Shown: piece by piece, positions 1-64,000 of the stretch
How the letters are laid out: the number at the start of each line of letters is the position of its first letter
Position numbering within the stretch: position 1 is the first letter of the stretch
Notes under the pieces: generated by a model
Seen by the model: only the letters and a program-made list of their open reading frames with translations
Database searches by the model: none
What the model was told of the DNA's origin: nothing
Translations under genes and position numbers: made by a program
Source of the DNA: a virus
Length of the DNA: 64,000 bases
IMG/VR virus record: IMGVR_UViG_3300047444_000577
Span: 34,441-98,440 of that record
Strand: one strand, 5' to 3'

Positions 1-990
1 GAAGATGCTCGGGACACCTGCCGTCATCGTGGAGCGGACCACGTTCAGCCCCACGTTGGTGGTCTGGGCCAGCGCCGTGAAGGTGACGGTGACCACGCGC
101 CAGCGACCGTTGGTCGGATCCGCCGGGGCGTGGGTGTAGGCCGTGGTCGACAACTGGACCGAAGTGGTGTTGTCGACCCAGGGGCTGATCTCTCCGCAGG
201 ACTGCGCGACGGACACACGGGCGCTGAGGGTGTAGGTGCGTCCGGGGATCAGGCCGGTCACCTGGAGCGAGGTGCCGCTGTCCAGTGTTCCGCTGGACGG
301 TGCAGTCACCTTGAGGGCCTGGGTGCCCCGCCAGCAGAAGGCGTCGGCCGCCAGGGTGGCACCGCTGACCGAGGAGTAGCCGGTGATCCCGGACTCCATG
401 TTCGGGTTGGTCGCGTAGTTGAGCCGGGACGGCTTGATGATGACCTGGATCTGGCGGGCCATGGAGTAGGCGCTGGGGAGGCTCGCTCCCAGGGGCGCGG
501 TCTCCAACTGCACAGCGTCGAGCAGTTGGAGACCGTTGGCGTTCATGCTCGCGAACTTGAAGCCCACGCTCGCGTAGGCGGCCTTCTTCCACGCGTAGCC
601 CCCGCCGGACACGGGGTAGTCCTGGGGGGCGGTGACGACCGCGTACTGGCGGTTGTAGGAGCCGGACGCGGCCGAGGTCAGGCTTCCGCTGGTGGCTCCG
701 AGCATGGCCATGGCCGGGTCGATGCCGCCGAAGGGGTAGTGGGCGAAGTCCTTGAAGGCGGCGTAGGGGATGCGCAGGGAGGCCTTGAGGGTGCCCTGGA
801 GGCTGATCTGCCCGGCCATCGGGACCAGTGGCTTCGGCCGGGGAACGGTCGCCGAGATGGTGCCTTCGAAAGAGATCCCGCCATCCAGCGCGGGGCTGTA
901 GACGGTGTAGATCGCAGCGGCGATGTTGCCGCCGAAGGTGAGGGTCGGGGCGAAGTCGTCGCCGCCGACGGTGAACGAGAGGGTGGTCAT
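1..990 (-). CDS. Tail fibre or carbohydrate-binding tail protein (3' end outside the window)
   Basis: ATG at 990 (MTTLSFTVGGDDFAP...) abuts the stop of the upstream tail gene; the frame continues off the window edge with CBM-like segments. Confidence 0.65.
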   Translation of the reverse strand, partial: MTTLSFTVGGDDFAPTLTFGGNIAAAIYTVYSPALDGGISFEGTISATVPRPKPLVPMAGQISLQGTLKASLRIPYAAFKDFAHYPFGGIDPAMAMLGATSGSLTSAASGSYNRQYAVVTAPQDYPVSGGGYAWKKAAYASVGFKFASMNANGLQLLDAVQLETAPLGASLPSAYSMARQIQVIIKPSRLNYATNPNMESGITGYSSVSGATLAADAFCWRGTQALKVTAPSSGTLDSGTSLQVTGLIPGRTYTLSARVSVAQSCGEISPWVDNTTSVQLSTTAYTHAPADPTNGRWRVVTVTFTALAQTTNVGLNVVRSTMTAGVPSIF

Positions 991-2969
991 TACCTCACCT
1001 CCATGCCCACGCCGGTTGCCGAGGACAGGGTGGAGTCCGTGATCGAGAGCACTTGGGTTCCGTTGCGTAGGACGGAAATGCTGGAGCCGTTGTACGACAC
1101 CGTCATACGGTCACCGTCCTGGAAGGTCTGGGAATAGGCGGTACTGGTGGGCACTCCGGCCGAGTAGCGCTGCAGCGATGAACGTCCGGCGAACCAGTAG
1201 TTCGAGGTGTCGGACATGCGAAAGACCAGGCCCTGCTGCTGCGCTCCCGAGGGAGATGTGGCGAGTGTGACGGCCACGGTGCCGTTCGCATTACCGGTGA
1301 AATACGCCGTAGCCCGACCGCTGCCGGACGGGTATGACACTCCCCCGTCGTATCCGCCGGACGTCCAGGCTCCTGAGCCGATGGACCATGTCGCTCCACC
1401 GACGTCTGTCGTACGACCCGACCAGGCGGCCCAGTTCTGGGTGAAGGAGTCGAGGTAGTTGAACGCTGGCAGGGCGTCGCTGTAGAGGGCGGTGATGAGG
1501 CCGCCGTGGCTGTCGTAGAACTCTACGAAGGGGTACACGGCCACCTGCTGGCTGGATGCCGTCTGGGTGTAGCCGGACAGGCACAGCCGGGTGCGTTCGT
1601 CGTAGCCGAGGGGGATCCAGTACGCGTTGGCGGTCGCGTTGCTCGGAGGGCTGGTGTTCTGACTGACTGCGAGTGCCTGGTACGAGCGGCCGTGGAACGT
1701 CACCAGGTCACCGGGCTGGTAGAAGACCCCGGGATCCCAGGCGGCAGTGGCGTAGGGAATGGGGATGCCCCACAGGACCGGCTGCTGGGGGTCCATCGTG
1801 GACTGCCCGGCCAGCTTGGCGACCGAGCGCACGCCCATCGTGGCGATCGAGGAGCCGGAGTTGTTGTTCCGCACCACCAGTGCGTTGCCCGCCTGGCTGG
1901 TCGGGTTGGTGGCGTCCTGCACACCGACGAAGACCTGGACCGCGTTGGTGCCCGGAGCCACTCCAGCGGTGAAGGAGACCTCCTCCCAGCCCGCGATGTT
2001 GCCGTTGGAGTTGACCAAGGTGGCATCGGTGCTGGCCGACACAACCGTCCAGTAGGCGTTGGAAGAGCCGGTGCCGGTAGGGACCTGCGCCTGCCCGTAC
2101 GCCCCGCTGGAACCGGCCGCGTAGAGGTAGCTCCCGAACTGCACGCGCTCGCCGGAGGCGTAGTTCACGCCCGCATCCCAGATCGGGTAGATCGGGTGGT
2201 TGAAAGACGCCTGGTCATCGCTCAGCATCAGGTTGGGCCCGATCCGAAGGTCGGTGTCCCAGCCGGTGGTCTCCGCGATCAGGGAGCGGAGCTGCTCCAG
2301 GGTGCCCTTCTGCCGTCCCAGAGTTGCCGCGTCGCGGACGCGCTGGCGGAACAGGTAGGCGGGGGCGGAGGCCTCGTACTGGATGCCGAACTGGGCGGCC
2401 ATCTGCTGGATGTTGTCGAACCGGGTGCGCCAGGCGTCGTTGGTGTACCGGGTGCTGTCGTAGTAGGTCTTGACGATGTCCAGGCCGAAGCCGAAGACCG
2501 ACAGGAACGGCAGCAGGTAGGGGTTGGCGGTGTTGCTGTCGTCGGTGACTGCGTTGCCCGGAGTGACGTCGACCTTGTAGAAGTCGGGGACGAGGTCGTA
2601 CAGGGCCTGTGTGTAGCCGCAGTCCTTCGGCATCAGCGCTGAGACGGTACCTGCCCGGCTCCACTGGCCGGAGACGCTGATGAAGATCGTGTAGTAGAGC
2701 CACTGCCCACCGACGGTGCCCTGGTCGACGAAGGTCGTCGTCAGGTGGTTGACATCCAGGAGGATCTCTCCGTCGTTCTCGTTGACGGCCCAGCCGTAGC
2801 GGTTGCGCAGCAGCCGCATCGTGTCCCAGGTCCCGGCGGGTGCTGTCCACGACAGCAGGACGGTGGAGTAGTCGGCGGGTGTGGCGGTGACCGGGGACAC
2901 GTCGAAGTCGGGGCGGATGTCCGTCCCGTAGGTGTCCTGCCCGTAGAAACTCTGACCGTAGGTCGCCAT
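990..2969 (-). CDS. Baseplate wedge / P2 gpI-like tail protein with chitin-binding-like (CBM5/12) repeats
   Basis: LYDLVPDFY...RQKGTLEQLR gpI-like segment; two W..G..Y..G..V...G..Y repeats; lies downstream of baseplate J. Confidence 0.7.
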   Translation of the reverse strand: MATYGQSFYGQDTYGTDIRPDFDVSPVTATPADYSTVLLSWTAPAGTWDTMRLLRNRYGWAVNENDGEILLDVNHLTTTFVDQGTVGGQWLYYTIFISVSGQWSRAGTVSALMPKDCGYTQALYDLVPDFYKVDVTPGNAVTDDSNTANPYLLPFLSVFGFGLDIVKTYYDSTRYTNDAWRTRFDNIQQMAAQFGIQYEASAPAYLFRQRVRDAATLGRQKGTLEQLRSLIAETTGWDTDLRIGPNLMLSDDQASFNHPIYPIWDAGVNYASGERVQFGSYLYAAGSSGAYGQAQVPTGTGSSNAYWTVVSASTDATLVNSNGNIAGWEEVSFTAGVAPGTNAVQVFVGVQDATNPTSQAGNALVVRNNNSGSSIATMGVRSVAKLAGQSTMDPQQPVLWGIPIPYATAAWDPGVFYQPGDLVTFHGRSYQALAVSQNTSPPSNATANAYWIPLGYDERTRLCLSGYTQTASSQQVAVYPFVEFYDSHGGLITALYSDALPAFNYLDSFTQNWAAWSGRTTDVGGATWSIGSGAWTSGGYDGGVSYPSGSGRATAYFTGNANGTVAVTLATSPSGAQQQGLVFRMSDTSNYWFAGRSSLQRYSAGVPTSTAYSQTFQDGDRMTVSYNGSSISVLRNGTQVLSITDSTLSSATGVGMEVR

Positions 2970-2975
2970 GCCAGG

Positions 2976-3611
2976 TCACATCTCCCGGATCATCGCGGCG
3001 CTCATCGACAGGTCGGACAACCCCTGCCACACACCGACCATGGGGTGGTAGACCTGGAAGTTGATTTTGACGCCCGCAGTGACGGGGCCCATCCAGGTCA
3101 GGGACATGTGGGTGTTGCCGTCGTAGGTGGGGATCCCGTCCTGGGAGGAGATCGTCAGACCGTTCAGTTCGATGCTGATCTGACGGTCCTTGGTCTGGTA
3201 GGCACCTGTTCCACCGGTCCAGATCGCAGCCGTGGTGACGATCCACCAACCGCTTCGGTTGGTGGTGATGGCGGAGCCGTTGAACAGGCCTTCGGGGTCG
3301 TAGTACGACCTCGGCGCGGGCCAGGCGATGTTCTTGGCGCTGCCTCCGCCCTTGTAGGAGTCGGTGGACTTGCCCAGGTAGATCGCGGGGACACCCGCGC
3401 CGCGCTGGATGGCGGACATGCGCGCACCGACGGACGCCCACGAGTTGGTACGCATCTTGAGGGAACTGTCGGCGGCCGGGTTGAGCCCGAGGGTCTGCTC
3501 GATTGCGGCGATCTCGAACTGCAGATCGTTGACGTGGCTGGCATCCACGTCGTCCAGGAGGTTCCTGTGCGTCGTGAACTGCTTGTACTGGAATGGGTAT
3601 GCAGCGGCCAT
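2976..3611 (-). CDS. Baseplate/tail-associated protein
   Basis: ATG at 3611 (MAAAYPFQY..VDASHVNDLQFEI) is coupled to the baseplate J stop; the longer ORF-track start is probably wrong. Confidence 0.65.
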   Translation of the reverse strand: MAAAYPFQYKQFTTHRNLLDDVDASHVNDLQFEIAAIEQTLGLNPAADSSLKMRTNSWASVGARMSAIQRGAGVPAIYLGKSTDSYKGGGSAKNIAWPAPRSYYDPEGLFNGSAITTNRSGWWIVTTAAIWTGGTGAYQTKDRQISIELNGLTISSQDGIPTYDGNTHMSLTWMGPVTAGVKINFQVYHPMVGVWQGLSDLSMSAAMIREM

Positions 3612-5098
3612 CAGCCGATACCTCCGGTCATGGTGATGTTGCTGATGCTGCCGATCTTGGGGATCTCCCACGCGCGGAAGATGACGTCGGCGGTACCGGT
3701 CTGGGCTGCGTCTGCGCGCGCGACCATGGGGATGGCCACGTAGCGGACCCCGTCCACGGCGGAGATCGTCTTGTAGAAGTCGGAGAGGGTTATGCGCATG
3801 CCGAAGTCGACGTTGGCGAAGGAAAGCATGGTGCTCAGTGCCTGCTGGACGTCGTACAGCACGGTGGCGCGGGAGTAGCGCGGCCAGCACTCGATGGTGA
3901 CGGGGCTGCCGGAGGTGCCGATGTTGACCGCGACGACTGTGGGTCCGCTCACTGTGACGGTCGACCCGGCCAGCGCCTTGGACTGCAGGGTGTTCTGGAC
4001 CTTGGTCAGCACGGTGGCCGAGGGGATTCCACCGTCAGGGCCGATCACGTAGGCGGAGATCGAGGTGTAGGTGGAGGCGACCGCCTTGGCGCGCACGATT
4101 CCGGGGATGGTCAGTGCCAGGTCGGAGAAGTCGGCGAGGGTCACGCACCGGTCCTGGGTGCGGAACGTACGCGGGGCGTTCGCCCGGATCTGCTCGTTGG
4201 TCTCGGGGTCAGCTCCGCCGCTCATGGCCGTGGACAGGGCGGTTCCCGCGCCGTTCAGGGCGATGGACACGCCGGTAAGGGTTCCGGAGGCGATGGCGTT
4301 GACCGCACCGGCTCCTACGTTGCCGAGGACCCCGCCGCCGACCCGGTAGGTGGCGTACACCGTCAGTTGGTTGGTGGGGATCGCACCGTTGAGGTCGTCG
4401 CCGAAGCGCACCCATGTGGATCCGGCCTCGTCCAGGAACGTCACGAAGACGCGGTCGGAGGGCTCGGCATCGACGATGAAGTCGATCGGTGTCCACTGCA
4501 CCGGGCCGTTGACGTCGTCGACGAAGACCTGCACCGTGCCTGTGATCACGGGGACATCGGGCAGCCGGAACTCCTGCACGGGCAGGCCGGTGGACGTGCC
4601 GATGTTGACCAGGCTTCGGGTGACGCCCTGGGTGACCGTGACGGTTGCCGTTCCGCCGTTGAGGGGGACGGTCACGGCCTGGTCGGTCTCGTAGGTGACC
4701 GGGCTGTCGATGGCGTCGATGTAGTCCGTGACGACCTGGGTGCCTGCGGGGACGATCACCGCAGGGCCGGGATTGGAGGTCTGGAAGGTCACCGACCCAA
4801 CGGCGGGAACACCGTTTCCGGGGTTGTATCCGAGCAGGTCGGCGATCTGCAGCAGGGACAGCCGCTGCGTGGCGGTGGGCAGGAAGGCCTCTTGGCTGAT
4901 CCGGTCGCCGTAGTAGGACAGGTTGTCACCCATGTAGGAGAACAACTCGACCATGAGTACGCCGAAGTCCCCCTCGGAGGAGGGGTTCCACTGGGGGAAG
5001 GCGCGGGCCGCGTAGTCGAGCAGGCTCGCCTTGAAGCCCTCGTAGTCCCGACTGGTGTAGTCCACGGCGGGAGTATCGGGAGGCGTGGGTGTACTCAT
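3611..5098 (-). CDS. Baseplate J/gp47-like wedge protein
   Basis: VDYTSRDYE, GGADPET.EQIR and DRCVT..DF motifs typical of baseplate J. Confidence 0.9.
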   Translation of the reverse strand: MSTPTPPDTPAVDYTSRDYEGFKASLLDYAARAFPQWNPSSEGDFGVLMVELFSYMGDNLSYYGDRISQEAFLPTATQRLSLLQIADLLGYNPGNGVPAVGSVTFQTSNPGPAVIVPAGTQVVTDYIDAIDSPVTYETDQAVTVPLNGGTATVTVTQGVTRSLVNIGTSTGLPVQEFRLPDVPVITGTVQVFVDDVNGPVQWTPIDFIVDAEPSDRVFVTFLDEAGSTWVRFGDDLNGAIPTNQLTVYATYRVGGGVLGNVGAGAVNAIASGTLTGVSIALNGAGTALSTAMSGGADPETNEQIRANAPRTFRTQDRCVTLADFSDLALTIPGIVRAKAVASTYTSISAYVIGPDGGIPSATVLTKVQNTLQSKALAGSTVTVSGPTVVAVNIGTSGSPVTIECWPRYSRATVLYDVQQALSTMLSFANVDFGMRITLSDFYKTISAVDGVRYVAIPMVARADAAQTGTADVIFRAWEIPKIGSISNITMTGGIG

Positions 5099-5514
5099 CC
5101 GGCGATTACCTCGCTAACGGTGCCGCCCACCTGGACGACAGCGGTGTTGGTCTGCAGTGCGAGGCTGGAGGGGGACGTTCCTGCCTCGCGGCGTATGTAG
5201 TCGACCTCGATGCGTGCCAGCGAGAGCTGGGAGGCGTCGGGGATCGGGGTGGCCTGCCGAAGCACGACGCCCGGTTCGTAGGTGGAGAACGCGGCCGTGA
5301 CGGCGCGGCTGATCTCCTGGGCGATGAAGGCGCTGCCGGGCTCGAACAGCAGATCGGCCACGGCGACACCGTAGGTAGGAAGCATCACGCGCTCACCTGG
5401 CTGCGTGCCGATAAGCGCCTTCACGTGCTGGGCGATCTGCCTGTCCGGGTCCGATTCAACGGCAATGGACCCGTCGGACGTCAGGCGAAAGGGAATCGCT
5501 ATCTCGGTAGGCAT
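5095..5514 (-). CDS. Baseplate wedge gp25/gpW-like protein
   Basis: IAIPF...LIGTQPGERVMLPTYG..LLFEP motif. Confidence 0.9.
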   Translation of the reverse strand: MPTEIAIPFRLTSDGSIAVESDPDRQIAQHVKALIGTQPGERVMLPTYGVAVADLLFEPGSAFIAQEISRAVTAAFSTYEPGVVLRQATPIPDASQLSLARIEVDYIRREAGTSPSSLALQTNTAVVQVGGTVSEVIAG

Positions 5515-5573
5515 GACTGCATTCTCCCAGGAACAGCAGATTAGCTGTTATCGCTCTCAGTCGCGGGCACGAA

Positions 5574-5608
5574 AAGGACGGCCCGGAAGAATTCACCGGA
5601 CCGTCCTT
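5574..5608 (-). terminator. Stem-loop downstream of the spike gene
   Basis: AAGGACGG...CCGTCCTT inverted repeat followed by a T-run on the minus strand. Confidence 0.55.
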
Positions 5609-5622
5609 CGATTGCACGGGTA

Positions 5623-8055
5623 TCAGGAAAGGTTGCCCAGCGGGATCTCTGCGTCGACGCTGAAGAGGTCACCTGTAGCGATGGCTGCGGCATCGTGCGA
5701 GGTACCGACCGCGTCACTCCAGTACAAGGACACGGTGCCGTCCGTGTTCAGTGCCATGACGACACGGGTGTTCTTAAGGACACCCGTGGATGTGCGGTTG
5801 GTGACGCTGAAGAAACGCTGTGTCTTAGTCCGGTACGCGGCTGGGACCGCAGTGGCGAAAACAGTGAAAGCAGACGCCGAGGTGAGCGCGCTTCCGGTGT
5901 AGTGGAAATTGCCGGTCCATCGGACGCCGTCCGTGGGGGTAAGGCGGTATCTCAGGGTGTCCGAGACGAAACCGGTGGCCGTTACCGTGGGGGTCTGCCA
6001 CCCGGCAGCAACCCCGGTCGAGTCGCACTTGATGACGTTGCCGGAGAGGTACAGGTCAGCCGCTGCGGACTGCAGAGTTTCGAGAAGAACCATACGCGGC
6101 GTGGTCGCCTGCCCCGTGGCAGTACCACCGACTCCGGACTGGTAGAACGCCTGGAGCCTGACAGGCACATCCTCGCCACCGTTGGGGCTGGTGAGGATCA
6201 GTTGCCCCGGGAAGTTGGGCGGTCCGAGGTTGCTGACGGAGGAGATGGAAGCACCCGTGGGTGTGATGGTGCTGGTGCCCGCGTTGTAGTCACCCCATGT
6301 GAGTTGGGCCCCGCCCATTTTGAGGTACGAGCCGCTGCTTCCCGGGACGTAGGAGATGATGTCGCCGTTCGCACCGCCGACCTCGTCCAGCACGTTTCCG
6401 CTGCTGTCGTAGACGTGCACTCCGGTGGAGTTCATGACGGTCCGAGCACCCGACGTACCGGTCTGCAGGGTCGCCCCGGTGATCGTCATGCCGTCGATGG
6501 CGGTGGCGACCAGGTGCGCGGTCTTGATCGAACCACCCTGGATCTGCGTTGACCCAAGCACCGGGCGGACGATGATGTTGTCGTACCAGGCGGTCACGGC
6601 CGTGGTGTTGAAGATCTGCAGTTTCACGTAGCAACTCACCGTCCCGGCCGGGGCGGTGTAGGTGCTGCTCATCGTGTGCCAGGCACCGTCCAGCGTCGCG
6701 GGCGCTTGGAGCGCGCCGTAGGAGATGTCCGCGCCGGAGGCGTTGACCCACGCGATGTAGATCTTCTGTACGACGCCAGTGGAGCCGGTCAGCACGGTGG
6801 CCGACCAGTCGGTCTGCAGGTAGAACTGGTCGCCGGGCGCGGCCGGGACCTTGGACAGCAGGGACAGTTCGATCGTGGTGGCCGAGCCGAAGGTAGCGTT
6901 GACCTTGATCGACTTCGCCCCGCCGTTGAACTTCGTAGTGTCGAGCGACCAGGAGGACCCGGCTGCGGCGACCTGCGCTGCACCTACCGCCCCCTCGAAC
7001 CCGCCGTCCGGCAGCATGTTGGAGGCCACCCCGGAGATGACCATCTTGGTGGCGTCGATGCTGCCTGCTGCGATGGCCACGGCCGTGATGGAACCGGCGG
7101 CTATCTGGTTGGCTGTCACCGAGTTGGCCGCCAGGTCCGCCGTCCCCGCCTTCAGCGCGGTTCCCGAGGCGGTAGCGGATGCCGCGCTGGCGAAGCCGGT
7201 CTGGGAGACGGCGATCAGTCGGTAGAAGTAGGCACTGCCGTAGTTCTGCACCGAGTCGTAGACCCAGTCCGCACCGGTCAGTGTGGCCACCGTGCTGGGG
7301 CTGGTGAAGCCAGACGTGGTGTCCCGTTGGACCTGCACGTGATCGAAGAACGCGGGCATCGGGAAGCCGGAGTGATCCAGTCCGTCCCAGGTGATGCGCA
7401 GTCCGCCCAGGACGCCCAGGACCACCGGGGTCGAGGGGACGGGCGGGGGCGAACTGGAGGAGCCGGTGATGATGTCGGCTGACGTCCACAGCGAGGTGTT
7501 GCCGCTGGTGTCGATCGCCTGCACGCGGACCGTGACGTCCACGCCGGTATGAAGCCCGTCGATGATCACCAGGGTGTCCTCGGTTACCGTCCCGCCGACC
7601 CAGGTGGTGCCGTCGTAGGAGGACTGCAGGAGGTAGTGCGAGAGGTCCGTGAGCGGGGTGCCGTCCTGGTTCTCGGTCGGCGCTACCCAACTGGCCTGCA
7701 CCCGGGCTTGGGTGATGCCCTCGGCGGTTGTGTAGGGCGACGTGGTGAGCGCCAGGGACGTCGGCTGCTTGGGTGGCTCATGGGTGATCAGCCCAAGGCC
7801 ACCGAGTTGGTCCTGGACGTTCTTGATACCCAGCGGGCTGTACACCGGCTGGGTGATGTCGCCGCCGGAGAACTGGACCCACAGGGTCCCGCCGACGGGA
7901 GGCACGGTGTTGGTGGGTGAAGAGGGAGATGCCCAGGCGCTTTCCGCACTGCCGAGGATCTGCGGGATGAGCATGGTGACGCGGGCCTGGTTGAGCGGGT
8001 CCGCGTTATTGGCGACGCTCCCCTGGTACATACCCAGGACAGGGCTAGCCGACAT
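5623..8055 (-). CDS. Baseplate spike (gp5/gpV OB-fold) fused to FnIII and CBM-like domains
   Basis: N-terminal YQGSVANNADPLNQARV...WA.P...P.VG..LWVQF.GGD..P OB-fold; FnIII-like segments; NMLPDGGFE CBM-like domain. Probable ATG at 8055. Confidence 0.8.
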   Translation of the reverse strand: MSASPVLGMYQGSVANNADPLNQARVTMLIPQILGSAESAWASPSSPTNTVPPVGGTLWVQFSGGDITQPVYSPLGIKNVQDQLGGLGLITHEPPKQPTSLALTTSPYTTAEGITQARVQASWVAPTENQDGTPLTDLSHYLLQSSYDGTTWVGGTVTEDTLVIIDGLHTGVDVTVRVQAIDTSGNTSLWTSADIITGSSSSPPPVPSTPVVLGVLGGLRITWDGLDHSGFPMPAFFDHVQVQRDTTSGFTSPSTVATLTGADWVYDSVQNYGSAYFYRLIAVSQTGFASAASATASGTALKAGTADLAANSVTANQIAAGSITAVAIAAGSIDATKMVISGVASNMLPDGGFEGAVGAAQVAAAGSSWSLDTTKFNGGAKSIKVNATFGSATTIELSLLSKVPAAPGDQFYLQTDWSATVLTGSTGVVQKIYIAWVNASGADISYGALQAPATLDGAWHTMSSTYTAPAGTVSCYVKLQIFNTTAVTAWYDNIIVRPVLGSTQIQGGSIKTAHLVATAIDGMTITGATLQTGTSGARTVMNSTGVHVYDSSGNVLDEVGGANGDIISYVPGSSGSYLKMGGAQLTWGDYNAGTSTITPTGASISSVSNLGPPNFPGQLILTSPNGGEDVPVRLQAFYQSGVGGTATGQATTPRMVLLETLQSAAADLYLSGNVIKCDSTGVAAGWQTPTVTATGFVSDTLRYRLTPTDGVRWTGNFHYTGSALTSASAFTVFATAVPAAYRTKTQRFFSVTNRTSTGVLKNTRVVMALNTDGTVSLYWSDAVGTSHDAAAIATGDLFSVDAEIPLGNLS

Positions 8056-9193
8056 TGATGTCCTCCAGAATGCTGGACTCCCAGAACTGCTTGTTGCGCA
8101 GCACTGCTGGCACGGTGTCAAACTTGAAGCGCTTATTGACATCGCTCTTAAATGTTACCGAGTAGGGCTGGTCTCTTTCCGCATCAATGGTCGTGGTGAA
8201 AAGCAGCCCGCTATTGGTTTTGTCGCGGTTTATGAGGTGCTTCGTCGAGGTGACCAGCCAGCGTCCGCGCATATCCGGGGAAACAGAGGCCCCACCAATT
8301 CCCACCAGGGATCCTGGTATGACCTTGGCGGTGCCGTACACCTCCGCCCGCATCGTGATCCAGCCGCTCGACGCGCGCGTGCGCGCGTCCATCAGGGCCT
8401 GCGCGTCGGCGTAGTTGTTCACCGCGCGCGACGTCGTGATCGAATTCAGGAACGTGGCCGTACCGGCAGCGGCAGAGGACGACGCCTTGATGGCCTTGCC
8501 TGTGCGCGCGTCCACCCCGGATATCGTGCTGGTGCCTGTCGTCCCCGAGGCGCGGGGAACCATCGTCCCTGCCAGGATCGACAGGTTCTGCAGGGTGTCG
8601 TAGATCCCCGGCTGCTGGCTCCGGGAGAACACCGGGATGTCCTGCACGGGCTGGCCCAGCAGCAGGATGCGCGGATCCAGGAAGTAGAGAGTCGCCCCCT
8701 CCACCCAGCAGTTGAACCCCACCTCGTCGGCCAGGTCCTGCAGCAGCTCGAAGTCGGACTGCCCGCCCTGCGCCCAGTACGTGAGCCGCCGGGCCGATGG
8801 AGAGATGACCGTGCGCAGCCCATTGGCCCGGCCCACCTGCCGCGCGATGGAGGTCGGGCTGACGTTCTTCCACGACCGCGTGCGCTGGGTGTTCAGCGGC
8901 AGTGTGGTGCCGATGCACACATACCGGGTCGACACCGACCGCGAGCCGTTCGAGGACAGCCCGTTGGAGTGGTGCACGTACCCGTACCAGCGCACGATGT
9001 CGTTGGGGCTGCGACCGTAGTCCAGCACCACCGGGGTCAGCTCGGCGTAGGCTCTCTTCGCGGCGGAGGTGACCACGTCCACGATGGCCATGGAGTGCAC
9101 CCCGTATCCCTCGCGGACCTCCACGCGGGAGACGTAGTCGGCGATGCGGTCCGTACCGATGGTCAGCCGGACGACGGGCGGTTGCTCAGACAC
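8045..9193 (-). CDS. Baseplate hub / late control gpD-like protein
   Basis: AQGGQSDFELLQDLADEVGF..WVEGATLYF motif; position between the LysM-like and spike genes. Confidence 0.8.
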   Translation of the reverse strand: MSEQPPVVRLTIGTDRIADYVSRVEVREGYGVHSMAIVDVVTSAAKRAYAELTPVVLDYGRSPNDIVRWYGYVHHSNGLSSNGSRSVSTRYVCIGTTLPLNTQRTRSWKNVSPTSIARQVGRANGLRTVISPSARRLTYWAQGGQSDFELLQDLADEVGFNCWVEGATLYFLDPRILLLGQPVQDIPVFSRSQQPGIYDTLQNLSILAGTMVPRASGTTGTSTISGVDARTGKAIKASSSAAAGTATFLNSITTSRAVNNYADAQALMDARTRASSGWITMRAEVYGTAKVIPGSLVGIGGASVSPDMRGRWLVTSTKHLINRDKTNSGLLFTTTIDAERDQPYSVTFKSDVNKRFKFDTVPAVLRNKQFWESSILEDINVG

Positions 9194-9458
9194 TGGGGAT
9201 CCTGATGGTCTGTCCGGCGGTCAGGACCGTGAAGTCGAGGATCTCCGGGTTGGCGTCGGCGATCTCCCACCACAGGTGGGGGTCTCCGTAGTACTGCTGC
9301 GCGAGCAGGTCCAGCCGGTCCGATCCGGTCACCTGGTGGTAGGTGAAGGTGAACGCCCACTCCTTGGCCTGGGAGGGCACCACCGTCAGGTTCGGTCCCC
9401 TGCTGGAGGAGACCAGAGCGAGCGTCGAATCGGCGTAGCGCGAGGAGGAAGTGATCAT
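9186..9458 (-). CDS. gpX/LysM-like baseplate protein
   Basis: DRLDLLAQQYYGDPHLWWEIADANP...GQTIRIP. Confidence 0.85.
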   Translation of the reverse strand: MITSSSRYADSTLALVSSSRGPNLTVVPSQAKEWAFTFTYHQVTGSDRLDLLAQQYYGDPHLWWEIADANPEILDFTVLTAGQTIRIPSV

Positions 9459-10216
9459 CGTCCGGCCTTCCCCGAGTTGCCTGTGCTTCCCGTGTGCGGG
9501 GTGAACGAGGGGAAGGCGTAAGGATTGCCACTCGGAGGCGTCGGCAGGAGGTTCATCGTGACGGACACCTGTCCGCGCTGGGGAACCATGCTCTGCGTCC
9601 AGTGGGTGTACTGCACGTCCAGCTCGGTGATGAACCCGTAGTAGGACAGGCTGGACCCGATGACGGCGTACGCGGGAGTGTTGACCATCGGTCCGGCCGG
9701 GCCCCCCGAAAACGCGCCCTTCTGGAGACCGCTCAGCGCCGTCGCGTCGGCAGCCGTGCCCTGGGCAGGGAGCGTCATCGGTGCCGCGATGCCCGTGATC
9801 TTGTACAGCGACAGCACGTCGTAGGCGACCCCGTACAGCGGGACCTGGATCCGGGCGTCACCGGTCAGTTTCGAGGAGTCCCACAGCTCATAGGTGCGGT
9901 CGAACAGAAGCGTGAAGTTCACGCTCTGCGAAAGCGGCATGAGGAAAACCCCGGACGTCACGTCGTCCGGCACCTGCGAATTAGGGTCCGCGAGAACGTT
10001 GCTGTCCACCGAGTGCGCAACGTTCAGCACACTCGGGTTGTACAGGAAATTGCAGCGGTACCGAACGTTGTTGATCGGCTTCTCCGCAATGATGAAGCCC
10101 CTCGTCAACTTCGGACCGCCGGTCCTACCGTCGTCGTAATTACTGGTGCTTTGTATGAACGGAATCGCGGTAATTCGCGGATCGAAAGGACCGTTGTCCA
10201 TTATGGAACTAGCCAT
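9455..10216 (-). CDS. Tail tube initiator-like protein
   Basis: FLYNPS..., FTLLFDRTYE, GFITELDVQYTHW...VPQRGQV; lies directly after the tape measure gene. Confidence 0.65.
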   Translation of the reverse strand: MASSIMDNGPFDPRITAIPFIQSTSNYDDGRTGGPKLTRGFIIAEKPINNVRYRCNFLYNPSVLNVAHSVDSNVLADPNSQVPDDVTSGVFLMPLSQSVNFTLLFDRTYELWDSSKLTGDARIQVPLYGVAYDVLSLYKITGIAAPMTLPAQGTAADATALSGLQKGAFSGGPAGPMVNTPAYAVIGSSLSYYGFITELDVQYTHWTQSMVPQRGQVSVTMNLLPTPPSGNPYAFPSFTPHTGSTGNSGKAGR

Positions 10217-13200
10217 TAACTCTTTCCTGACGCGATGAGGTTGATCCGCTTGTCCTCGGCGAGTGCCCGCATGAACTGGCTCGCCGCGTCACGGGCTGAC
10301 TGCTGGTCCATCACGCCCTGCACCTGCACAGTGATCGCGCCAGGGTGGAAGTTGAGCGTCGCCGCTCCGCCCTTCGCACCCGCGCCACCGATCCCACCGA
10401 CGATCGGCGAGTTGCTGGCCAGCGCCTTGCGGAACGCCTCGGCCTGGTACTGGGGCAGGATCATCTCGCCCTTGTGGACCCGCGCCGTCTGGTCGACGTC
10501 GATGTTCGTCGAGCCCACCGCGTAACCCTTGTAGGCACCGCCGTTGGACACGGACCTCACGCCGGGGATGTTGGCCAGCGAACCGTAGCGACTCTCCCCG
10601 TAGCGGACACCAGCGATGATGTTGTCGACCGGGTTCCAGATGTTCTTGTGACCAGCGATGGACCACTGACTGAACGTCGAGTCGATCGTCTGCATGACAC
10701 CCTTGGAGGGGTGCCCCGCCTTGGCGTTGGAGTCCCAGTTGTTCTGAGCCCTCGGGTTTCCACCGGACTCGCCCATGGCGATCGTGTTGACGAACGCCTC
10801 ATTCTGCGGGGTGTCCTGGTGCAGGATCCCCAGGGCGGTGGAGATCCAGTTCTTCAGCGACCCGGACGGCATCGCACCGGCCGCCTGGCTACCGTTGCTG
10901 GTGGTCTTGGTCGTGCCCTGATGCGCACCGACACCGGAGCCGACGCTGGCCGAGCCGATGGAGGAGATACCGGCCGCAATCGCGTTGACCTCCTCCGTGG
11001 ACCCGTAAGAACCCGTGTCACCGCCAAAGCCCATGGAGGACAGCCGGTTGGACTTCGACCCCGCCGTGTCGCTGTTGCTGTTGGTCTGGTCGCCCATGCT
11101 TCCGACCGACCCCAGGATCCGCCGAGCGTTGGTGAACTCGCCCGGGGAGAAGGAGCGGATGCGCACGGTAGCACCCGTGTGCGGAGCCTCCAGGCACTTC
11201 CCGTTGCCCACGCACATGACGACGTGGTGGGCCGGATTGCCCACGAACATCAGGTCTCCCGCGCGCACAGCGTTGAGAGGCACCTCAGTGCCAACGCCCT
11301 GCTGCTGCGCGGCCGTACGGGGCAGAGAGACACCGATCTGCTTGAAGATGTACTGAGTCAGGCCAGAGCAGTCGAAGGACGACTGAGGAGAGTTGCCACC
11401 CCACTTGTAGGGCATCCCGAGGAACCTCTTGCCGATCGAGATGACCGCCGACGCGGTCTTACCCGCGCCCTGCGTTCCCGTAGCCACAGAAGCCCCTCCA
11501 GCACCCGTGGCGGTACCGCCAGAGGCACCACCGGGGTTACCGTCACCGGAGGCGTTCGAAGGGTGCGACCGGTCCCACTGCAGACCGAGCGCCTTGAGTT
11601 CGGCAGCCTTCTGCGCCTTCGTCGCATGGGTGTGGTCCTTCTGCCCGTGAAGACCGAAGAGCCAGTCCGCCATACTCGCGTCCAGGAAGGACTTCTTGCT
11701 CTTGGTCAGGTCCCCGCTGTGCGACTTATCCAGGGTGCGCGCGGTGGTGCCACCCGCAGCCGAAGCCGCCAGCGCGGCCCACCCCACCGGACCCGCCGCA
11801 ATGGCAGCGCTCTCCCCCGCGACCGCCGTGCCGGTGACGGCAACACCCTCACTCGCAGCAGTGGCCGCCGACGCTGCCGACCGGGCGGTACGCAACCTGC
11901 CCAGTGCCCCGATGCCCCGCACCGCACCGTACGCACCCAGGCCCGAGGACAGGCTGGACCCAACGAGCGAACCCGCCCCACCGGAGAACCCCAGCGCACT
12001 GTTCGCACCCGTGGCATTGAGCACGCCCTGCAGCGCGGTGGAGAAGTCATCCAGGTACTTCGTCGCCGTCTGCAGACCAGACGTGAAGGAGTCGTTGATG
12101 TTGACGTCCTGGTTGCGCAACGTCCCGGCACGAGTCTGCAGGGTGTTGGCGGTCGAACCACCGATCTGCCACTTGTTCAACTGGTTCAACGCGCTCTTGG
12201 AACCTGCGTCAGCCTTGTTGGCCACACTGGTGTACGCCGTCGCCGAGGAGCCGTGAGTCTGCGCCAGCAGCATCCCGCGCAGCTCGCCCTTGACCAGTTG
12301 GACGGTATTGGGATCCAGGCCCCACGAATTGATCGACTGGTTCAGGCCCGACGCGGGGTCATCCAGCGTCGACGACAACTGCTGCGCGTTCTTGACGTTC
12401 TTCAACTGCGGGAACTGCCGGTAGATCTGCTGGGCAACCTGCCGGGGCGTCTGCTTCTGGCCGCCGACGATGGTGCTGATACCCATCCCGCGCAGCATGT
12501 TGTACGAACCGGCCTGCCACAGGGACGCACTGCCCGCAGCCCGCTGCGCCTGCGACATACCCGGGTTCATGTACCCCGAGGTACCGGTGACGTAGTTCCA
12601 CTGGGTGTTGAACCCCGGGGTGTTGCCCGACAGGCCCTGCCCGGCCAGCGTCCCATAGGCCGACGCGGCGTCCGTGGTGGACTGGGCTGTGTAGTTGTTA
12701 CGAAACGCCTGATTGCGCAGCGCCTGCCACGACGAAGCGGAACCCTGGGCAGCCTGGTAGGCGGTGGTCTGCATGACCACCTGGTCCGGCAGCTTCTGCT
12801 GCCCCCAACTCACCAGGGTCGAGGCAGCGCCTCCCAGGCCGTACGACCTTCCCTGGTTGGCGCGACCACGACCGCCCCAACCACCGTTGTTGGCCCCGCC
12901 ACCACCCTGCGAGCCCCCTGTGAAGGAGGACCCACCACCGTTGGGCGTACCGGAATTACGCGAGCCCCGGGAACGAGTCGGCGCGGTCGACGGAGCATCC
13001 GCACCACCATTCGACCGACCGTGCCCGTAGTTGCTGCTCCCATTCCACACGTCGTTGGCCAGCAGCCCGAAACCACGAGCCCTCGACATCTGCCCGACGC
13101 CAGAAGAGACGCCCTGCAGACCCCTGGTCAGGTCATTGATGGTACGGGTAAGGGACGAGATCGCATCCTGGGCCTTGTTAACCCCGAGGATCGGTCCCGC

Positions 13201-13227
13201 CCCTGCCGTCGTGCTTTCATCCGCCAT
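10216..13227 (-). CDS. Tape measure protein with NlpC/P60 and lytic transglycosylase domains
   Basis: Long Ala/Gly/Gln-rich region; LGMPYKWGG..FDCSGL..HV NlpC/P60 motif; ESGGNPRAQNNWDSNA..GVMQTI SLT motif. Confidence 0.9.
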   Translation of the reverse strand: MADESTTAGAGPILGVNKAQDAISSLTRTINDLTRGLQGVSSGVGQMSRARGFGLLANDVWNGSSNYGHGRSNGGADAPSTAPTRSRGSRNSGTPNGGGSSFTGGSQGGGGANNGGWGGRGRANQGRSYGLGGAASTLVSWGQQKLPDQVVMQTTAYQAAQGSASSWQALRNQAFRNNYTAQSTTDAASAYGTLAGQGLSGNTPGFNTQWNYVTGTSGYMNPGMSQAQRAAGSASLWQAGSYNMLRGMGISTIVGGQKQTPRQVAQQIYRQFPQLKNVKNAQQLSSTLDDPASGLNQSINSWGLDPNTVQLVKGELRGMLLAQTHGSSATAYTSVANKADAGSKSALNQLNKWQIGGSTANTLQTRAGTLRNQDVNINDSFTSGLQTATKYLDDFSTALQGVLNATGANSALGFSGGAGSLVGSSLSSGLGAYGAVRGIGALGRLRTARSAASAATAASEGVAVTGTAVAGESAAIAAGPVGWAALAASAAGGTTARTLDKSHSGDLTKSKKSFLDASMADWLFGLHGQKDHTHATKAQKAAELKALGLQWDRSHPSNASGDGNPGGASGGTATGAGGASVATGTQGAGKTASAVISIGKRFLGMPYKWGGNSPQSSFDCSGLTQYIFKQIGVSLPRTAAQQQGVGTEVPLNAVRAGDLMFVGNPAHHVVMCVGNGKCLEAPHTGATVRIRSFSPGEFTNARRILGSVGSMGDQTNSNSDTAGSKSNRLSSMGFGGDTGSYGSTEEVNAIAAGISSIGSASVGSGVGAHQGTTKTTSNGSQAAGAMPSGSLKNWISTALGILHQDTPQNEAFVNTIAMGESGGNPRAQNNWDSNAKAGHPSKGVMQTIDSTFSQWSIAGHKNIWNPVDNIIAGVRYGESRYGSLANIPGVRSVSNGGAYKGYAVGSTNIDVDQTARVHKGEMILPQYQAEAFRKALASNSPIVGGIGGAGAKGGAATLNFHPGAITVQVQGVMDQQSARDAASQFMRALAEDKRINLIASGKS

Positions 13228-13394
13228 TTTCAGCCTCAGCCACTCGCCTATTTCGCTGCGCCCTGAACCATTCCACCCAGTGCAGACGCTCGCGCACGGA
13301 CAACCGGCGTATTTCGCTGAGGCTCCATGCCGGGCTCAGTTCCACTAGTTGCTCGTATTCGAAATACGTGTCGTGGTAGTTACAGGCCCTGAAA
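13217..13394 (-). CDS. Startless tail-chaperone extension (gpGT/gpE'-like), probably reached by +1 frameshift
   Basis: YFEYEQLVELSPAWSLSEIRRLSVRERLHWVEWF resembles pre-tape-measure chaperone extensions; no suitable start codon; overlaps the chaperone end in the +1 frame. Confidence 0.55.
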
Positions 13395-14246
13395 CAGATC
13401 CCCCGCACTGATGTACAAGGGGACCTCCTTACCGCACGCTTCATGCGTGAACTTGATGTCATTGTACTGAGGGCCGGGTTGCTTTTGCTCAATGGCATCC
13501 AGGATCGACCGGCGGTCGACGATCCCCAGAGAGCGCGCGAATTCAGCATTGCTGCTGACTGCCGTCTCGGTGCCATTTGCCGTGACGACGGATATCAGAC
13601 ACCGGGAAAGCAGAAGGGTGTCCTGCTCGGACGCGGTGGTGCGCTCGGCGACAGCCAGTACAGCGTCCTGGTCCGAGCCGACGGGGAGCCGGACGAACGC
13701 CTTTCTTCCGTTGCGCAGGGGCACCTCGAAGATGCGCTGGGAGGGGTCGTCCATGCGGCGCACGGGGATCTCGTCGAGCGTGACCGACAGCCGGAACTCC
13801 TCGCCGCAGTGCATGCAGGAGAACTTGTCCCAGACGATCTCGTCGCCGAAGGTGGCGCGCCGGATCTCCAAGAGCAGGTTGTCCCGGTCGCCGAGCAAGA
13901 GGTTGCTGAGCACGGACTGGCTGGCCTGCTGATCGCCGATCGAGACAGTCCCGCAGGCCAGGAGCGTGGAGACGAACTTACCCAAACCGGCCTGCCTGGC
14001 CTTGGCGATGGCTTCCTCGTCTGCGCCGGTCAGTTCGCGAACCTCGGCGTCGTACCGAACTGAGGCGAAGTCCCCACCCGAGACGTAGCCTCCCGGCAGG
14101 CGGAAACTGCCACCTGCCGGGAGGGGGATCTCGGGCTTGACGACCTGTCCCTCCCCGTTCTGCATCGCCGCCGAAATAGCGGCATTGGCGAGACCGGGGT
14201 TCATGAGGGGGTTGGTGTACCCCCCGGTATGAAGGTCGTTAGCCAC
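13380..14246 (-). CDS. Tail assembly chaperone / baseplate hub assembly-like protein
   Basis: VRELTGADEEAI, GDRD.LLLEIRRATFG and CxxC motifs; lies between the tube and tape measure genes. Confidence 0.7.
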   Translation of the reverse strand: MANDLHTGGYTNPLMNPGLANAAISAAMQNGEGQVVKPEIPLPAGGSFRLPGGYVSGGDFASVRYDAEVRELTGADEEAIAKARQAGLGKFVSTLLACGTVSIGDQQASQSVLSNLLLGDRDNLLLEIRRATFGDEIVWDKFSCMHCGEEFRLSVTLDEIPVRRMDDPSQRIFEVPLRNGRKAFVRLPVGSDQDAVLAVAERTTASEQDTLLLSRCLISVVTANGTETAVSSNAEFARSLGIVDRRSILDAIEQKQPGPQYNDIKFTHEACGKEVPLYISAGDLFQGL

Positions 14247-14283
14247 GGATAGTGCTCCTAATCGTGTCGTGTTTCGGCGCTAG

Positions 14284-15126
14284 TTAGAAACTAACGTCTT
14301 GCGTTCCCGTACTGGTAGCCAGGGCGAACTCGAACCCTTCGTGGGCCAGGGTCATCTGCTGGACGATGATCGCGTTGGCTCCGGCGTCGAGGTCGGACCA
14401 GGCTATTGCGGTCGGCCACGCGTTCCAGACGCGGAACGAGGCCTTGACCGGCGGGTTCGGAACGGTGACCGGGAAATCCAGGACGTTGATGGTGACCATC
14501 TGCCGGAACTCCGCACCGGGCTTGCCAGTTCCCGTTCCCTGGATGACGGTGAACAACTGCCGCATCCAGTCCATCATCTGCGTGTCGCCGATCGCCATGC
14601 CCTTGGACAGGGTGATCGGAGCGAAGTCGGACTGACCCATTCTGTTACCCCTCCGATTCCTCGGAGTGGGCCGATCATTTCTGTCGGCCTCTTACGCTCT
14701 CGCGCAAGATCGGAACTATATCTTGATCCCGGAGGGATCTCCCGTACATAGTCTCTGAACCTTCCCCATTTGACAGGGGCTCGGCTGCTGATTTTCCCTA
14801 CCCTGATCTTTTCGAACCATCACGCCTAGGCTTTCGCCTTACGTTGTGGTGACCAGGTCTAACAGGACGTTCCAGCAATTCTCGGGATTATCCTGCGCAA
14901 CTTACGCTGCGAGGGCCCAATCGCTCATAGGCATCTTCTGCGTGGTCGTATTCATACCGCCTTCGCGGTATGGAATGACCTCGGTCGTGACGTTGAGGCC
15001 GGACACGGACATGAAGCCCATGCGGGCGAAGCCCTTGATGTCCGGGTGCTGGATCTGCACCTGGAACTTGAAGTTGCGGAGGGGGTCCGTGGCGATGTGC
15101 CCCACGGACGGCGTGACCTTGGCCAT
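14284..15126 (-). CDS. Tail tube protein (T4 gp19-like), spliced: exons 15126-14929 and 14637-14284, 183 aa
   Basis: DPLRNFKFQV...GFMSVSGL...YREGG.NTT.QKMP joins GQSDFAPITLSKG...NAWP...DLDA to give a continuous gp19-family sequence once the intron is removed. Confidence 0.92.
14638..14928 (-). ncRNA. Group I intron (291 nt, no ORF) in the tail tube gene
   Basis: 5' exon ends in U (CCU), intron ends in G; core P AAUUGCUGGAA, Q AAUCAGCAG, R GUUCAGAGACUA, S AAGAUAUAGUUC; P1 GCCU/GGGC, P10 GAUU/GGUC. Confidence 0.93.
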
Positions 15127-15138
15127 GGTTTCTTCTCC

Positions 15139-16677
15139 TTACGAGGTGGACGTGGCGGTGCTGGACGCGCCGCTGTACTGGCCGACCTCGATGACGATGT
15201 ACTCGGCGGGGTTGAGCAGGGCGACGCCGACCTGGACGTTGACCTGGCCGTTCTGCACGGAGGTCGGCGTGTTGTTGGTCGCGTCGCAGATCACGAAGAA
15301 GGCCTGGCTCGGGGTCGACCCGGACAGCACGCCTATCTGCAGGAGCGTCATCAGGTACTGGGTGACGACTGCCGAGACCTGGGACCAGAGGATCTCGTCG
15401 TTGGGCTCGAACACCGCGAAAGCCGTGGTGTCGACCAGCCCCTTCTCGATCATCATCAGAGAGCGCCGGATGGACACGTAGCGGTCCGGCATGCCAGCCG
15501 ACAGGGTCCGTGCGCCGTAGATGACGAACCCCACCCCCGGGAGGCTCTTGATGACGTTGACGCCCGCCACGTTCAGGGAGTCCTGGTCGGTGGAGGAGAA
15601 CCGGAACTGCAGGTCGAGAACACCCCGCAAGGCCGTGTCGGGACCGGCCGGAGGCTTCTGCACACCACGCGAGGCGTCGGTGCGCGCGTACTGGCCCAGC
15701 ACCGCTCCGCCTGGGGGCAGCAGCCTGGCGCTGCCGTTGGCCAGCGTGGCGGGGTCGTTGACGATCAGCCACGGCCCGTAGATGGCCACGTGCGAGGAAG
15801 ACGTCAGTGAACCCGCGCCGGTCGCCTGACCTAGCAGGGTGACAGTGTAGGAGGCCTCGGTGTCCGACGAGGAAGCCTTCGCCCCGTCCACGACCACGAA
15901 CACGTTGCCCTGGGCCTCAGCCCAGGCGATGACAGCGTTCAGGTTGGTCGAGTCGGTGACGCCGGGGAGGTTGAGAACCAGGTTGTCCGTCAGCACACTC
16001 AGGCGCTCGGTCGCGGCAACCAGGTCCACCGAAGCGGTTCCCTCGGTGCCACCGATCAGCGGCGTACCGGTCTGCACGGCCGGGGCGTGGGTGGCGTCCC
16101 ACGCTGTGGTCAGGAGCGACTGGATCTGGATGTACGCCGAGCCCGTCACCGGACTGTTGATCAGCGCGGTCGCGTTGCGGGAGTCGGCCGGGTCCAGGGA
16201 GACGTCGGTGAAGCGCTCCTTTGCGAACGCGCTGGAGGTACCGCCGACGTAGACGACCAGGTCGAAGCGACCGGCCCCCGCAGCACTGGCGACGACGTCG
16301 AGGAAGATCTCGTTGCCCCACGTCCCCGGGGAGATCGCGGAGACCTTGAGGGTGCCCTCTGGGGTGGTCTCGGTGTCCATCAGGGTGACGGTGGCCGTGG
16401 CTGCGTCCGAGGCAGCCGCGCGCACCACGTAGCAGCCGCTGCCACCATTGTTGAAGTACTGGTAGACCGCGAACGGCAACAGGTCAGACGTGTCTCCGAA
16501 GCCGCCGTAGATGGACACGTACTGGGAGAAGGAGGACACCAGGGTCGGTGCCAGTGGCCCGCCCTGCTTGCAGGTGCCGACGAACGCGGCGCTGGACGCA
16601 CCGGGAGTCGTCGCGGCCTGCGCGAGAGGGGTCAGCGTCTCGTTCAGGTAGACGCCTGGCCGCTTGTAAACGGTCAT
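15139..16677 (-). CDS. Contractile tail sheath protein
   Basis: YKRPGVY..E, YFNNGG..CYVVR, PPGGAVLG..ARTD..RGV.KPPA, YGARTL, FEPND, PAEYIVI motifs. Confidence 0.95.
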   Translation of the reverse strand: MTVYKRPGVYLNETLTPLAQAATTPGASSAAFVGTCKQGGPLAPTLVSSFSQYVSIYGGFGDTSDLLPFAVYQYFNNGGSGCYVVRAAASDAATATVTLMDTETTPEGTLKVSAISPGTWGNEIFLDVVASAAGAGRFDLVVYVGGTSSAFAKERFTDVSLDPADSRNATALINSPVTGSAYIQIQSLLTTAWDATHAPAVQTGTPLIGGTEGTASVDLVAATERLSVLTDNLVLNLPGVTDSTNLNAVIAWAEAQGNVFVVVDGAKASSSDTEASYTVTLLGQATGAGSLTSSSHVAIYGPWLIVNDPATLANGSARLLPPGGAVLGQYARTDASRGVQKPPAGPDTALRGVLDLQFRFSSTDQDSLNVAGVNVIKSLPGVGFVIYGARTLSAGMPDRYVSIRRSLMMIEKGLVDTTAFAVFEPNDEILWSQVSAVVTQYLMTLLQIGVLSGSTPSQAFFVICDATNNTPTSVQNGQVNVQVGVALLNPAEYIVIEVGQYSGASSTATSTS

Positions 16678-16711
16678 GGATGCTCTTTCCTACTGTGAGA
16701 AATTCCTGGGG

Positions 16712-17368
16712 TTACGAATTCGATTCCAGGTAGGCAGTACCAGATACGTTGTCCGTGTAGTACTCGTGGGTCAGATGGACGGTCTGGACCGCCCCATAGG
16801 CGACAGCCGTTTCGGGGAGCATTTCGCTGGCCACGGAGATCAGGTATTCCCGACGGAACAACCGCTTGCCGTCGCTGTCCCGGGTACTAACCACCTCGGG
16901 GCCGCCGAGAAGGTCGAGCGTGCGGACCGTCCCGTCCTCCGGAATTTCCAGGAAACCGAATCGCGCAGGAATGTAGATTCGCTGCGCGAGCGTGGCTGCC
17001 AGGGAAATGTCGTGCCAGGATTCGCGGGTGTACACGAGGATCCGATAGCGGAGGTTGTACGGGACGGGGTAGTCCATCTGGTACGGCGACTTCGTCACGT
17101 CCCACCCGCTGGCGGCGGGATCCCACCAGGTCGTAGCCCCCTCGGGGGCGTACGGGAGGTACGTCTGGCCACGGTGCTCGCGGTCGTCGGCCTTCTCGAT
17201 CCCAGCGTGCTCGATGACGATCAGCGGAAATGTCTGCTGAGCCAATTCCGATTCGGGCACGCGATAGCGCACCGCGACGGGACGTCCCTCGGGTGCGTTT
17301 GCGTCGGTGACTGTGAGACCGGTGAGTTTCACCTTGACGGCGCGGTCCTCATTGATGAGCCACGGCAT
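16712..17368 (-). CDS. Tail terminator/completion protein (putative)
   Basis: Lies immediately upstream of the sheath gene; FPLIVIE...PYNLRYRI pattern. Confidence 0.55.
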   Translation of the reverse strand: MPWLINEDRAVKVKLTGLTVTDANAPEGRPVAVRYRVPESELAQQTFPLIVIEHAGIEKADDREHRGQTYLPYAPEGATTWWDPAASGWDVTKSPYQMDYPVPYNLRYRILVYTRESWHDISLAATLAQRIYIPARFGFLEIPEDGTVRTLDLLGGPEVVSTRDSDGKRLFRREYLISVASEMLPETAVAYGAVQTVHLTHEYYTDNVSGTAYLESNS

Positions 17369-17460
17369 ACTTGTCGGCCTCGCTCGGGAAACTGATCGGC
17401 TGGTTTGTCCAGCTCAATTAGGATCTCAAGAAGGCCGACCAAGTTTGTAAGCCGCTTGTG

Positions 17461-19401
17461 CTAGACGGGGTACCAGACACCGCCGATGGACGACAGCGTC
17501 ACATGCTGCCCGGGGGTATTCAGCACATACGTGCCCACCGTTCCCCCGATGGTTTCGCCGGACGCCGCATTGAGGGTGACCGTATTGGCGGTCGCGTCCT
17601 TCTTGACCACCCGGTATTCCATCGGAGCCGACACGGCCGTAGGAACACTGACAGTCAGGTTCCCTCCGGAGGCGTCCACCCCCAGCGTCCGGTCGATCGC
17701 GTTGAGCGTGGCAGCGGCGTTGGTGGTGCGGGTGCTGTTGGGCAGCTTCCCGTTGGTCTGCAGCATCCCGCAGGCCGGGTAGGTCAGGTTGAACAGACTC
17801 GGATCGAACATACCGAACCAAGTGACATGCCCCAGTGCGGCAGCCATCGTCCCGGCGGAGTCGGCGTCGATCGTGGGGTTGGCTGACTCCGTGTCCAGGA
17901 CGCCGACGGTGAGGAAGGGGCCATAACCCTCGGATCCCTGTCCGCGCAGGTAGATCTGACGAGAACACGCCTCAATGCTGGCGTGGTTGACGACGATGCC
18001 GTGGGTGGCCCCCACACTCCCCCAGTAGGTGCCCTCCGCCACCAGCCCCGCCCAGTGGTACAGCAGCCTGATGGAGGTGACGTACGTGTGCTCGGTGGCC
18101 CACAGTCCATAGGTGAAGCCACTGATCGTGACGTCGTCGACCATGCAGCGGTCGTTGTTGCCCGAAGCGGGCATCAGCACACCCGCGCACAGCCCCGTGC
18201 CCAGCAGGCTGGAGTTGGCGAAGTCGTTACCTGCCACCGTGCCGGTGGTGCCGATACCGACACGCCGCAGGCCCAGGTTGGCGATACCCCGGCCGTCGAT
18301 GCCGGAAGGGTGCAGACCATACGTGGTGTGCGGGACCAGGATCGTGATGTCCTCGAAGTCCACCGCGAGGTTGGAGAACACGCCAGGTGCCTGCCCGTAC
18401 CCGTTCGTCGGGGTGGGACCACCGATCACGGATATGTATCCGTTGGCGTTGATCGCAGTGCTCTGCGCACCGGGGCCGGAGAACGGGGGGAGGAACGACA
18501 CCAGGGTGGAGCCGCTGAACTGCGGGACGGTCGCGTTCCAGTGGGGGACGGCGCAGCCAATGCCGAAGCCCTTCCAGCGCAGAGCGTTCTTGTCGAGCGT
18601 GTCCAGGTTGTTCGGCAGCGTGATCTGCGCGTTGCCCTTGGTGGTGCCTCCCGTCACCGGCTGGCCGTCGATGCCGTAGAACTGGCCTCCTGTGGGGGGC
18701 GGTACCAGGATCGTGGCAGTCTTGGAGTTGGCCACGGCCCAGGCGTAAGCGGCGTCAGCGCAATTCTGGAAGGCCGCGCGGTCGCCCGTTGCGATCAGCA
18801 CCCGAGCACCGGTCACGGTCACCGCCGCGCTGAGGGAAAGCGTGACGGATGAGGGACTGATGTACTGGGTGATCTGCGCGACGTGGGAGACGACACCCAC
18901 CCCGGCAGCACCGTGGACGATGACCCACTGGTTGACCGACTGCGGCGTGAAGGGGGCGCTACTGGGGAGGTTGAGTACGTTGGTCAGAGAGTTGATGCCC
19001 GCGTCCATGTAGATGCGGCCATCACCCTTGGCCCCGTAGTCCAGGACGCTGAACTCCCAGGGCCGGATCTTGGAGTACCTGGTCGCCGCGTCCGCCTTGG
19101 CCGCAGCGATGTCGGCCAGTTCCTGGGTGCCATCGACCTTGCTGCTAGCCAAGCCTGAGACAGTGGTGTGAAGCCCCGCCAGGTCAGCAGCCGTGGTGTT
19201 GTGACTGCTCTGCAGAGCAGCGACGTCAGCGGCTTCCTGCGTTGTGTCTATCTTGCTGGTGGCCAGGCCGGTCACCGTCGTATGAAGCCCGGCGAGGTCG
19301 GCGGCCGTGGCGATCTCGTTGTTGTCCAGGGTGGTCAGGTCGGCGTTCAGCGCGACGTCCCAGCCGGTGGAGCCCTTCGCGGGCAGCGACACATTGCTCA
19401 T
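17461..19401 (-). CDS. Beta-helix (pectin-lyase-like) spike/fibre protein
   Basis: FSVLDYGAKGDG motif and beta-helix-like body; tandem TAADLAGLHTTV..LA.SK.D..QE.AD.AA repeat; ATG at 19401. Confidence 0.7.
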   Translation of the reverse strand: MSNVSLPAKGSTGWDVALNADLTTLDNNEIATAADLAGLHTTVTGLATSKIDTTQEAADVAALQSSHNTTAADLAGLHTTVSGLASSKVDGTQELADIAAAKADAATRYSKIRPWEFSVLDYGAKGDGRIYMDAGINSLTNVLNLPSSAPFTPQSVNQWVIVHGAAGVGVVSHVAQITQYISPSSVTLSLSAAVTVTGARVLIATGDRAAFQNCADAAYAWAVANSKTATILVPPPTGGQFYGIDGQPVTGGTTKGNAQITLPNNLDTLDKNALRWKGFGIGCAVPHWNATVPQFSGSTLVSFLPPFSGPGAQSTAINANGYISVIGGPTPTNGYGQAPGVFSNLAVDFEDITILVPHTTYGLHPSGIDGRGIANLGLRRVGIGTTGTVAGNDFANSSLLGTGLCAGVLMPASGNNDRCMVDDVTISGFTYGLWATEHTYVTSIRLLYHWAGLVAEGTYWGSVGATHGIVVNHASIEACSRQIYLRGQGSEGYGPFLTVGVLDTESANPTIDADSAGTMAAALGHVTWFGMFDPSLFNLTYPACGMLQTNGKLPNSTRTTNAAATLNAIDRTLGVDASGGNLTVSVPTAVSAPMEYRVVKKDATANTVTLNAASGETIGGTVGTYVLNTPGQHVTLSSIGGVWYPV

Positions 19402-19403
19402 GC

Positions 19404-19973
19404 TCAAACTCCGTAGGGGGTGACGCCGTAGCCGCCGTTGCCGTAACCGCTGGGGGGTACCGGCTGCGACCAGTGTGCGAACTGTGTGTCGTTGACCAGC
19501 TCGTCCGCCTTCAACTGGACGCACTCCAGGCCGACGATGATGTCCCGGTTCTTGATCTGTCCGAGGATGGCGGCCGACTCCACCCGGAAGACCTTGGTGT
19601 CGTAGACGATGCGGTCCGTCAGGTACCTCTGGTTGTCGATGTCCAGGTCGGTGAACCCCATCCGGCGAAGAGCGTCGAAACTGCACGTGACGTGCAGGTT
19701 GTTCACCGTGTACAGGCCCTGTGTCGTGTCGTCCGCCGGACTCTGACTGTGGGCCACGTGCAGGGCCGGAACGCGGAACGGTCCGTGGAAGACCTTCCCG
19801 GCCCCAGTGCCTTCGTCGTACAGGTCATCGCCCAGCGCGTCGGCGTAGGCGAAGCGGTAGTAGTCGATGCGCTCTCCGACCTCGGTCTGACGACCGCGAA
19901 GCGCACCCATGATGTGGGTGGTCTCGAAGTCGACGTTGAACCGGCCGTGCGTCTTCCAATCCATGCGGCCCAC
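19404..19973 (-). CDS. Head-tail joining/closure protein (putative)
   Basis: Position in the head-tail module; DRIVYD.KVFRV pattern. Confidence 0.5.
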   Translation of the reverse strand: MGRMDWKTHGRFNVDFETTHIMGALRGRQTEVGERIDYYRFAYADALGDDLYDEGTGAGKVFHGPFRVPALHVAHSQSPADDTTQGLYTVNNLHVTCSFDALRRMGFTDLDIDNQRYLTDRIVYDTKVFRVESAAILGQIKNRDIIVGLECVQLKADELVNDTQFAHWSQPVPPSGYGNGGYGVTPYGV

Positions 19974-19978
19974 TCAGA

Positions 19979-20797
19979 TCACCAGTACCCGTTGATGGTC
20001 TGGGTGGGGATCCCGGACTCGTCGTCGTTCTGGTGGCCTGGGCCGATTGGAGGCAGGATCCGCTGGGGCAGCGAGTAGTCGTCGAACTCGCGCTCTCGGT
20101 ACAGCGGCACCAGACGGTTGGTGGTGCGTGAGACCCGGCGCAGGTTCGTGACCTCGATCGTGAATAGGCCCACGCCCAGCTTCTGGCAGAGCATGGCGTA
20201 GCGGTCCGTCGTCGCAGCGATCTGAGTCTGCAACTGCGCGAACCGCTGACCCCGGTCGACGGTCGTACCGTCCGAGGTCTGCACGTTGATGTCGGTGGCC
20301 GCGTCCGTCGACAGCGTCCACATCGCCTCGATCGAGGCGAGCAGCGCGACGAGCAGCTCTTCCTCCGCAGGGAGGTTCGCGACCGTCACCTGGCGCTCGT
20401 CGTAGCGGATGAATCCGTTGGCGTCCTGGTAGCGCGTCGAGACGGTACGCCCCTTGGTGTGCTGCGCGAGGGCGTCCGTGACCTTCTGGGTCAACTCCTC
20501 GTCCGAGAAGAGTCCATAGGAGTTCCCGGCGACCAGCAGGAGCACATCGACAGGCAGGGGTACCGTCAGGTCGATGATGCCGTTGAGGTCGTCCAGCGTG
20601 TAGTCGGCCGGGGTGGCGAGGGTGGTCTGCGTGGTGCCTGTGAGGGAGACCACGGACAGTCCGGTGGTGGAGATGTTCTGGGCGCTCAGCTCGTACTGGA
20701 GAACATCCCCCGTGCCCCGAAGGGTGTCGCGGAACGGCTGCAGGCGGTCGCCTATCTCCCCGCGTACGCGCGTGACCAGGTCGGTCATAGTAGCCAT
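19979..20797 (-). CDS. Head-tail adaptor protein (putative)
   Basis: MTDLVTRVRGEIGD...FSDEEL pattern of adaptor proteins; synteny. Confidence 0.55.
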   Translation of the reverse strand: MATMTDLVTRVRGEIGDRLQPFRDTLRGTGDVLQYELSAQNISTTGLSVVSLTGTTQTTLATPADYTLDDLNGIIDLTVPLPVDVLLLVAGNSYGLFSDEELTQKVTDALAQHTKGRTVSTRYQDANGFIRYDERQVTVANLPAEEELLVALLASIEAMWTLSTDAATDINVQTSDGTTVDRGQRFAQLQTQIAATTDRYAMLCQKLGVGLFTIEVTNLRRVSRTTNRLVPLYREREFDDYSLPQRILPPIGPGHQNDDESGIPTQTINGYW

Positions 20798-20810
20798 TCC
20801 GCGACCCCTC

Positions 20811-21230
20811 TCAGGATCCGTTGAGCGTCAGAAGGCCAGCGGCGATCTGGAGGGACTCGGCGGTGACGGCGAGCATCGGCGAAGCGATAGGCCAGACGTA
20901 CATCACGTCCACGCCGGTCGTGCCGGTGGCCGCAGAGACCAGTGCGGCGTAGGAGGCCGCGTCGGTCATGTCCGCCGTGAATGGGCCGTAGAACAGCAGC
21001 GCGCTGTTCTGGGTGGTCATCGGGGTGCCGGACGGAGCCGTCCACACCACCTGCTGGCGCGCGTACCCGGGGGTCGTGATCTCGGCCAGCGTGGAGGCGT
21101 CGGTCAGCGGTGAGCCCGGGTCCGCAGTGAGCAGAGCCAGGTAGGTGTTGCGCGTGGTGGTCCGCGCGATTGCCCGGCCCGTGAGAAGGTCCAGGGCATT
21201 GGCCGCCCACACAGCGTTGGTACCGGACAT
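20811..21230 (-). CDS. Virion structural protein
   Basis: YLALLTADP...EI...GYARQ.V motif common in phage fibre/decoration proteins. Confidence 0.6.
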   Translation of the reverse strand: MSGTNAVWAANALDLLTGRAIARTTTRNTYLALLTADPGSPLTDASTLAEITTPGYARQQVVWTAPSGTPMTTQNSALLFYGPFTADMTDAASYAALVSAATGTTGVDVMYVWPIASPMLAVTAESLQIAAGLLTLNGS

Positions 21231-21526
21231 CAGGCGTCCACCTTCTTGAACATCCGCAGGAAGTCGGACACGTGCAGGGAGAACAGACGCCGGGCGGTAC
21301 CGGGGGCGTGCGTGCCCTCGTCGGTGATGACGTGGGTGGCGTGCTCATGCGACAGCACGACCGAAGCCTCACCCGCGTGTCCGACGCCAGCGGTACCCGC
21401 CTCGTGGACGGCCTCGAACTGCACGACCGAGCCGTTGGGGATGTGGCCCATGCCAGAGCCGAGGCCCTCGGGGCTGTCGAGCACGAAGGAGTCACCGGCC
21501 ACCGGGGCCGGAACAGGGGTAGTCAT
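21230..21526 (-). CDS. Hypothetical protein (head module)
   Basis: RBS GGAG; translationally coupled to the next gene. Confidence 0.6.
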   Translation of the reverse strand: MTTPVPAPVAGDSFVLDSPEGLGSGMGHIPNGSVVQFEAVHEAGTAGVGHAGEASVVLSHEHATHVITDEGTHAPGTARRLFSLHVSDFLRMFKKVDA

Positions 21527-21546
21527 GAAGGAGGTCTCCTACTGGC

Positions 21547-21927
21547 TCAGTGCCAGATGTATCCGAGGTCGTCCAGGTGGTCGTACAGCGGCTTCGGGGC
21601 GCGGTAGCGGATGCCCTCCTCGAAGTCGTAGTGCTGGCCGTGGCCGAAGGTCATTTGCTCGATGGTGGAGTTGACGCGGAACTCGCGCAGCGGCACCTCG
21701 ACGTCGACCGTGTCGGAGACCTCGATCGCGGATGGGGCCGGAGGCGGGGTCATGTCGCGGGGAAGGACGTCGTGGACGGTGTCGTCACGCTCAGCCGCAG
21801 CCGCCTCGTTCATGAGGGAGATCTCGTTCTCGCGCCGCTTCAGTTCCTCGGCGTTCTCCTTGGCCAGCATGGCCTTGTTGCGGCCGGTGAGGTCACCAGG
21901 GCGAGCGACATTTCGTGCAGTAGGCAT
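21547..21927 (-). CDS. Hypothetical protein downstream of the capsid gene
   Basis: RBS GGAGA; good GC3 codon bias. Confidence 0.65.
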   Translation of the reverse strand: MPTARNVARPGDLTGRNKAMLAKENAEELKRRENEISLMNEAAAAERDDTVHDVLPRDMTPPPAPSAIEVSDTVDVEVPLREFRVNSTIEQMTFGHGQHYDFEEGIRYRAPKPLYDHLDDLGYIWH

Positions 21928-21982
21928 TCAGTTCTCCGGATTCGGAACTCGTAGCAGTGAATCAGTACAAGGCTAACGAGAA

Positions 21983-22014
21983 AGGGGAGCCGCACGTTAA
22001 AGTGCGGCTCCCCT
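21983..22014 (-). terminator. Rho-independent terminator after the capsid gene
   Basis: AGGGGAGCCGCAC/GTGCGGCTCCCCT 13-bp stem with TTT on the minus strand. Confidence 0.75.
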
Positions 22015-22070
22015 ATCGGGTCTTGATGCTGTCACCAACTCAGCAGGCGGGGCCTTGCGGCGGCGCTAAC

Positions 22071-23903
22071 TCAGTTGGTCTCGGCGATCAGGACGGCCTG
22101 GTCGGTGATGAGGCCAAGGCCCCAGATCGCGTACCAGGCGAGTGCGTGCTCTCGCATTCTGTTACCCCTCCGGTCTCCCGGAGTGGGCTGGTCATTTCTG
22201 CCAGCCTCTGCATGTCTCCATGCAGATCCGAACTATATCTTCACCCGCGTGGGGTGACCCGTACATAGTCTGTGAACCTTCCCCAGCTAAAGGGCTCGGC
22301 TGCTGATTATCCCTACCCTCAGATTTTCAAGCGTTCACGCTCAGACTTTCGTCTCACGTTGTAGCTCTGAGGTCTAGCAGGACGTCCCAGCAATTCTCGG
22401 GTTGTTCACTGACAGATTGCTCTGTCAGGCGGCCAAAGTGAAACCGAAGTCGAGGATGCCGCCGTCGCGCAGTTCCACCGGGAGGGAGATCGCGTGCCCG
22501 AAGGCGTTGTCGCCCAGGAAGATGCTCTGGTAGACCGTCTTCCCCAGTGCGTTGGTGAACTGCTTCACCTGCGTGGTCTCGATGAACACCACGTCGTTGA
22601 GGCGGCCGATCTCGCCGATCATGAACGAGCCCGGGGCCGCGTACTTGGTGACCTCGATCCACTCGGGGTCATCGCGCAACTGCCGCGACTGGTGCGGGTG
22701 GACGAACGCCACGTACGTGTCCCCCAAGCGGGGGACGTTCTTGGTGCTCAGTGTCTCGGTGGCGTCCTTGGTGAGGGCCGCCGTGAAACTGAAGGTGCCG
22801 TCCAGCAGGTCAGTGCCGGTGGCGGCGGTGCCGTGCGAGTACTGCGCCATGACGCCGAACGCGCTGGTCTGGGCGTACTTGTTGTAGCCCCAGATCTTGC
22901 TCGACGCCTGCAGGAGGGTGTCCCGCGCGGACTGGTCGAGGTAGAGCGCCATGTTTCGCGTTCTGTTACCCCTCCGGATTTCTCCGAAGTGGGCTGGTCA
23001 TTTCTGCCAGCCTCTACAGGTTTCCCTGTAGACCCGAACATCTCTTGACCCTCTCGGGTCTCCCGTGCATGTTCTGTGAACCTTCCCCAGTTAAGGGGCT
23101 CGGCTGCTGATTGTCCCTACCCTCTTCTTCTCAAACCATCGCGCTCGGGCTTTCGCCCCACGCTGTGGTGAAGAGGTCTAGCAGGATGTTCCAGCAATTC
23201 TCGGGATTTTCACTGAGAGGTTTCCCTCTCAGGCGGCCAAAGTGAGACCGAGCAGACGCGAGGCCGAGGCCATCACGTCGTCGAAGGACGCGTTGAGCAG
23301 GAGTTCGGAGACGGCGACCGCGTAGCCGTGCTCAGCCACCGTGATGGAGAACTGAGAGGCCGACAGGGCGTTGGTCTGCATCCGAACGCCTTCGACCAAC
23401 TGGGAAGCGGCTCCCAAATTGTTGTACCTCATGAAGTTGATTTGGAGACCGGGCTGAACACCCAACTCCGTCTTCTTCACGGCGAACTGCTCGACAATTC
23501 GCGATTGTTACCCGCTGGCTGCGGGGCCAAAGCATTTCTGTCTGGCTCTTGCACTTTTCCATCGTGCAAGTTCGGACTATATTTTCATCTCCAGTACCGA
23601 CCTACTGCCCATCTAAAGGCTGGAACTGTTGGAGATGCCTCGCGTGTAGTCTCTACGGAGTCCCAGATGTTGGGTTCCCTCGGTATTCCCCATTCGCCCA
23701 TTTGGAGGGGTTCACCGATACAGCGTGGTTCTCACTGACCCATCACTGGATCAGGCGGCCCGAGACCGGAGGATCGGCATGCTCTGGAACAGGATCTCCT
23801 TGGACCAGATGGTCTGGATCGCCGCACCGAGCGTGCTGTTGGCACCCGAGTAGTTCGTCGGCGAGGCCGACAGGTTCGGGGTACCGGTGATTGCACTGGG
23901 CAT
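22071..23903 (-). CDS. Major capsid protein (N4 gp56-like), four exons: 23903-23765, 23494-23247, 22958-22443, 22154-22071; 328 aa spliced
   Basis: Spliced junctions read ..MPILR-F-EQFAVKK.., ..SRLLG-RNMALYLD.., ..GGILDFG-REHALAWY..; HPHQSRQLRDD and GEIGRL..V.FIET motifs; follows the scaffold gene. Confidence 0.92.
22155..22442 (-). ncRNA. Group I intron 3 of the capsid gene (288 nt)
   Basis: UUCGGU|...AACAGAAUG|CGAGAG; P AAUUGCUGG, Q AAUCAGCAG, R GUUCACAGACUA, S AAGAUAUAGUUC; P2 stem with GCAA loop. Confidence 0.93.
22959..23246 (-). ncRNA. Group I intron 2 of the capsid gene (288 nt)
   Basis: CUCGGU|...AACAGAACG|CGAAAC; same core as intron 3 with a compensatory P7 (GAACAU/AUGUUC); P2 with GAAA loop. 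Confidence 0.93.
23495..23764 (-). ncRNA. Group I intron 1 of the capsid gene (270 nt, divergent core)
   Basis: CUCCGGU|...GCGAAUUG|UCGAG; P UAUCGGUGAA, Q AAUACCGAG, R CGUAGAGACUA, S AAAAUAUAGUCC; P10 CUCGG/UCGAG. Confidence 0.9.
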
Positions 23904-23935
23904 GTGTCAGTCCTTTTGTTGCGGGTACTCGTGGA

Positions 23936-24781
23936 TTACGAGTACAGTCCACGCTGGTTACCGGCCGACTGGCCGATCCCCAACTGGCCCCGAATCTTGG
24001 CGTATTCCGACATCGGCATGTCCTTCAGGTCGCTGACGGAGTACGACTTGTGTCCCGGTTCAGAGTCCATTGGTCCAGTCGTGGCATATCCCGTAGGGCT
24101 GACTCCACGCATCTGCGAGCGCTGCTGAATCGCAGCCTGCTGAACAGACTCAAGAATAGCCTGAGTCTTTCCCTTGAGGGTATTCAGGCTTTCCTCGACC
24201 TGCTCCGGCGAATTGCCGGTCACGAGGTCGAGAAGTTCTGGGGCGATGTTGTCCTGCTCCTCGCCGACGCGGCGCTGGATGTAGGACTGCAGGGCGTTGA
24301 ACTCCTGCTCCTTCGCGAAGAGGGCGCGCTCGTTCTCGCGATCCGCCTCGAACTGGGCGAAGCGGCTGTTCCACTCCGCCTCCTTGGCCGCCAGGAGGTC
24401 CTTGGCGGACATCTCCTGCTCGGCCTGAGTGCGGGCGGCCTCCTGGGCCTGGCGCTGCCGCTCTGCCTCGGCCTCCTGGGCCTCCTCCCGCGCCTTGCGC
24501 TGGGCCTCGATCTCGTCCAGGAACTTCTTGTTCTGGGTCTCGACCGTGTCCAGGCGCTTGTACAACTTGTCCTTCTCCTCCTGCCGCGCCCGCTCGATGT
24601 CCGCAGCAGTGAAGCGCGGCTCAGCGGGGGCCGGAGTCGGCGGGGGGACGACCGGGATGGTGATGACCGGCTCGCCGGGCTCAGGTGCGCCGCCAGCGAT
24701 GTTGTAGATCGGCGAGCCGTTCTTGCGGTGGCCCAGCACGGTCATGGCGGGCAGGGAAATGCCCGAGGTATGAAGCGGCAT
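23936..24781 (-). CDS. Capsid scaffolding protein
   Basis: Coiled-coil, E/Q/A-rich protein between portal and capsid; FTAADIERARQEEKDKLY. Confidence 0.8.
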   Translation of the reverse strand: MPLHTSGISLPAMTVLGHRKNGSPIYNIAGGAPEPGEPVITIPVVPPPTPAPAEPRFTAADIERARQEEKDKLYKRLDTVETQNKKFLDEIEAQRKAREEAQEAEAERQRQAQEAARTQAEQEMSAKDLLAAKEAEWNSRFAQFEADRENERALFAKEQEFNALQSYIQRRVGEEQDNIAPELLDLVTGNSPEQVEESLNTLKGKTQAILESVQQAAIQQRSQMRGVSPTGYATTGPMDSEPGHKSYSVSDLKDMPMSEYAKIRGQLGIGQSAGNQRGLYS

Positions 24782-24794
24782 TCGCTTTCGACTC

Positions 24795-26513
24795 CTAGTC
24801 GGTATCTGTGTCCGGATTTCGGCGGAGTCCCGCTCTGGGGCCATACGCCTGTGTCACGATCTCGTTGATCATTTTCTGAACCTCGGGTGCTGTAATGGAC
24901 CCGAGATCGAGTCCACCGGGGAGCGACACCGGATTCGGACCCCCAGGCGCATTGATCGGGTTACCGGCCGCATCCGTCTGAGGTGCAGGCGCATCCACCC
25001 CATCCGGTGGCATTCCCGTCAACGAGAGAATAGCCGAGTCGAACTGCGCCTTTAGCATGCGCAATGCGGCCTGCTGCTTGGCGTCCTCGATCTGCTCCTC
25101 GAATATCTCCCTGACCTTCTCGTCGGGGAACTCCTCGCCCAGTGTGTGCAGCGCCCCGCGCATCGACTCCAGACCCAGGGACATCTTCACCTGGATCTCG
25201 TTCAGCGCGATGAGAACGTCGACAGGGAGAGGTGCTGGCCATTCGCACTCGGTGAAGTAGGCCATGGGATCCCGGACGTCCACCATCGTTGGCTGGTCGC
25301 TCTTCATGATTCCCTCGGTGGAGGGATCGTAGAGGCGCGTCTCAGGCTCGAAGGTGAACAGGGTCTTGAGGATCAAGTTGTTGATCTTCTGCAAGCCGAC
25401 GGAATACTGCAGACGCTTCTGGTCGTATTTGGCCATCATGGGCCGGAACTGGATTGCCAGGGCGACACCCGACGTGTTGCTCACGGCCTGCATCTGACCA
25501 AGTGCGGTCTCTGGAACACCCGTGATCTCGTGCATGGAACGCTTGAGGAGTTCCAGGTACGCGAGAGGACCATTCAGGTCCATCCCGGACTCCAGATTGA
25601 ACACCTGGGCGTCCTTCGGGAGTCCTCCCCACACCTTGCGTGGGCCGCGCTCCAGGTTGCTCGCCTTCGCGCCCGTGATGATCGTTACGGGGGCCGCACC
25701 GTAGTTGATGATGTCGCTGATATCGGTGGCCTTCTCGTTGTACTCACGATTCAGGCTGATGATGTCGGCGATGTCGGAAAGGCCCCAAGGAGATCCGGAG
25801 ACCTGGGTGTTCGCGATGTGGACGACGGGGATGACACCGAGCGGGTTGGGCCGGGAGTCGATCAGCTCGTCATCCAGGTACTCCTCGATGACGTCGTCGG
25901 TCAGCACCTCGACGTAGGTGCGCACACTTCGCGTCCCGTCCTCGCCGGTCGACCAGAAGCGGTATTTCAGTTTGAAGCGGATCAGCCGGTCCCGCGAATG
26001 GGGGTGCCACTCGGGGAAGCAAAAGGCTGAGTTGAGCGGAAGGATCTTGACCTGCCCCGGCTGCTTCTGTCCCAGACTGTCTACGTATTCGGGGGCGTAG
26101 GCGACCTTCACAAAGGAATCGCCACTGACACCTCCCTGCTGGCCCATCTCCCACAGGAGCTGGTGCTTGGAGTTGTCGACCTCCCAGGCCCGCTTGAGCA
26201 GGGCTGGGATGATGTGCTCGTACTCCTTGACGCTCTTGAAGTGAACGCCTCGGCCGAAAGTGAAGTTGAGGATGTAGTCGGCGAACGCCTTCACGTAGTT
26301 GAACGTGAGTTGCGGCTCGCCAGCCTCGCGCCGGAACGCCCAGTGGTGACCCAAGTAATATGCGAAGTTCTGGGCATAGCGGTTAAGGCGTGGGCCGTGT
26401 ACCTCAAACTCTTCGTCCGCCAACTCAACCAGCCCGAGGGGCGAGATCTGGACCGTGAGGTCCGACTGCCCGGCCCGCTGGCTAGGGCTGGCGAAGGAGA
26501 TGGCTTGACTCAT
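24795..26513 (-). CDS. Portal protein (SPP1 gp6-like)
   Basis: YYLGHH, NPLGVIPVVHIAN, WGLSDI..IISLNREYN, SNTSGVAL motifs. Confidence 0.9.
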   Translation of the reverse strand: MSQAISFASPSQRAGQSDLTVQISPLGLVELADEEFEVHGPRLNRYAQNFAYYLGHHWAFRREAGEPQLTFNYVKAFADYILNFTFGRGVHFKSVKEYEHIIPALLKRAWEVDNSKHQLLWEMGQQGGVSGDSFVKVAYAPEYVDSLGQKQPGQVKILPLNSAFCFPEWHPHSRDRLIRFKLKYRFWSTGEDGTRSVRTYVEVLTDDVIEEYLDDELIDSRPNPLGVIPVVHIANTQVSGSPWGLSDIADIISLNREYNEKATDISDIINYGAAPVTIITGAKASNLERGPRKVWGGLPKDAQVFNLESGMDLNGPLAYLELLKRSMHEITGVPETALGQMQAVSNTSGVALAIQFRPMMAKYDQKRLQYSVGLQKINNLILKTLFTFEPETRLYDPSTEGIMKSDQPTMVDVRDPMAYFTECEWPAPLPVDVLIALNEIQVKMSLGLESMRGALHTLGEEFPDEKVREIFEEQIEDAKQQAALRMLKAQFDSAILSLTGMPPDGVDAPAPQTDAAGNPINAPGGPNPVSLPGGLDLGSITAPEVQKMINEIVTQAYGPRAGLRRNPDTDTD

Positions 26514-26529
26514 CGCGTGGGACTCCGAC

Positions 26530-26820
26530 TCAGATTTCGATCAGGCGCGTGGGGGTGAGGTTCCGCGTCGCGCGCTTGGCCTCGCGGCGGCTCCCGAAGG
26601 GGTCACCGCGCTGAATGACGTCTCCGCTGGGCAGGACCTCGTGCACGGCGTACTGGCGCGTGCGGCTGCCGTCCTCTGCCTCGACGGGAGTGCCACGTAC
26701 GAGGTATCGGTCGTCGATGAGGCGTTTACCTACGGTCTCGCCCTGGTGCAGGCCGAGTCGTGGGACTACCTCATCGACGGTCGCCTTGGGGGTCCTGCGG
26801 CGGTCGTGGAAGGCGACCAT
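26530..26820 (-). CDS. Hypothetical protein
   Basis: In the operon between terminase and portal. Confidence 0.55.
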   Translation of the reverse strand: MVAFHDRRRTPKATVDEVVPRLGLHQGETVGKRLIDDRYLVRGTPVEAEDGSRTRQYAVHEVLPSGDVIQRGDPFGSRREAKRATRNLTPTRLIEI

Positions 26821-26822
26821 GC

Positions 26823-27224
26823 TCAGTCGTCAACCACGGCGGGGTTGATCCGCTGGTACCGGCCGCCGGAGCGGTCGACCTGCTCGTAGGAGACGCTGGC
26901 GTAGTCGGTGAAGGAGCCCTCCGCGAAGCCGCTCAGGTAGGTCGGTGCCTCGACCCAGGCTGCGGAGCCGACGTGCGCGCGCTCGGCCATGGTCTCCTGC
27001 GGAGACTTCTCGTAGACGTTCGCGTTGTGGTTGGGCCTGCCGGGCGCGGTGAGGTAGCCCTGCATGACCCCCTTGGCGAACTCCGATGGCACGTCGGTGT
27101 CGGTGGCCACGCCCTCTTCGAACCTGAGGGGACCGCGCCTGACCGAGTTCGACGCCATCTTGCGCTCGTAGACAGCGCCTGCCCGCTCCTGGACCTGGGG
27201 GTCGGGCGCGATATTTCCAGCCAT
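26823..27224 (-). CDS. Hypothetical protein (virion module)
   Basis: RBS GAGG; strong GC3 bias. Confidence 0.65.
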   Translation of the reverse strand: MAGNIAPDPQVQERAGAVYERKMASNSVRRGPLRFEEGVATDTDVPSEFAKGVMQGYLTAPGRPNHNANVYEKSPQETMAERAHVGSAAWVEAPTYLSGFAEGSFTDYASVSYEQVDRSGGRYQRINPAVVDD

Positions 27225-27287
27225 TCCGTAATCCTCTTTCGATAGCGAGGTAACGGAATAAGCGTATGAGTAATGCAGAACCGGTTG

Positions 27288-27716
27288 TTAACTAGTGGTA
27301 GCCGCCGGAAGCGTGAAAAGGCTGGCCGGAGAGGTGGTCGCCGAGGGTACCTGGATGTCGTATTCCGTGCCCCCGGGGAAGCACTCCTTGACGTGCCAGG
27401 AGAAAGCCGGGGAAACACCGACGACATCAGTGGCCAGCAACGAGATCGTCAACAGTCCCTTCTCGATCCGCGAGTTAACCTCGTGGAGCCACACAACGGT
27501 GTCGCCGTCGGTCACCCGCTGCACGGACGGGGTGAACCGGACCATGGAGCCGTTCAGCGCGTTGCCCTGGTCGTCCACGTACTTCGCGGTCACCTGTACG
27601 ACAGTGAAGTTGGTGGGGAGAGACGTGGGTGGCGTCTCCGGTCCCGCAACGGTGGAGGCCTGCTGCGCCGTCCAGCCCGGGGAGCCCCATTCGTCGCCGT
27701 ACCAGTCGTTTGCCAT
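27288..27716 (-). CDS. Hypothetical, fibre-adaptor-like protein
   Basis: ATG at 27716 after AGGA; VTAKYVD..G..L.G..VRFTP pattern seen at phage fibre N-termini. Confidence 0.55.
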   Translation of the reverse strand: MANDWYGDEWGSPGWTAQQASTVAGPETPPTSLPTNFTVVQVTAKYVDDQGNALNGSMVRFTPSVQRVTDGDTVVWLHEVNSRIEKGLLTISLLATDVVGVSPAFSWHVKECFPGGTEYDIQVPSATTSPASLFTLPAATTS

Positions 27717-27730
27717 CGGGGGTCCTGTCG

Positions 27731-29296
27731 TTAGCGGAAGGGAGATCGAGAGACCTCGACCTCGGGCAGGGTGAAGTCCTTGGTGAGCACGCATGCCAGC
27801 GCGAGGGAGTCGGCGTAGTCGTCGTGGGCGTCGGCCGCCTTAGGTGCTTCGGCCAGGACGTAGGGGCCCTCGAATTTCTTCTCCAGGTCTTCCATCTGCT
27901 GCCTGAACCTTTTGTACGTTTTGAGGCGTCGCGTGTAGGCGTGGGCGGGCCAGGAGAGCAGCCCTCGGTCCATCAGTTCCATCAGGTGCTTCCAGCGCTT
28001 GGACTGCTCGGGTCGCTGGGAGGACAGGGGCACGATGTGTATGTCCGGCATCAGAACCTGCAGGCGCGAAAGGACGACGTCGCCCACACCGCCCTCGTCG
28101 ACTCCGACGGCGTAGACGGAGTAGGAGCGCACGAACTCCACGATTCGGAAGTACTGCTCCTCCCAGGCCATGCCGCCCAGGTCCATCCAGTTCAGCACCC
28201 GGTGCTCGTAGTACCCGTACTCGTCGGGCCGGTCCCACCTCACCCACACCGCCGTGACGATGGTGGAGTCCTGCTTGCGGGCGGGGTCGATGCCGATGAC
28301 GACGTGGCTCTTGTGGTAACTCTTCACCGCCTGCATGGACGTGTCGCCGAGTTCGTCCAGGCGCTCCGAGGTGGTGAACATGCCCTTGTCCAGGAGCCAC
28401 ATGAGCCTGTAGGACAGTTTGAACTCGTCGCTGTCCTCGCCGATGCGCAGAAGTTCCTTGTTGACGAACTTCTTGTAGTTGGCGTTCCACTTGGAGACCT
28501 CGCGCCAGTCGGCGTCGAAGTGGTTCTGGCGGGCCCCGCGCCGGGTGGCAGTGCGCTTGTTGATCTGGATCTGGTTGTAGAACACGCCCTTCTCGTAAGT
28601 GGGCGTGCCGGTGAAGCACATCGTGGCGTTGGTCGAGGCACCCATCGGGCCGATCGACTTGTTCACCATCTTCTCGTCCGCGCCCTGGCACTCGTCGATC
28701 AAGATCAAGTGGTAGGTGCGTCCTTCGATGGTGGCGCGGGGGTGGCACGTCTGCTTGCGCACCAGCGAGCCGGAGCGCTTGAGGGACAGCGAGCGGCCCT
28801 TGCCCTGGATCGAGTCGTCGATCTCGGGGTCGGCCAGGACTGCCAGGGCGTGCTCACTGGTCAGTCGGGCCACGATTCGCCCGTAGAGGTTGTCGGCCTG
28901 CTCCTCGACCGGCGCGAAGGCTCCGACCCAGAGGCCCTCCTTGTACTTGCCCAGGAGGTCAGGGAACAGCTTCGCGAGCCGAGGGAACATGATCATGCAG
29001 GCGGCGACAACGTTGGCCACCGTCTCGGACTTACCGGACTGGCGGGAGAACAGGGCAGTGAGAGTGGCCCCGTCGTTGATGATCAGGGACTCGATCAGGC
29101 GGGCTGCAAAGGGGCGCTGGTAGCCGTACAGCGGGTGGCCAGAGACCTCATCGACCACGAGGAGCATCTTGGCCACGAGTTGGTCGACAAAGGCCTGGCT
29201 TGTCTCATCGAGGATGACCTCGGTGTCCAGGCGCGCTTGGTGCTCTTCGTCGGTCTCATCGCTGATGACGTCGTAGTCGTAGTCTTCTGCCTCCAT
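27731..29296 (-). CDS. Terminase large subunit
   Basis: Walker A SRQSGKSE, Walker B ILIDECQ, GTP coupling motif, nuclease GIDPA..D and HDDYADSLAL. Confidence 0.95.
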   Translation of the reverse strand: MEAEDYDYDVISDETDEEHQARLDTEVILDETSQAFVDQLVAKMLLVVDEVSGHPLYGYQRPFAARLIESLIINDGATLTALFSRQSGKSETVANVVAACMIMFPRLAKLFPDLLGKYKEGLWVGAFAPVEEQADNLYGRIVARLTSEHALAVLADPEIDDSIQGKGRSLSLKRSGSLVRKQTCHPRATIEGRTYHLILIDECQGADEKMVNKSIGPMGASTNATMCFTGTPTYEKGVFYNQIQINKRTATRRGARQNHFDADWREVSKWNANYKKFVNKELLRIGEDSDEFKLSYRLMWLLDKGMFTTSERLDELGDTSMQAVKSYHKSHVVIGIDPARKQDSTIVTAVWVRWDRPDEYGYYEHRVLNWMDLGGMAWEEQYFRIVEFVRSYSVYAVGVDEGGVGDVVLSRLQVLMPDIHIVPLSSQRPEQSKRWKHLMELMDRGLLSWPAHAYTRRLKTYKRFRQQMEDLEKKFEGPYVLAEAPKAADAHDDYADSLALACVLTKDFTLPEVEVSRSPFR

Positions 29297-29373
29297 AACG
29301 GAACACGCCCAATCCCAAACCCGGTTTTGCTATCCGGATTCGAGATTAGGCGTATTCAGCTACCGCTTTGTAA

Positions 29374-29637
29374 TTATCGGTTCTCGGGTCGAACGTCCCG
29401 CTCTTTCGCGATCTGTGCGGCGCGCTGCCGGGTGAACCCGAACATCTCCCCCAGGGACGCGAAGGAGTACTTCCGCGTCAGGTACACCGCGTACATCAAC
29501 GCATCCCGTGCCTCGGAAGCGCTGGCCGGATAATCGGTGGCGCAGCGGATATCGCAGTAGATGACCCGCTCGTCCTTGCCGATGCCGAGCAACCTCCGGC
29601 ACCCGCGACAGCGCACGTCCTGGAGGAGGTCAGCCAT
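29374..29637 (-). CDS. Zn-finger plus HTH DNA-binding protein
   Basis: CRGC...CDIRC and SFASLGEMFGFTRQRAAQI. Confidence 0.65.
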   Translation of the reverse strand: MADLLQDVRCRGCRRLLGIGKDERVIYCDIRCATDYPASASEARDALMYAVYLTRKYSFASLGEMFGFTRQRAAQIAKERDVRPENR

Positions 29638-29866
29638 CTTCCTTAGCGCCCCCCAGCTCGTGCCGGATAGCCTCAAGCCCCCCGCTCACCTCGTCGAGGA
29701 GTTCCAGTGGGAAGGTGATTCCGCGACCGTACTGCTTCAGTGACGGGATGAACTCCCGCAGGTCTACGAAGTCCCCGTCGTTCGGTGACGCGACCAAGGA
29801 GACATGCAGCTCCTTGTCGGACACATAGGGCACGCGTACGCGGACCTTTCGTGCTGCCTCGGCCAT
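29630..29866 (-). CDS. PC4/YdbC-like ssDNA-binding protein
   Basis: FVDLREF....GRGITFP motif. Confidence 0.6.
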   Translation of the reverse strand: MAEAARKVRVRVPYVSDKELHVSLVASPNDGDFVDLREFIPSLKQYGRGITFPLELLDEVSGGLEAIRHELGGAKEDG

Positions 29867-29940
29867 CAATACCTCCGCCGTCTCGTATACACCCACCGAT
29901 CCTACGCGGGCGCAAGCGGATACGGCAACTCGCTTGACGC

Positions 29941-30216
29941 TCAGTAGAGGCCAATCCAGTGGCACACCGTCGATATGGCCAGCAGAACTGCGACGACCTT
30001 CACCACGCGCCAGAACTCACCCGGCGCATGCGGTCCCCCAATGCCCTGCTGCATACGCTGCTCGTACATCTGGTGCTGCTCGAAGTAGAACTGCTGCTGT
30101 TGCAGCTCCATTAGTTGCTCGGTCGCCTCGTGGTCGCCGGAGGACGTGCTGTACTGCGCCTGGGCTCTCTGGCTCGCACTGTTGAAGTCGCTCATCGTTC
30201 CCTCTCCCTGCTTCAC
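29941..30216 (-). CDS. Small membrane protein
   Basis: Gln-rich N-terminus and a hydrophobic C-terminal helix. Confidence 0.5.
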   Translation of the reverse strand: MKQGEGTMSDFNSASQRAQAQYSTSSGDHEATEQLMELQQQQFYFEQHQMYEQRMQQGIGGPHAPGEFWRVVKVVAVLLAISTVCHWIGLY

Positions 30217-31292
30217 TGCGTCCGGCGCAGCGGTACGACATTCTCCTGGCTGACCATGGCGGTAAGGAAGGGCTTCCCCCGGAGCATCTGGTCCCGGCGT
30301 GCTCGCTCGCTGGACAGGCCAAGGTACCGCTCAGTGGTGGACATGGATGCATGGTGCAGCAGAGCACTGACAGTGCGCAGTGCTGCGTCGTAGCCGATCT
30401 CGTTGGTCATGCTATCGAAATAGGCGCGGGCGACTGCCCGGCGCAGGGTGTGGGTGCCCTCGTAGCGGGTGGGCAGACCTACAGCGGCCAGGGCGTGCTT
30501 GACGATCTTCTCGGTGCGGGTGACCGGGCGCTCGGGGTGGTAGGTGTACGGGGTGCGCTCCAGGATCCTCGTGCCGGTGTTGGGGTCGAGGTAGTTGCGG
30601 GCGATGACGTTGCCGGACCGTGCGGGGAAGAGGTAGTCGTCGGCGCGCAGGGGGCGACCAAGGGTGGCGGCGTACTCGACGAGCCAGACCCGCAGTTCTC
30701 GTTCGAGGTCGGCGGTCAGGGGCATCTCGTCCTCCTCCTGGGTTTTGACCACGGTCACGAAGACCTCCCCGGCCGCGAAGTCGATGTCACCGACGCGGAT
30801 GCCCGTGATCTCGCTGGCACGGCAGGCGGTGTTGATGGCCACGGCCAGGTAGGCACGGTGCATGGCGCACTCGGCCTGGTCCAGGAGCTGGAGCAGCAGG
30901 TTGGGGCTGGGCTGCTGGCGGCGTCGGCGGGGCAGCTTGAGTGGCTCGACGCCGTCAAGGAGGGTGCCGGACTCGGTGTAGCCGTTGGCCTTGGCCCAGG
31001 TGAAGAAGACCCGCAGCCTGGCGCGGTAGTTGTTGTGGGTGCCGGGGCCGACGGCCTCGCGGATGGTTTGGCCCTTGATGCGGGTGGAGTGGGTGTCCAT
31101 GACGCCCCCCTCGCCGTAGAAGAAGTCGCGGACGACGTCCATGGTGAGCTGGCTGAAGTCGGGGTCACCCACGTGTCCGGCGAATCGTGGCAGCAGGGTG
31201 CGGTCGACTCGCATGGTGTTGTGCGCCTTCCCGGCCCGCTTGCGCAGGGACAGGTACTCGGTGACTGCGGTGCTGACTGTGCCGCTGCTCAT
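30213..31292 (-). CDS. Tyrosine recombinase/integrase
   Basis: TACRASE (R), HTLRR (HxxR), LLHH and TERYL (Y) catalytic residues; RBS AGGAGG. Confidence 0.92.
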   Translation of the reverse strand: MSSGTVSTAVTEYLSLRKRAGKAHNTMRVDRTLLPRFAGHVGDPDFSQLTMDVVRDFFYGEGGVMDTHSTRIKGQTIREAVGPGTHNNYRARLRVFFTWAKANGYTESGTLLDGVEPLKLPRRRRQQPSPNLLLQLLDQAECAMHRAYLAVAINTACRASEITGIRVGDIDFAAGEVFVTVVKTQEEDEMPLTADLERELRVWLVEYAATLGRPLRADDYLFPARSGNVIARNYLDPNTGTRILERTPYTYHPERPVTRTEKIVKHALAAVGLPTRYEGTHTLRRAVARAYFDSMTNEIGYDAALRTVSALLHHASMSTTERYLGLSSERARRDQMLRGKPFLTAMVSQENVVPLRRTQ

Positions 31293-31409
31293 GTGGACCT
31301 CCTGGTGCGGGGTGCTGGTGAGGCAACGCTACAGACGTCAAGCGATATCTGCAACCTTCTTGACAGGGTGAGGCTAGCAATAACAAGGAATCGGTACTAT
31401 GGTTCCGGT

Positions 31410-31571
31410 ATGAACCAGACCGAAGAGCGCACCGACCGACTTCATACCTACGCGGCTCCCAACCAGCCGCGCGTGACCGTGAGCTGGAAGACCCGCGAGT
31501 GGAGCAACGCCGACCGGGACAAGTTGGCCCGGACGCTCTTCGGCCCACGCCCCGACGGTCGGTCTCACTGA
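31410..31571 (+). CDS. Small protein upstream of the serine recombinase (possible directionality factor)
   Basis: 53 aa MNQTEERTDRLHT...; -35 TTGACA near 31360; function inferred from position only. Confidence 0.45.
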   Translation: MNQTEERTDRLHTYAAPNQPRVTVSWKTREWSNADRDKLARTLFGPRPDGRSH

Positions 31572-31685
31572 CTCAGAACAATCCGCCCCAGCAGCCCGTT
31601 GCTATCCGATAGTCTCCAAGCAATAGATGACCCCCCGACGGGCGGCTACCTGTCGGGGGGTCTAACAGTCTGCTAGGGAGACTGC

Positions 31686-33719
31686 ATGGGCAAGCCCACT
31701 ACCCGCCAGAGGTTCCTCGCACGGGCAGACAAGGTTCTGCGTGTAGCGATTTACCTCCGCGTGTCCACCGCCGCGCAGGTCCAGGGATACGGACTCCAGA
31801 CCCAGAACGAGATGTGCCACGACACCCTCACCGTGAAGATGCGCGGGCAGCGGTTCGTAATCGTGGACACCTACACCGACGCGGGCGTGAGCGGCAAGAA
31901 GGCCAGCCGCCCCCAGTTCGACCGCATGAACCAGGACATCGCCGACGGCAAGATCGACGTCGTCGTGGTCGCCAAGGTCGACCGCATCGGTCGCACGATG
32001 GAGGACATCCACCGCTGGGTGTTCGACATCGACCATGTCGGCATCCGCCTCATCACCGCAGACGGCCGTCTGGACAATGCCGACGACACCTTCAAATTGA
32101 TGCTCTCCCTGCTGGCGTGGATGGCCGACACCGAGCACCTGCTGATCCTGGAGCGCACCACCGGAGGCCGCGAGGCCAAGCTGCATGAGGGTGGTTGGGT
32201 CGGCGGAGGCACGCCCTTCGGGTTCATGCTCGAAGGCAAGGGTGCTACTGCCAAGCCGGTCGCCAATCCTGCCGAGGTCGAGATCCTGGAACTGGCTATC
32301 GGGAGCATCGTTGATCACGACATGACGGTGAAGGAGGCCGCTGACTCGCTGAACAATCTCGGGAAAGTCAATCGACACGGCGGCAAGTGGGAGCAGTCGA
32401 ACCTCCGTCAGATCCTGCTCGGCAATGCCCTGCTCGGCTTTATGGCGTTCCGCGACGAGGAAGCCAACGGCAGTCGCGCAAATGCGGCACGCGACGAGGA
32501 GACCGGCGAATACCTGCACGGTGACACCGGGCGCGTCAGCCTCCCCGAAATCATCCCCCTGGAGCGCATCAAGGCCGTGCGGGCCGCACTCACGCGACGG
32601 GGTCCTCAGCGTCACCGTGAAGCGGGAATGTACCTGCTCTCGAAGAGGCTTTTCGGGCTGTGCGGAAACTACTACAGCGGGGCCGTGAAGACGCATAACG
32701 ACCGTCGGTCCTACCGCTGCACAGGCACGCTCTCCTCCCACAAGAACTACGTGGGCTGCGGCTGCACGGAGATCGACGCGGATGAGGTCGAACGCGTGGT
32801 CTGGCAGACCGTCTCCGAGGGTTTCCGGGACCGGGGACACCTGCAGGACCTGGCCGACCAGTGGCTCGGTGCTGTGCCCCTTCTGGCCACCGGCTACCGC
32901 GAGCGCATCGCGGAGCTGGAGGAGCTGCTGGAGCGCAAGCGAAAGAGCCGCAAGAAGCGTCTCGTGACCCTGCTGGCGTTGGCTGACGACGATGACGACT
33001 TCGATGCCGAGATGCTGGCCGACGTCAAGGCCGAGCTGAAGAACCAGGAAACCAAGATCGAGAAGGAGCTGAACCAGGTGCGGGGGTGGCTCGCCGACGC
33101 GGAGGTGCAGGAGCAGCGGGTCGCCGATGTATTGACCCTGGCGGACCGGGTACGTCCCGATCTGGACAGCCTGACCGAGATGCAGATGCTCGACGCCCTG
33201 ACGCTCTTCGACATCGGAGTGCACGTCCGCTCGCGGGTGGAGCGGCGGGCGGTGAAGCCGACGGAGTTCGAGACTTGGTTCAAGGGCTCCGGCCTGCTGG
33301 TGCCCGCTGTGCTGAGCGACGAGTCGTGGGCCGCCGTGGTGGACCTGTTCCCGCCCGCACGGGGCACCAAGCCGCAGCGGTCGCGTCGGGAGATCCTGGA
33401 TGCGGTGTTCTACAAGGTCCGCCACGGTCTGTCGTGGCCGGAGATGCCGGAGGAGTTCACGGCGGTGGAGAGCATAAAGGTGCTGGCGACAAAGCTGCTG
33501 CGGGATGGCTCGCTGCCGGAGGCTGTTCAGAGGCTGCAAGGGTTCGGGGGCACTCCGCCGCCTTCCCTCAACCCGCTGCCTGACCTTCACATCGAGGCGT
33601 CGTTCATGGAGCGCCGTCCCGATCCGAGCAACCTCACGATGGAGTGCGTTACGGAAGGACCCTCACGAGTAACCTTCGCGGAAGTGCTCCATCGTGAGTA
33701 TGTAACAGCAGCTTCCTGA
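31686..33719 (+). CDS. Large serine recombinase with a C-terminal IS5 transposase N-terminal-like (DUF4096-like) domain
   Basis: YLRVST, DAGVSG, RPQF, DRIGR catalytic motifs; recombinase, Zn-ribbon and coiled-coil regions; tail LSDESWAAV..LFP...REILDAVFYKVRHG.SW.EMP. Confidence 0.9.
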   Translation: MGKPTTRQRFLARADKVLRVAIYLRVSTAAQVQGYGLQTQNEMCHDTLTVKMRGQRFVIVDTYTDAGVSGKKASRPQFDRMNQDIADGKIDVVVVAKVDRIGRTMEDIHRWVFDIDHVGIRLITADGRLDNADDTFKLMLSLLAWMADTEHLLILERTTGGREAKLHEGGWVGGGTPFGFMLEGKGATAKPVANPAEVEILELAIGSIVDHDMTVKEAADSLNNLGKVNRHGGKWEQSNLRQILLGNALLGFMAFRDEEANGSRANAARDEETGEYLHGDTGRVSLPEIIPLERIKAVRAALTRRGPQRHREAGMYLLSKRLFGLCGNYYSGAVKTHNDRRSYRCTGTLSSHKNYVGCGCTEIDADEVERVVWQTVSEGFRDRGHLQDLADQWLGAVPLLATGYRERIAELEELLERKRKSRKKRLVTLLALADDDDDFDAEMLADVKAELKNQETKIEKELNQVRGWLADAEVQEQRVADVLTLADRVRPDLDSLTEMQMLDALTLFDIGVHVRSRVERRAVKPTEFETWFKGSGLLVPAVLSDESWAAVVDLFPPARGTKPQRSRREILDAVFYKVRHGLSWPEMPEEFTAVESIKVLATKLLRDGSLPEAVQRLQGFGGTPPPSLNPLPDLHIEASFMERRPDPSNLTMECVTEGPSRVTFAEVLHREYVTAAS

Positions 33720-33740
33720 CCTGCAGCTTTGAACAAACAG

Positions 33741-33771
33741 AAGAGCCCCCGGCCACTGGCTGGGGGCTCTT
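33741..33771. terminator. Bidirectional terminator
   Basis: AAGAGCCCCCGGC/GCTGGGGGCTCTT stem between convergent genes. Confidence 0.7.
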
Positions 33772-33880
33772 CTGCGTTCTCGCACCGCGCTCCATGCGGC
33801 AACACGGGGGCGGGTGCACCCGGCGGTGCGGAGAACTCTTACTCTGCTGCCCTCGTGCTGAGGAGAGTCCTGAAAGGCTA

Positions 33881-34138
33881 TCAGGCCCGCCGGTCCAGAA
33901 CGTCGAGAACGCCGAGCAGGCTCTGCGCCCCCCTGCGGGCCTCCAGCAGGCTGTCGGGGGAAGGTTCCCTCCGGTAGTCGTCCAGGGCCTTGGCGAGGCC
34001 GCTGCCTACCGCGTCGCCCCAGTTGAGCACGTCGGTCGTCGCCAGCCGGTCGAGCCGCTTGGCTGCCTTCGCGCGGAGCGGGTCGACCTTCTCCCGGCCA
34101 CCGCGCAGCCGGTTCCTCACATCAGTCCAAGCGCGCAC
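33881..34138 (-). CDS. Hypothetical protein
   Basis: ORF with GC3 bias in a minus-strand operon. Confidence 0.55.
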   Translation of the reverse strand: MRAWTDVRNRLRGGREKVDPLRAKAAKRLDRLATTDVLNWGDAVGSGLAKALDDYRREPSPDSLLEARRGAQSLLGVLDVLDRRA

Positions 34139-34216
34139 AGAACCTCGTACTCCTCGTCCATCTCGTCGGTCTTCTTGGCCACGTACCGGCGGGCCGCAGC
34201 TTCCTGCTCCTCGGTC

Positions 34217-34543
34217 TCAGAGGTGGACGTCATAGAAATTCTCCAGGACGCAGTCAGGTACCTCGTCGAAACGCTTGGTCTCGCGGATGTGCTCTTGGCT
34301 CATGGCGTCCTCACGCCCTCGCGTCGCCGTGAGCAGAGCCTCCTCCGCCGTCCGGCCGGTTCTGCGCCAGCGGCCGAGAACTATCCCGTAGCCCCGGCCC
34401 AGGTGCACGACCAGGGATCGGGACGTTCGGTACGGCGGGTCGAGTTCTTCGGTCGACGCGGTATGAAGGAAAGGCGTTTCGGGGACCAGCCTTACCGGGT
34501 GAAAGAAGAGCGGCGTCAGTGGGATATCGCGGGCGTGTGGCAT
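34217..34543 (-). CDS. Hypothetical protein
   Basis: RBS GAGG; contains the CTTCATAC motif. Confidence 0.5.
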   Translation of the reverse strand: MPHARDIPLTPLFFHPVRLVPETPFLHTASTEELDPPYRTSRSLVVHLGRGYGIVLGRWRRTGRTAEEALLTATRGREDAMSQEHIRETKRFDEVPDCVLENFYDVHL

Positions 34544-34713
34544 TCGTCAGTCCTCACATGCGTAGTCGAGAGCGCCACACACCCGACAGATCACGGCGCA
34601 GCGGTCATCCCCGCAGCCGTTGGCGCATTCCTCGGGATCTCCCCAGTCGCATTCGGTGCAGTATTTCGTAGGCATGCACGGAGCCTATTCTTGGGCCGCC
34701 TGGAATTGGTAAG

Positions 34714-35193
34714 TCAGGAGACGCCGGTTGGCTCGTCGAGGTCGTGCTCGGGTGCGTAGGCGTAGCCGTTGAGGACGCGGTTGATTCCTCGGCCGGGGGA
34801 TTGCCAGCGCTTGAAGTTCCGCCAGACGTTCGGGGGCACGTTGTAGTACCCGTAGACCTGTCCGTTGCGGAAGCGCACCCGGAGCGTCTGGGAGTCCTTG
34901 TCGTAGCCAGCGGCAAGGGTTCGTGGGCGCGGCGGGTTGATCGAGGGGGTGGGCTGGTAGGGCAGGAGGTCGAAGTCGTCGCCGTCCTTGGCCAACTGGA
35001 TGGCTTCGGCCAGTTCCTGTGACATGACCCGCCGGGATCCTGCGCGGGCTGCGGGGTTCTCGTTGCTGGGCGGGGGTGGCTTGGGGTCGGTGAGGTGGCC
35101 GAACATCGCGCGCTCGTACTTGTTGCCAGGGCGGGCCGCGCTGATGTCGATGTGGGGGATCTCGGGGCCGCCTCGGCGGCGCTTGCTGGGCAT
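34714..35193 (-). CDS. KTSC domain protein
   Basis: AAGYDKDSQTLRVRFRNGQVYGYYNVP..VW..F....SPGRGIN; RBS AAGGAG, ATG at 35193. Confidence 0.85.
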   Translation of the reverse strand: MPSKRRRGGPEIPHIDISAARPGNKYERAMFGHLTDPKPPPPSNENPAARAGSRRVMSQELAEAIQLAKDGDDFDLLPYQPTPSINPPRPRTLAAGYDKDSQTLRVRFRNGQVYGYYNVPPNVWRNFKRWQSPGRGINRVLNGYAYAPEHDLDEPTGVS

Positions 35194-35275
35194 AGAGGGC
35201 TCCTTAGACGAAGACAGCCCCGCCCCGGTTAGGGACGAGGCTGTCGGCTCCAGGCGGTCAGTCCTGGAGGGTGTG

Positions 35276-35707
35276 TCACGCGGCCGGGGGGACCTGCGGG
35301 ACGGTGGAGACGAGCGCCGGGGCGGCCGGGTCACCGAGGATGGCCGTGGTGGCCGCCGCATTGGTCGTACCGGCAGTGACGTCGGTTGCGTTGGCCGCGA
35401 GGGCGACCTTGTCAGCGGGCTCTGGGCCACCGGGGTGGGTGGCGGCCTCCTCGGCGGAGACGACGATCAGGCCGGAGTTGTGCGACTCCGGGTGGAAACC
35501 GGCGTCGGCCTGGACCTGCGGGTTCGGCAACTGGCCGATGACGAAGACCTGGCCGGGGACGGACGACTGGACCTTGAAGGCGGCGGAGGACTGGACGGAC
35601 CAGCCGAGGTTCGGGTCGTCCCAGTCGGAGGGGCGCTTCGGGAGGGTCGGAGTGGAGTAGACGGTGGGCTCGGCAGCGGGCTGCACGGAGTCGTTCTTTG
35701 CTGGCAC
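35276..35707 (-). CDS. Hypothetical Ala/Pro-rich protein
   Basis: RBS-like GAGGAAAGAG; followed by a hairpin at 35213-35246. Confidence 0.6.
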   Translation of the reverse strand: MPAKNDSVQPAAEPTVYSTPTLPKRPSDWDDPNLGWSVQSSAAFKVQSSVPGQVFVIGQLPNPQVQADAGFHPESHNSGLIVVSAEEAATHPGGPEPADKVALAANATDVTAGTTNAAATTAILGDPAAPALVSTVPQVPPAA

Positions 35708-36045
35708 TGTGATTCTCTTTCCTCGGTGTTAGCCGTTTTGCTGGACGGTCCAGCCGGGCTCTTTCACCAGCCCCTGCTCGTCCTCACTGTCATTGTGAGG
35801 GCAATCGGGGCCGTGATATACATGCTCGCCGTCGATGAAGACGCAGCGGGAGACGTACACGGTGCTCCTAAAGGGAACTTCCGGTTGCGGAATTCGAGCC
35901 TAGTGGCAATCCCGCCCCACTTTCCCATGGGCCGCAGTCGCCGAATTGGTCTCCGGACAGCATGCTCTGTCGCGGCGGGGCCCCGTTGAGGGTGTAGGCG
36001 TATCCACCCGCGTATGCGTCCCCGGTGGCAGGGATGGGTTCGGGC

Positions 36046-36252
36046 TTAGGTGTGGGCATGTGTCTTCTCCCGGGCCGCCGCGAAGCCGGTGCGCAGTTTG
36101 GCGAGGCGTGCGTTGTGGAGGCTGAGGCTGGCCATGTGGTCGACGGCGGACTCGACGAGGTTGCCTACCTCTGCGATCCAGCGGTCGAGCAGGTCCTCAG
36201 CCTCGGCGATGTCGTCGGGGACGGTTGCGCGGGTCTTCGACAGGAGTGGCAT
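36046..36252 (-). CDS. Hypothetical protein
   Basis: RBS GGAGG; coupled to the upstream membrane protein gene. Confidence 0.55.
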   Translation of the reverse strand: MPLLSKTRATVPDDIAEAEDLLDRWIAEVGNLVESAVDHMASLSLHNARLAKLRTGFAAAREKTHAHT

Positions 36253-36599
36253 CAGGTGCTCCTCCGTCGGCGCGGGGTGGGAGGAGTGGTGCCGTGCTGG
36301 AAGTAGTCGAGCACGTCTTCGAGGACGTCGGTGACGGTGGCCTGAGAGGTGATGCTGTCTCGGGTGGTCTGGATGAGGTCGCGGGCCGCGATGACCATCT
36401 GTTCGGCGAGGGGCACCACTCGCTCGGTCAGGGTCCGCAGGCGCTTGTTCTCCTCGACCTCGCGGCGGTAGGCCTTGCCGGAGACGACGACTTCTGTGAC
36501 GAACACGGCGAATATGAACGCAGCGATCGGCCCCAGGACGAGCGGGTTATCTATGGACAGCCCGCCCGACCCTGGGGCCGATGCGATGAGGTTGTGCAT
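36252..36599 (-). CDS. Membrane protein (holin-like)
   Basis: One TM helix followed by a coiled coil. Confidence 0.5.
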   Translation of the reverse strand: MHNLIASAPGSGGLSIDNPLVLGPIAAFIFAVFVTEVVVSGKAYRREVEENKRLRTLTERVVPLAEQMVIAARDLIQTTRDSITSQATVTDVLEDVLDYFQHGTTPPTPRRRRST

Positions 36600-36664
36600 C
36601 GGGGTACCGCCCGTCGCTGAAATGTGGTTTCAGCTAAATGATACCGGGGATACGGTAACCGCTT

Positions 36665-36922
36665 TTAGATATGAAGACCGGATTTCTTGAGCTGATTCCT
36701 GACCTTGATCCAGCCCGGCCCGCAGCCGGTGAGCCCGCTGATGATGGCGGTCACACCGTCCGGAGACTTCCACTTGACGTGATTCCCTCCGGTGATCGTC
36801 ACCTCCCACCCCGCCTTCCTGGCCTGCTTGGCCGCCTTCTCCAACTCCTTGTCTGCGCCGAGCCTTGATCCTTTTACGCCCACTGGCAGCTCCCATCTCG
36901 TAGCAACTCCTGCTGAAATCAA
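36665..36922 (-). CDS. HicA-like toxin / dsRBD-fold RNase
   Basis: ARKAGWEVTITGGNHVKWKSPDG motif. Confidence 0.65.
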   Translation of the reverse strand: MISAGVATRWELPVGVKGSRLGADKELEKAAKQARKAGWEVTITGGNHVKWKSPDGVTAIISGLTGCGPGWIKVRNQLKKSGLHI

Positions 36923-37180
36923 AGGTATTGGTCTTGAGTGTCCGTTGACAACCGATTCCGAGGATCAGCTTGCGTGATGCAGGTCACATTGACCTCTCAG
37001 CCCTTGACATACCCCTGTGCCACCTTGTCGAAATAGCGTTCGACCGACCTGTTTGACCTGCAGAAACAGCGTAACTCCGCACACGGGTGAACGTCGGGAC
37101 TACGGAACGGCGTCACTCAGAGTCCCCGGGGTAGGCGTAGGAATTCCTCCGCACCGACCGGTGCTGGAGTTAATTGAAGG

Positions 37181-37369
37181 ATGAACCACTGCAGGAAGGA
37201 ACCTATGGAGTACGGCTCCACAATCACGCTCCGCACGTACCAAGTCAGCGCCGACGGCCAGGTCAGCGAGGCGACGGCAGCGCGCACCGTTCCGGGTAGC
37301 GCCGAGAACGCGAGGGACGTAAACATCCACCGCTGGCCTGCATGTGCATGCCCCAGGCATCGCCGGTAG
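37181..37369 (+). CDS. Small hypothetical protein
   Basis: RBS AAGGA before MEYG; C-terminal WPACACPRH. Confidence 0.5.
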   Translation: MNHCRKEPMEYGSTITLRTYQVSADGQVSEATAARTVPGSAENARDVNIHRWPACACPRHRR

Positions 37370-37462
37370 GTACCCACGCCAAAGAGCCCCCTACGGACGG
37401 GCTGCGTGCGTAGGGGGCTCTAGCGGTGCTACTGCTCGCCGAAGGCGAACGCAGGGTCAAAT

Positions 37463-38665
37463 CTAGGCAGCGAGTCCTGTCCTCCTCGCCATAGCCATAA
37501 GCTCCGGCCTGCTCCGCTGGTGCAGGAGGAACAGCACACGCAGGACCTCCCGCGCCATCGGATGCACCTCGGTCATCTGAGGCGCGACATTGAACGCCCG
37601 CTGCAGCGATTCCTCCGCCCCGACGTTGTCCTGGAGCGCCAGACGCGCCCGCGCGGTGTCGATGTACAGGTGTGCGACCCGGGACGGCCGAAGGCCTGCC
37701 GGGGGGTTGTCGAGGAGGGGGGTCGCCATGTCGTTGGCCTTGTCCGGCTTGTCCAGCTCCACCTTCGACGCAAGGTCGTGAAGGATCGTGTTGGCGGTGC
37801 CGAACGTGAGGTTGTGCCGGAGCTGGTCCGCATCCTGCGGCAGAGCCTCCGCCAAGGCGTAGGCCTTGTCTGAGTGCGCCTGGGCGGTCACCCTGTCCCG
37901 GTGCCGTGAGGCCAGGACGACGCCACGCAGGTGAAGGGATCCGAGGCTGACAAGGCGGTCGGGGTTGTCCCGGGTTCCCGAGGTCTCCAGCTTCACGATC
38001 CCCCGGTCGACGACCGCAAGGCCTGATGCATAGTCTCCGGCGCTCTGGAAGACACCTGCCTCCGTCCAGGCCACTCCCGCTTCCGCGTTCGGGCTGTACG
38101 TCTGCTGCGCCGCCCAGGACTGCCGCGAGACGATCATCTCCGCGAGGTCGGGCTGCCCCAGCCGGTGGGCGACTGAGTAGGCGCAGCCGTAGGCGTCGGA
38201 CAGGGCCTCCCAGGCGACGCTGTCACCATCGGATGCCAGTGCCGTCGCCGTCGCCTGCTCCAGCAGCTTCGGGATGATGCGGAGCATTTCCATGTACTTC
38301 GTCCCCGCGCGCAGCTCGGCGAGATCGGCGAGGTTGGTGCGCAGCTCCTGCAGGTCCGGGACGTCTTCCTGGGGCAGTCGGTACCGGCGGATTGCTGCGC
38401 GGAGATCGTTGAGGAGTTCACCTTGTTCGACTGGCCCTATGAAGGGTTGTCCGTAGATGCGCTGGGTGCTGACCTTCAGCGCTCTTGCGAGGGCCGCGAA
38501 GATCGCGGGGGTTCCGGGGCGCTCGCCGGTCTCGATCTTGCGGAGGTAGTGCTCGGAGACTCCGGCGAGGCGTGCCAGTTCCCGGCGTGAGTGGTTGCGT
38601 GCCTTCCTCAGCAGCATGACGTTTTCGCCAGGGGCCGGGGAGCTGGCCTGAATAGTGCTGTCCAT
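37463..38665 (-). CDS. XRE-family HTH regulator with a helical-repeat C-terminal domain
   Basis: LRKARNHSRRELARLAGVSEHYLRKIETGER HTH; FGTANTILH, PSRVAHLYIDTARA and APQMT..HPM motifs typical of Streptomyces XRE regulators. Confidence 0.85.
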   Translation of the reverse strand: MDSTIQASSPAPGENVMLLRKARNHSRRELARLAGVSEHYLRKIETGERPGTPAIFAALARALKVSTQRIYGQPFIGPVEQGELLNDLRAAIRRYRLPQEDVPDLQELRTNLADLAELRAGTKYMEMLRIIPKLLEQATATALASDGDSVAWEALSDAYGCAYSVAHRLGQPDLAEMIVSRQSWAAQQTYSPNAEAGVAWTEAGVFQSAGDYASGLAVVDRGIVKLETSGTRDNPDRLVSLGSLHLRGVVLASRHRDRVTAQAHSDKAYALAEALPQDADQLRHNLTFGTANTILHDLASKVELDKPDKANDMATPLLDNPPAGLRPSRVAHLYIDTARARLALQDNVGAEESLQRAFNVAPQMTEVHPMAREVLRVLFLLHQRSRPELMAMARRTGLAA

Positions 38666-38764
38666 GTGCTCAGCCTTCCACGTCCGGGCTTCGAGGACGT
38701 TAACTCGTCAATGCCCTAGGGCCATTGTGTCACTTTTGGGTCAACTGATCTTGGTCTCAGGGAG

Positions 38765-39121
38765 TTGACTTGTAATCAGGAAGAGCACGATCGAATAGGG
38801 AGGCGATGGATGACAGTGCCAGGAGAAGCTGGCCTCCACCTTAGGCCTGATCAGGCGTTACCGCAGCAGCAAAAGGCCGAGGACATCGCACTCCGATCTG
38901 CGATGCGCTTCCAGGACGCACTCGCACTGATCGGCGTGGACATCGTCTCCGTGACGCCCCTGGTTTCCCGCCGTGGGTCCTCTGGCGTGCGACTGGGAGT
39001 ATGCGAGGCCTCCGATGTGGACAAGGTCTCCGAGGCCGTCGAACAGGTGGCCTCCGAGCGGGCCAAGGCCGCGCTGCTCGCAAAGACCATCATGGAGTTC
39101 GCGGAAGGGGGTGCGAGATGA
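38765..39121 (+). CDS. Hypothetical protein (in-frame TTA at 38858)
   Basis: Divergent from the XRE gene; probable start near 38807-38810 after GGGAGG. Confidence 0.6.
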   Translation: MTCNQEEHDRIGRRWMTVPGEAGLHLRPDQALPQQQKAEDIALRSAMRFQDALALIGVDIVSVTPLVSRRGSSGVRLGVCEASDVDKVSEAVEQVASERAKAALLAKTIMEFAEGGAR

Positions 39122-39315
39122 CCGCGAGAGCCAGGAAGCAGTCCAGACCGGTTCCGGCACCACCCCCCGTGGGCGCGCGGGTACGTCTCAAGCAGACGGA
39201 TAGCGAAGGTCATGTGACGGCCCACTTGTTCGGCGAGATCTACGTTCGCCCGATCGGGGGCGGGGTGGAGTGGTCGGCACCGCCGGAGGACGTGGAACGG
39301 ATCCCCGATGCCTAG
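39118..39315 (+). CDS. Small SH3-like hypothetical protein
   Basis: IYVRPIGGGVEWSAPP motif; ATGA coupling. Confidence 0.6.
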   Translation: MTARARKQSRPVPAPPPVGARVRLKQTDSEGHVTAHLFGEIYVRPIGGGVEWSAPPEDVERIPDA

Positions 39316-39511
39316 CCGCCTCGACATGCTGTTTGAGGATGCGTACCAGGGCGGTTGCCCGTGGAAGGTCAACGACGTGCTGAGGGACTTGCGCAGCGGT
39401 CGTGTCGGCATCGTCCTGGACGTCAATTACATCTATCTGATGATGCGACCGTCCGAGGGTGCGGGCATGCACTGGACCGGAGCGCCCGGCGACTTCGAGA
39501 GGGTGGCTTAG
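39308..39511 (+). CDS. Small SH3-like hypothetical protein, similar to the previous gene
   Basis: GRVGIVL...LMMRPSEGAGMHW. Confidence 0.6.
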   Translation: MPSRLDMLFEDAYQGGCPWKVNDVLRDLRSGRVGIVLDVNYIYLMMRPSEGAGMHWTGAPGDFERVA

Positions 39512-39782
39512 CGTGATCGTCGAACATCGGCTCCCCCGCGCGCGGTCACGGGCAGCATTCTTCCTCGGTGCCCGCCAGGCCCGCCTGGAGCTGGCACAAG
39601 GACTGCACCCGATGCCTTCGGGACTACCCCACCCGATTCTCCTCGGAGTGAGTACGGAGCCCTCCGGTGCTCTCGTATACCCGTTCCCGCAGCGGTACCG
39701 GCCCACAGACTCCCACCCTTTTCGGGATGGGGCGTAAGACTTCACGCCGCAGCGGTGTGGAGAGTCCAACGTTGGAGGACAG

Positions 39783-40013
39783 ATGTCCGAGATCGAGAAC
39801 CTGTACGACCGGCCCATCGCGGGCCCGTTCCAGGCCTTGTGCGGCGGCGGGACGAACGACGGGTCCATGGAGGACTGCCTGGACGTGGCCCCGCTGCAGG
39901 GCGGCGGCTACGCCCTCAAGGACACCAAGCTCGGGGACGCCAGCCCGGTCCTGCGCTTCACCAAGGCCGAGCTGATCGCGGCGGCGCAGAAGCTCGCCGA
40001 CATGCCCGCCTGA
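39783..40013 (+). CDS. DUF397 family protein
   Basis: CGG....EDCLDVA.L.GG.YALKDTK.....LRFT.AE; RBS GGAGG. Confidence 0.8.
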   Translation: MSEIENLYDRPIAGPFQALCGGGTNDGSMEDCLDVAPLQGGGYALKDTKLGDASPVLRFTKAELIAAAQKLADMPA

Positions 40014-40104
40014 TCTGATCCACCGCAAGTAGCGCGGGGTGCCCTCACCACTAATGAGGGCACCCCGCCCCTTGAGGTTACCCGCCGACCCCCGGAGCGT
40101 TCCT

Positions 40105-40995
40105 GTGTCCCTGGCCGTACTGCTAGATGACCCTGACGAGACTCTGCGCGCCTGGCCCAGCAAGCCGACGCTGTACCACCGACACCCGAAGTCCTTCCGT
40201 CCGCTGCTCACGCGGGAGGAGGTGGACGACCTGATTGACAACGACTGCCTGGCCATGCGGAACGTCGCGCTTCTCGCGGAGGGCAAGCCCGTCGACCCGC
40301 GCCGGTATGCAGACGGCGACATGCCCCGGCGGGGCGCGCTGCGGCAGCACCTCGACGAAGGTGGGACTATCTCCCTGCGAGGGCTGGAACGGTTGAAGCC
40401 CTCACTGGCCATCCTGCACCGCGAGGTAGCGCTGGAGACGGGATACCGGACCCACGTGAACGCGTACTACACACCCGCCGGACAGCAGGGGCTGCGGTAC
40501 CACTTCGACCCGTACGTGACGCTGATCCTTCAAATTGCCGGGCAGAAGGCGTGGCCGACACACCGACCGTTCGTCGAGAACCCCGTGCGCGAGTACGACA
40601 GTTACCACCTGATCGGGTTCACCGAGGCGCAGTTACACTTCCTCGCGAACACGCCACCGGCCGAGACGTACACCCTGGAGCCGGGCGATGTGTTCTGGCT
40701 TCCGCGCGGGTACGTCCATGCCCCCTACGCAGTCGGGGATGAGCCCTCTCTGCACATCACCCTCGCACTGAAGGAGAGGACGTGGCAGTGGGTGGCCGCG
40801 CAGCTCGCCGAGGACGTGGTGGCGGAGGCCCTGCGAGACCCTGCTATGCGCGAGGCCATCGCTCCGGCCGTGCTTCTCGGAGATCCCCGAGAGGTCATCC
40901 GCGACGCACGGGACTACCTCGTCGGTGCGCTGCGTGCCCGTGACCCCGAGGAAGCTGCCAAGCGTCTGCGTAGGGTCGCCCTCGAATCGACCTGA
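40105..40995 (+). CDS. JmjC/Cupin_4 (ROXA-like) 2OG-Fe(II) oxygenase
   Basis: NAYYTP...GLRYHFD...LILQIAGQKAW, LEPGDVFWLPRGYVH, SLHIT. Confidence 0.85.
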   Translation: MSLAVLLDDPDETLRAWPSKPTLYHRHPKSFRPLLTREEVDDLIDNDCLAMRNVALLAEGKPVDPRRYADGDMPRRGALRQHLDEGGTISLRGLERLKPSLAILHREVALETGYRTHVNAYYTPAGQQGLRYHFDPYVTLILQIAGQKAWPTHRPFVENPVREYDSYHLIGFTEAQLHFLANTPPAETYTLEPGDVFWLPRGYVHAPYAVGDEPSLHITLALKERTWQWVAAQLAEDVVAEALRDPAMREAIAPAVLLGDPREVIRDARDYLVGALRARDPEEAAKRLRRVALEST

Positions 40996-41049
40996 CGACA
41001 CGGCTCGACTCGCTCACACCACCCGCTCTGAACTGGGAAGCTATCCGCT

Positions 41050-41529
41050 ATGCCGCCGCAGCAACACGCCGATGACATCGACTGGGACGCCTACATGCAG
41101 GGGCCTCCGGCCTCCGGCGTCCACTGGCACGGCTTCCTCTGGAAGGGGGAGGCCGCAAGGATCTTCAGCTTCAAGCACCAGGCGGAGCGCACAGCGGGTA
41201 CGCCGGACTTCGCGGGGTCGAATACGCCCCCGGAGATGACAACGCATCATCTGCTGAAGCCGCATCTCGTCAAGGCTACGTTCACGAATCCGACCGAGGC
41301 AGCCGCTTGGATGCGTCAGCAGTGGGAGGCGGACCCTCCGCTGGAGACGTACAAGAATCCCGACAGTTGCCAGAAGTTCAGCCGACGCATGGCCGAGCTG
41401 GGCAAGGACGTGGTCTGGTCGTGGGACTGGCCGAGGCTGGGTGACAACACAACCGTCCGCGTCTACATGATCACATGTCCGAGTGAGTCGGATCCGGGCA
41501 TCCGCTGTCCGGCTCCACCGAGGCGCTGA
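41050..41529 (+). CDS. Hypothetical protein
   Basis: ORF with HWHGFLW, followed by a hairpin at 41547-41592. Confidence 0.55.
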   Translation: MPPQQHADDIDWDAYMQGPPASGVHWHGFLWKGEAARIFSFKHQAERTAGTPDFAGSNTPPEMTTHHLLKPHLVKATFTNPTEAAAWMRQQWEADPPLETYKNPDSCQKFSRRMAELGKDVVWSWDWPRLGDNTTVRVYMITCPSESDPGIRCPAPPRR

Positions 41530-41600
41530 GCGGACCGCTCAGCAGGAAGCCCCCGACTGTCCGCCATGGAGGACTTGGCAGTCGGGGGCTTCCTCATTGT

Positions 41601-41924
41601 CTACTCGAATTCGATGTCGTACAGCGCTGCGCCGTCCTCGGGACCGTCCTCGCGGTCATCCGCATAGAACCTGTCGAGAACGCCGTGGGCTGCGGACAGA
41701 TCCTTGACTGCTTCGGACGGCGTGAACTCGGTTTGCACTGAGATGCCGTGCTCGTCTGGGTTCGGGTCGATGCTGTGAGTGATGTCGGTGACTCGGAAGG
41801 CGACTCCCTGGAAGTCCAGGGTCTCTCTGATGCGGGGCAGTGGCTGCTGGTTGAGCCGAAGAAAAAAGGTTAGGTTTCGGCCGGGCTCGGCGGGGTTGGT
41901 AACGAAGACGAACACGGGGTTCAC
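41601..41924 (-). CDS. Hypothetical protein
   Basis: GTG coupled to the upstream stop. Confidence 0.5.
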   Translation of the reverse strand: MNPVFVFVTNPAEPGRNLTFFLRLNQQPLPRIRETLDFQGVAFRVTDITHSIDPNPDEHGISVQTEFTPSEAVKDLSAAHGVLDRFYADDREDGPEDGAALYDIEFE

Positions 41925-43033
41925 TTGCGCATGTCCCTTCGGCGGAGTGGGTCGTGGCGCTGGGGGTTGACGGGGACGATCTGGGTGACGGGGTTCTGGC
42001 CGGGCTCCAGCATTTCGCGCTTGGTCCAGTAGGGCTCGACCCATTTGGTGGTGGACTGCTGGCGGCCGGGACCGTAGTGGACGGTCTTGAAATGCCCGGC
42101 CCGGTGCTGCGGACCGTATTCGGCACCGCTGGGGAGGGAGGGGCCGTCCTTCCCCACCAGGGCTCGCTGGCGGTTCTCGTGAAGGGCTGTGCCGACGAAC
42201 CAGCCGACCCTGATCCAGAAGGGGTCGCGGGGCTTGCGGTTCTTGCCGGTCTTCTTCCGGTAGGTGTTGTGGTGCGAGGCTTCGAAGTTCTCCACGTCGC
42301 GGTTGTCGCAGCACAGGTACGTCATGACCGAGAAGATCGGCGCGAGGAGCGGTCCCAGGATTTTCCTGCTCACCGCGAGATCTTGGGCCTCGTCGGGAAC
42401 GCCCTGCCACTCCTCGATGAACTCGATGGCCTCGGCGACGGTGAACTTGCTCCGGCCGGTGGGCAGCGGGAGCAGCATTCTGTTGGGGCCGATCTCCAGC
42501 TCGCCGGTTTCCTCGTTGACGACGTCGTAGAAGACGAGGACGCCGAGGCCTTCGCGCTGCGGGTCGTTGGTGTCGCACAGTGCGGTGCCGACCCAGCCGA
42601 AGACGAACCAGCCGCGTACCCATCCCTGGGTCTTGGACAGTGGGCTCGATACGGGCCAGGGGTCGGGTAGTACGACCATCGGGTTGATGTGGGGAAGCTG
42701 GTCGAAGAGGCTGCCGGGGATGGAGTCCTGCTTGCTGCGGTACAGCGCGGCGGCGAGTTCCTCGTTTATGTCGTAGGCGATGCGTCCGTTGCGCTTCCAC
42801 ATGTCGCAGACCGCGATCTCGCCCATCAGGTCGCCCACCTGCGACAGGGTCTGGCGGTCGAAGCGCACGTGGTCGTCGTAGCTCCACCGGATGGGGATGC
42901 CCCGGCCGAGTGAGTCGATCATGCGGGCGAGCCGGGGATCCCCTGCGAGTTCCTGCCCTGCGTTGGTGAGCGCTTGGACGTGGGCCTCGGCGAGTTTGTG
43001 GGCTCGCTGGCCGCTGCGGATTCTGTCGGGCAT
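41921..43033 (-). CDS. AcrVA2/FinQ-like protein
   Basis: W...RIAYDINEELAAAL...IP..LF..LP, MTYLCCDN and PQHRAGHFKTVHYGPG...KWVEPYW resemble AcrVA2 motifs as I recall them; own TTGACG-18-TACCGT promoter. Confidence 0.55.
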   Translation of the reverse strand: MPDRIRSGQRAHKLAEAHVQALTNAGQELAGDPRLARMIDSLGRGIPIRWSYDDHVRFDRQTLSQVGDLMGEIAVCDMWKRNGRIAYDINEELAAALYRSKQDSIPGSLFDQLPHINPMVVLPDPWPVSSPLSKTQGWVRGWFVFGWVGTALCDTNDPQREGLGVLVFYDVVNEETGELEIGPNRMLLPLPTGRSKFTVAEAIEFIEEWQGVPDEAQDLAVSRKILGPLLAPIFSVMTYLCCDNRDVENFEASHHNTYRKKTGKNRKPRDPFWIRVGWFVGTALHENRQRALVGKDGPSLPSGAEYGPQHRAGHFKTVHYGPGRQQSTTKWVEPYWTKREMLEPGQNPVTQIVPVNPQRHDPLRRRDMRK

Positions 43034-43173
43034 CGCCCCTCCTTCTGGTGAGGAGCATAACGGTAGCCACCCCCACACCTTTTCGTCAAGTTATTCCGCG
43101 TAATTGCTTGACGACTGATAGCTGAAAACCGAGAGCCCCGGCCGTCCAGTGAGGACAGCCGGGGCTCAGAGGG

Positions 43174-43275
43174 TCAGCGGGCCAGCGCTATCCAGACCCA
43201 TCCGACGATCACACAGGTGATCGCGGTAGCGGCACCGACGGTCAGCAGGACCTCAAACCGCTGGTACCACTTCAC
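43174..43275 (-). CDS. 33-aa membrane peptide
   Basis: GTG overlapping the MazG stop; MKWYQRFEVLLTVGAATAITCVIVGWVWIALAR. Confidence 0.45.
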   Translation of the reverse strand: MKWYQRFEVLLTVGAATAITCVIVGWVWIALAR

Positions 43276-43793
43276 AGCCACTCCCCCGTCACGACACCGC
43301 GCATGTCGGCGGGCCGGTAGGTGTCGGGCTTGAGGATCTTCCCGTCACCGCGACGCAGCACCGTACCGTCAGGGCGGACCTTGCTCATGTTCGAGCGGTG
43401 GACCTCGGCGAAGGCCGCCTCCAGCGGGATCTCCAGCAGGTCGGCCGTACCGTAGATCACGTACAGCAGGTCGGCCAACTCCTTGGCCAACTCCTCGTAG
43501 TAGCGCGGGGCCTCGGGAGTGGCCTCGTCCCGTCCCGGCAGGAACGGGCTGGTCGAGGACTCTGCGACCCACGCGTCTACGATCTGCGCCTTGCGGTGGT
43601 CCAGCAGGGCCTCCAGGACCTCCTGGGATTCCTCCGAAATGAGTGCGGAGCGCAGGGAGACCAGGTCGTCCCGCCCGGCCTCGTCACGTTCGATGAAGGG
43701 GGTCTCCCCCACCGCCCGGTGCCACTCGCGCAGCGCCTTCATGGGGTGGTGGGGCTGGGTATGAAGCCGGGTTCTCGGTGTGGCTCGGGACAC
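43272..43793 (-). CDS. MazG-like nucleotide pyrophosphohydrolase
   Basis: LISEESQEV...ELAKELADLLYVIYG...EVHRSNMSK. Confidence 0.85.
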   Translation of the reverse strand: MSRATPRTRLHTQPHHPMKALREWHRAVGETPFIERDEAGRDDLVSLRSALISEESQEVLEALLDHRKAQIVDAWVAESSTSPFLPGRDEATPEAPRYYEELAKELADLLYVIYGTADLLEIPLEAAFAEVHRSNMSKVRPDGTVLRRGDGKILKPDTYRPADMRGVVTGEWL

Positions 43794-43804
43794 TGTCTGG
43801 TTCC

Positions 43805-44350
43805 TCACTTGCTCGCGGGGGTGATGGCGGTACGTACGTGCTCGGGCAGTTCGGAGATGATCTGCTCGCGCAGAGCGTCGGACTCCTTGAAGTTCATGCC
43901 GATGGTGCGCCAGTCGCCGGAGGTCAGCAGCGAGAGGTACGGGCGCTGCTTCCACACCGCCTGGAAGGTCCCGGCCGACCGCAGGCGGGCCAGGTTGCCC
44001 CGGATGCCCGAGCGGCCGTTGTGGTGACCCACCCACAGCCGCCTGCCCGCGTCGTACTCATCGAGGTCGAACATGCCGCTGCTGATCAGGGACCAGGGCG
44101 TCACCTCACCCCGCTCGACCCTGTCGGGGTCGAAGTCAATGTTGTAGTGAACGTGAGCGTCGTTGAGGGAGGTTCCCCGGTAGGACTCGGCGGTGGCGAG
44201 GATGCCCTCCGCCCGGTGCCACATGATGACGTGGTCCTCCTCGACCCCGCCGGTCCGGGAAAACTTCTTCTCGCGGACGACCTCGAAACCGTCCTCCTGG
44301 AACATGGCGACGTAGTCGATGAAGAGCATCCCGTAGCGGGAGTCGGTCAC
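43805..44350 (-). CDS. Hypothetical protein
   Basis: RBS GGAGAG; GC3 bias. Confidence 0.6.
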   Translation of the reverse strand: MTDSRYGMLFIDYVAMFQEDGFEVVREKKFSRTGGVEEDHVIMWHRAEGILATAESYRGTSLNDAHVHYNIDFDPDRVERGEVTPWSLISSGMFDLDEYDAGRRLWVGHHNGRSGIRGNLARLRSAGTFQAVWKQRPYLSLLTSGDWRTIGMNFKESDALREQIISELPEHVRTAITPASK

Positions 44351-44383
44351 TGTCTCTCCGTGGGTTGTGGTGTGCGGGGTGGT

Positions 44384-44872
44384 CTAGGCAGCCTGCAGTT
44401 CCGCGAGGTCCCCGGGATCGACGGCCAGCGGCTGCTTGTTCTCGAAAAGAGTCACGCCGTTCCGGCTGTAGGCCAGGTCGACGAGTTGGGCGCACTGCAG
44501 CCGGTCCTGCCGGGCGATCCGCTCGTTGATCCACGGAATCCAGATCCCGAAGAACCGCAGGCCGAGCGCGACGTCGTCGAGCCAGCCGTAGCCGATGCCC
44601 TTGCCGTTGTTGGCGGTGGTGAACCCCAGCGCCGTCCGCCAGATCTGCTCCCCCACACCCTCGGGGAGCACGGTATGAAGGTTGTAGCGAGCGTTCGGGT
44701 ACTTGCTGATGTGCCCGATCCGCGCCCCGCCGGGCTGCGCCTCGACGATGAAGCCCCGGGGGCCAACGATGAAGGCGTGGTTGTAGCGGGAGAACGTCAG
44801 CAGCCGGATCGCCCATCCGATGAATCCACCGGTCGCGGTGACGCCGTAGGATCCGACCGGCGGGTTACTCAT
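44384..44872 (-). CDS. Permuted papain-like NlpC/YaeF amidase
   Basis: YNHAFIV..IVEA, GYGW and LQCAQLVDLAY (His before Cys). Confidence 0.75.
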   Translation of the reverse strand: MSNPPVGSYGVTATGGFIGWAIRLLTFSRYNHAFIVGPRGFIVEAQPGGARIGHISKYPNARYNLHTVLPEGVGEQIWRTALGFTTANNGKGIGYGWLDDVALGLRFFGIWIPWINERIARQDRLQCAQLVDLAYSRNGVTLFENKQPLAVDPGDLAELQAA

Positions 44873-45110
44873 CCTTCGCCACCGGCTTCTTGTACGCCGG
44901 GACCGCGCCGTGGGAGGAGTACCAGGACATGTAGTCGCCGGGACGTCCGACGCGCCACGAGGGAGAGGTCGGCCAGGGGGTGTAGGGGTATCCCGCGTCG
45001 TCCCGCTCGATGATGGTGGTCACCGTGGTGACGGTCTTGTGGACCTCCTGCCATTCGTCCTTGAACTTCTCGCTGTAGACGACCTCGGTCGTCTCGGTCT
45101 TACGCGACAC
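44865..45110 (-). CDS. Hypothetical protein
   Basis: Coupled ORF with RBS GAGGA. Confidence 0.45.
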   Translation of the reverse strand: MSRKTETTEVVYSEKFKDEWQEVHKTVTTVTTIIERDDAGYPYTPWPTSPSWRVGRPGDYMSWYSSHGAVPAYKKPVAKDE

Positions 45111-45286
45111 TGTCTTCCTCCAGGTTGTACTTGCCGTAGAAGTCGATGCGCAGGCCGTCGACGGTCTCCGCGCGTTCCAGCCAGCGCTTGGCGAAGACCT
45201 CGCGGCTGTAGAAGAAGGTCTTCGCCTTCCAGTTCTCGTGGCCCGCGTCCTTTATCAGGACCCGGACCTTCCAGAGGCTGTTGTCC

Positions 45287-45559
45287 CTACGCGTGCGCAA
45301 CAGGGGTCTCCTGCTCGGTATGAAGCGGCACGACGTTGGAGGGGGCCTCCTCGCTCTGGTGCTCCGGCAGCGGCTGGAAGCGGTCACGCAGCATCAGCGG
45401 CGTGGCGATGTTGACGATGACCCGGTCGAGTGCGGACGCGGAGGCCCTGTCACCGGCTGCGTGTGCGTCGTCCCGGGACCGGAGCAGATGGGTGATCAGA
45501 TCCCTGGCGTGCAGGTAGTCGCCATCGACGTCGTGGATGAGGGTGCGAATGGAAGACAT
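45287..45559 (-). CDS. Hypothetical protein
   Basis: RBS AAGGAG, ATG at 45559. Confidence 0.6.
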   Translation of the reverse strand: MSSIRTLIHDVDGDYLHARDLITHLLRSRDDAHAAGDRASASALDRVIVNIATPLMLRDRFQPLPEHQSEEAPSNVVPLHTEQETPVAHA

Positions 45560-45578
45560 GTGGTTCTCCTTGGGGTGG

Positions 45579-46805
45579 TCAGAGCCAGACGCGGTACTCG
45601 GAGGTAACGCGTCCCTTGTCCGGGTTGATGAAGTGCAGGCGCTGGGAGGGGTCTCCGGTCGCGGCAACGAACTCGTGGGCGTAGATGTTGTCCGACTCCG
45701 GGCTGCCGGTCATGAAGACCGAGCCGCCGTTGGCCAACTGCAACTGCATCGACTGGTGGTAGTGGCCGATGTAGAGGTCACGGAATGCCGGGAGGACGCC
45801 AGAGGCCCACTGGTTGGCCTTGCGCAGGATGCCGTAGGCGGGGATGTTGCCGCCGAACGACTTGATCTCGTCGCCGTGGATCGCCATGGCGGTGTAGTTG
45901 CCGATGGTGAAGTGCTGGTACCAGTCGCCGGAGGTCTGGAAGTCGACCAGGCGCGACTCGTCGGCCAGTCGCTGGCGGACGATGTTGTAGACCATGCGGT
46001 CCACGTTGTCGGACGCCTTGATGCCGTCGCCCTTCTTGCCCAGGCGGCCGTGGTTGCCGTATTCGGCGACGACACGGACCGTCTTGTACATGCCGAGGGC
46101 CTGTCGGATGGTCCAGATCATCAGGTCGGCGACGTCGAACATCTGCTCGTAGAGCGTGCCGTCCAACTCCCAGACCTGGCCCGGGAAGATCCCGACGCCC
46201 TCGACCATGTCCCCGGTGAACAGCAGCACGGCCTCGTCGACAGGGTGGTCGGCCCGCTGGATCTCGGTGATCGCGTGCGCCTTGTCGACGTACTTGCCGA
46301 CCCGGTGGCGCATGATCTGACGGTCGTAGGTCTCGGTGCGCTTACCGCCCTGCCAGTCCGTCATATGCCACAGGGCGACCTCGGGGCTGTTGTTCCGGGA
46401 GACCTTCCACGGCGTGGTGTACTCGGTCTCCCCCACGTAGCGGGCCGCGTCGGTGGCAGCGCGGTAGACGGCGTCGATGTACTCGTCCCCGCGCGCCTTC
46501 GCCTTGCTGTACGCCTTGAACAGCCGCCGGTTGTCCGCCTCCAGGGCCGCGATGCGCTCGGTGGTCTCGTCGGCCACTGCCTCGTCTTCGCCCTGCGCGG
46601 GCTCGGTATGAAGCGACTTGGCTCCGATCGACACCAGGACCGCGCGCTTGTAGCCGTTCTTCGTGCGCCAGCGGCGGACGGACGACTCCGTGGTCTCGAC
46701 GTCGTTGAAGGTCAGGTCGTCGGCGGCCTGCTTGTGCCCCACGTTCGGGTCCATGAGGATCTCCCGAACCCAGTCGATGTCCTCGTTCTCGGCCAGTGTG
46801 CTCAA
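45579..46805 (-). CDS. Calcineurin-like metallophosphoesterase with an N-terminal HTH
   Basis: TDWQGG, GDMVEG, GNHG, HGD and GHYH motifs. Confidence 0.85.
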   Translation of the reverse strand: MSTLAENEDIDWVREILMDPNVGHKQAADDLTFNDVETTESSVRRWRTKNGYKRAVLVSIGAKSLHTEPAQGEDEAVADETTERIAALEADNRRLFKAYSKAKARGDEYIDAVYRAATDAARYVGETEYTTPWKVSRNNSPEVALWHMTDWQGGKRTETYDRQIMRHRVGKYVDKAHAITEIQRADHPVDEAVLLFTGDMVEGVGIFPGQVWELDGTLYEQMFDVADLMIWTIRQALGMYKTVRVVAEYGNHGRLGKKGDGIKASDNVDRMVYNIVRQRLADESRLVDFQTSGDWYQHFTIGNYTAMAIHGDEIKSFGGNIPAYGILRKANQWASGVLPAFRDLYIGHYHQSMQLQLANGGSVFMTGSPESDNIYAHEFVAATGDPSQRLHFINPDKGRVTSEYRVWL

Positions 46806-47021
46806 AGAAGTGCCTTCCGATCCAGGTGCGGCGGTGCCCGGAGGGATTCCCTCCCGACTCGCAGAACCGTATCAGTGTTATCGCTTCGGATCAACATCTG
46901 ACTTCAATAGTCACGAGTCGTCACTTCCGAACTGAGCATCGTCAAACTCCTTGACATACAGGGCCCCGACCTGCTGCCCGTACACTTAGTAGCGGTTCAG
47001 AACCAATATCAAGGAGTCCTC

Positions 47022-47441
47022 ATGAGTTCACTCGGCGGGAACGTTTTCGTTCTCACCTCCGCAGACGTGGCCACCGCGCTGCCGGTACCGGCCAACGCGG
47101 ATCTGGTCGCTGTCTACGTCAACCTCGGTACCGCCGGTAGCACCGCATCGACCGTCCAGGTCAACAAGAACGGTGCGAGCGCGGGAGCGTCGGCCCTGGC
47201 CACCGTGGCGGCCTCCGCCACCAAGGCCAGCCTGGGCATCGTCAACCCGTACGTCGGCGTCAACGCGGCGGCCGGTGCGTGGACCGACCAGTCCGGCACC
47301 CAGTACCCCGGCAGCGCGGGCGGCGTGAACAACGTCTCGCCTCTGGCGTCCTACAGCGCGGGCGACACCATCTCGCTGACCACCGCCCTGGGCACCTCGG
47401 CGGCCAACCCGAACGTGAGCCTGGTCTTCGCGGCTCGCTGA
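47022..47441 (+). CDS. Hypothetical beta-rich protein, possibly a virion decoration protein
   Basis: RBS AAGGAG; very strong codon bias; followed by a terminator hairpin at 47451-47488. Confidence 0.65.
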   Translation: MSSLGGNVFVLTSADVATALPVPANADLVAVYVNLGTAGSTASTVQVNKNGASAGASALATVAASATKASLGIVNPYVGVNAAAGAWTDQSGTQYPGSAGGVNNVSPLASYSAGDTISLTTALGTSAANPNVSLVFAAR

Positions 47442-47510
47442 TCGAACAGAGAAAGACCCCGGCCACTGAGAAGCGGTCGGGGTCTTTCAGTACCCGCAAG
47501 GAGGTACGCA

Positions 47511-47792
47511 GTGATCTGGATGTGCGAGGCCTGCCATGACTTCGTGGAGGCCCACGACGACGTCGAGCTGGCCGTCGAACGACAGCACCACCTGGATACG
47601 GACCACGGTCGCAATGTGCCCCAGGAGGAGCTGGAGGAGGCTGCGAGGGCCGGTCAGGGCACTGTCCTGGACGTCAAGTACCTTGCGTGGGGTATGACCG
47701 CGCTGCTGGCACTGTTCTCCGCACGCTGGCCTGCCCTGGGGGTACTTCTCCCCTTCGCGGCCCTGCTGGCCTACGCGCTGACGAACCGATAG
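47511..47792 (+). CDS. Small membrane protein with an N-terminal C2H2-like motif
   Basis: RBS AAGGAGG; CEAC..HH; two hydrophobic segments. Confidence 0.6.
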   Translation: MIWMCEACHDFVEAHDDVELAVERQHHLDTDHGRNVPQEELEEAARAGQGTVLDVKYLAWGMTALLALFSARWPALGVLLPFAALLAYALTNR

Positions 47793-47887
47793 CCGGGATG
47801 CAGTATGTACCGGCCTGTCACGCAGTACCGGAAAATGCGGGTGGGATAGGTTTAAGGGGAGGACTGCTACCCACCAGTTAGTCCCCG

Positions 47888-47960
47888 CTCCCCGACCTGG
47901 ACTCGAACCAGGAACGCACGGATTAACAATCCGCAGCTCTGCCAATTGAGCTATCAGGGA
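47888..47960 (-). tRNA. tRNA-Asn(GTT)
   Basis: TCCCTGATAGCTCAATTGGCAGAGC..GCGGA-TTGTTAA-TCCGT..GGTTCGAGTCC..TCGGGGAG cloverleaf. Confidence 0.95.
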
Positions 47961-48204
47961 ATACGTACGTCGTGGCCCAGCTCTACTGCTGCGTCGCGGT
48001 GTACGTGGTGAAGAAGTCGGTGGCTCTCCTCGATCAGCGTCATGTGGTCCCGGAGTTCATCACGGAGTTTGCGGACCCATGTCGTGCCGATGAGGAGAGC
48101 CAGGACTGCGGTAATCGCGCTTGCTGCCAGATTCGACATTATCGAGTCGTTGTGAACGAACTGCAGAAGCGTTGTCACCTTGTCCATGCACTGAGTGTAG
48201 ACGG

Positions 48205-48286
48205 TCCCCGAGACGAGATTCGAACTCGCAAGTCTTTCGACGGCGTCGTTTGAGGACGCTGCGTTTACCGTTTTCGCCACTCGGGG
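48205..48286 (-). tRNA. tRNA-Leu(CAA)
   Basis: CCCCGAG/CTCGGGG acceptor stem; GCGTC-CTCAAAC-GACGC anticodon arm; long variable arm; GTTCGAATC T-loop. Confidence 0.9.
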
Positions 48287-48328
48287 AATGCCAGGGAGAT
48301 CAGCGTACCGACCCCCTTTGCGGTATTG

Positions 48329-48982
48329 CTACTTCACGGTGAAGCGGCCGTACGACACGCTACGGCTCCAGGGTGCGTAGAGGCCCACTCCGCGCCCGGG
48401 GCGCTCGGCCTCCAGCCAGGTGTGGCTGTTGACGTAGATGGCGACGTGGTAGACGTAGCCGCTGGAGTCGTGGACGAACACCAGGTCGCCCGGCTTCGGG
48501 CTGCTGACGTGCTGGGCGGCCCTGTACTGGTCGTCAGCGACACGGGGGATCCGCTTGCCGAGGTGGGCGAACACGTACTGGGTGAGTCCACTGCAGTCGA
48601 AGCCGGACCGGCTTTCACCGCCCCAGACATAGCGGATCCCTCGCAAGGTCTCCGCGTAGGCGACGACCTTCGAACCCGAGGTGGGTGCCGGAGTCGGCTT
48701 GGGCTTCGGCTTGGGCTTGGGCTTCGGGGTGGTACCGCTGGACCCGGAAAGCAGAAGGCGCTCCCCGGGGTAAATGCGGTTGGGGTTGAGCAGGTGGTTG
48801 ATGGAAGCCAGGTGCTCCCAGGTGGTGTGGTGGGTGAGCGCGATTCCACTGAGGGTGTCACCGCTCCGGACAGTGGCGTACTGGGACGTGCTGGGTGCGT
48901 GTGCCTGCGCCTCCGCCGCAGGGGCAATCGGAATGACTGCCAGGGCAGCAGCCAGCGTGAGTCCTGCAATCCGCTTGTTCAT
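48329..48982 (-). CDS. Secreted LysM plus NlpC/P60 cell-wall hydrolase
   Basis: Signal peptide; TVRSGDTLSGIA LysM; PK linker; YVWGG...FDCSGL...HVAIY. Confidence 0.92.
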   Translation of the reverse strand: MNKRIAGLTLAAALAVIPIAPAAEAQAHAPSTSQYATVRSGDTLSGIALTHHTTWEHLASINHLLNPNRIYPGERLLLSGSSGTTPKPKPKPKPKPTPAPTSGSKVVAYAETLRGIRYVWGGESRSGFDCSGLTQYVFAHLGKRIPRVADDQYRAAQHVSSPKPGDLVFVHDSSGYVYHVAIYVNSHTWLEAERPGRGVGLYAPWSRSVSYGRFTVK

Positions 48983-48991
48983 GAGAGCACT

Positions 48992-49108
48992 CCTGCGCCT
49001 GCGAGATTAGGTGACGGGCTCGGGAAAGTGCGCTCCCTACCGCTAAATACTCGGATTCGCCCCAGTGCTGCGTTTCGGTCTCCCGCCCCTGCTCGGGGTT
49101 GATTACAG
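48992..49108 (-). promoter_or_regulatory. ydaO/yuaA-type c-di-AMP riboswitch
   Basis: AGGGGCGGGAGACC...TGGGGCGAATC...GTAGGG...TTTCCCGAGCCCGTCACCTAA, ending at the hydrolase RBS. Confidence 0.75.
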
Positions 49109-49145
49109 AGTTTGTCCAGGAGCAGGGTTCGGCGTCTGGACAAAG

Positions 49146-49219
49146 TCGGGATGACAGGAATCGAACCTGCGACTTTCCGCTCCCAAAGCGGACGCTCTAC
49201 CAAGCTGAGCTACATCCCG
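49146..49219 (-). tRNA. tRNA-Pro(TGG)
   Basis: CGGGATGTAGCTCAGCTTGGTAGAGC..TCCGC-TTTGGGA-GCGGA..GGTTCGATTCC..CATCCCGA. Confidence 0.95.
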
Positions 49220-49391
49220 TTGCGTCGTCAGGTGCTGAGCTTTCGCTCGGCCCCCTTCGGCACGCTATCGACGTTACCGTATTGGCCGTACCCATTGTCA
49301 AGCGAAGTAGCAACTCATCTTGCTGCACGTGGGCAGAAGTGTCCCCCGCCGGGACTTACGCGGAGCGCTCTCAGATGGCGCTGGGCTGCCC

Positions 49392-49505
49392 TCAGGCGGC
49401 GGGGAACAAGCAACGGCCGAGGCGGTACGCCTGCGAGGCCGGAGCGAACGAGGGCATGGCGAGGGCCGGGAGGTGCCCCGGGCTCATGCTTCGCTCGTTC
49501 GTCAT
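49392..49505 (-). CDS. 37-aa small ORF
   Basis: Strong RBS AGAAAGGA; MTNERSMSPGHLPALAMPSFAPASQAYRLGRCLFPAA. Confidence 0.4.
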   Translation of the reverse strand: MTNERSMSPGHLPALAMPSFAPASQAYRLGRCLFPAA

Positions 49506-49650
49506 GGTTCCTTTCTACCGGTTATGACGTCCCGGTTTGTAATGAGGCCACTGCCCGGGACCGCCGGGACGGTCGGGGGGTAGGCCCCTGAACGCAAAGA
49601 AGGACCAGGGAGCACCCACTCCCTGGTCCTTCGGTGCGAGGCTAGCTGAT

Positions 49651-50022
49651 TCAGCCGCCGTGGGCTTCCTGGTACTCCACGAGCAGGGCCTGCGGCAGCC
49701 GACCAGCCTCCGGAACCTCGCGACCCTGCGCCTGCAGCCAGAGCCGAACGTCCTTGGTGGTGAACGGCCTGCCGTCCGCACCCTGGATCGCCTTTCGGAC
49801 CGCCGTACCGTTCCGCTGCTGGGTGTCGCTGGCGATGCTCGTGTACGGCTGCAGGGCAGCGATCAGTGACTCCTGGTGCTCCGCGCACAGGTCCATGAGG
49901 TAGCGGGTGGTGCCCACAGTGACAGGAGTCGGCTCATTGTTCGGCACCGGAAGACCGCAAGCTTCTGTCTTCTTCCGCCTTAGGACCTTGAAATCGCAAG
50001 CCTTGCTGATGATGTCTGCCAT
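49651..50022 (-). CDS. lsr2: Lsr2-like nucleoid-associated protein
   Basis: RYLMDLC..H...L.AALQPY dimerisation motif; DVRLWLQAQGREVPEAGRLP...EY DNA-binding domain. Confidence 0.8.
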   Translation of the reverse strand: MADIISKACDFKVLRRKKTEACGLPVPNNEPTPVTVGTTRYLMDLCAEHQESLIAALQPYTSIASDTQQRNGTAVRKAIQGADGRPFTTKDVRLWLQAQGREVPEAGRLPQALLVEYQEAHGG

Positions 50023-50127
50023 CGGGCAACTCCTTAGGAACGGCACGAACGCGCGCCGGAGCGGCTACGCAGCCACCACCGCAATATTGCTCTCCCCTTA
50101 TCGGTTCTGTCAAGCGTTTCCAAACCG

Positions 50128-50988
50128 CTACGACACGGCCACAACGTTGAAAGCACTCAAAGTACGCCCGGCCCCGTCGAACAGCCTGTACCTCTCTGTC
50201 TTCTCCGACGGGGGTACCACGCCCGCCCACGCCCCAAACTTGTGGTGCAGCAGGTCCTTCGGGGAGATAGGGTCACACGCCTCGTCGACACGGTGCGTAG
50301 CTGGCCTCTTTCGGTGACGTCCGGTGGGTTTGGGCTCCGGTGTTGTGGTCGCTGGTACCGACGGGCTCGGGGTGACCTCAACGGGGGGCGTAGGTGCTGT
50401 GGTCGGTGCCGCCGAGGGAGCAGCAGCCACCGAAACCGTTGGCGCTGCAGCGGGAGTCAGGCTCGGCGACGCGGTAGGCGCGGGGGGCGGAGAAGCCTTG
50501 GCAGGCGCGGGGGTGGGGGTACTGGAGGGCAGCACCGGTCCGCGTCCAGAAGCTGGCACAGCGCTGGAGGGTCTGACGAACGCGGTGCGCTGCAGGGCTA
50601 CCTGCGACTGCTTTGCGGCGGGGACGGTGGGCTGCTGGTTCCCATCGTGATCCCCTTGTGAGATCGGAGTTCTGTGGCCCTCCGAGACCTCGGAAGCAGC
50701 CATGGCCACAACGAGCGGTGTGACCAGCGCCGCTAGGACCACGACTGCGGAATTGCGGAACCGCGACCGTCGAGGCCGGGGCGCTGCGTGTGCTGGTTCC
50801 GGGGCGTGTGGGGGTGCTTCCTCGTCGGGGCTCCAGAAGACTGGGCCACCGGAGGCCTCATCCCAGCCCCATTCCAGCTCTCCGCGCTCCACCATGTCCA
50901 TCAGGACGGATTCGATGACGGCGTCGGAGTCCTCGGGGGCGTCCTCGTCCTCGTGGGGGTCGACGTTGTCCCCTGTTGCCTCTATCAC
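50128..50988 (-). CDS. Membrane-anchored Pro/Ala/Thr-rich protein
   Basis: Acidic N-terminus, one TM helix, low-complexity linker. Confidence 0.55.
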   Translation of the reverse strand: MIEATGDNVDPHEDEDAPEDSDAVIESVLMDMVERGELEWGWDEASGGPVFWSPDEEAPPHAPEPAHAAPRPRRSRFRNSAVVVLAALVTPLVVAMAASEVSEGHRTPISQGDHDGNQQPTVPAAKQSQVALQRTAFVRPSSAVPASGRGPVLPSSTPTPAPAKASPPPAPTASPSLTPAAAPTVSVAAAPSAAPTTAPTPPVEVTPSPSVPATTTPEPKPTGRHRKRPATHRVDEACDPISPKDLLHHKFGAWAGVVPPSEKTERYRLFDGAGRTLSAFNVVAVS

Positions 50989-51048
50989 CTAGTGATCCCC
51001 TACTCCCCCAGCTCATACCGTACTGTTTGCCCGGTTTTTCCTATAGCA

Positions 51049-51264
51049 CTAGAACCATGTACTGTCCATGGCTTGGACGCTCTCCGGGGCGGTCGACGCT
51101 GTAGCGGTGTCCGGGGTGACCGCATCGGCCGGAGCGAACCAGGTGCTGTCCGCTACTACGTGGTGGCCCGTTACATCCACAGCAGTGGGGGTAGACGCAC
51201 CCACGATCCCTGCTGCCGCGAGGGCGAGGGAGGCGACCAGGAGACAGGAGCGCTTGCTGCGCAT
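51049..51264 (-). CDS. Secreted pro-peptide with two DSTWF repeats (candidate signalling peptide)
   Basis: RBS TAAGGA; Sec-type signal MRSKRSCLLVASLALAAAGIVGA; ADSTWF internally and MDSTWF at the C-terminus. Confidence 0.75.
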   Translation of the reverse strand: MRSKRSCLLVASLALAAAGIVGASTPTAVDVTGHHVVADSTWFAPADAVTPDTATASTAPESVQAMDSTWF

Positions 51265-51392
51265 TCGAACACATCCTTAAGAGTCTCGGAGCCGTCGGCG
51301 TACCCCCAACGCCGGGGGCCGCTGTCCGAGGTGGTCAGTAGACTACGTACCGCAACATCCCAGCAAGCGTTTTCGAACTACCGATCCCGGCA

Positions 51393-52409
51393 ATGCAGAT
51401 TGACGCACACATGAATGCTCCCCTGCCCGATCATGTGGACCTCCGGAAGCACTCCGACCACATGATTCATGTGTTTAACCGTGTCGCACAAGGAGAGGAC
51501 GTACACCCCACAACTCCTGGAGTCAGCGAGCTGGTCAGTTTGGGAGTATTGGTTCGGGAAGAAGACGGAACCATCGGTACGGCAGCGCGCACCCTTGCCC
51601 ACATGGCGGCGCGCGACGTCATCCTGGACGCTCTTCACGAGCAGGTCGCCTACGCCCGCACCGTTGGCCGCATTTTCGACCGTTTGGCGGAAGTGGACAT
51701 AAGGGGCGCATCCTCCGTACGGGTAATCGAACACCTGCACGGCGGCAGCTCCATCGAACGGCGCATCGACGAGCTGTTCGCGCGGGCCAAGCACGAGATT
51801 TTGCTCATGCAGCCGACCACCCGACGCTCTCAGAACGTCCTGGCCCAGTCCGCACGCCGGGACATGGCTGCCCTGGATCGAGGGGTCCACATACGGACCC
51901 TGTACCGCCCCGGTGTCCTCACCCAACCCCTCATAGAAGAGCGCGCTCGACAAGGCGCGATGTTGGGGGAGGAGGTGCGCACCCTCGACGTTGATTTCAG
52001 CAGGATGTTCATCATCGACGGCAAGTGGGCGGTCCTCCAGGACCATGTGCCGCGCGAGGGCGAGCCGGACCGCAACTACGCGCACCTGGTGTCCAACAGC
52101 GAGGTGTGTGCCTTCCTCTGCGCGCTCTTCGAACGCCACTGGGTCCTCGCCAAGCACTGGCACGGCGGTCGGCCCGGCAGTTCAGTCACCCCCCGGCAGC
52201 GTGCCCTGCTGGACCTGGTGGGGCCCGGAGGGCTCACGATCAAACAAGCGGCCAGCAAGATGGGCCTGAGCGAGCGCAGCTTGGCCACCGAGCTGGTGCG
52301 GATTCGCGAGGCGCATCCTCAGGTGAGGATGCCGACGCTGGCCAGCATGGCGTTCTGGTGGGCCACCCACCCCGGCCGGGAGCGGGAAGTTCCAAGTGCT
52401 GATGACTAG
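51393..52409 (+). CDS. Transcription regulator: PLD/TrmB-like sensor domain plus C-terminal LuxR-type HTH
   Basis: AKHEILLMQP, LDRGVHIRTLY, EVRTL...SRMFIID...A, LFERHW..A; VTPRQRALLDL...TIKQAASKMGLSERS. Confidence 0.85.
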   Translation: MQIDAHMNAPLPDHVDLRKHSDHMIHVFNRVAQGEDVHPTTPGVSELVSLGVLVREEDGTIGTAARTLAHMAARDVILDALHEQVAYARTVGRIFDRLAEVDIRGASSVRVIEHLHGGSSIERRIDELFARAKHEILLMQPTTRRSQNVLAQSARRDMAALDRGVHIRTLYRPGVLTQPLIEERARQGAMLGEEVRTLDVDFSRMFIIDGKWAVLQDHVPREGEPDRNYAHLVSNSEVCAFLCALFERHWVLAKHWHGGRPGSSVTPRQRALLDLVGPGGLTIKQAASKMGLSERSLATELVRIREAHPQVRMPTLASMAFWWATHPGREREVPSADD

Positions 52410-52416
52410 GCATGCA

Positions 52417-52448
52417 GAAGCCCCCGTAACCTGGGTGACGGGGGCTTC
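52417..52448. terminator. Bidirectional terminator
   Basis: GAAGCCCCCGT/ACGGGGGCTTC stem between convergent genes. Confidence 0.65.
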
Positions 52449-52457
52449 CATGCTGGG

Positions 52458-53210
52458 CTAGAAGTCGCCGGGGGCGACCTGCAGGCAGGTCAGTCCGAGG
52501 GTGTTTCGCCACATCTCGACCACCTGGTCACGGTCGTCGAGAACGAGCCGGACGTTGTACTTGCCCTGGATGTCCCGGCGGTAGATCTCCTCCTTGACGA
52601 TGAAGTCCTTTCGGCCGTCCTTCCGTGGCCGCATCAGGAGTTGCAGGTCAAGGACCCATTCCCCCAGGTGCTCGCGAAGCCACTCCTGCGTGTCGTCGAA
52701 GCAGACGACGTCTCGGCCGGACATGAAGATGATCTCGGCGTGGGATCCCCAGTACAGGGTCTTGACCAGTTCGACGACGTCCGTGATGGGCTCGTCCCCT
52801 CCGACCTTCCGCCAGTCGAACGGCCCCCGGTCCACCCGCCGGGCCAGCGTGCCGTCGATGTCCACCAGGATCGCTTCAGGGAGTTCCTCGACTGCGGTGG
52901 GTTCGGTCACGTTCTTCTCCTCGGTCGGGGTGTGGCAGCAGGTGTCGCAGATGTGCACGGCGAGAACGCTCACGTCCGGATCCCAGCCGTGGATCTGCTC
53001 CTTGAAGGCGAGGTCGTCCGGGTCGGGGTGGGCGTAGCCGTGCGGGCAGACGCGCTCCATCAGCATCAGCGCCGAGTTGAAGTGCTGCGGGAAGTCACGC
53101 ATCCCGTGGTTGGAGGGGTTGTGCACCGCGCAGTACGGACCGATACACACGCCAGCGGGGTGGGAGTAGATCTGCTGTCCGCCCTCCAGAACCGTGTACT
53201 CCAGCGTCAT
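52458..53210 (-). CDS. HAD-family polynucleotide 3'-phosphatase (PNKP-like) with a Cys/His-rich N-terminus
   Basis: ILVDIDGTLA, FMSGR, LLMRP..D.RKD..VK, LDDRDQVVEMWR..GL.CLQVA.GDF. Confidence 0.85.
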   Translation of the reverse strand: MTLEYTVLEGGQQIYSHPAGVCIGPYCAVHNPSNHGMRDFPQHFNSALMLMERVCPHGYAHPDPDDLAFKEQIHGWDPDVSVLAVHICDTCCHTPTEEKNVTEPTAVEELPEAILVDIDGTLARRVDRGPFDWRKVGGDEPITDVVELVKTLYWGSHAEIIFMSGRDVVCFDDTQEWLREHLGEWVLDLQLLMRPRKDGRKDFIVKEEIYRRDIQGKYNVRLVLDDRDQVVEMWRNTLGLTCLQVAPGDF

Positions 53211-53283
53211 GCCGTCCCCTCGTTGTGCAACGGCTCCTCGGTATGAAGGTCGTCCAGCATGTCGGTATCAACGGGGCTGGTCA

Positions 53284-53514
53284 TCAGGCGCGCTGATCCA
53301 GCGCCTTGACGGCGTGCTCGGCGAACGCGGTCCAGAAGGTGTCCGGAAGGTACGGGATCCCGAACCAGGCCTTCGTGGTTGCGGCGAGGACCTCGACGGC
53401 CGTGGCCCGCTTGGCTGCCTCGGCCTCCAGCCACGACTGCGAGGCGGACACGTTCGGGACGGCGAGACTGTCGAGGTGCATCACGGGGCGCGTGTCGGTG
53501 GCGGTGTTGGTCAT
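53284..53514 (-). CDS. Hypothetical protein
   Basis: RBS GGAGG. Confidence 0.55.
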   Translation of the reverse strand: MTNTATDTRPVMHLDSLAVPNVSASQSWLEAEAAKRATAVEVLAATTKAWFGIPYLPDTFWTAFAEHAVKALDQRA

Positions 53515-53519
53515 GTTGT

Positions 53520-53951
53520 TCAGCCCTCCTGGGTCTGGGTCGCCGCCTGAGCGGCCTTCTGGTAGGCCTTGCGGGCCTTCTTCGCGGACTTCTTGCTAGC
53601 CTTCCTGAGCGCCGTCTGTTCGAGGTCGGCCAGGTCGTACTCGACGCGGTCCAGCTCGGTTTCGAGTCCGCTGATGAAATCGTTGACGGCGGTCCGCAGG
53701 CGAGCGGCCTTCAGTCGGGCGTTGTCCAGGTTCGAGCGCAGTTCCTTGCGCTCCTTGGCGGTGCGGGTGGTTCCGAAGACGCCGAAGTCGAGCGTTATGG
53801 AGCGGTTGCAGTCCGCGATCTGGAGCGTGGCCCCGAAGTCGAGGTAGCCCTTGTCGTCGTCGCCCTCCTTGATCTCCGCCAGGACCGCAGCAACGCTGTG
53901 GTGCCCCTCTTCGTTGAGGAACTGGCGACGGTAGAAGATCGGGTCACTCAT
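53520..53951 (-). CDS. Hypothetical protein
   Basis: RBS GAGGAG; upstream promoter carrying the operator-like motif. Confidence 0.65.
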   Translation of the reverse strand: MSDPIFYRRQFLNEEGHHSVAAVLAEIKEGDDDKGYLDFGATLQIADCNRSITLDFGVFGTTRTAKERKELRSNLDNARLKAARLRTAVNDFISGLETELDRVEYDLADLEQTALRKASKKSAKKARKAYQKAAQAATQTQEG

Positions 53952-54131
53952 GTGCGTTGACTCCTCGGTGCGGTGTTCCCTGGCGGTGTCGGCCCCCGTT
54001 CCGACATCACTGAATCTATACTGTCGAACCGATAACTACAAGCCATTACCGGCTATTGATTCACACCAGTCCCACACAACGTGAAGGCCCCCACCAGGGT
54101 GTCCCGGTGAGGGCCTTCACAACTCAGTCGG

Positions 54132-54806
54132 CTAGATGCCGCGTATGTCCCACAGCAGTTGCTGCAGCCGGTCCGTACGCGGGTACTTGGGCAGCACGCT
54201 ATCGACGCTGTTGAACGTGTCGAAGGCCCGCTGGAACTCCTCCTCGATACGCTCCGCCGACATCTCGTCGAAGGCCCAGTAGAAGTCCGGGTTGCTCACA
54301 CGCACCGTCAGCGAGCCCTTGTAGAGCAGGTCCTTGCCCTGCTCCAGCAGCCGGAAGCAGTGACGCGCGTGCTTCGCGATCCGGCCCTGCCGCTGCTCGT
54401 TGCGGACTTCCTGCTGGATACGCGCGATCTGACTCATGGCGTAGCCGCCGTAGGCCGAGCGCACGTACGTCTCCGACAGGAAGTCGGACCGAAGGTCGAC
54501 CAGCCGCTGGCCAGCCTCTGTCAGCACCTCGTACTCCGGCAGGTACAGCAGGTCCACCAGGGTCGGATTGCAGCGCAGCGCGAGCCGGATGTACTTCCCG
54601 ATCTCGTGCATCGTCAGGTCCGGATCCCTCGTGACCACGGACTCGCGAAGCAACTGGGTCACCTTGTCGCGGTCGACGACATGCAGGTGCCGGACTGGGG
54701 TCGCGAAGAGACCGAGCCGGTCGATGTCGGAGCCGGGCCGGGCGAGGCCGAAGGCTGTTGAGCCCACAACCCCGCGCAGCAGGACCCCCGCAGTGTCCAG
54801 GCTCAT
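54132..54806 (-). CDS. Pol-beta superfamily nucleotidyltransferase
   Basis: VVGSTAFGLA.P.SDID.LG, HEIGKY..LAL.CNP, KHARHCFRLL. Confidence 0.85.
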   Translation of the reverse strand: MSLDTAGVLLRGVVGSTAFGLARPGSDIDRLGLFATPVRHLHVVDRDKVTQLLRESVVTRDPDLTMHEIGKYIRLALRCNPTLVDLLYLPEYEVLTEAGQRLVDLRSDFLSETYVRSAYGGYAMSQIARIQQEVRNEQRQGRIAKHARHCFRLLEQGKDLLYKGSLTVRVSNPDFYWAFDEMSAERIEEEFQRAFDTFNSVDSVLPKYPRTDRLQQLLWDIRGI

Positions 54807-55270
54807 ACGGGACCGCCGAAGAGGTCGTCCAGCAGCGGCCTCTGCCCTTCGATGGCCGACTCCATCGCCTCGACGCGCTCCGGGTACTCCTCCAGCGCAA
54901 GCGCGACGGCACGGCCCCATGGAATCCCGTTGTCCTGGTGCTCCTGCGCGATGGCCAGCAGCGACTCAGTGGCCAGGTCGAGTCGGAGGATGCCGTCCGT
55001 GATCAGACCGGACACGTCCGTCTCTCTGTTGGCCACGGCCAGGTCGAGGACCTCGTAGGGAACACCCTTGTAGTGCAGGACGTGACCGATCAGGCACGAC
55101 GGGCAGCGCGTGTCCTCGTTGAAGTAGACGCAGCCATCGGCCGGACGGTGGTAAACCGTCTGCGCACCGTTCTCGTCGACCGCGCGATGGAGCAGCGACT
55201 TGGCCTCATCGAAGGACAGTTCCAGCGGTGCCCACTCCCAAGCGGGCCGGGTATGAAGCGTGTTGGTCAT
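54803..55270 (-). CDS. Hypothetical protein
   Basis: RBS AGGAG; CVYF...PSCLIGHVL..AQEHQD.G.PWG. Confidence 0.65.
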   Translation of the reverse strand: MTNTLHTRPAWEWAPLELSFDEAKSLLHRAVDENGAQTVYHRPADGCVYFNEDTRCPSCLIGHVLHYKGVPYEVLDLAVANRETDVSGLITDGILRLDLATESLLAIAQEHQDNGIPWGRAVALALEEYPERVEAMESAIEGQRPLLDDLFGGPV

Positions 55271-55608
55271 GGCGGTGCTCCTGTCAGAGGTGGTGGAGGA
55301 GGAAGTCGACGATTCCCAGGGCGAGAGCGAAGAGCAGGATCCGGCGCAGGACCTCCCCCGCCGCCTGCAGCAGCGTGCGCAGCAGGAAACCGGTGGAGAG
55401 GTGGACGGGCTCGAATCCCTTGACAGGGCTCTCAGGGGTGGGCTTCTTCTTGGTCACGGCGGCTCCTTGTCAGAGGGCGGAGAGGATGGCGGACACGAGG
55501 ATGTAGGCCGCTGCGACAGTGGCGAACCCGACGACGGCGAAGACTGTCCAGATCAGGCCCACGACGAAGCGTTCCAGACCATCTGCTGCGGTCACGTGCG
55601 GGTCGGTC

Positions 55609-55851
55609 TTACTCAAAGCCCAGCACCTCCTTCAGTCGCTCCGCGAACTCCTTGACGGTGCGCTCCTCGGCCTCGGCGGAACACATCCGGCCGTAGTCGT
55701 CGTGCTCGTCGTCGAACTTGCGCTCCAGGAGCACCACGTCACCGATCGAGACGATGGTCGTGTAGGTCCGGTAACCCGTCCATCCAGCGGCGTTCCAGCT
55801 CTCCTCTGTGGTGACCTTGAGGAGCGGTTCGGGGATCTCGATGCTCGCCAT
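55609..55851 (-). CDS. Hypothetical protein
   Basis: ATG coupled to the upstream stop. Confidence 0.5.
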   Translation of the reverse strand: MASIEIPEPLLKVTTEESWNAAGWTGYRTYTTIVSIGDVVLLERKFDDEHDDYGRMCSAEAEERTVKEFAERLKEVLGFE

Positions 55852-56128
55852 CAGCCCTCCCGGAAGAACTTGGCCACCGACGACTTGGTCACCTGCGCTG
55901 CGCACCGTGCCAGCGTTTCCGCCCGGATGAAGGGCTTCGGGGTGATCAGGTTGAGGAAGGCCAACGGTGGCGGCTGTGCCTGCATGAACATCTCCATCTG
56001 TTCCCGGTAGATGTCGCGCATCTGGATCTGCTCCAACTCTCTCTGCGCTTCGATCTCGACCTCCTTCCGGTAGTGGGCCTCCTGGCCGTAGTAGCGCAGG
56101 AGGACCCATCGTTCGAATTGGGTGAGGT

Positions 56129-56509
56129 TCAGCGGCCGATCACTTCCACGTGCACGCTGTTCCCAGATCTCGGGTGGAGCGTGATGCTGCTGCTGGCGTG
56201 GATCTCCAGGGTGTCGTCGTCCATCAGGCGCACCAGGAAGTAGCGCCATCGGTCGACGTCCTGCTTCGGCTTGTACCGGAACTCGACCATCGGGCGGTTC
56301 GGTACCTGCCGCCGGTTCGCGCTGTAGGGGTCGATGATGATCTCGGAGTCGTCGGGCCCGGTGTTGATGAGCCCACGCGCGACCGCCAACTCTCGGTTCA
56401 GCGCGAGAATTCGTTCCCCGCGAGCCCTGAGTTCCGCTTGGGCCCACCTGGGCAGCCGGTCGAACCTGTCGGCCGCAGACTGAGCAGCGGCCGAAGTATG
56501 AAGCGTCAT
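56129..56509 (-). CDS. Hypothetical protein
   Basis: RBS GGGGAG. Confidence 0.6.
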   Translation of the reverse strand: MTLHTSAAAQSAADRFDRLPRWAQAELRARGERILALNRELAVARGLINTGPDDSEIIIDPYSANRRQVPNRPMVEFRYKPKQDVDRWRYFLVRLMDDDTLEIHASSSITLHPRSGNSVHVEVIGR

Positions 56510-56512
56510 GCG

Positions 56513-56749
56513 TTACTCCCCCGCGTATTCGTGGACTCCGCCGTCCCAGTAGCGGTTGAACACCGCGCCGGTCAGCGCGTTGTAGACCAGGGTGTTGGCC
56601 TCAGAACCCCCACGCATTACCGCGTTCGCGGTGTCCGAGGAGTGCTTACCGGTGACCTTGGCCAAGTAGGCAGCCTCCCGGATCGACATCTGCACCGTGA
56701 GGGACTCGGGCTGCTCGTCTTCGTCGAACTCCAGCGTTCGAATCAGCAT
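56513..56749 (-). CDS. Hypothetical protein
   Basis: RBS AAGGAG. Confidence 0.55.
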   Translation of the reverse strand: MLIRTLEFDEDEQPESLTVQMSIREAAYLAKVTGKHSSDTANAVMRGGSEANTLVYNALTGAVFNRYWDGGVHEYAGE

Positions 56750-57097
56750 TCAGCTCTCCTTCTTGTCGGGGTCGATGCGGTCGATCAGCTCGGCCGCCGT
56801 GGCGTTCGGGTTGTGGGCCAGGAAGGTGCGCAGCAGGCGGGTGTTCATCCGCTCGACCTCGCGCCGGTAGTTGATGAGGTACGGCTCACGGGTCTCGGCC
56901 CGGACCGGCTCGACCGACACCTTGTAGGGGTACTTGCCGATGTCCTCGTTGATCATCAGGTGTTCAACTTCGAGGTTCTGCTCGTCGATCGCAGCCATCT
57001 CGAAGAGGTCCGTGGTGCCGTAGTCGTGCTCGGCATCGTCCATGTCGACGGGGTACTCGTAGGACACGACCACCCGCATCATCTGTGGATCGCTCAT
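56750..57097 (-). CDS. Hypothetical protein
   Basis: ATGA coupling. Confidence 0.55.
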   Translation of the reverse strand: MSDPQMMRVVVSYEYPVDMDDAEHDYGTTDLFEMAAIDEQNLEVEHLMINEDIGKYPYKVSVEPVRAETREPYLINYRREVERMNTRLLRTFLAHNPNATAAELIDRIDPDKKES

Positions 57098-57624
57098 GCG
57101 GTTTCCTGGTCGCCCAGTGCCAGCGCGAGGAACTTCCCCCCGTCGAACTCGATCTCCAGGGTGACCAGGATGTTGTTCACTTCCTCGGCGAGGTACAACT
57201 GCTGGCTGCGTCCCTCGGGGTAGTCCAGCCGGTTGATCGCTGAGGCGATCACGAGGGCCGGATCGAGGGCCTCGACAGGCAGGTCCTGGTCGAGCAGGTC
57301 GGCTGCGTCCGGCCTGAGTACCTCCGCGTAGGCGACCGCGTACGAATCTCCGGGCTGCCCCATCACGGTCATGTCATCGAGGATCTTCTCCGCGTCCAAC
57401 CGTGTCTGGTCTGCGCGTACGGCCTTCTCGAAGGCGTCCATCGCCTCGCGGACCTCATATCCGGCGACCGGCATGTCCTGGGCCCCGACGGAGAACAACG
57501 CCTCGCGGGTCGTCTCTACCGCCTGCACCTCGGCGATGAGTGGCACGTCGATGCCGTATTTCTCCTTGATGAGGGCGCGCAGTTCCTCGCGCTGCTGCCG
57601 CACCGTCTCGTTGATGTCAGACAA
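57094..57624 (-). CDS. Hypothetical protein
   Basis: RBS GGAGG. Confidence 0.55.
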   Translation of the reverse strand: MSDINETVRQQREELRALIKEKYGIDVPLIAEVQAVETTREALFSVGAQDMPVAGYEVREAMDAFEKAVRADQTRLDAEKILDDMTVMGQPGDSYAVAYAEVLRPDAADLLDQDLPVEALDPALVIASAINRLDYPEGRSQQLYLAEEVNNILVTLEIEFDGGKFLALALGDQETA

Positions 57625-58057
57625 GTTCGTCCTCCGGGTATGCGTCGTAGTCGTCGTAGTCGTAGCCCTCGGGTTCGTCGCCCTGGGCCATCTGGTCGCG
57701 GTACCGCTCCAGGGCGGAGAGGGTGACGTCCGGGTCGAAAAGCACGGATGAGTCTTCCACGCCCAGCAGTTCGCCCGCCCGCTCCTCCACGCTGGCCTTG
57801 TGGGCCTCGGTATGAAGCGGCTGCGGGGCCAGTCCCGAGAGGATCAGAACCTGCTCGGCCAACTGGCGGGAGAGCGCCTTCGAGACGACCTGGATGTAGG
57901 GATGGTGCTCACCGCCGACGAACTCCGGGGCGGCCTCTTCGGTGTCGCGCAGTGCCTCTATCGCCTGCGTGAGCAGTTCGACGTTGTAGTGACTCACGTG
58001 TCCTCCTGATGTGGGGATCATATGTTCGCTATCGGTTCCGAACCGATACTCAGACAC
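57617..58057 (-). CDS. Hypothetical protein (true start probably near 57996)
   Basis: RBS AGGAGG before GTG AGT CAC. Confidence 0.55.
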   Translation of the reverse strand: MSEYRFGTDSEHMIPTSGGHVSHYNVELLTQAIEALRDTEEAAPEFVGGEHHPYIQVVSKALSRQLAEQVLILSGLAPQPLHTEAHKASVEERAGELLGVEDSSVLFDPDVTLSALERYRDQMAQGDEPEGYDYDDYDAYPEDELV

Positions 58058-58097
58058 TATCGAGCACCGATGCGCAACGTCAAGTCATTCTGTGGAT

Positions 58098-58451
58098 CTA
58101 CTTGCTCTTGCCCCAGAAGGAGCCGACCTTCGCTGCGTCGTAATCCTTGTGGGACACGCAGACGGAGCCGGTGTGCTTACCGTCCTGCAGGTCCAACTCC
58201 CAGCACTCGGGATCGGTCTGCTTCGTGGGTGTCCACATCACGATGTACTGATGGCAGGACGTCGTCGTGCCAGACTGCGTGCACGTCGTGCCGTAAACCG
58301 GCAGCCACTCGGTGTAGTGCGACTCCGGGGTGTACTTCTTGCCGGTCACCAGACCCTGCGTGACATCGGTGCCGCAGGCGGCCAGCCCGAGCATTGCCAG
58401 TCCGACCAGGCCGCCAGCGACTACTCGACGAATCTTCATGTCACTTCTCAC
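58098..58451 (-). CDS. Lipoprotein
   Basis: Signal peptide with an LAAC lipobox. Confidence 0.7.
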   Translation of the reverse strand: MRSDMKIRRVVAGGLVGLAMLGLAACGTDVTQGLVTGKKYTPESHYTEWLPVYGTTCTQSGTTTSCHQYIVMWTPTKQTDPECWELDLQDGKHTGSVCVSHKDYDAAKVGSFWGKSK

Positions 58452-58735
58452 TTCTTCTCTGCGACGTAGCGGGCGTGCGCCTCGACGAAGCGTGCGTATG
58501 CGCCTTCCACCAGCACCGCGTCGCCGTACGACGGCCAGGTGAATCCCAGGACCCCCGCCACGGCGTCGATCAGCGCCTCGCGGACGACCGTGTCCCCCCA
58601 GCCGTAGTCGAGGGCTTCTGCAGCCAGGTCGGGGCGCAGGGTCATCGCGGCGTCCAGGACGCTCCTGTGCACCACGAAGTCACCCAGGTAGTAGTCACTC
58701 AGCGTCTCCTGCAACTGCTGGTGATAGAAGGGCAC
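58448..58735 (-). CDS. Hypothetical protein
   Basis: RBS AAAGGA. Confidence 0.55.
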   Translation of the reverse strand: MPFYHQQLQETLSDYYLGDFVVHRSVLDAAMTLRPDLAAEALDYGWGDTVVREALIDAVAGVLGFTWPSYGDAVLVEGAYARFVEAHARYVAEKK

Positions 58736-58920
58736 GCCAGTCCTTTGCTATTGATTCCGAATCGGTACTCGTGAAGCGTAGCAACTCTCCCCGATCCGCA
58801 CAACCCATTGTCAATCAACCCTTCGGAGTGGCTTGCGAGGGACGGCACGACAAAGCCCCCCACCTTGTCCTGCAGGTGAGGGGCTGCTGTATTACGGAGA
58901 AACTTCCAGGTCAGCGGCTA

Positions 58921-59160
58921 TCAGCGCACGTCGTAAGGCAGGCCGAGGGAGGGTTGTTCCGAACCGCGACACCGAGTGTAGGGCGCGCTGTTGTGCACCC
59001 GAACGCAGTTGTCCTTCCGTAGTACTGGGTTCGTCTCACACGCCCGGCAGATACCGCGCGGAGGACCGGCCCAGCCCTTCGCCTTCTGCTCGGCGTACGA
59101 CGCCACGACGTAGTACTTGCCGGAAGGACCGTACTCCCCGTGGTCGGCGGGCTTGCTCAT
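58921..59160 (-). CDS. Small Cys-rich hypothetical protein
   Basis: CRAC...H...C. Confidence 0.5.
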   Translation of the reverse strand: MSKPADHGEYGPSGKYYVVASYAEQKAKGWAGPPRGICRACETNPVLRKDNCVRVHNSAPYTRCRGSEQPSLGLPYDVR

Positions 59161-59537
59161 CCCTCGGCCCCAGCGTCGTCGAGCAACTTGAGCACGGCCT
59201 CCAGCACGGCGGTCGGCTGCTTCTCGGAGCGCCAGTTGTACTCGAATCCGTGCTTGCGAAGTCTCTCCGTCAGGCTCTCTCGCTGCTTCTCGTCCGCCAC
59301 GGCCTCCCGCGTCATCAACTGCGAGTGCCCGTAGCCGTCGTTGCGGTAGCCACCTTCGATCTTGTACGTGTGCGTCTTGCCGTCCGGGTGCGCCTCCATC
59401 TGCGGGATATGAACCAGCGTGCGACCGACCTTGACGATCGTCACCTCACGAGGAACCTGGTCCCTCTCGCGCTGGCCGCCCGTCCGAACGAACAGCAGCA
59501 CCTTGTCCCCGGCCTTGACGCCGTCCAGGCTGCTCAT
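59157..59537 (-). CDS. Hypothetical beta-barrel protein
   Basis: VKAGDKV...VTIVKVGRTLVHI. Confidence 0.55.
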   Translation of the reverse strand: MSSLDGVKAGDKVLLFVRTGGQRERDQVPREVTIVKVGRTLVHIPQMEAHPDGKTHTYKIEGGYRNDGYGHSQLMTREAVADEKQRESLTERLRKHGFEYNWRSEKQPTAVLEAVLKLLDDAGAEG

Positions 59538-59785
59538 CCTTGTTCCTCCTTGATGTACACGTCCGCCACCTCGCGCATGGCGTCCAACCGAGCGGCAGCC
59601 TGCGCGAGCTGCTGGGCGTACTGGGCGAGACGGGCAGCCTCTCCCGCGACCATGCCGACGCGGATGCTCGGCCCCGCGAACTGGGTAGCGATCTGCGCCA
59701 CGCTCATGGCGTCCCGTTCGAGGGCGCTCAGCGCGCTTGCGATCTGCCGACTGATGAGCCCGTCGGCCAGCGGGTCGTTGCTCAT
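59534..59785 (-). CDS. Hypothetical protein
   Basis: ATGA coupling. Confidence 0.55.
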   Translation of the reverse strand: MSNDPLADGLISRQIASALSALERDAMSVAQIATQFAGPSIRVGMVAGEAARLAQYAQQLAQAAARLDAMREVADVYIKEEQG

Positions 59786-60243
59786 GCACTGCCACCCTTC
59801 CCGGACACCGAGTCGAGCGCGTCGGCCACGTCGATCAGCTTGTCCTGCAGCTCACCCCAGATCTGCTCGCGGTCCTCGGCCGCCAGGTCCCGGTCGTCGA
59901 GGGAACTCTCGTACTCGTCGACCACCTCGGTCAGCGCCTCGACCGCGCCGTCCAGGTCGGGGGTCTCCTCCTCGGAGATGCTGAGCATCCCCCGGAACGT
60001 CTCGATCGCGGCCTGGCGCTTCGCGTGCTCGGCATCGTCGATGACGGCATGATCGCGCAGGTCGTCGAGCGCATCAACCATCTCGTCGAGGTTGTCAGTA
60101 AGCGTCTCGACGGCCGAGGTATAGGTGGAGGTCTTCTCCCTGATCTCCTCCAGCTCACCGAGGACGTTGTCCCTGACGTCGTCCAGGTTCGCCCGGCTGC
60201 GCTTCCGCTTGGCCATCTTGCGCAACGTGTCGCTGTCGATCAC
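59782..60243 (-). CDS. Acidic helical hypothetical protein
   Basis: RBS GGGAG; D/E-rich. Confidence 0.6.
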   Translation of the reverse strand: MIDSDTLRKMAKRKRSRANLDDVRDNVLGELEEIREKTSTYTSAVETLTDNLDEMVDALDDLRDHAVIDDAEHAKRQAAIETFRGMLSISEEETPDLDGAVEALTEVVDEYESSLDDRDLAAEDREQIWGELQDKLIDVADALDSVSGKGGSA

Positions 60244-60349
60244 TGCCGCTCCCTCGATCTCGTATCAGTCATCCTGCCAGGGGGACCGGCCAGCCCATAC
60301 GTAGACCGGTCCCCCGCCCCGATTTCAATTCGACGAAATGGTCCTGCTG

Positions 60350-61090
60350 CTAGTGGACCGGGATCACGCAGAGGACCGTACGCACGCCGGTCCCCGACTC
60401 CTTGAAGGCGTCATCCGGCAGCAGGTCGAAGTAGCCGCCCGCGTCCTCCACCCGGAGCCGGAACGCGACCGTGTCCCGGTTGCTGCGGAAGCCGACCCCG
60501 TTCGCCATCACGGACACGAGCCGACCTCCCGGCTTCACGAACTGCAGCGCGTGCAGGACGTGCCTGATGTCGGCCTGCTTCCCGAACGGCGGGTTCATGA
60601 CCACCCGGTCGTACAGGGGCCCCTGCGGCGAGACTGAAAGGAAGTCGCCCGCAGTCACCGACCGGCAGTGCCCGGTGTCGACCAGCTCCTTGACGAACGG
60701 CTCATGCTGCTCGATCGCGTCGACGACCGCCCGCTGCGAGATCACGTTCACCAGCGCACCCCTACCCGCCGACGGCTCCAGCACGGTCATCCCGCAGTAG
60801 ACGTCGCCGTAGTCGAGCATCTTCAGCCCGATCCACTCCGGCGTGGGGAAGTAGTTCAGGTCCTGCACCGTGGTGACCTCACCGGTCAGCAGGACCTGCT
60901 CGATCCGCTCGGCCGCGACGCCCTCGAACAGGTGGGCCTTCGCGCCCCGGTTCCACTTGCCTCCGGCCGCGACCAGCACCTGGTTCACGGCCTCGTACAT
61001 CTTGCGGTCGAGCTGCCCCACCAGGACCAGCTTCCCGCCGTCGCAGTGCGCCCTGGCCAGCACAGCCATGACGTCCTCGGCGACCTTCAC
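60350..61090 (-). CDS. N6-adenine DNA methyltransferase-like protein
   Basis: YFPTP, VLEPSAGRG (motif I), VVMNPPF (motif IV), FKESGT. Confidence 0.85.
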   Translation of the reverse strand: MKVAEDVMAVLARAHCDGGKLVLVGQLDRKMYEAVNQVLVAAGGKWNRGAKAHLFEGVAAERIEQVLLTGEVTTVQDLNYFPTPEWIGLKMLDYGDVYCGMTVLEPSAGRGALVNVISQRAVVDAIEQHEPFVKELVDTGHCRSVTAGDFLSVSPQGPLYDRVVMNPPFGKQADIRHVLHALQFVKPGGRLVSVMANGVGFRSNRDTVAFRLRVEDAGGYFDLLPDDAFKESGTGVRTVLCVIPVH

Positions 61091-61458
61091 ACGACCCCTC
61101 GCGCTTCCTCGTTGATGTGGATCTCGTTGTCCTCGCGCAGGCCGCAGAACATGCAGCCCGCATCCATCCCCCACGTCAGGTACTCGTCGTACTCGTGGGG
61201 GATCTGCTGCCACGACTCGATCGGGTCACCGAACGTGGGCGCGCGTACTGCGTTCGGCATCCCGATGAACTCCGCCGACAGTCGCTCGATCGCGTCCGGT
61301 GGCCCCCACACGCTGACGCCGCCTTCGAACAGGACCAGCCGCCAGCTCTTGCGCTCGCCGGTCGGGTCGTATCGCGACCAGTCCCGGTCCACGATGCCGA
61401 CCAACCCACTCCAGCGGACCAGGTCCTCGAAGCAGGCCGTCGGGCAGTGCTTGCTCAC
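61087..61458 (-). CDS. Hypothetical protein
   Basis: Coupled to the methyltransferase gene. Confidence 0.5.
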   Translation of the reverse strand: MSKHCPTACFEDLVRWSGLVGIVDRDWSRYDPTGERKSWRLVLFEGGVSVWGPPDAIERLSAEFIGMPNAVRAPTFGDPIESWQQIPHEYDEYLTWGMDAGCMFCGLREDNEIHINEEARGVV

Positions 61459-61494
61459 TAGCTCGACCTCAATTCGTCGATTTGGGCCGGTAGT

Positions 61495-61695
61495 TCAGTT
61501 CGCCAGCTCGTACGCCGAGTACCACCGGGTCGGGCAGGTCACGCAGTGGAACGTCAGGCCGATCGTCTTGCCGCCGACGTTGCGCGCACCCACCGGCTTG
61601 ACCGGCTCCTTGTCCGTGCACTCCGGGTTGGGGCACTCCTCGGTCGGCCACTCGTCCTCGGTGAACGGCTCGCACTTGGGCTCACACACGCACAC
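61495..61695 (-). CDS. Small Zn-ribbon protein
   Basis: Multiple CxxC-type motifs. Confidence 0.45.
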   Translation of the reverse strand: MCVCEPKCEPFTEDEWPTEECPNPECTDKEPVKPVGARNVGGKTIGLTFHCVTCPTRWYSAYELAN

Positions 61696-61850
61696 TCTGT
61701 ACCCCTACTCACCGAATCGGTATCTCCGAACCGGTATGACTGAATACTATCCTCACCAGTCAAGCGCGTCAAGCCACTTCGCGAAATCGCTTGCACCCAT
61801 GGCATGGCGAAGCCCCCGACAGCCGAAGCCATCGGGGGCGTGCTCGCGCT

Positions 61851-62051
61851 CTAGCTCACTGCATCAACGAATGCGTCGTAGGACGCCGTAGTACTGAACC
61901 GCACATGCGCCCGGTCCGCGACCAACGGCTGCAGCAGCTCCCGCAGCGTCTTGATCTCCTCAGCCTGCTCCGGCGTTGGCACCTCGAACCGGCGCAGGTA
62001 CTTCAGTCGCTTGCGCTGCTCCGTGTAGTCCTCCGCACGGATGTAGGGCAC
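61851..62051 (-). CDS. Hypothetical protein
   Basis: Coupled ORF. Confidence 0.45.
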   Translation of the reverse strand: MPYIRAEDYTEQRKRLKYLRRFEVPTPEQAEEIKTLRELLQPLVADRAHVRFSTTASYDAFVDAVS

Positions 62052-62269
62052 TAGATCAGCCCCTTCTCCCAGAGCGAATCCACCAAATCGGCCAGGTCCC
62101 GCTTGCCGTCCTCCTGGGGGAAGGGCCGCATCCTTGGGGGCGAGATCACCATGCGACCGGTGCGCTGCCCCAGCGAAGTCGGCCGCTCGGCCTCACCGAA
62201 CAGTTCACGGAAGGCTTCAGCCTTGGCCTCCCGCCGCAGCGCTGACTCCTCCATCTCCCGCCAGTCCAT
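62051..62269 (-). CDS. Hypothetical protein
   Basis: Coupled ORF, RBS GGGAG. Confidence 0.5.
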   Translation of the reverse strand: MDWREMEESALRREAKAEAFRELFGEAERPTSLGQRTGRMVISPPRMRPFPQEDGKRDLADLVDSLWEKGLI

Positions 62270-62922
62270 CAGCTCCCACCCTCCTCGGCCTGCCGCGCGT
62301 TGAGGTGCATCTGCCAGATCTCGTCATCCGTCATCACGACAGCCGGTTCATCCGCCTGCTCGGCAAGCCCATCGACGCCGTTGAGTGTCCGCACCAGCTC
62401 ATCGGCGGTCGCCCGCAGCGTCGCCGCGATGTGCCGGTAGTCGCGCTGCTTGGTGTGCCGGTACGCCACCTCGGCAGCGTGCTGCGCATCCCGCACCTGC
62501 TCGATCGCCCACACCGCACCCGCGCGCTCCGACACCTCAAACGGTGACCTTTCGTCGACCTGCTCGACCCGAGCCAGCGAATTCGTCGAAATTCCGTTGG
62601 CCCGGTCGGTCCAGTGCTGGCAGATCTCCCGAATCCAGTCCGGTGCCACGCTGCCCGGCTCCAGCGGGTCCATGAACTGCACGGCGTAGTCTCGCTTCGT
62701 GACCACCTTGCCGTCCTTGACCTTCGGACCCGTCGCACCGACGGATGCTACCTCCCACGCACCCGTCTCCACGTTCGGCATGATGTTTAGACCGAGCGCC
62801 GTCGGACGCACCGTTCCGAAACTCGGCACCTCCGGGTTCGACGTGTCTGGTGCCGCTGTCGTCAAGTCCATGGGGATATTCCAACTTGCGTGTCCCCGGA
62901 CCGTGTACTCGACCTTGTCCAT
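62269..62922 (-). CDS. Hypothetical protein
   Basis: RBS GGGGAG; TTGACG-18-TAGAGT promoter upstream. Confidence 0.6.
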   Translation of the reverse strand: MDKVEYTVRGHASWNIPMDLTTAAPDTSNPEVPSFGTVRPTALGLNIMPNVETGAWEVASVGATGPKVKDGKVVTKRDYAVQFMDPLEPGSVAPDWIREICQHWTDRANGISTNSLARVEQVDERSPFEVSERAGAVWAIEQVRDAQHAAEVAYRHTKQRDYRHIAATLRATADELVRTLNGVDGLAEQADEPAVVMTDDEIWQMHLNARQAEEGGS

Positions 62923-62958
62923 CGACTCCCCTAGCGAATTCCGAATCGGTATGCCCGA

Positions 62959-62988
62959 ACTCTATCTAGCTCCCTCGGTTGGCGTCAA
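62959..62988 (-). promoter_or_regulatory. Sigma70/HrdB-type promoter
   Basis: TTGACG-N18-TAGAGT; similar promoters near 61744-61772 and 58054-58083. Confidence 0.6.
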
Positions 62989-63734
62989 GCCCCTTCGCAA
63001 ATCCCCTTGCTCCCCCATCCCCGTTCCCCAAATCCCCGTATTCCCCGGCCACTGTGACACTGTCCCGAACCGATAGTCGTCGTGCTGCGCGAGTTACCAG
63101 GCCCCAATTGTTTGAAATTATGCATTTAAGGGTGGGGGGTCCGTATATATATTCATTTCGCAGCACACTTGACAGCCATTTGTCCAATCGGACATAGCGG
63201 GCACTATCAAGGCATCGCGCTTCCTATCAGTATCTGCACCCTTGACTCTAGGAGTGAGCTGCGTCACATTCCCTGTCCATGCATATGCGAGCCCGAGAGT
63301 CAACAGTTTCACACGATGAATATTATGCATGGCAATTCGCCTTTATTCACGGTAGGCCACTGCCTTTATTGCCCAATTGAAAGGCTGACAATGTGCCCCG
63401 GAAATGGAGTATGGGGCTGGGAGTTGTAGCAACTCGACAATGCCGGGGTGCAATACAGGGATATCAATACCCGCTATTGCATGGGGAGCGTGCAGCCGGG
63501 CGACAGCATGCCAGGGGGAGCGTGTGTGTCTCTCTTCTATGTGTTGTCAGCATGCTTGGAAGGCCTCTCCCGCGCGCGCGAAATGGCGACGGGGGTGTGT
63601 CTGCCAGGGTGGTCCGTCGGCACGCTGTACGCACGTGTGTGGCTCTGTGTATGGGCAGGCATGCAGAAACCCCCCACCGGCCCGGTATTCGGGTCTGTGG
63701 GGGGTGCTATGAGCGGTAGGTCAGTGATGCAGGC

Positions 63735-63920
63735 TCACCACGTGGGAGCGTTAGACCAGGCACACGCCTTATCCGGGTGAATCCAGCCGATCCGGCCGTC
63801 CGCGTCCTTGACCTCAATCAAGCCGTGCGCGGTATAGCGCTTCACCGTGACGCGCTCCCTGCCGGACGCGCTTCCGTCATAGATGGACTGTCCGCGCTTG
63901 AACTTCCGTGCCTGCGGCAT
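63735..63920 (-). CDS. Small SH3-like hypothetical protein
   Basis: RBS AGGAGGAG; followed by a hairpin at 63667-63704. Confidence 0.6.
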   Translation of the reverse strand: MPQARKFKRGQSIYDGSASGRERVTVKRYTAHGLIEVKDADGRIGWIHPDKACAWSNAPTW

Positions 63921-64000
63921 GGTGTGCTCCTCCTGATGTGGGGTGCTGAGTGGTGAGCGGTAGGTCAGACAGTGAGCGGCGTACGCGCGTGGAACTCAGA

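Follow-up and report, generated by a model that had tools for sequence, protein, structure and literature searches.

Cluster A mycobacteriophages, with repressors of the L5 gp71 type, carry dozens of asymmetric stoperators that are oriented with transcription and vary between lineages (PMC6550527, PMC9283540), and repressor-stoperator systems have been reported in R4-like Streptomyces phages (PMC10276819). Stoperators are 13-bp double-stranded sites, which lie mostly in short intergenic spaces and double as the promoter operator (PMC6550527, PMC9283540).

We analyzed a dispersed 8-mer, hereafter the word, in the genome of a temperate Streptomyces phage. The window is the whole stretch of 64,000 nucleotides that was studied, positions 34441-98440 of a record of 98,440 bp (IMGVR_UViG_3300047444_000577). 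An earlier note on the window had taken the word for a dispersed, asymmetric signal and likened it to a stoperator, a Chi/KOPS-like signal or an RNA-level binding or processing site. A dispersed, asymmetric and selected nucleic-acid signal is indeed what we found, and of the three analogies the RNA-level one fits best. The word points to an undescribed genome-wide control signal, which probably resides on phage mRNA.

Abundance, relatives and reading frame of the word

In the window, GTATGAAG was found 13 times on the + strand and once on the - strand (31440-31447), at exactly the 14 positions listed in the earlier note; dinucleotide shuffles gave a mean of 0.45 copies (maximum 3). The enrichment reaches beyond the window. 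Across the whole 98-kb genome (G000) there are 31 forward copies and 1 reverse copy, and the word is the most over-represented 8-mer (31 vs 1.2-1.35 under Markov-2/3 models, p ~1e-31). A codon-aware background, as proposed earlier, did not remove the signal: codon and di-codon-type nulls predicted 0.2-0.4 copies (0.41 when synonymous codons were shuffled with the proteins kept, 0.18 when codons were permuted within genes), compared to 28 seen in called CDS. The word reads as three rare codons, CTT-CAT-ACC, spread over ~30 unrelated genes, and among the tripeptides of the proteome, Leu-His-Thr (LHT) shows the strongest over-representation (30 vs 3.8). Copies are spaced at ~3 kb and have a strand bias of ~97%.

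Comparison with relatives indicated what is conserved. A Streptomyces prophage (G005; ~75% identity, range 70-80%) kept the exact 8-mer at 21 of 23 alignable sites, and the flanks vary; homologues could have preserved LHT via synonymous changes, the outcome raised earlier as a counter-argument, but the exact codons were kept, and selection acts at synonymous positions. Equally close sister phages have CTTAATACC (Leu-Asn-Thr) in place of GTATGAAG, with 20-37 copies (37/1, 27/1, 20/1 and 30/1 in the sister lineages). As CTTAATACC occupies the same orthologous codons as GTATGAAG (His<->Asn), with 26 site clusters holding both, we distinguish two specificity types (H and N) for which the base matters and the residue does not. 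The extended sites of the two types are CTTCATAC and CTTAATAC, and site counts were 31/1 in this phage and 32-39/1 in the sister genomes. The C/A switch is concerted over sites and would call for a factor acting in trans. The host chromosome was not enriched, with ~67 copies on both strands in the 10.6 Mb of Streptomyces sp. NPDC002088 outside the prophage; the prophage of this strain has ~40 copies in 106 kb.

The earlier claim that every copy is on the coding strand and reads Leu-His-Thr held for the selected copies, all of which have the frame CTT|CAT|ACN. In this phage, 27 sites read CTT CAT ACN; the remaining two sense frames account for 0 and 1 sites, and no site is antisense. Measured against peptide-compatible places, 27 of 30 are used in the Leu-His-Thr frame vs 0 of 9 and 1 of 9 in the other frames, and the single off-frame H-type copy is neither conserved nor accompanied by a hairpin. 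H-type sites gained or lost within the type were all in frame, and the local GC3 maximum falls in the frame of the word at 258 of 297 sites in 9 genomes. No untranslated copy was found among ~300 sites, and the N-type intergenic copies also have a Shine-Dalgarno (SD) sequence and a start codon. The other frames of the N-type word hold TAA or the near-forbidden TTA, and the frame lock may be partly trivial, given that these frames are disallowed and that H-type sites could have inherited theirs.

The single opposite copy, correctly assigned before to a plus-strand ORF, covers codons 11-13 of an ORF of 53 aa (31410-31571) that lies ahead of the serine integrase, and is followed after 3 nt by a 7-bp hairpin (31440..31471, +). 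In 9 of the 9 genomes examined, the reverse copy is in frame within a reverse-strand gene, near its start and with its own hairpin, and the word type is that of its genome. Apart from this small ORF before the integrase, reverse-strand genes have no site.

Hairpins, gene starts and leader ORFs

A GC-rich hairpin of ~8 bp starts 0-3 nt 3' of the word. The 30-nt segment from +6 folded at -10.1 vs -6.3 kcal/mol in random segments (p=2e-36), an effect that is sharply localized. The first paired base is 0-3 nt past the word at 246 of 298 sites, with a mode of 3, i.e., +12 from C1 and 5 nt past the NAU codon. The hairpin sequences are mutually unrelated and their spacing from the word is fixed, and the flank upstream is less structured. 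Orthologues keep the structure (alifold sum -138 vs -29 and -54 for flanking controls); because compensatory pairs are few (6 in 116), the support for the hairpin comes from conservation and position, not from covariation. The stems are almost wholly Watson-Crick and the antisense fold is as stable as the sense fold, so the folding energy is silent on which strand folds and on RNA folding itself. In one genome (G001), 8 in-frame copies had no clear hairpin signal. The hairpin, the leader ORFs described below and the sister word CTTAATACC are absent from the earlier note.

Early and replication genes hold most of the sites, which favor three places: the ~15 codons at the beginning of a gene, the ~15 at the end of the gene preceding it, and short coupled leader ORFs. 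The nearness to gene starts remarked on before is significant, with 11 of 31 sites at ≤45 nt (3.4 expected) and, in the other count, 15 of 39 (4.1 expected); ~60% of sites are away from gene starts. In the window, the word forms codons 3-5 (M-T-L-H-T) of a DUF7239 gene, with an 8-bp hairpin (56469..56503, -; -16.4 kcal/mol), codons 5-7 (M-T-N-T-L-H-T) of a 155-aa ORF, with a 7-bp hairpin (55230..55258, -; -12.0 kcal/mol), and codons 3-5 (M-P-L-H-T), again with a hairpin, of a 281-aa gene after the portal (24748..24775, -), whose orthologue in G012 begins M-T-L-N-T. It also forms codons 5-7 (M-A-N-D-L-H-T) of a T4-baseplate-like gene with a 7-bp hairpin (14206..14234, -), a site orthologous in 9 of 9 genomes and found with both word types, and lies at codon 10 of a MazG/PRA-PH-like gene (43731..43766, -), where the site is conserved in G005 and the local hairpin is weak. 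In a 90-aa ORF, 12 codons separate the word, which has a hairpin (45299..45325, -), from the stop, and 25 nt separate it from the next start.

Further sites in the window include CTTCATACC at 57810-57817, at codon 61 of a 126-aa ORF, with a downstream hairpin (57794..57817, -) whose first paired base is 3 nt past the word (-11.2 kcal/mol for +8..+43). A 408-aa ORF has the word with a hairpin (46590..46613, -), and the G005 prophage retains this word at the orthologous position; a 162-aa ORF has it with an 8-bp hairpin (44646..44680, -; -17.0 kcal/mol), likewise conserved in G005. Weak hairpins accompany the word in a 110-codon ORF missed by the gene caller (34436..34468, -) and at codon 39 of a 646-aa ORF in the structural region (19258..19287, -), and an 8-bp hairpin (-14.0 kcal/mol) follows it at codon 168 of an 810-aa minor tail gene (7523..7554, -), a site orthologous in 9 of 9 genomes.

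Intergenic sites belong to short leader ORFs, each equipped with a ribosome-binding site and coupled to the gene that follows. There are 10 such cases across 5 genomes; in most, the ORF has its own SD, starts 2-6 codons ahead of the word and overlaps the next start with its stop. The example in the window (53207..53284, -), read from the sequence and its three-frame translation, has the word at 53241-53248 and 25 codons from its first ATG or 17 from its second; overlaps link both of its ends to the neighbors, its start to the stop upstream (TGATGA) and its stop to the start downstream (ATGA). The recA-like gene has a fused N-terminus in some genomes and a 10-codon leader ORF in others.

Proposed mechanism and rival readings

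We tentatively favor the reading that the word is part of a transcript-level, box-plus-hairpin element that is read in frame on the ribosome by a lineage-specific factor. The cis-element would comprise an A/U-rich box of 9-10 nt with the sequence (G)CUU-[C or A]AU-ACC on the coding strand and, 0-3 nt past it, the GC-rich hairpin of ~8 bp and arbitrary sequence, in ~30-40 copies per genome, within translated sequence and in one reading frame. The anatomy of the sites suggests that the element acts on messenger RNA and would be read during translation. With the foot of the hairpin at the mRNA entrance of the ribosome, CUU would occupy the P site. The A site would be taken by the codon that determines the type, which is CAU in this phage and AAU in the sister phages, and a lineage-specific phage factor would act there by arrest or cleavage. 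The word-bearing gene and the gene coupled to it would be throttled or silenced, and the overall result would be a genome-wide, immunity-like control of lytic genes, early and replication genes among them, with two specificity types. The RNA level, ribosome involvement, the direction of the effect and the reader's identity are inferences.

A 72-aa HicA-like protein (36665..36883, -) is no more than a candidate for the trans-acting reader. HicA proteins are marked by a catalytic His in a G-x-H context and a small alpha-beta-beta-beta-alpha (dsRBD-like) fold. The phage protein has an invariant GGNH motif, a Pfam HicA_toxin match at E=6.6e-4, which is weaker than the curated cut-off, and an AlphaFold model (pLDDT 70) of predicted alpha-beta-beta-beta-alpha (dsRBD-type) topology, for which the top five Foldseek matches were all HicA chains, at weak scores (E 0.04-0.08, TM 0.5-0.6). 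It is in all word-bearing genomes and missing from word-less relatives. Many of its residues are type-associated, and the association with type is not clean, as an indel places one H genome with the N genomes. It is not paired with a HicB antitoxin gene; the product of the downstream gene is a conserved protein of 115 aa, without a Pfam match, in which a charged stretch comes after a hydrophobic one. The HicA-like gene itself ends in the near-cognate CTTCATATC (36668..36676, -), which supplies its final three codons (L-H-I); N-type sisters have L-N-T or L-N-L at the equivalent place. Known HicA toxins are reported to act without ribosomes.

A doubtful extension of the favored mechanism is superinfection immunity read by the ribosome at the RNA level, in which a prophage factor, possibly the HicA-like protein working by A-site-codon-specific arrest or cutting, would hit own-type lytic messages at the hairpin-paused CUU-NAU-ACC. 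If so, phages of the other type (His vs Asn codon) would escape silencing, and the two words would stand for immunity groups, spelled out in codons of ~35 genes that switch together.

It is possible, if on the doubtful side, that the same box and hairpin are read on the mRNA without the ribosome, by a lineage-specific RNA-binding repressor or endoribonuclease that would, in the manner of T4 RegA/RegB, bind to the box as a single strand beside the stem. Box, hairpin and a less structured upstream flank would suit such a factor, as would the clustering of sites from about -50 to +45 around starts, where a bound factor would block initiation, and the occurrence of the HicA-like dsRBD-fold protein in all word-bearing genomes and its absence from word-less relatives. 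The frame lock would be a by-product, the N-type word being encodable only in this frame (the other frames of CTTAATAC contain TAA and TTA) and the H type having inherited it; leader ORFs would be leftovers from indels in N-terminal extensions, and the recA-like gene, with its fused N-terminus or leader ORF, does look like an indel event. However, the other frames of the H-type word are codable and 1 of 18 free places is used, H-type gains and losses are all in frame, none of ~300 sites is untranslated, and the fit of the spacing to ribosome geometry would be a coincidence.

A double-stranded-DNA stoperator, i.e., a monomeric immunity repressor that binds the word, blocks RNA polymerase one way and silences lytic genes in the lysogen, with the two words as two immunity groups, is unlikely. 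The stoperator analogy stood as far as numbers, polarity and lineage-specific variants are concerned: there are 30-40 sites per genome in one orientation relative to transcription, in temperate actinophages; the reverse-strand copy follows the direction of its gene, and reverse-strand genes are otherwise free of sites. It gave way on anatomy, as the sites are frame-locked, lie within translated ORFs and have a hairpin next to them. Hairpins that vary in sequence and keep a fixed spacing would be of no use to a reader of double-stranded DNA, the strict frame and the leader ORFs are left unexplained, and the specific core is 9-10 bp vs 13 bp. Cluster A repressors use the same site as early-promoter operator, whereas no copy of the word is in untranslated promoter DNA. 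A non-exhaustive search identified no cognate DNA-binding repressor for the two site types.

On the antisense RNA, where nnGGUAU(G/U)AAG comes after the hairpin, the element might be a factor-assisted terminator that bars convergent or antisense transcripts from lytic genes. The antisense hairpin is as stable as the sense one and directly precedes the box, as in an intrinsic terminator, and the polarity relative to genes would follow. We consider this very improbable: a U-rich tail is missing, terminators would not be expected to have an invariant tail in which one base is type-specific, and frame, start proximity and leader ORFs are not accounted for.

A polar DNA signal, whether of the Chi/KOPS type or a site for lagging-strand priming, packaging or nicking, is hardly credible. 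An 8-mer with ~97% strand bias and ~3 kb spacing would be suitable, and the phage has genes of its own for a DnaB-like helicase and a DnaG-like primase. The earlier Chi/KOPS analogy was nevertheless rejected, as the host chromosome is not enriched, orientation tracks genes and not DNA polarity, and the frame lock is 27:0:1; the reverse copy is kept in a reverse-strand gene in 9 of 9 genomes with all usual site features, and the leader ORFs and the sister word are unexplained.

Known -1 frameshift signals have a 5-9 nt spacer and then a stable stem, but a programmed frameshift cassette of shift site, 5-nt spacer and hairpin, yielding alternative or truncated products, can be as good as dismissed. 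The sites are in frame, the gap from NAU to stem is 5 nt and tRNA-Leu(GAG) could re-pair CUU->UUC in the H type, but CUU-NAU does not have the X XXY YYZ form, and the N type (UUA) does not allow re-pairing. Early stops are less frequent in the +1 frame than at random, those in the -1 frame amount to the trivial TAA that the N word itself contains, and many sites are codons 3-5 of essential genes.

Comparison with known systems

Like stoperators, the word is an asymmetric site in many copies, in one orientation and with a lineage-specific sequence. Stoperators have no reading frame or adjacent structure, whereas the word is 9-10 nt, translated and paired with a hairpin.

In T4, RegB cleaves early mRNAs at GGAG in their Shine-Dalgarno sites, and RegA attaches to ~30 mRNAs at their initiation regions. 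The reader proposed here would similarly be a phage factor that switches off many early genes through a short RNA word near their starts. The RegB and RegA targets are untranslated or span the start codon, are degenerate, and have neither an obligatory hairpin nor known specificity types.

The nut sites of lambdoid phages (boxA + boxB), also in HK022 Nun exclusion, place a box and then a hairpin on the nascent transcript. As proposed for the word, a conserved single-stranded box and a hairpin are combined with a phage protein of phage-specific specificity. There are 1-2 nut sites per genome, in leaders and with a specific hairpin loop, whereas the word has 30-40 sites inside ORFs, a specific box and generic hairpins of unrelated sequence, which does not match a nut-type antitermination site.

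The c4 antisense RNA of P1/P7 confers heteroimmunity via few matched base changes, and resembles the role proposed for the word, an RNA-level immunity whose types differ by single bases matched between reader and target. Unlike there, the C/A switch is not bridgeable by G-U wobble, and the search for a same-sense RNA with the anti-word returned only the antisense of the small ORF at 31410-31571.

RelE, HigB and YoeB are ribosome-dependent mRNA interferases. They, and frameshift or pause cassettes, are frame-dependent by construction, as the word is. Known A-site nucleases read ~1 codon, whereas the phage word is 9 nt and not slippery; the HicA-like protein, the sole nuclease-like candidate here, is from a family reported to act without ribosomes. 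With a stem 5 nt past the A-site codon, the geometry is the one at which a ribosome stalls on a particular pair of codons.

Enrichment and conservation of the word

The 8-mer GTATGAAG, which reads Leu-His-Thr through the codons CTT CAT ACN, is by far the top over-represented 8-mer of the whole phage genome (G000), with 31 copies forward and 1 in reverse (31 versus 1.2–1.35 under Markov-2/3 models, p ~1e-31). The earlier note had located 14 copies in the window; all 14 positions are exact, and dinucleotide shuffles expect 0.45. The called CDS hold 28 copies, versus 0.41 expected from protein-preserving synonymous shuffling and 0.18 from within-gene codon permutation. Leu-His-Thr is the tripeptide with the highest over-representation (30 vs 3.8), and 27 of its 30 occurrences are spelled CTT CAT ACN; where the word could be reached by synonymous change alone in the other two frames or in antisense, it was used at 0/9, 1/9 and 0/12 places, respectively. 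The sole out-of-frame copy lies outside the window and matches chance expectation. Other strand-skewed and strongly over-represented 8-mers of the whole genome, i.e., GATCTCGT (26 forward, 2 reverse), CTTGGCCA (22/2) and TCGGGGTC (24/1), are probably codon-driven (e.g., GAC GAG ATC). A literature search for the word itself returned primers only.

The window, positions 34441-98440 of a viral record 98,440 bp long, encodes a tail sheath, baseplate, portal, large terminase and large serine integrase, along with a DnaB-like helicase, a DnaG-like primase, a family A DNA polymerase, an SNF2 helicase and ribonucleotide reductase, and nearly all genes are on the minus strand. Streptomyces phage BRock and its kin are the closest cultured relatives (~48% sheath identity), and Streptomyces sp. 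NPDC002088 carries a collinear prophage (G005) with 70–80% DNA identity to G000. Based on the gene content, this kinship and the collinear prophage, we conclude that G000 is a temperate Streptomyces myophage. Two recombinases share one locus, a tyrosine recombinase (30213-31292, minus strand) divergent from the large serine integrase (31686-33719, plus strand). The island 37463-41529 is specific to G000, missing in all sister genomes, and looks like a moron cassette. Its minus strand codes for an XRE-type regulator of 400 aa (phrog_5823), while a DUF397-like protein, a JmjC/cupin protein and two small ORFs are on its plus strand.

The exact 8-mer, both wobble T's included, is kept at 21 of the 23 G000 sites that could be aligned to the prophage, while adjacent wobble positions and even adjacent residues vary around the conserved sites; the out-of-frame copy is not kept. 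In three cases where a site is missing in one genome, the orthologue reads CTG CAC NCN (Leu-His in preferred codons). The earlier note had allowed that the enrichment might disappear under a codon or di-codon model, or that homologues might keep Leu-His-Thr with synonymous substitutions; given the codon-aware enrichment and the exact-codon conservation, neither is the case. The prophage (106 kb) has ~40 copies compared with ~67 over both strands of the remaining 10.6 Mb of the host, and the signal is therefore that of the phage, not of the host. As the host chromosome is not enriched, and as polarity follows the gene rather than the DNA (the reverse copy, in a reverse-strand gene, is conserved), the Chi/KOPS-like signal proposed in the earlier note is out, and so are priming and packaging signals.

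A second word in sister phages

Four IMG/VR relatives (G008-G011, 88% terminase identity) carry 32–39 copies of GTATGAAG plus one reverse copy, whereas four equally close ones (G012-G015, 84–86%) have zero or one. DNA identity to G000 is ~75% for G012 and G014, the same as for G009 of the first group. The top word in a k-mer ranking of G012-G015 is CTTAATACC (37/1, 27/1, 20/1 and 30/1 copies), which reads Leu-Asn-Thr in frame and is found at the same orthologous codons (e.g., MTLHTSGISVPA vs MTLNTSGISVPA, and ARLHTFGGRASGP vs ARLNTFGGRASGP). We refer to the two words as H type and N type; both are present together in 26 site clusters. One base of the word has thus switched in concert at ~30 places, a clean natural experiment in the co-evolution of a reader with ~35 dispersed targets. 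Whether the residue is His or Asn is immaterial to the proteins carrying the word. Selection overrides codon preference and protein sequence alike at dozens of loci, with His or Asn forced into DNA polymerase, primase, helicase, a RecA-like protein and ribonucleotide reductase.

Among further relatives, G001 has 8 H-type copies, in frame, and no enrichment of CTTNATAC was detected in the more distant ones (terminase ≤73%; G002 and BRock). A putative RNA ligase with a KWDGS motif is encoded in G012 (L144:11126-12235) and its sister genomes and not in G000; a word site adjoins the motif, and the C-terminal ~60 residues differ by type.

Position and structure of the sites

Sites no more than 45 nt from a gene start are in three- to fourfold excess (11/31 vs 3.4 expected, and 15/39 vs 4.1). 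The usual layout is a Shine-Dalgarno sequence (SD), a start codon, 1–4 codons, the word and a hairpin, as in the M-x-L-H-T gene starts at 56496 and 24768. Intergenic copies lie in short ORFs, which mostly have an SD of their own and begin 2–6 codons before the word, and the stop of the short ORF overlaps the next start (GTGA, TGATG, ATGA, TTGA) in 5/5 genomes inspected; the example of such a leader ORF in the window is 53207-53284. Two genomes have the word of the RecA-like gene in a fused N-terminus; in two others, a coupled leader ORF of 10 codons carries it. No gene of G000 has more than one site (P = 0.008), and the minimum spacing exceeds 300 nt. There is a site about every 2–3 kb in the regions of early and replication genes, and about every 8 kb in the structural module. 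The reverse copy, one per genome, occupies codons 6–13 of a conserved small reverse-strand ORF adjoining the integrase, has its own hairpin and matches the word type of its genome.

A second recurrent sequence, TTATCGGAT(T/C)AGGAG, directly precedes several start codons in G000 and sister genomes, for example at genome positions 16943-17000 (L066, outside the window), before the RecA-like gene and before the leader ORF of the gene at genome positions 30824-31342. The related CTATCGGATAG is found at about 31600-31650 of the window, in the interval that separates the integrase from the tyrosine recombinase gene. The recurrent sequence could serve as a promoter, an operator or an extended ribosome-binding site.

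A 30-nt stretch that starts 6–12 nt into the site has a folding energy of -10.1 kcal/mol, compared with -6.3 kcal/mol in random windows (p = 2e-36, n = 173 sites of five genomes). This effect is limited to the stretch itself; the upstream 50 nt have slightly less structure than random windows. Pairing begins 0–3 nt past the 8-mer at 246 of 298 sites from nine genomes, with a modal offset of 3 nt (position +12 from the C of CTT), and a median stem comprises 8 pairs within 21 nt. The stem sequences have no relation from site to site, yet are kept among orthologues. Consensus-fold energies over 17 clusters sum to -138, versus -29 and -54 in flanking control windows, and compensatory pairs are few. 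The hairpin structure is therefore real; sense and antisense folds are of equal stability, so energy alone, also with G-U content considered, does not tell which strand folds.

Possible readers and modes of reading

The anatomy of the sites suggests a single-stranded element, most simply in mRNA, in favor of the RNA-level site that the earlier note had listed among its inferences. Frame lock, leader ORFs and geometry suggest that the ribosome participates. By textbook ribosome geometry, a stem starting at +12 reaches the mRNA entrance with CUU in the P site and NAU, the codon that determines the type, in the A site. A lineage-specific trans factor must exist, as the C/A switch is beyond explanation by host components. 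We propose that lytic genes are throttled or silenced globally in this way. We tentatively favor the translation-coupled version of such control, as a plausible but less than probable account. A factor that binds or cleaves RNA independently of the ribosome is rather unlikely, and would leave the frame lock to a coding constraint (TAA and TTA fall in the N word's other frames) and to inheritance. If such control is real, it would be a new tier of gene regulation in phages, in which one factor addresses a quarter of the genes at once via a single short word plus a hairpin in their coding sequence, and immunity or compatibility groups could be defined among temperate Streptomyces phages. The word pair could also serve as compact, orthogonal regulatory tags in high-GC actinobacteria.

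The best lead for the reader is a HicA-like protein of 72 aa (36665-36883, minus strand). It has a weak Pfam HicA match, a modelled alpha-beta-beta-beta-alpha topology (dsRBD-type fold), an invariant GGNH, and five top structural matches that are all HicA toxins with weak scores. The gene is in all word-bearing genomes examined except G015 (72% complete, no match) and in none of the examined word-less relatives, a pattern that is confounded by phylogeny. No clean H/N separator was found among 90 ortholog groups compared for residue-type association; by its share of type-associated residues, the HicA-like protein ranked second among multi-column groups. Against it, an indel places one H genome with the N genomes. 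Its last codons are CTT CAT ATC in G000 and CTT AAT ACC in G012. It also counts against this lead that the gene is solo, with no HicB partner; the product of the next gene (36252-36599) is highly conserved and has a hydrophobic stretch ahead of a charged one.

A ProQ_C-like protein (59157-59537, minus strand; 126 aa, Pfam Phage_ProQ_C_like E = 7.7e-17) was found in H-type genomes only (G000, G005 and G009), with no Pfam match in N-type G012 and G014, but the sample is small and the region hypervariable. An Lsr2 DNA-binding-domain protein (49651-50022, minus strand) is encoded in all word-bearing genomes and not in BRock or G002; being common to both types and in principle not strand-specific, it was rejected. 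Three tRNA genes adjoin it (Asn-GTT, Leu-CAA and Pro-TGG, 47887-49219). Phage tRNA supply was rejected as well, with tRNA-Asn(GTT) in all scanned genomes of both types; an unusually long tRNA-His(GTG) (86 nt, ARAGORN) was called in G005, G009 (L156:1737-1822) and G010, and not in G000, G008 or the N-type genomes. The only same-sense trans RNA with an anti-word in the window would be the antisense of the small ORF 31410-31571, which is more likely a normal target because its protein is kept in five genomes. Also rejected were 16S rRNA pairing (G-U-rich matches of 7–8 nt only, in 16S, spacer and the start of 23S), antisense ORFs from the ATG within GTATGAAG (no upstream RBS or -10 element in the position profile, no consistent long ORF in the ORF list), anticodon-loop mimicry (UUCAUAC; flanks unpaired), and a frameshift device or frameshift-to-stop (unsupported by the stop-codon test).

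The stoperator analogy of the earlier note survives in part. Reading of the word in double-stranded DNA by a protein, as at classical stoperators, is argued against by the frame lock and the absence of even one untranslated copy, and an arbitrary-sequence hairpin at fixed spacing would be useless to such a protein. The control of lytic genes proposed here would instead be an RNA-level counterpart of stoperators. Compared with repressor-stoperator systems (PMC6550527, PMC9283540, PMC10276819), the word is alike in site numbers, polarity and lineage-specific variants, and differs by its frame lock and its hairpin.

Follow-up and report, generated by a model that had tools for sequence, protein, structure and literature searches.

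Landthaler and Shub are said to have reported in 1999 that orf142 of the Staphylococcus phage Twort carries three group I introns. An intron in the capsid gene of the lactococcal phage Tuc2009 is cited in the work of Pope et al. (2013; PMC3706429). Both systems are similar to the one considered here in that small self-splicing introns, often without endonuclease genes, are situated in late or structural phage genes, and differ from it in their hosts and in the intron subgroups.

The closest described introns are those of cluster J mycobacteriophages, where group I introns were found in the capsid gene (LittleE) and in the minor tail gene (BAKA/Optimus); the capsid and tail introns have 156 bp in common at 98% identity, the tail intron is 265 bp long and has no endonuclease, and splicing was demonstrated by RT-PCR (Pope et al. 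2013, PMC3706429). Cluster J is a direct precedent for the occurrence of one intron lineage in unrelated late genes of actinophages (PMC3706429). Like the family described below, its introns are located in late structural genes of actinophages, both capsid and tail, are preceded by U, end in G and are patchily distributed among close relatives (PMC3706429). Unlike here, however, the hosts are siphoviruses and the tail gene concerned encodes a minor tail protein, whereas the present case is that of a myophage and its tail tube; moreover, the relationships between guides and targets were outside the cluster J analysis (PMC3706429). No Mycobacterium phage match to the tube-intron region was obtained in BLAST searches, and only capsid intron 1 of the genome studied resembles the cluster J introns.

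Ectopic spread of group I introns by reverse splicing at matches of 4–6 guide bases is a hypothesis without direct proof, the best circumstantial support for which comes from rDNA (PMC3984707). The rDNA case and the present one both involve related introns without an endonuclease gene at different sites that share only at least 4–6 guide-complementary bases (PMC3984707), but here the sites are located in two phage genes that encode unrelated proteins, namely at the capsid Ala/Trp and tube Pro/Gly codon pairs (a slash marks the insertion point). In the literature searched, no report was found of an intron in a tail tube gene or of this intron family in Streptomyces phages, and the BLAST collection contained no cultured phage carrying this intron.

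The interrupted tube gene and its ribozyme

The window, that is the whole stretch of DNA analysed, comprises 64,000 nucleotides (positions 34,441 to 98,440 of the IMG/VR record IMGVR_UViG_3300047444_000577); the genome is the full record of 98,440 bp, with an estimated completeness of 99%. The host of the intron is an uncultivated BRock/GiJojo-like myophage of the Streptomyces type. Its nearest cultured relatives, the Streptomyces phages GiJojo and BRock, have uninterrupted tube genes and the same gene order, in which the tube gene follows that of the sheath. The features of the locus are collected in Table 1.

Table 1. Positions of the tube gene, its intron and the related capsid sites in the window
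Feature	Position	Strand	Details	Basis
Tube group I intron	14638..14928	-	291 nt, no ORF	RF00028, 54.3 bits
Terminal G (omega G) of tube intron	14638..14638	-	23/23 curated family members end in G	sequence
Internal guide sequence	14915..14922	-	GAUU-GGGC, intron nt 7-14	script and sequence
P2 hairpin	14892..14914	-	GUAA loop	family alignment, fold, module identities
Catalytic core	14712..14887	-	P3, P4, P5 with branched P5a-c extension, P6, P7 (pseudoknot), P8	RNAalifold and pair counts
Peripheral 3′ helices	14651..14708	-	P9, P9.1, P9.2	alignment, pair counts, fold
Tube exon 1	14929..15126	-	66 aa, ATG at 15126, ends ...QKMP with U at 14929	translation, PF06841 positions 1-45
Tube exon 2	14284..14637	-	117 aa and stop, begins GQSDF	translation, PF06841 positions 47-134
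Second, unoccupied GCCUGGUC in tube exon 2	14396..14403	-	Ala-Trp-Ser, identical to filled target	site census
Capsid intron 1	23495..23764	-	270 nt, site ILR F/EQF	RF00028, 38.5 bits (below cut-off), exon mapping
Capsid intron 2	22959..23246	-	288 nt, site LLG/RN, guide UUUG-GCCG	RF00028
Capsid intron 3	22155..22442	-	288 nt, site DFG/RE, guide UUUG-GCCG	RF00028
Empty capsid Ala/Trp site in capsid exon 4	22133..22139	-	GCCU/GGUA (...HALA/WY...)	site census

The group I intron that the original prediction had placed in the tube gene is real and has the limits proposed for it. The Rfam model RF00028 matches positions 14691–14977 of the minus strand above the cut-off, with 54.3 bits against a gathering score of 50 (E = 5e-11 in the scan of the window and 1.9e-14 in that of the genome). 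This match overruns into exon 1 at its 5′ end and stops short of P9.1/P9.2 at its 3′ end, and therefore the true limits were taken from homologues; compared with GiJojo and BRock by BLAST, the tube gene of the window contains 291 extra bases. The intron starts with ATGAGCGATTGGGCCC at 14928, following an exon that ends in ...CAG AAG ATG CCT, and terminates in ...GGGGTAACAGAATG, after which exon 2 opens with GGT CAG TCC. These limits fit the rule of a U before the intron and a G at its end; with limits shifted by one base the protein is unchanged and the rule is broken. The P3–P9 core, the U.G pair at the 5′ splice site and the terminal G are shared with RF00028 group I introns, and all three core motifs quoted in the prediction are present.

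If left unspliced, exon 1 would continue into an in-frame stop after eight intron codons, giving a product of 74 amino acids only. Removal of the intron, as expected, restores the ..QKMP-GQSDF.. of a gp19-type tube protein: the joined exons encode 183 amino acids that can be aligned without gaps to GiJojo gp81 and BRock gp137 across ...YREGGMNTTTQKMPGQSDFAPITLS... and, at ...TTTQKMP/GQSDF..., to about 135 intronless homologues. A single Phage_T4_gp19 domain (PF06841, cut-off 28.2 bits) is split over both exons, its two parts scoring 38.5 bits in exon 1 and 52.9 bits in exon 2. The two exons are directly adjacent (gap 0) in all 55 close IMG/VR relatives and in 79 of the 80 tube genes of a wider set. 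The 24-mer of the spliced junction, CAGAAGATGCCTGGTCAGTCCGAC, is absent from the DNA, and it may be inferred from the sequence that the intron is spliced out to give the 183-aa tube protein.

A recombination breakpoint in the tube gene at the position of the intron was considered and rejected, since a 100-nt sliding profile shows no step at the junction. The identity to relatives is the highest on both flanks of the junction, so that the intron interrupts the most conserved stretch of the gene; overall, nucleotide identity is 82–90% in exon 1 and 78–80% in exon 2, and exon 1 is 74–95% identical to intronless relatives at the amino acid level.

A profile search of IMG/VR contigs yielded more than 50 near-full-length relatives of the intron among the matches listed; 23 introns were curated with exact limits, and 20 members of the family were included in a structural alignment. 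From this alignment RNAalifold recovered P2, P3, P4, P5 with a branched extension, P6, P8, P9, P9.1 and P9.2. With P7 added as a pseudoknot, the consensus consists of 81 pairs, in which 98.2% of the cells are paired, and compensatory changes on both sides were found in 44 of the 81 pairs, P7 included. None of 500 shuffles reached the observed values, and controls with slid alignments gave 29–42%. The tube copy forms 78 of the 81 consensus pairs, two non-forming pairs at the base of P2 are accounted for by a bulge or register shift of one base, and its fold has a z-score of −5.4. A pairing of 3 bp between guide columns 10–12 and columns 307–309, also proposed by RNAalifold, was dropped as unsupported by the known architecture. 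Of the features by which group I subgroups are told apart, the intron lacks P7.1/P7.2 and has a branched P5 extension. The element GGAGGGGUAACAG of the peripheral 3′ helices is present in capsid introns 2 and 3 and throughout the family.

No intron-encoded endonuclease ORF was found within the 291 nt of the tube intron, and HNH, HNH_3, GIY-YIG and LAGLIDADG_3 had no match in the whole genome. Among nucleases of the homing type, the genome yielded only a free-standing Endonuclease_7 ORF of 163 aa (G000:C1:9819-10055, minus strand), which lies outside the window. A homing endonuclease adjoining the tube intron was looked for and not found; this ORF is about 39 kb away from the tube gene.

The tube intron had been counted as the fourth group I intron, and the genome does contain exactly four RF00028 matches, three of them over the cut-off, all within a single late operon region. 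The core of capsid intron 1 diverges from those of the other three, and in BLAST this intron showed about 70% identity over a stretch of 211 nt to one without an ORF that interrupts the minor tail gene of cluster J mycobacteriophages (Baka, Optimus and others). From nt 40 or so onwards, the tube intron shows 80% identity to capsid intron 2 and 78% to capsid intron 3; in the first 42 columns the identity to these two is 33–53%, varying with the way gaps are counted. Unless such introns are removed, the tube and capsid genes of this phage and its relatives will be miscalled as fragments.

Guide pairing and the occupancy of target sites

The pairings proposed for the guides were confirmed by script. 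The tube guide GAUU-GGGC fits its own exons GCCU/GGUC, with P1 formed by GCCU and GGGC (4 bp plus one intron pair, U.G at the splice site) and P10 by GAUU and GGUC (4 bp). The guide UUUG-GCCG of capsid introns 2 and 3 fits CGGU/CGA, GCCG pairing with CGGU and UUUG with CGA(A/G); placed on the tube site, the same guide pairs by 1 bp only. Capsid introns 2 and 3 have an identical guide and sites that share TCGGT/CGA; across the family, most capsid sites end in GGU before the insertion point and are matched by a guide with conserved GCC(G).

P1 would form in the late transcript by pairing of the guide GGGC with the last exon bases GCCU, including the U.G wobble. An external guanosine held in P7 would then attack after U14929, GAUU would align the 3′ exon GGUC as P10, and the freed exon end would attack after G14638, so that CCU and GGU are joined in the mRNA for the 183-aa protein.

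The guide of the tube intron is of a type that is also present in related capsid introns of other phages. The capsid Ala/Trp site (...HALA/WY..., exon GCCU/GGUA), which is empty in the genome studied, is filled by at least eight introns in other contigs; these introns begin with AUGAGAACUGGGCCCUCGCAGCG... and have the same guide and the same P2, capped by GUAA or GUGA, as the tube intron. The marks of this "GGGC-guide" subfamily, all of them present in the tube intron, are a guide xxUGGGC, a GUAA/GUGA-capped CUCGCNGCG-type P2 and a target GCCU/GGU. Over the first 42 profile columns, which comprise the P1–P2 module, the identity of the tube intron is 74–83% to the Ala/Trp-site introns and to an intron at the tube site of another phage (L067), as against about 51–53% to capsid introns 2 and 3, a signal that rests on about 40 columns; the P2 module itself is common to the capsid Ala/Trp-site introns and the tube introns of L067 and L375.

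The tube guide pairs with the capsid Ala/Trp site by 4 + 3 bp, and every guide of the Ala/Trp-site introns pairs with the tube site by 4 bp in P1 and 3–8 bp in P10. The tube target was thus matched in advance, and no retargeting was needed. Judging by these sequences, tuning of P10 at the tube site looks limited to one position (A to G) at most. Two of the capsid Ala/Trp-site introns have P10 guides that fit the tube 3′ exon GGUCAG better than their own exon: CUGACU in L095 (5663–5962, minus strand), with 8 bp versus 3 bp, and AUGACU in L086 (6122–6428, plus strand), with 5 bp versus 3 bp. This hints at a possible exchange between the tube and capsid sites.

Of the tube genes compared, only those of this genome and of the L067/L375 lineage, a distant prophage lineage, have the site filled (0 of the 55 close relatives and 1 of the 80 genes of the wider set are occupied). 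In L067, a 94.8-kb UViG, the same site contains a 298-nt intron with the guide UUGACU-GGGC, which is about 80% identical to that of the window, with only 56% identity of the tube protein. A close relative of the L067 intron is found at the tube site in the chromosome of Streptomyces diastatochromogenes ATCC 21481 (L375, 480–777, plus strand), where exon 2 is out of frame after ...GQSDFSPVTLSRG, because either the prophage has decayed or the assembly contains an indel error. When the pattern ATGCCT-N(6-12)-TGGGCCCTYGCNGCG was used to look for additional introns at the tube site, L067 was the sole match in IMG/VR; 20 metagenome matches to this pattern were discarded as chance coding sequence with no tube context.

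Relatives of L067 at 85–90% identity have the empty site ATGCCT/GGTCAG. In the clade of the window, CCT GGT is present in just 3 of the 55 intronless alleles, and the others have CCC, CCG or CCA and are consequently without the U that P1 needs. Close relatives provide both empty and filled alleles, most of the empty ones lacking the required U at a synonymous position. Twelve other GCCUGGU sites on the same strand of the window are empty, including the one in tube exon 2 (Table 1), so the heptamer alone is insufficient to set insertion.

Origin of the tube intron

In a full-length tree of 20 introns, a split with the support of 96/99 separates the tube introns, L063 and the Ala/Trp-site introns from the rest, and capsid introns 2 and 3 of the window fall outside this GGGC-guide side. 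The tube intron had been regarded as a paralogue of introns 2 and 3, but a clade of these three is rejected by the AU test both at full length (p = 8.8e-7) and on the core, columns 43–318 (p = 0.005). In the tree of the core alone, the tube intron does not group with most Ala/Trp-site introns, a single GGGC-type clade is neither recovered nor rejected (AU p = 0.09), and the two tube lineages, that of the window and that of L067/L375, are not sisters (p-AU 0.04). The core of the tube intron is nearly equidistant from many family members (75–82% identity), and its nearest neighbour switches from one structural module to another. The attempt to name a donor from the core-only phylogeny was abandoned, since this phylogeny is poorly resolved and mosaic and no donor can be named; however, the empty Ala/Trp site in the capsid gene of the same genome indicates that the donor is not in this genome.

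Summarizing these data, we consider, with a probability of about 80%, that an ORF-less group I intron of the GGGC type moved ectopically to a pre-matched site in the tube gene and then underwent mosaic recombination. Its source would be a widespread, recombining family of introns of about 290 nt, mostly located in actinophage capsid genes, in which the module of the GGGC guide and P2 would have its usual home at the capsid Ala/Trp codon pair GCCU/GGUA. The tube Pro/Gly site GCCU/GGUC has seven bases in common with that site, and a GGGC-type intron may have colonised it as a matching ectopic site in a co-expressed late gene. After colonisation, the intron would have spread among tube genes, or been retained in them, in a patchy manner, with a later reshuffling of its core with other family members. 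The direction from capsid to tube is inferred from relative abundance only. The earlier idea that one lineage moved between unrelated late genes holds to the extent that the tube intron is of the same family as introns 2 and 3 and that this family occupies unrelated late genes; re-adaptation of the guide has to give way to a guide of another subfamily that was already matched to the target.

A module swap, by which the core came to the tube site, or was replaced there, through recombination and a ready-made P1–P2 cassette was exchanged, is possible but on the doubtful side. It would agree with the different nearest neighbours of the core and of P1–P2, with the clustering of introns from the same genome, and with the intron L038, in which, according to an alignment judged by eye, an Ala/Trp-type P1–P2 is joined to a P5 segment like that of intron 3 of the window. 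Against it, the segments are short and a cassette must first sit at the tube site, so that such swaps explain the later mosaicism and not the initial colonisation.

Spread at the RNA level, by which an intron from the abundant capsid mRNA would reverse-splice into another abundant late mRNA at a match of about seven bases to its guide (GCCU/GGU at both the capsid Ala/Trp and the tube Pro/Gly site) and then become fixed in DNA, is a tentative and rather unlikely proposal. If it is true, actinophages offer a natural and testable system for guide-directed ectopic transposition in protein-coding genes. The locus is a natural example of two unrelated essential genes that contain introns with the same guide at sites sharing only the guide-complementary heptamer. 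It lends circumstantial support to the idea that ectopic sites are chosen by the guide, and is a tractable system for testing it.

Copying of capsid intron 2 or 3 into the tube gene, followed by mutation of the guide from UUUG-GCCG to GAUU-GGGC, as in the original prediction, is very improbable. The identity of 78–80% over nt 40–291 and the position of all four introns in one late operon region speak for it, but introns 2 and 3 are not the nearest neighbour of the tube intron in any structural module, the three-intron clade is rejected as stated above, and the guide and P2 are of another, pre-existing type that is found at the capsid Ala/Trp site. Furthermore, an intermediate whose guide pairs by 1 bp would not splice from an essential gene and would thus be lethal.

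It is hardly credible that the intron is not spliced and that two polypeptides are translated separately, or that the gene is dead in a defective genome: exon 2 can be read in frame from an ATG at 14640, 7 nt after a GGAGG-like run, but this run, GGAGGGG, though it looks like a ribosome-binding site, forms the conserved 3′ strand of P9.2 and is present also in introns without ATG, and the ATG is not conserved (the introns of L067 and L375 end in ...CUCUG and ...AUCUG, and capsid intron 2 in AACG), so the split-gene reading was rejected; in addition, the ribozyme core is intact and covarying, the split falls within the most conserved part of one gp19 domain, and the completeness estimate argues against a defective genome.

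The wider family and other observations

Among the matches listed, the family is large, structurally covarying and mostly found in capsid genes of actinophage contigs. Two introns located at different capsid sites of the same genome (L111:9727-10023 and L111:10796-11116) cluster together at 100% support, which suggests within-genome homogenisation or recent duplication. In two other members, L025:9137-9799 (minus strand) and L034:2041-2730 (plus strand), an additional segment of about 0.7 kb, which separates the part with P8 from that with P9, encodes Endonuclease_7 (PF02945); in L034 this ORF runs antisense to the intron.

The 17-mer core motif AATCAGCAGCCGAGCCC was rejected as a marker of the family, since it is also present in tRNA-type and other introns from many phyla, and membership was decided by the full-length nhmmer profile instead. 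Introns that contain this motif and lie inside or adjoin tRNA-like sequences include L287, L312, L328, L342, L356 and others, from Omnitrophota, Planctomycetia and other MAGs. To judge from such matches, the P4–P6 core is shared far beyond the phage family.

Another structured RNA of the window is a c-di-AMP (ydaO-type) riboswitch aptamer, with 62.5 bits against a cut-off of 38, which is located directly 3′ of a tRNA gene (48981–49144 and 49146–49219, both on the minus strand). A second tRNA is found at 47888–47960.

Follow-up and report, generated by a model that had tools for sequence, protein, structure and literature searches.

The split capsid and tail tube genes

The window analysed here, a stretch of 64,000 nucleotides, belongs to a 98,440-bp metagenomic contig from IMG/VR that is ~99% complete according to CheckV and represents an uncultivated soil phage, a contractile-tailed one of ~98 kb with a probably actinobacterial host. 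On the minus strand of this phage lies a capsid gene, bounded by a scaffold-like gene and a 126-aa ORF, whose reading frame is broken three times, at exactly the coordinates that the original prediction had given from the letters of the DNA (Table 1). Joining the four exons yields 987 nt, that is, a 328-aa ORF plus stop, with the junctions reading ILR-F-EQF, LLG-RNM and DFG-REH, and thus the frame of the continuous protein expected upon removal of the three inserts is exact as well. Searches against the PHROGs profiles matched exons 2 and 3 to phrog_1357 (E 1.4e-29, for exon 3, and 1.4e-12), and this profile is unbroken at junction 2, exon 2 ending at profile position 140 and exon 3 beginning at 141; exons 1, 2 and 4 gave no match in the Pfam profile search. 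The portal-scaffold-capsid gene order is the same as in the Streptomyces phages BRock and GiJojo, with the gene in the scaffold position having no family match in Pfam or PHROGs. Based on the profile match, the homology and the gene order, the predicted spliced product is identified as a major capsid protein of the HK97 type.

The genome holds exactly four group I matches according to Rfam, three in the capsid gene and one in a second structural gene just downstream of the sheath gene (the sheath domains are found in the upstream ORF). Judging from its PF06841 match, which continues from one exon to the other, this second split gene is the one for the contractile-tail tube protein, similar to gp19 of T4. 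Intron-less relatives (L084-L086) are continuous at the tube junction (...TTQKMPGQSDF...), and another relative (L126) carries an intron at the same site of the tube gene.

Table 1. Positions and characteristics of the split genes, their introns and neighbouring genes in the window (a slash within a motif marks the splice site)
Feature	Position	Strand	Characteristics
Portal protein gene	24795..26513	-	PF05133 SPP1_portal, E 4.4e-21
Scaffold-position gene	23936..24844	-	302 aa; directly upstream of capsid gene; position corresponds to GiJojo gp70, annotated as scaffolding protein
Capsid exon 1	23765..23903	-	139 nt; aa 1-46 plus first base of codon 47; 3' end ...CTCCGGT; matches aa 1-46 of intron-less capsids
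Intron 1	23495..23764	-	270 nt; family A; guide GGGCCGCC; P2 GUGA loop; in-frame TGA at intron nt 12-14; terminal G; RF00028 38.5 bits
Capsid exon 2	23247..23494	-	248 nt; phrog_1357 major head protein, profile positions 53-140
Intron 2	22959..23246	-	288 nt; family B; guide UUUGGCCGCC; P2 GAAA loop; TGA at nt 16-18; terminal G; RF00028 53.0 bits
Capsid exon 3	22443..22958	-	516 nt; 172 aa, in frame alone; phrog_1357 positions 141-296, E 1.4e-29; PF13252 Phage_capsid_3, E 7.7e-7
Intron 3	22155..22442	-	288 nt; family B; guide UUUGGCCGCC; P2 GCAA loop; TGA at nt 16-18; terminal G; RF00028 70.8 bits
Capsid exon 4	22071..22154	-	84 nt; 27 aa plus TGA stop; aligns to intron-less capsids
Tail tube (gp19-like) exon 1	14929..15126	-	3' end ...ATGCCT; PF06841 positions 1-46
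Fourth group I intron	14638..14928	-	291 nt; family B paralogue; guide GAUUGGGC, retargeted to GCCU/GGUC; P2 GUAA loop with in-frame TAA; RF00028 54.3 bits
Tail tube exon 2	14284..14637	-	PF06841 positions 46-134

The capsid junctions could be assessed against intron-less homologues. BRock gp147 and GiJojo gp71 are uninterrupted 340-aa capsid genes, and the spliced 328-aa product shares 75% identity with their proteins without a gap at any junction, the segments PILRFEQFAV, SRLLGRNMA and LDFGREHAL being identical. Similarly, 75 of the 80 nearest IMG/VR relatives show a single uninterrupted tblastn match to the spliced product, and 71 of these 75 span all three junctions (identity up to 94%). 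Since these alignments are gapless across the junctions, as had been anticipated for homologous capsids, the predicted junctions are exact. In each of the remaining five of the 80 relatives, the capsid gene has a single intron, which in some of them is located at a different site, and no group I intron was found in two complete related genomes (G001 and G002, 105 and 107 kb, with terminal repeats).

Ribozyme features and intron families

The identity of the three capsid inserts as group I introns was borne out by a covariance-model check against Rfam RF00028 (Intron_gpI), all three matching on the coding strand. Introns 2 and 3, as well as the tube intron, match the conserved core fold (P3-P9) above the gathering score of 50 bits, and intron 1, which falls under that score, was recovered by an E-value threshold instead (E 9e-8 locally and 9.8e-10 when the genome was searched); although sub-gathering, this match is far beyond chance. 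The features that the original prediction had listed, i.e., inserts that follow a U, end in G and carry a GNRA-capped P2 with an in-frame TGA, are all seen in the three inserts. More specifically, all three capsid 5' exons end in CGGU, and each insert opens with a GGCCGCC that resembles a guide, after which comes a hairpin whose loop is of the GNRA type (GUGA, GAAA or GCAA), the in-frame TGA sitting in the 5' strand of this hairpin. Consequently, read-through from each capsid exon meets the TGA after 4-5 codons (the ORFs end in ...RSRAA, ...LTLAA and ...FTLAA before the stop).

As read from the sequence, P1 is formed between the guide GCCG (within GGCCGCC) and CGGU, with a U-G wobble at the splice site, and P10 between CUCGG and UCGAG at the start of the next exon for intron 1 and, in the case of introns 2 and 3, between UUUG and CGAA or CGAG. 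In the tube gene, the intron guide GGGC pairs with GCCU of the exon end. The 5' exon end is U and the terminal intron base is G in all four introns of the genome, and P10 is 4-5 bp long in each of them. Introns 2 and 3 have a putative P7 of 6 bp, the helix in which the guanosine-binding site would lie, with a two-sided change between the two introns (GAACAU with AUGUUC in intron 2 vs. GACUAU with AUAGUU in intron 3). The introns are 54-56% G+C compared to 64.6% for the genome.

The capsid introns are also ORF-less, as had been proposed. Intron 1 is stop-free in one frame, over just 90 codons, the longest stop-free stretches across the four introns ranging from 49 to 90 codons; with lengths of 270-288 nt, the capsid introns are too short for a homing endonuclease gene. 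Two other kinds of intervening element were considered: an intein was ruled out by the in-frame stops together with the RNA-level fold, and a group II intron by the lack of a match and the wrong size. Taken together, the sequence features identify the three capsid inserts as genuine ORF-less group I introns, and the alignments support a precise restoration of the reading frame. The predicted splicing has indirect support from the in vivo splicing of a homologous intron in Mycobacterium phage BAKA and from selection on fold and exons.

Group I splicing requires guanosine and Mg, and the following course would apply to the capsid gene. A late transcript would be made with all introns in place; in each intron, P1 would arise from pairing of the guide (GGCCG) with CGGU at the end of the 5' exon, a U-G wobble lying at the splice site, and P10 from pairing of the bases immediately 5' of the guide with the first bases of the following exon. 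Free guanosine would then attack after the U, and the freed exon end would subsequently attack after the terminal G, so that exon joining would produce the mRNA for the 328-aa HK97-type capsid protein. Meanwhile, the in-frame stop 12-18 nt into the intron would halt ribosomes on unspliced RNA and thereby keep the ribozyme core ribosome-free.

Sequence comparisons placed the introns in two families. Family B comprises introns 2 and 3, the tube intron and an intron of relative L015, with mutual identities of 75-85% (82-83% between introns 2 and 3, and 75-79% between the tube intron and these two). Family A comprises intron 1, the BAKA intron and introns of four relatives (L059, L060, L074 and L078); intron 1 is 65% identical to the BAKA intron in the MAFFT alignment and 75% in pairwise comparison, and its identity to the same-site introns of L059 and L060 is 84-85%. 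RNAalifold revealed two-sided compensatory changes at 27 of the 80 predicted pairs in family B and at 33 of the 75 in family A, counts that are indicative given the four and six sequences, respectively, on which they are based. Selection acts on the intron fold and on the exons alike. The family A introns score 31-49 bits against RF00028 and are missed at the Rfam gathering cut-off; hence, phage annotation pipelines under-call them.

Among deposited phages, blastn with intron 3 returned partial matches only (ICP1, LucasX and Klebsiella phages), never reaching 80% coverage, and the family B core is ~76% identical over ~100 nt to a region of ICP1. As a separate observation, the conservation of intron 1 relative to the same-site introns of its relatives exceeds that of the host exons (74-78%), a gap that is too modest to prove horizontal transfer.

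Guide fit and intron sites among relatives

The exon sequence at each intron site was compared to that of relatives. Site 2 reads GGT/CGA in this phage, compared to GGC, GGA or GGG in 19 of 19 aligned relatives, with CGC as their next codon (AGG in one case). The GGT of site 3 is the codon used by two of 19 relatives, the CGG-T of site 1 is found in three of 19, and the tube site is CCT/GGT here vs. CCA or CCG followed by GGG in the intron-less relatives. That is, at all four sites the phage carries the (synonymous) codon choice that the intron guide needs. Further, CGGTCGA occurs in the spliced capsid gene only at sites 2 and 3, where it is part of the shared TCGGT/CGA.

To find related introns, IMG/VR was scanned for the invariant 15-mer of the family B core, which gave 86 matches in the 80 loci listed. 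Matches without any other of the intron elements checked (37 of the 86) were discarded as chance and those with only one (21) were set aside; filtering left 27 further bona fide introns among these loci. The resulting catalogue for the capsid family counts 30 introns at ~12 sites, up to five per gene, all ORF-less and 264-311 nt long. Numbered by the residues of this phage, the sites are 34, 38/39, 46/47, 52/53, ~70, 99/100, 129/130, ~138, ~233, 239/240, 301/302 and 307/308. The richest relative, L148, has five capsid introns (i.e., six exons), followed by L142 and L120 with four each, L166 with three, and L088, L106 and L162 with two each. The site 1 intron is common to L059, L060, L106 and L148, and the site 3 intron to L162; the site 2 intron was seen solely in this phage among the relatives catalogued.

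The ~12 sites have only 3-4 nt in common. Wherever the guide is readable, sites with GGU before the splice site go with a guide of the GGCCGCC type, and those with CCU with GGGC or GGGGA; the data set includes three guide types and two intron subfamilies. At the sites of the catalogued relatives the exon-end U is paired to a G of the guide, the guide at aa ~70 (L142) not being confidently readable. The L015-type intron at 307/308 combines the guide and P2 of the tube intron with a body that resembles intron 3.

Dispensability and spread of the introns

The intron-less capsid alleles in 75 of the 80 relatives, together with the two intron-free complete genomes, mean that the introns are dispensable for making the capsid. 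We favor the explanation, with a probability of about 0.9, that the capsid trio are genuine group I introns, the fourth, in the tube gene, being of the same stock. These introns, gained recently in this lineage, look like mobile elements that are tolerated by virtue of splicing, and are best regarded as selfish, near-neutral passengers rather than a means of regulation. Spread to the same site in another phage would take place by ordinary recombination during co-infection, which is the route we favor for such cases. For the colonisation of new sites, guide-directed insertion, in which an intron would reverse-splice into an mRNA, be copied back to DNA and enter the genome by recombination, is our slim preference over DNA-level ectopic conversion, held with a confidence just under even. 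The short (3-4 nt) shared targets, the reuse of a guide in unrelated genes (the BAKA tail gene, and the tube gene vs. capsid site 307/308) and the whole-genome profile searches, which returned no match to the HNH, HNH_3, GIY-YIG, T5orf172 or LAGLIDADG_3 endonuclease families, fit reverse splicing without proving it. It is important to note, however, that any intron surviving in an essential gene must fit its guide, and therefore the guide-target match alone does not show the route of insertion. Further, the profile search for reverse transcriptase (RVT_1) gave no match in the whole ~99% complete genome, and thus the reverse-splicing route would need a host enzyme.

Alternatively, it is possible that new sites are reached at the DNA level, either through a free-standing endonuclease that a co-infecting phage or the host provides in trans, or through microhomology-mediated ectopic conversion, with the guide-fitting insertions being the ones that survive. 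The lack of a detected reverse transcriptase favors this alternative, and there are documented cases in which ORF-less introns and free-standing endonucleases home collaboratively (PMC3984707); the genome itself has no recognisable endonuclease of the five families listed above, although one of an unrecognised family, or one from a co-infecting phage, may act on the introns. The TCGGT/CGA shared by sites 2 and 3, and by no other place in the spliced gene as far as CGGTCGA is concerned, would provide the microhomology, and the two unusual synonymous bases of site 2 copy the flanks of site 3 as co-conversion would, a fit at least equal to that of reverse splicing; across the family, however, the sites have far less in common than typical endonuclease targets, and one guide type recurs at unrelated genes. 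We give the DNA-level alternative somewhat less than an even chance. As for guide-directed insertion, the broader proposition that the capsid family is a natural record of transposition of the reverse-splicing type within and between protein-coding phage genes is a tentative one, with the odds somewhat against it.

If the latter proposition is true, reverse-splicing-type spread, for which the evidence so far is circumstantial and comes from rDNA, would become directly testable with short, defined RNAs. The 2014 review of the field described the pathway as lacking direct evidence and resting mainly on rDNA cases (PMC3984707). The introns described here represent a compact, natural data set for the old question of how group I introns without an endonuclease reach new sites.

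The original prediction went further and suggested that three self-splicing steps in series could act as a GTP/Mg-dependent checkpoint on virion assembly. As considered here, such a checkpoint would time or gate the making of the capsid protein. The guanosine and Mg requirement is established group I chemistry, three events in series would multiply any inefficiency, and no protein of the virion is more abundant than that of the capsid. However, uninterrupted capsid genes are the norm among the nearest relatives (75 of 80), two complete related genomes do without any intron, and relatives differ freely in where their introns lie and in how many they have (none to five). Such a presence/absence pattern is that of mobile elements and not of a conserved regulator, and the checkpoint is accordingly very unlikely.

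Finally, that the capsid gene is a dead, fragmented pseudogene or a repeat-driven assembly artefact, as could be suspected of a metagenomic contig in which introns 2 and 3 are repeats at their level of identity, is barely conceivable given four exons in frame with 75-94% protein identity to working capsids, nucleotide-exact junctions, an intron fold kept by compensatory changes, introns at the same sites on independent contigs (L059, L060, L106 and L148 for site 1, L162 for site 3) and a genome that is 99% complete (CheckV).

Comparison with known systems

Multi-intron capsid genes are themselves already known in phages, and what distinguishes the present case is the presence of introns at many guide-matching sites. 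The original prediction pointed to DNA-metabolism genes (td, nrd, pol) as the best-known location of phage group I introns; those in capsid and other structural genes are not nearly unprecedented, however: published cases include LittleE, BAKA, Twort, ICP1 and crAss-like phages. Splicing of the LittleE capsid and BAKA tail introns was demonstrated by RT-PCR (Pope et al. 2013, PMC3706429), and a capsid intron of Tuc2009 is among the cases cited in that paper. The minor tail intron of BAKA and Optimus is similar to intron 1 in being ORF-less, 265 nt long, located after GGCGGU and equipped with a GGCCGCC guide (PMC3706429). Cluster J mycobacteriophages otherwise differ in that they have one intron per gene, the LittleE capsid intron contains an endonuclease ORF, and free-standing HNH genes are abundant (PMC3706429). 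In contrast, the phage described here carries three introns within a single capsid gene and a fourth in the tube gene, with no endonuclease detected.

The introns of Twort are of the IA2-type subgroup, which is different from the introns described here, and we know of no report of guide-matched spread to a dozen sites for that phage. [quoted passage not shown] In crAss-like phages, capsid genes come in up to five fragments due to group I introns (Yutin et al. 2021, PMC7886860). These phages and the intron-rich Jug phages (PMC12363816) are, like the present one, known from metagenomes, and the multi-intron capsid genes of the former confounded annotation as well; however, their introns were found through endonuclease-type domains, they contain many endonucleases and inteins, and their hosts are Bacteroidota. 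The introns reported here are, in comparison, minimal (cf. the length range of the capsid family above) and ORF-less, with four in the genome.

The tape measure gene of ICP1 also has four exons with three introns between them, verified by RT-PCR (Barth et al. 2023, PMC10448857), but its middle intron usually encodes an HNH endonuclease, gene and host are different, and only the ribozyme core is similar. Introns of eukaryotic rRNA genes (2005, PMC1299323; reviewed in PMC3984707) are comparable to the present ones in that related introns are found at different sites that share only a short complement to the guide; the targets here differ in being protein-coding phage genes with a synonymous-codon fit at each site, and the mechanism is unproven in both.

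This case does not change the knowledge of how group I introns splice. Rather, it adds uncultivated relatives of Streptomyces phages to the phages whose structural genes are known to have several introns. The expectation that standard annotation would miscall the capsid fragments is one we share for this four-exon gene: the capsid and tail tube genes would come out of gene calling as fragments or pseudogenes, and likewise those of relatives with up to five capsid introns. Finally, exon skipping by group I introns was seen in Twort and SIOphi, as described in PMC11878797. For the phage described here, we predict that the reading frame would be kept if exon 3 (516 nt) were skipped, introns 2 and 3 sharing their guide, the UCGGU/CGA context and phase 0.

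Group I introns of the capsid family and the tail tube gene

In this phage the tail tube gene, too, holds a group I intron, the fourth in all. It is paralogous to capsid introns 2 and 3, but its guide (the internal sequence pairing with the 5' exon end) is retargeted to GCCU|GGUC, the bar marking the splice point. These introns belong to a subfamily, family B, that also interrupts other genes at further IMG/VR loci, namely L095, L102, L110, L119, L154 and L163, where the introns were located around a match to CCCGAGAATTGCTGG, and L127 and L160. There, the guide is GGCCGCC, as in capsid introns 2 and 3, and the insertion points lie past ...GGFGIPV (CCGGT|) and past ...DASFR (CCGGT|). Capsid relatives can carry more introns than the three found here (five, four and four in L148, L142 and L120, respectively), and the capsid family has about 12 insertion sites in all.

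Another family B member, the capsid intron of L015, has a chimeric look. Its guide and P2 are tube intron-like, yet over the body it shares 85% identity with capsid intron 3. This points to a guide swap or to introns having recombined with one another.

Features with coordinates (window, or within the L-numbered locus)
Feature	Coordinates	Strand	Remark
Tail tube (gp19-like) gene, split	14284-15126	-	group I intron at 14638-14928
Capsid gene, L148	~5600-8015		metagenomic relative; five group I introns
Capsid gene, L142	4328-6490		metagenomic relative; four group I introns
Capsid gene, L120	~1600-4180		metagenomic relative; four group I introns
Capsid intron, L015	2041-2337		at aa 307/308 (numbered as in the spliced capsid protein of this phage)
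c-di-AMP (ydaO-type) riboswitch	48981-49144	-	62.5 bits
Riboswitch + ORF locus	48329-49219	-	

Intron composition

All four introns (22155-23764 and 14638-14928) have a G+C content of 54-56%, against 64.6% for the whole genome and 63.7% for the coding part of the capsid gene, a deficit of about 10 points. One frame of intron 1 (23495-23764) is free of stop codons across its full 270 nt, probably as a by-product of G+C content; its 90 codons leave too little room for an endonuclease.

Riboswitch locus

Directly downstream of the c-di-AMP riboswitch, which a tRNA-Pro adjoins (tRNA-Leu and tRNA-Asn follow downstream), lies a 217-aa ORF with a putative signal peptide and putative LysM-like and NlpC/P60-like motifs, read by eye. 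Such an arrangement would place a phage-encoded cell-wall hydrolase under riboswitch control.

Follow-up and report, generated by a model that had tools for sequence, protein, structure and literature searches.

Why would a virus carry, head to head with the gene of a one-component regulator, a small gene whose product looks exported and holds the same five residues twice? The locus lies in a stretch of 64,000 nucleotides (the window), which corresponds to bases 34441-98440 of an IMG/VR record of 98,440 bp with a CheckV completeness of 99%. Because this DNA encodes a serine and a tyrosine integrase together with a portal, a large terminase, and a tape-measure protein, we identify its source as a temperate tailed phage (Table 1). 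It is a phage of the Streptomyces type, with a G+C content of 64.5% and three tRNA genes in the window. The initial annotation proposed that the two genes form an actinobacterial peptide communication system that does not belong to the RRNPP family. Two parts of this proposal have held up, the domain assignment of the regulator and the pairing of its homologues with peptide genes. Two others have not, namely the restriction of the system to phages and the exact peptide unit, (A/M)DSTWF.

Table 1. Features of the peptide-regulator locus and of its surroundings, with positions in the window; residue numbers refer to the protein named
Feature	Position	Strand	Details
Tyrosine integrase	30213-31292	-	
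Serine integrase, 677 aa	31686-33719	+	
Lsr2-like gene	49651-50046	-	near the peptide-regulator pair
Single-pass membrane protein, 286 aa	50128-50988	-	near the peptide-regulator pair
Putative pre-pro-peptide gene, 71 aa, two DSTWF units	51049..51264	-	ORF list, GC3, family-wide architecture
DSTWF copy 2, residues 67-71	51052..51066	-	GAC AGT ACA TGG TTC, then stop
DSTWF copy 1, residues 39-43	51136..51150	-	GAC AGC ACC TGG TTC, then A-P
Signal peptide (predicted), residues 1-23	51196..51264	-	hydropathy and charge heuristic
Divergent intergenic region, 128 bp	51265..51392		between the peptide gene and the regulator gene
One-component regulator, 338 aa	51393..52409	+	head to head with the peptide gene
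Regulator, TrmB-like winged HTH			about residues 17-66
Regulator, long coiled-coil helix			residues 67-105
Regulator, PLD-fold sensor-like domain			about residues 110-255; without HKD motif
Regulator, LuxR/GerE HTH			about residues 264-330
GC-rich hairpin	52417..52448		between the convergent regulator and PNKP genes; spotted by eye
Polynucleotide kinase/phosphatase (PNKP)	52458-53210	-	convergent with the regulator gene

The features that had been described for the small gene are all present. Its 71-aa frame is in the ORF list, a good ribosome-binding site precedes it (AAGGA at 51274-51278, 9 nt ahead of the ATG), and by a hydropathy heuristic the product begins like a signal peptide, with three K/R residues, a hydrophobic stretch, and then V-G-A|S; cleavage after V-G-A is likely. 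The two copies of DSTWF use the codons reported for them and differ at only two positions, both synonymous. The GC3 of the frame (0.75) is the highest among the overlapping ones, compared with 0.62 and 0.69 for the two other ORFs. A sequence search with the 71-aa peptide returned only the peptide itself. The PHROGs and NCBIfam libraries gave nothing meaningful for the peptide gene or the regulator gene, and megablast and tblastn comparisons of the window locus and its regulator with isolated phages yielded no match.

The distance between the two genes, first given as about 130 bp, measures 128 bp. Both promoters and any operator are presumably located within this region, in which a consensus promoter scan of the window found no promoter and which contains an imperfect 11-nt inverted repeat (51291-51301/51309-51319). 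At the loci of clade-B regulators (see below), the intergenic region is better conserved than the peptide gene. Inverted blocks are nested in it, with GGGGCGTC pairing with GACGCCCC at a distance of ~130 bp, and it also contains a hairpin whose loop is CTGGCAG; these elements could be operators or an RNA element. RNAalifold folded the conserved clade-B region into a structure with almost no covariation. At the other end of the window regulator, the hairpin that separates it from the PNKP gene is likely a bidirectional terminator, on which our terminator scan was silent because the hairpin has no T-run. The 286-aa membrane protein does not belong to the conserved module; it recurs only in L002, the closest relative of the window. 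When flanking ORFs were compared all against all, the regulator was the sole gene common to the loci.

What kind of protein is this regulator? It had been described as carrying a PLD/TrmB-like domain and a LuxR-type HTH, unlike the TPR receptors of RRNPP systems, and Foldseek, profile, and GerE matches agree on this assignment. For the window protein itself, the Pfam matches stay under their cut-offs, both for TrmB (PF11495, 16.9 bits versus 22.2) and for Sigma70_r4_2 (sigma-70 region 4). HMMER gathered 918 representatives of the regulator, typically of 310-360 aa, that align end to end, and Pfam recognizes GerE in 9 of the 11 close relatives (best E 3.9e-7). The family profile resembles TrmBL2 over positions 28-248 (E 2e-10) and NarL/GerE over positions 252-318 (E 1e-10). 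In an AlphaFold (AF2) model built from 95 sequences, with a mean pLDDT of 85, a winged HTH is followed by a ~40-residue helix, then by an alpha/beta domain, and at the C terminus by a four-helix HTH. The top Foldseek matches of this model are TrmBL2 (E 7e-12), TrmB (3qph), and PLD-fold proteins. Pfam detects no TPR domain in the regulator, and the predicted fold is close to TrmBL2, TrmB, and PLD proteins instead. The C-terminal sugar-binding subdomain of TrmB is absent, its place after residue ~255 being taken by the LuxR/GerE HTH, and no transmembrane segment was found in the protein. The catalytic H-x-K-x4-D of PLD enzymes is lacking as well; the residues aligned with it, F-x-R-x4-D (F202, R204, and D209), are nearly invariant in the family alignments. 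Co-folding of the regulator with residues 24-71 of the pro-peptide, run without controls, gave a score of 0.01, a value that speaks neither for nor against binding.

If the two genes work together, homologues of the regulator should lie beside small ORFs with signal peptides and co-varying repeats, a check that the initial annotation had suggested. The outcome was clearly positive. The same design is found in 42 distinct loci, in which an ORF divergently upstream of the regulator has a signal peptide and one to four copies of D-x-x-W-(G). The loci come from IMG/VR viral contigs, soil metagenome contigs, phage Chymera, pSAM1, and other Streptomycetaceae plasmids. Scanning IMG/VR with the back-translated window regulator led to ten other viral records, whose upstream ORFs have 60-90 codons. 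All 11 viral regulator loci have, on the opposite strand, an upstream signal-peptide-like ORF that ends in D-x-x-W-(G). Each viral peptide has two or three copies of its motif (DSTW, DTTWG, DSTWG, DTHWG, DSVW, DTAWG, or DTWWG), except that of L019, which has a single DTWWG. Regulator homologues were also found on 58 metagenome contigs, and at least 20 of the contigs with enough flank have the divergent peptide ORF; where it is missing, the contig mostly ends too near the regulator or has a regulator of a separate clade. A repeated C-terminal xxxW motif occurs in 19 of the 3384 stop-terminated ORF segments of 60 loci, in each case immediately upstream of a regulator homologue and on the divergent strand. 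Relaxed inspection of the metagenome loci revealed further variants of the motif. A scan of genome contigs returned only an unrelated HTH match.

The association also holds when one starts from the peptide. A reverse scan of IMG/VR for DNA encoding D-T-x-W-G-stop gave 54 matches. Wherever such a match closes a signal-peptide ORF with adequate flank, a regulator homologue is found at most 351 bp away, and seven more viral records were gained in this way.

The module had been seen as a phage system, yet it is also present on large linear plasmids of Streptomycetaceae, once inside an NRPS cluster. With a clade-B regulator as query, tblastn matched 84 PLSDB plasmids (81 from Streptomyces, many of 88-93 kb) and, among isolated phages, only Streptomyces phage Chymera, which is integrated as a prophage in S. 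venezuelae ATCC 10712 (PMC10117723). Chymera gp29 is the regulator, and the divergent gp30 is a 59-aa signal-peptide protein with two copies of DPGWG, one C-terminal and the other directly after an A-Q-A signal-peptidase-type site. The latter position suggests that Asp is likely the first residue of the mature peptide. An integrase and an immunity repressor are the next genes but one from this pair. Plasmid pSAM1 of S. ambofaciens, which heads a group of putative phage-plasmids (PMC7969092), has a peptide with three copies of DTAWG. Its two genes, like gp29 and gp30, are annotated as hypothetical. The larger linear plasmids encode peptides with two copies of DSAWG or four of DIQW, while others have single copies of DTSWG or DLGWG. 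The plasmid locus with three copies of DTGWG adjoins NRPS and MbtH genes, and the one with two copies of DSDWG adjoins Lsr2.

The comparison of these peptides may reveal which of their residues matter. Forty of the 42 are multi-copy, and 34 of these 40 have a single D-x-x-W variant throughout all their copies; across loci there are 16 variants, which include DTAW, DTTW, DTGW, DSTW, DPGW, and DIQW. The last copy is at most two residues from the C terminus in 39 of the 42 peptides, which is consistent with the release of a mature peptide from the C-terminal part. The unit first proposed, (A/M)DSTWF, has to be redrawn: the conserved unit starts at Asp and reads D-x-x-W, usually with Gly at the fifth position (87 of the 97 copies), and Phe is found there only in the window. 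The residue ahead of the terminal Asp is usually Leu, and A-P or T-P usually comes after an internal copy (31 such copies in the family). Codon differences between copies of the same gene are, inside D-x-x-W, mostly synonymous (35 versus 7 nonsynonymous), and just upstream of the copies 183 of 220 residues differ. The spacers, which are disordered and rich in Thr, Pro, and Ala, diverge even where the regulators are near-identical. Together, the mostly synonymous changes in the motif and the divergence of the spacers argue that the unit that matters is a short peptide starting at Asp, and the codon comparison indicates that the motif is under selection at the peptide level. Half of the signal peptides in the family contain R-R, and the export route could be Sec or Tat.

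The distribution of the peptides also follows the regulator tree, on which peptide presence and motif variant need 6 changes, versus 13.5 in shuffles, with none of 500 shuffles as low. Clades of the DTTW type and of the DTAW type can be told apart, and the variant switches occasionally. Since linked genes are co-inherited, this concordance is by itself no proof of a co-evolution of specificities. The window regulator is on a long branch, and the motif of the window ends in F, not G. Nine regulators form a well-supported clade without such a peptide neighbor, which suggests that the sensor domain is able to respond to other inputs as well.

The reverse scan also uncovered genes of a simpler kind. 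About 25 to 30 of its 54 matches are mini-genes of 7-8 codons, [M/V]-S-(D)-D-T-x-W-G-stop, without a signal peptide and occasionally with two units in tandem. They start after a GGAGG-type ribosome-binding site or by a GTGA overlap with the stop of the upstream gene, and a GC-rich hairpin follows them. The convergent neighbor is a tyrosine integrase in five of the eight cases tested and a resolvase-type serine recombinase in one. Searches of the Rfam library near the mini-genes gave no match. Five temperate-phage genomes with a mini-gene have no full regulator homologue; the target of the peptide may therefore be other than the regulator, or additional to it.

How could the module function? 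We see a little better than an even chance that the two genes of the window are a peptide signal and its cytoplasmic receptor, of a non-RRNPP kind, in a temperate actinophage. The 71-aa product would be exported via its N-terminal signal peptide. Outside the cell, the precursor would be cut to D-x-x-W-(G/F) peptides, which in this phage would be two DSTWF per precursor; for the C-terminal copy, a single cut would suffice. The level of the peptide would rise as element-bearing cells become denser, and the peptide could re-enter these cells through the oligopeptide permease of the host. There it would bind the PLD-fold domain of the adjacent regulator, the effector domain in proteins of the TrmB type. 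Binding may alter the contacts of the regulator with the DNA of the divergent promoters and, probably, with that of further genes of the element. In temperate phages and phage-plasmids, the output could be an arbitrium-like choice between lysis and lysogeny, or the control of induction or maintenance.

A broader proposal, which we make tentatively and to which we give not quite an even chance, is that the modules are a new family of peptide quorum sensing on mobile elements of Streptomycetaceae (temperate phages, pSAM1-type phage-plasmids, and linear plasmids). Exported precursors would yield D-x-x-W-G tetra- or pentapeptides, which would be read by a receptor made of TrmB-like, PLD-fold, and LuxR-HTH parts and would control lysis-lysogeny or maintenance. 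The leaderless mini-genes of rival temperate phages would produce the same peptide intracellularly, and could mimic the signal or circumvent it.

These propositions have to be weighed against other explanations. The regulator could only control the peptide gene and sense something else, with the D-x-x-W-G peptide acting on a different target. Such a target could be a regulator or sensor of the host, or the regulator of a competing element, and the peptide would then manipulate host development, defense, or other elements. The M-S-D-T-x-W-G mini-genes of phages without the regulator imply that at least those peptides have a target outside this regulator. The peptide-less clade, and a regulator family so large that its members are probably mostly host-encoded, also speak for this explanation. 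We nevertheless consider it rather unlikely, because a strict one-to-one divergent pairing with locus-specific variants is the pattern seen in cognate pairs of signal and receptor, and a universal host target would not favor 16 variants. A second possibility is that the peptide is an extracellular effector without any role in signaling, which binds surfaces, masks receptors (superinfection exclusion), or is antimicrobial or adhesive, the repeats raising dose or valency. Exclusion factors that are secreted or sit on the surface are common among prophages, and a signal peptide, disordered spacers, and multivalent short motifs would suit such a function. Yet a ligand-type one-component regulator accompanies the gene in every case, plasmids and one biosynthetic cluster harbor the module too, and the position of the last copy suggests the release of a small peptide and not a folded effector, which makes this explanation decidedly improbable in our opinion.

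Even less credit can be given to the idea that the small gene encodes the precursor of a RiPP, e.g., with two or three repeats of a Trp-modified core. The repeated Trp-containing units at the C terminus do look like cores, and the N terminus of one homologue resembles TIGR04081, albeit below the cut-off (E 0.0017). However, the comparison of flanking ORFs found no modifying enzyme conserved beside the pair, and the N terminus resembles an export signal rather than a RiPP leader. Finally, spurious ORFs are common in high-GC DNA, two others overlap the peptide ORF, and the peptide finds only itself in searches, but that this is a chance frame with a coincidental repeat can be discarded in view of the same design at the same position in 42 loci, the synonymous changes within the motif, a GC3 above that of both overlapping ORFs, and a proper ribosome-binding site.

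The reading of the pair as a signal and its receptor would have several implications. Our full-text literature searches on the motifs and the topic found no description of the peptide-regulator module. To our knowledge, phages have been found to communicate by peptides only in Bacillus-type hosts, in each case through TPR (RRNPP) receptors. Signaling in Streptomyces is, as far as we know, attributed to butyrolactones or related small molecules and not to unmodified peptides. If the broader proposal is correct, these modules would be the first example of an arbitrium-like system beyond Firmicutes and beyond the RRNPP fold. A conserved pair of this kind on temperate phages, phage-plasmids, and plasmids of Streptomyces would extend social decision-making by phages and plasmids to Actinomycetota and would show that receptors of peptide pheromones can have a new fold. 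In antibiotic producers, it would also offer a point of access to the behavior of prophages and plasmids, and perhaps to the regulation of clusters.

How does the module compare with known systems? Among the autoregulators of Streptomyces, the genes for gamma-butyrolactone synthases and ArpA-type receptors are adjacent, often on linear plasmids or in biosynthetic clusters. The module shares with them the adjacency of signal and receptor genes and, in one case, a location beside NRPS and MbtH genes. It differs in that the putative signal is a ribosomal peptide instead of a butyrolactone and that the receptor is not of the TetR family. The best structural and profile matches of the regulator, archaeal TrmB and TrmBL2, have the same N-terminal winged HTH, long dimerization helix, and PLD-like effector fold. 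TrmB, however, binds sugars via an extra C-terminal subdomain, where the regulator of the module has its LuxR/GerE HTH. Unlike TrmB and TrmBL2, this regulator is carried by bacterial mobile elements and paired with a peptide gene.

The closest parallels in design are arbitrium (AimP/AimR) and the other RRNPP systems (Rap-Phr, PlcR-PapR, NprR-NprX, PrgX, and Rgg-SHP). In both cases, a gene for a pro-peptide with an export signal lies beside the gene of a cytoplasmic regulator, the presumed active unit is C-terminal, and variants differ between elements. The multi-copy D-x-x-W peptides also have their counterparts, since some Phr precursors contain several mature units. The carriers are temperate phages and plasmids in both cases, and the Chymera pair lies near an integrase and a repressor. 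There are also differences. The receptor is made of a TrmB-like winged HTH, a PLD fold, and a LuxR HTH, without TPR; the hosts are Streptomycetaceae and not Firmicutes; the genes are divergent and not co-directional; and the motif is D-x-x-W-G. Read in this way, its design is that of Phr/AimP-type signaling built from non-homologous parts. A phage peptide pheromone with an intracellular receptor is a known kind of system; the novelty lies in the class of receptor, in the motif, and in the phylum of the hosts.

The divergent intergenic region between the peptide gene and the regulator gene is strongly conserved across the pSAM1-type clade of regulators (alignment A5, which takes in the intergenic regions of loci L003-L009, L013, L019, L023, L024, L027, L028, L037, L050 and L080). 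Invariant blocks of this alignment build nested inverted repeats, GGGGCGTC ... GACGCCCC, at a spacing of about 130 bp, and include the further inverted pairs CTCGT/ACGAG and CTGC/GCAG. The covariation term given by RNAalifold for the same region is about zero. The conserved blocks may be operator sites or structured RNA. Inspection of alignment A5 by eye also suggests a hairpin whose CTGGCAG loop is conserved, while its stems vary in an apparently compensating manner.

The surroundings of the module in the window include a 286-aa protein with an acidic N-terminus, a single transmembrane segment and a C-terminal part rich in Pro, Thr and Ala. This protein is common only to the window and its closest relative, L002, and we therefore place it outside the conserved module. 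Lsr2-like nucleoid-protein genes near the module are listed below, together with the other features discussed here.

Features near the module, in related loci and in viral contigs carrying mini-genes
Feature	Locus	Coordinates	Strand	Remark
286-aa protein	window	50128-50988	-	directly downstream of peptide gene
Lsr2-like nucleoid-protein gene	window	49651-50046	-	near module
Lsr2-like nucleoid-protein gene	L002	1460-1858	-	near module
Lsr2-like nucleoid-protein gene	L091	2252-2494	-	near module; Streptomyces linear plasmid
ORF overlapping regulator start	L088	1082-1534	-	plasmid
Precursor compared with AfsS	L007	2194-2391	-	
Mini-gene	L098, L099, L101, L103, L105, L107-L109, L111, L112, L116, L117			viral contigs
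Mini-gene	L125, L128, L130-L132, L134, L136, L141-L144, L146, L148			viral contigs

The module also occurs on plasmids in variant forms. On the linear plasmid of Streptomyces sp. 2P-4 (L087, NZ_CP095012.1) it adjoins MbtH and NRPS adenylation genes, and its peptide has three copies of DTGWG, none of which occupies the extreme C-terminus; this module may be a cluster-situated regulator pair. Two other plasmid modules look decayed: the ORF of L088 has no signal peptide and ends in D-S-A-W-G-C, and L084 has an ISAs1 transposase in place of the peptide gene.

The mini-genes of the viral contigs are leaderless, span 7-8 codons and encode [M/V]-S-(D)-D-T-x-W-G-stop, in some cases as a tandem pair of units. 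Each has either a GGAGG-type RBS or a GTGA in which its start overlaps the stop of the gene before it; downstream lies a GC-rich hairpin. The convergent neighbour, tested in eight cases, was a tyrosine integrase (five), an endonuclease VII (two) or a resolvase (one). No full regulator homologue was found in five phage genomes carrying a mini-gene, whose product may be a mimic or an intracellular version of the secreted peptide.

In half of the 42 precursors an R-R pair falls among residues 1-18, with hydrophobic residues after it, and thus many members could be exported by Tat instead of Sec. The peptide encoded in the window lacks R-R. AfsS is a small Streptomyces protein with short repeats; the repeat region of the L007 precursor matches its NCBIfam model weakly and below threshold (E 0.012; score 16 bits, cut-off 60), which is probably a compositional resemblance only.
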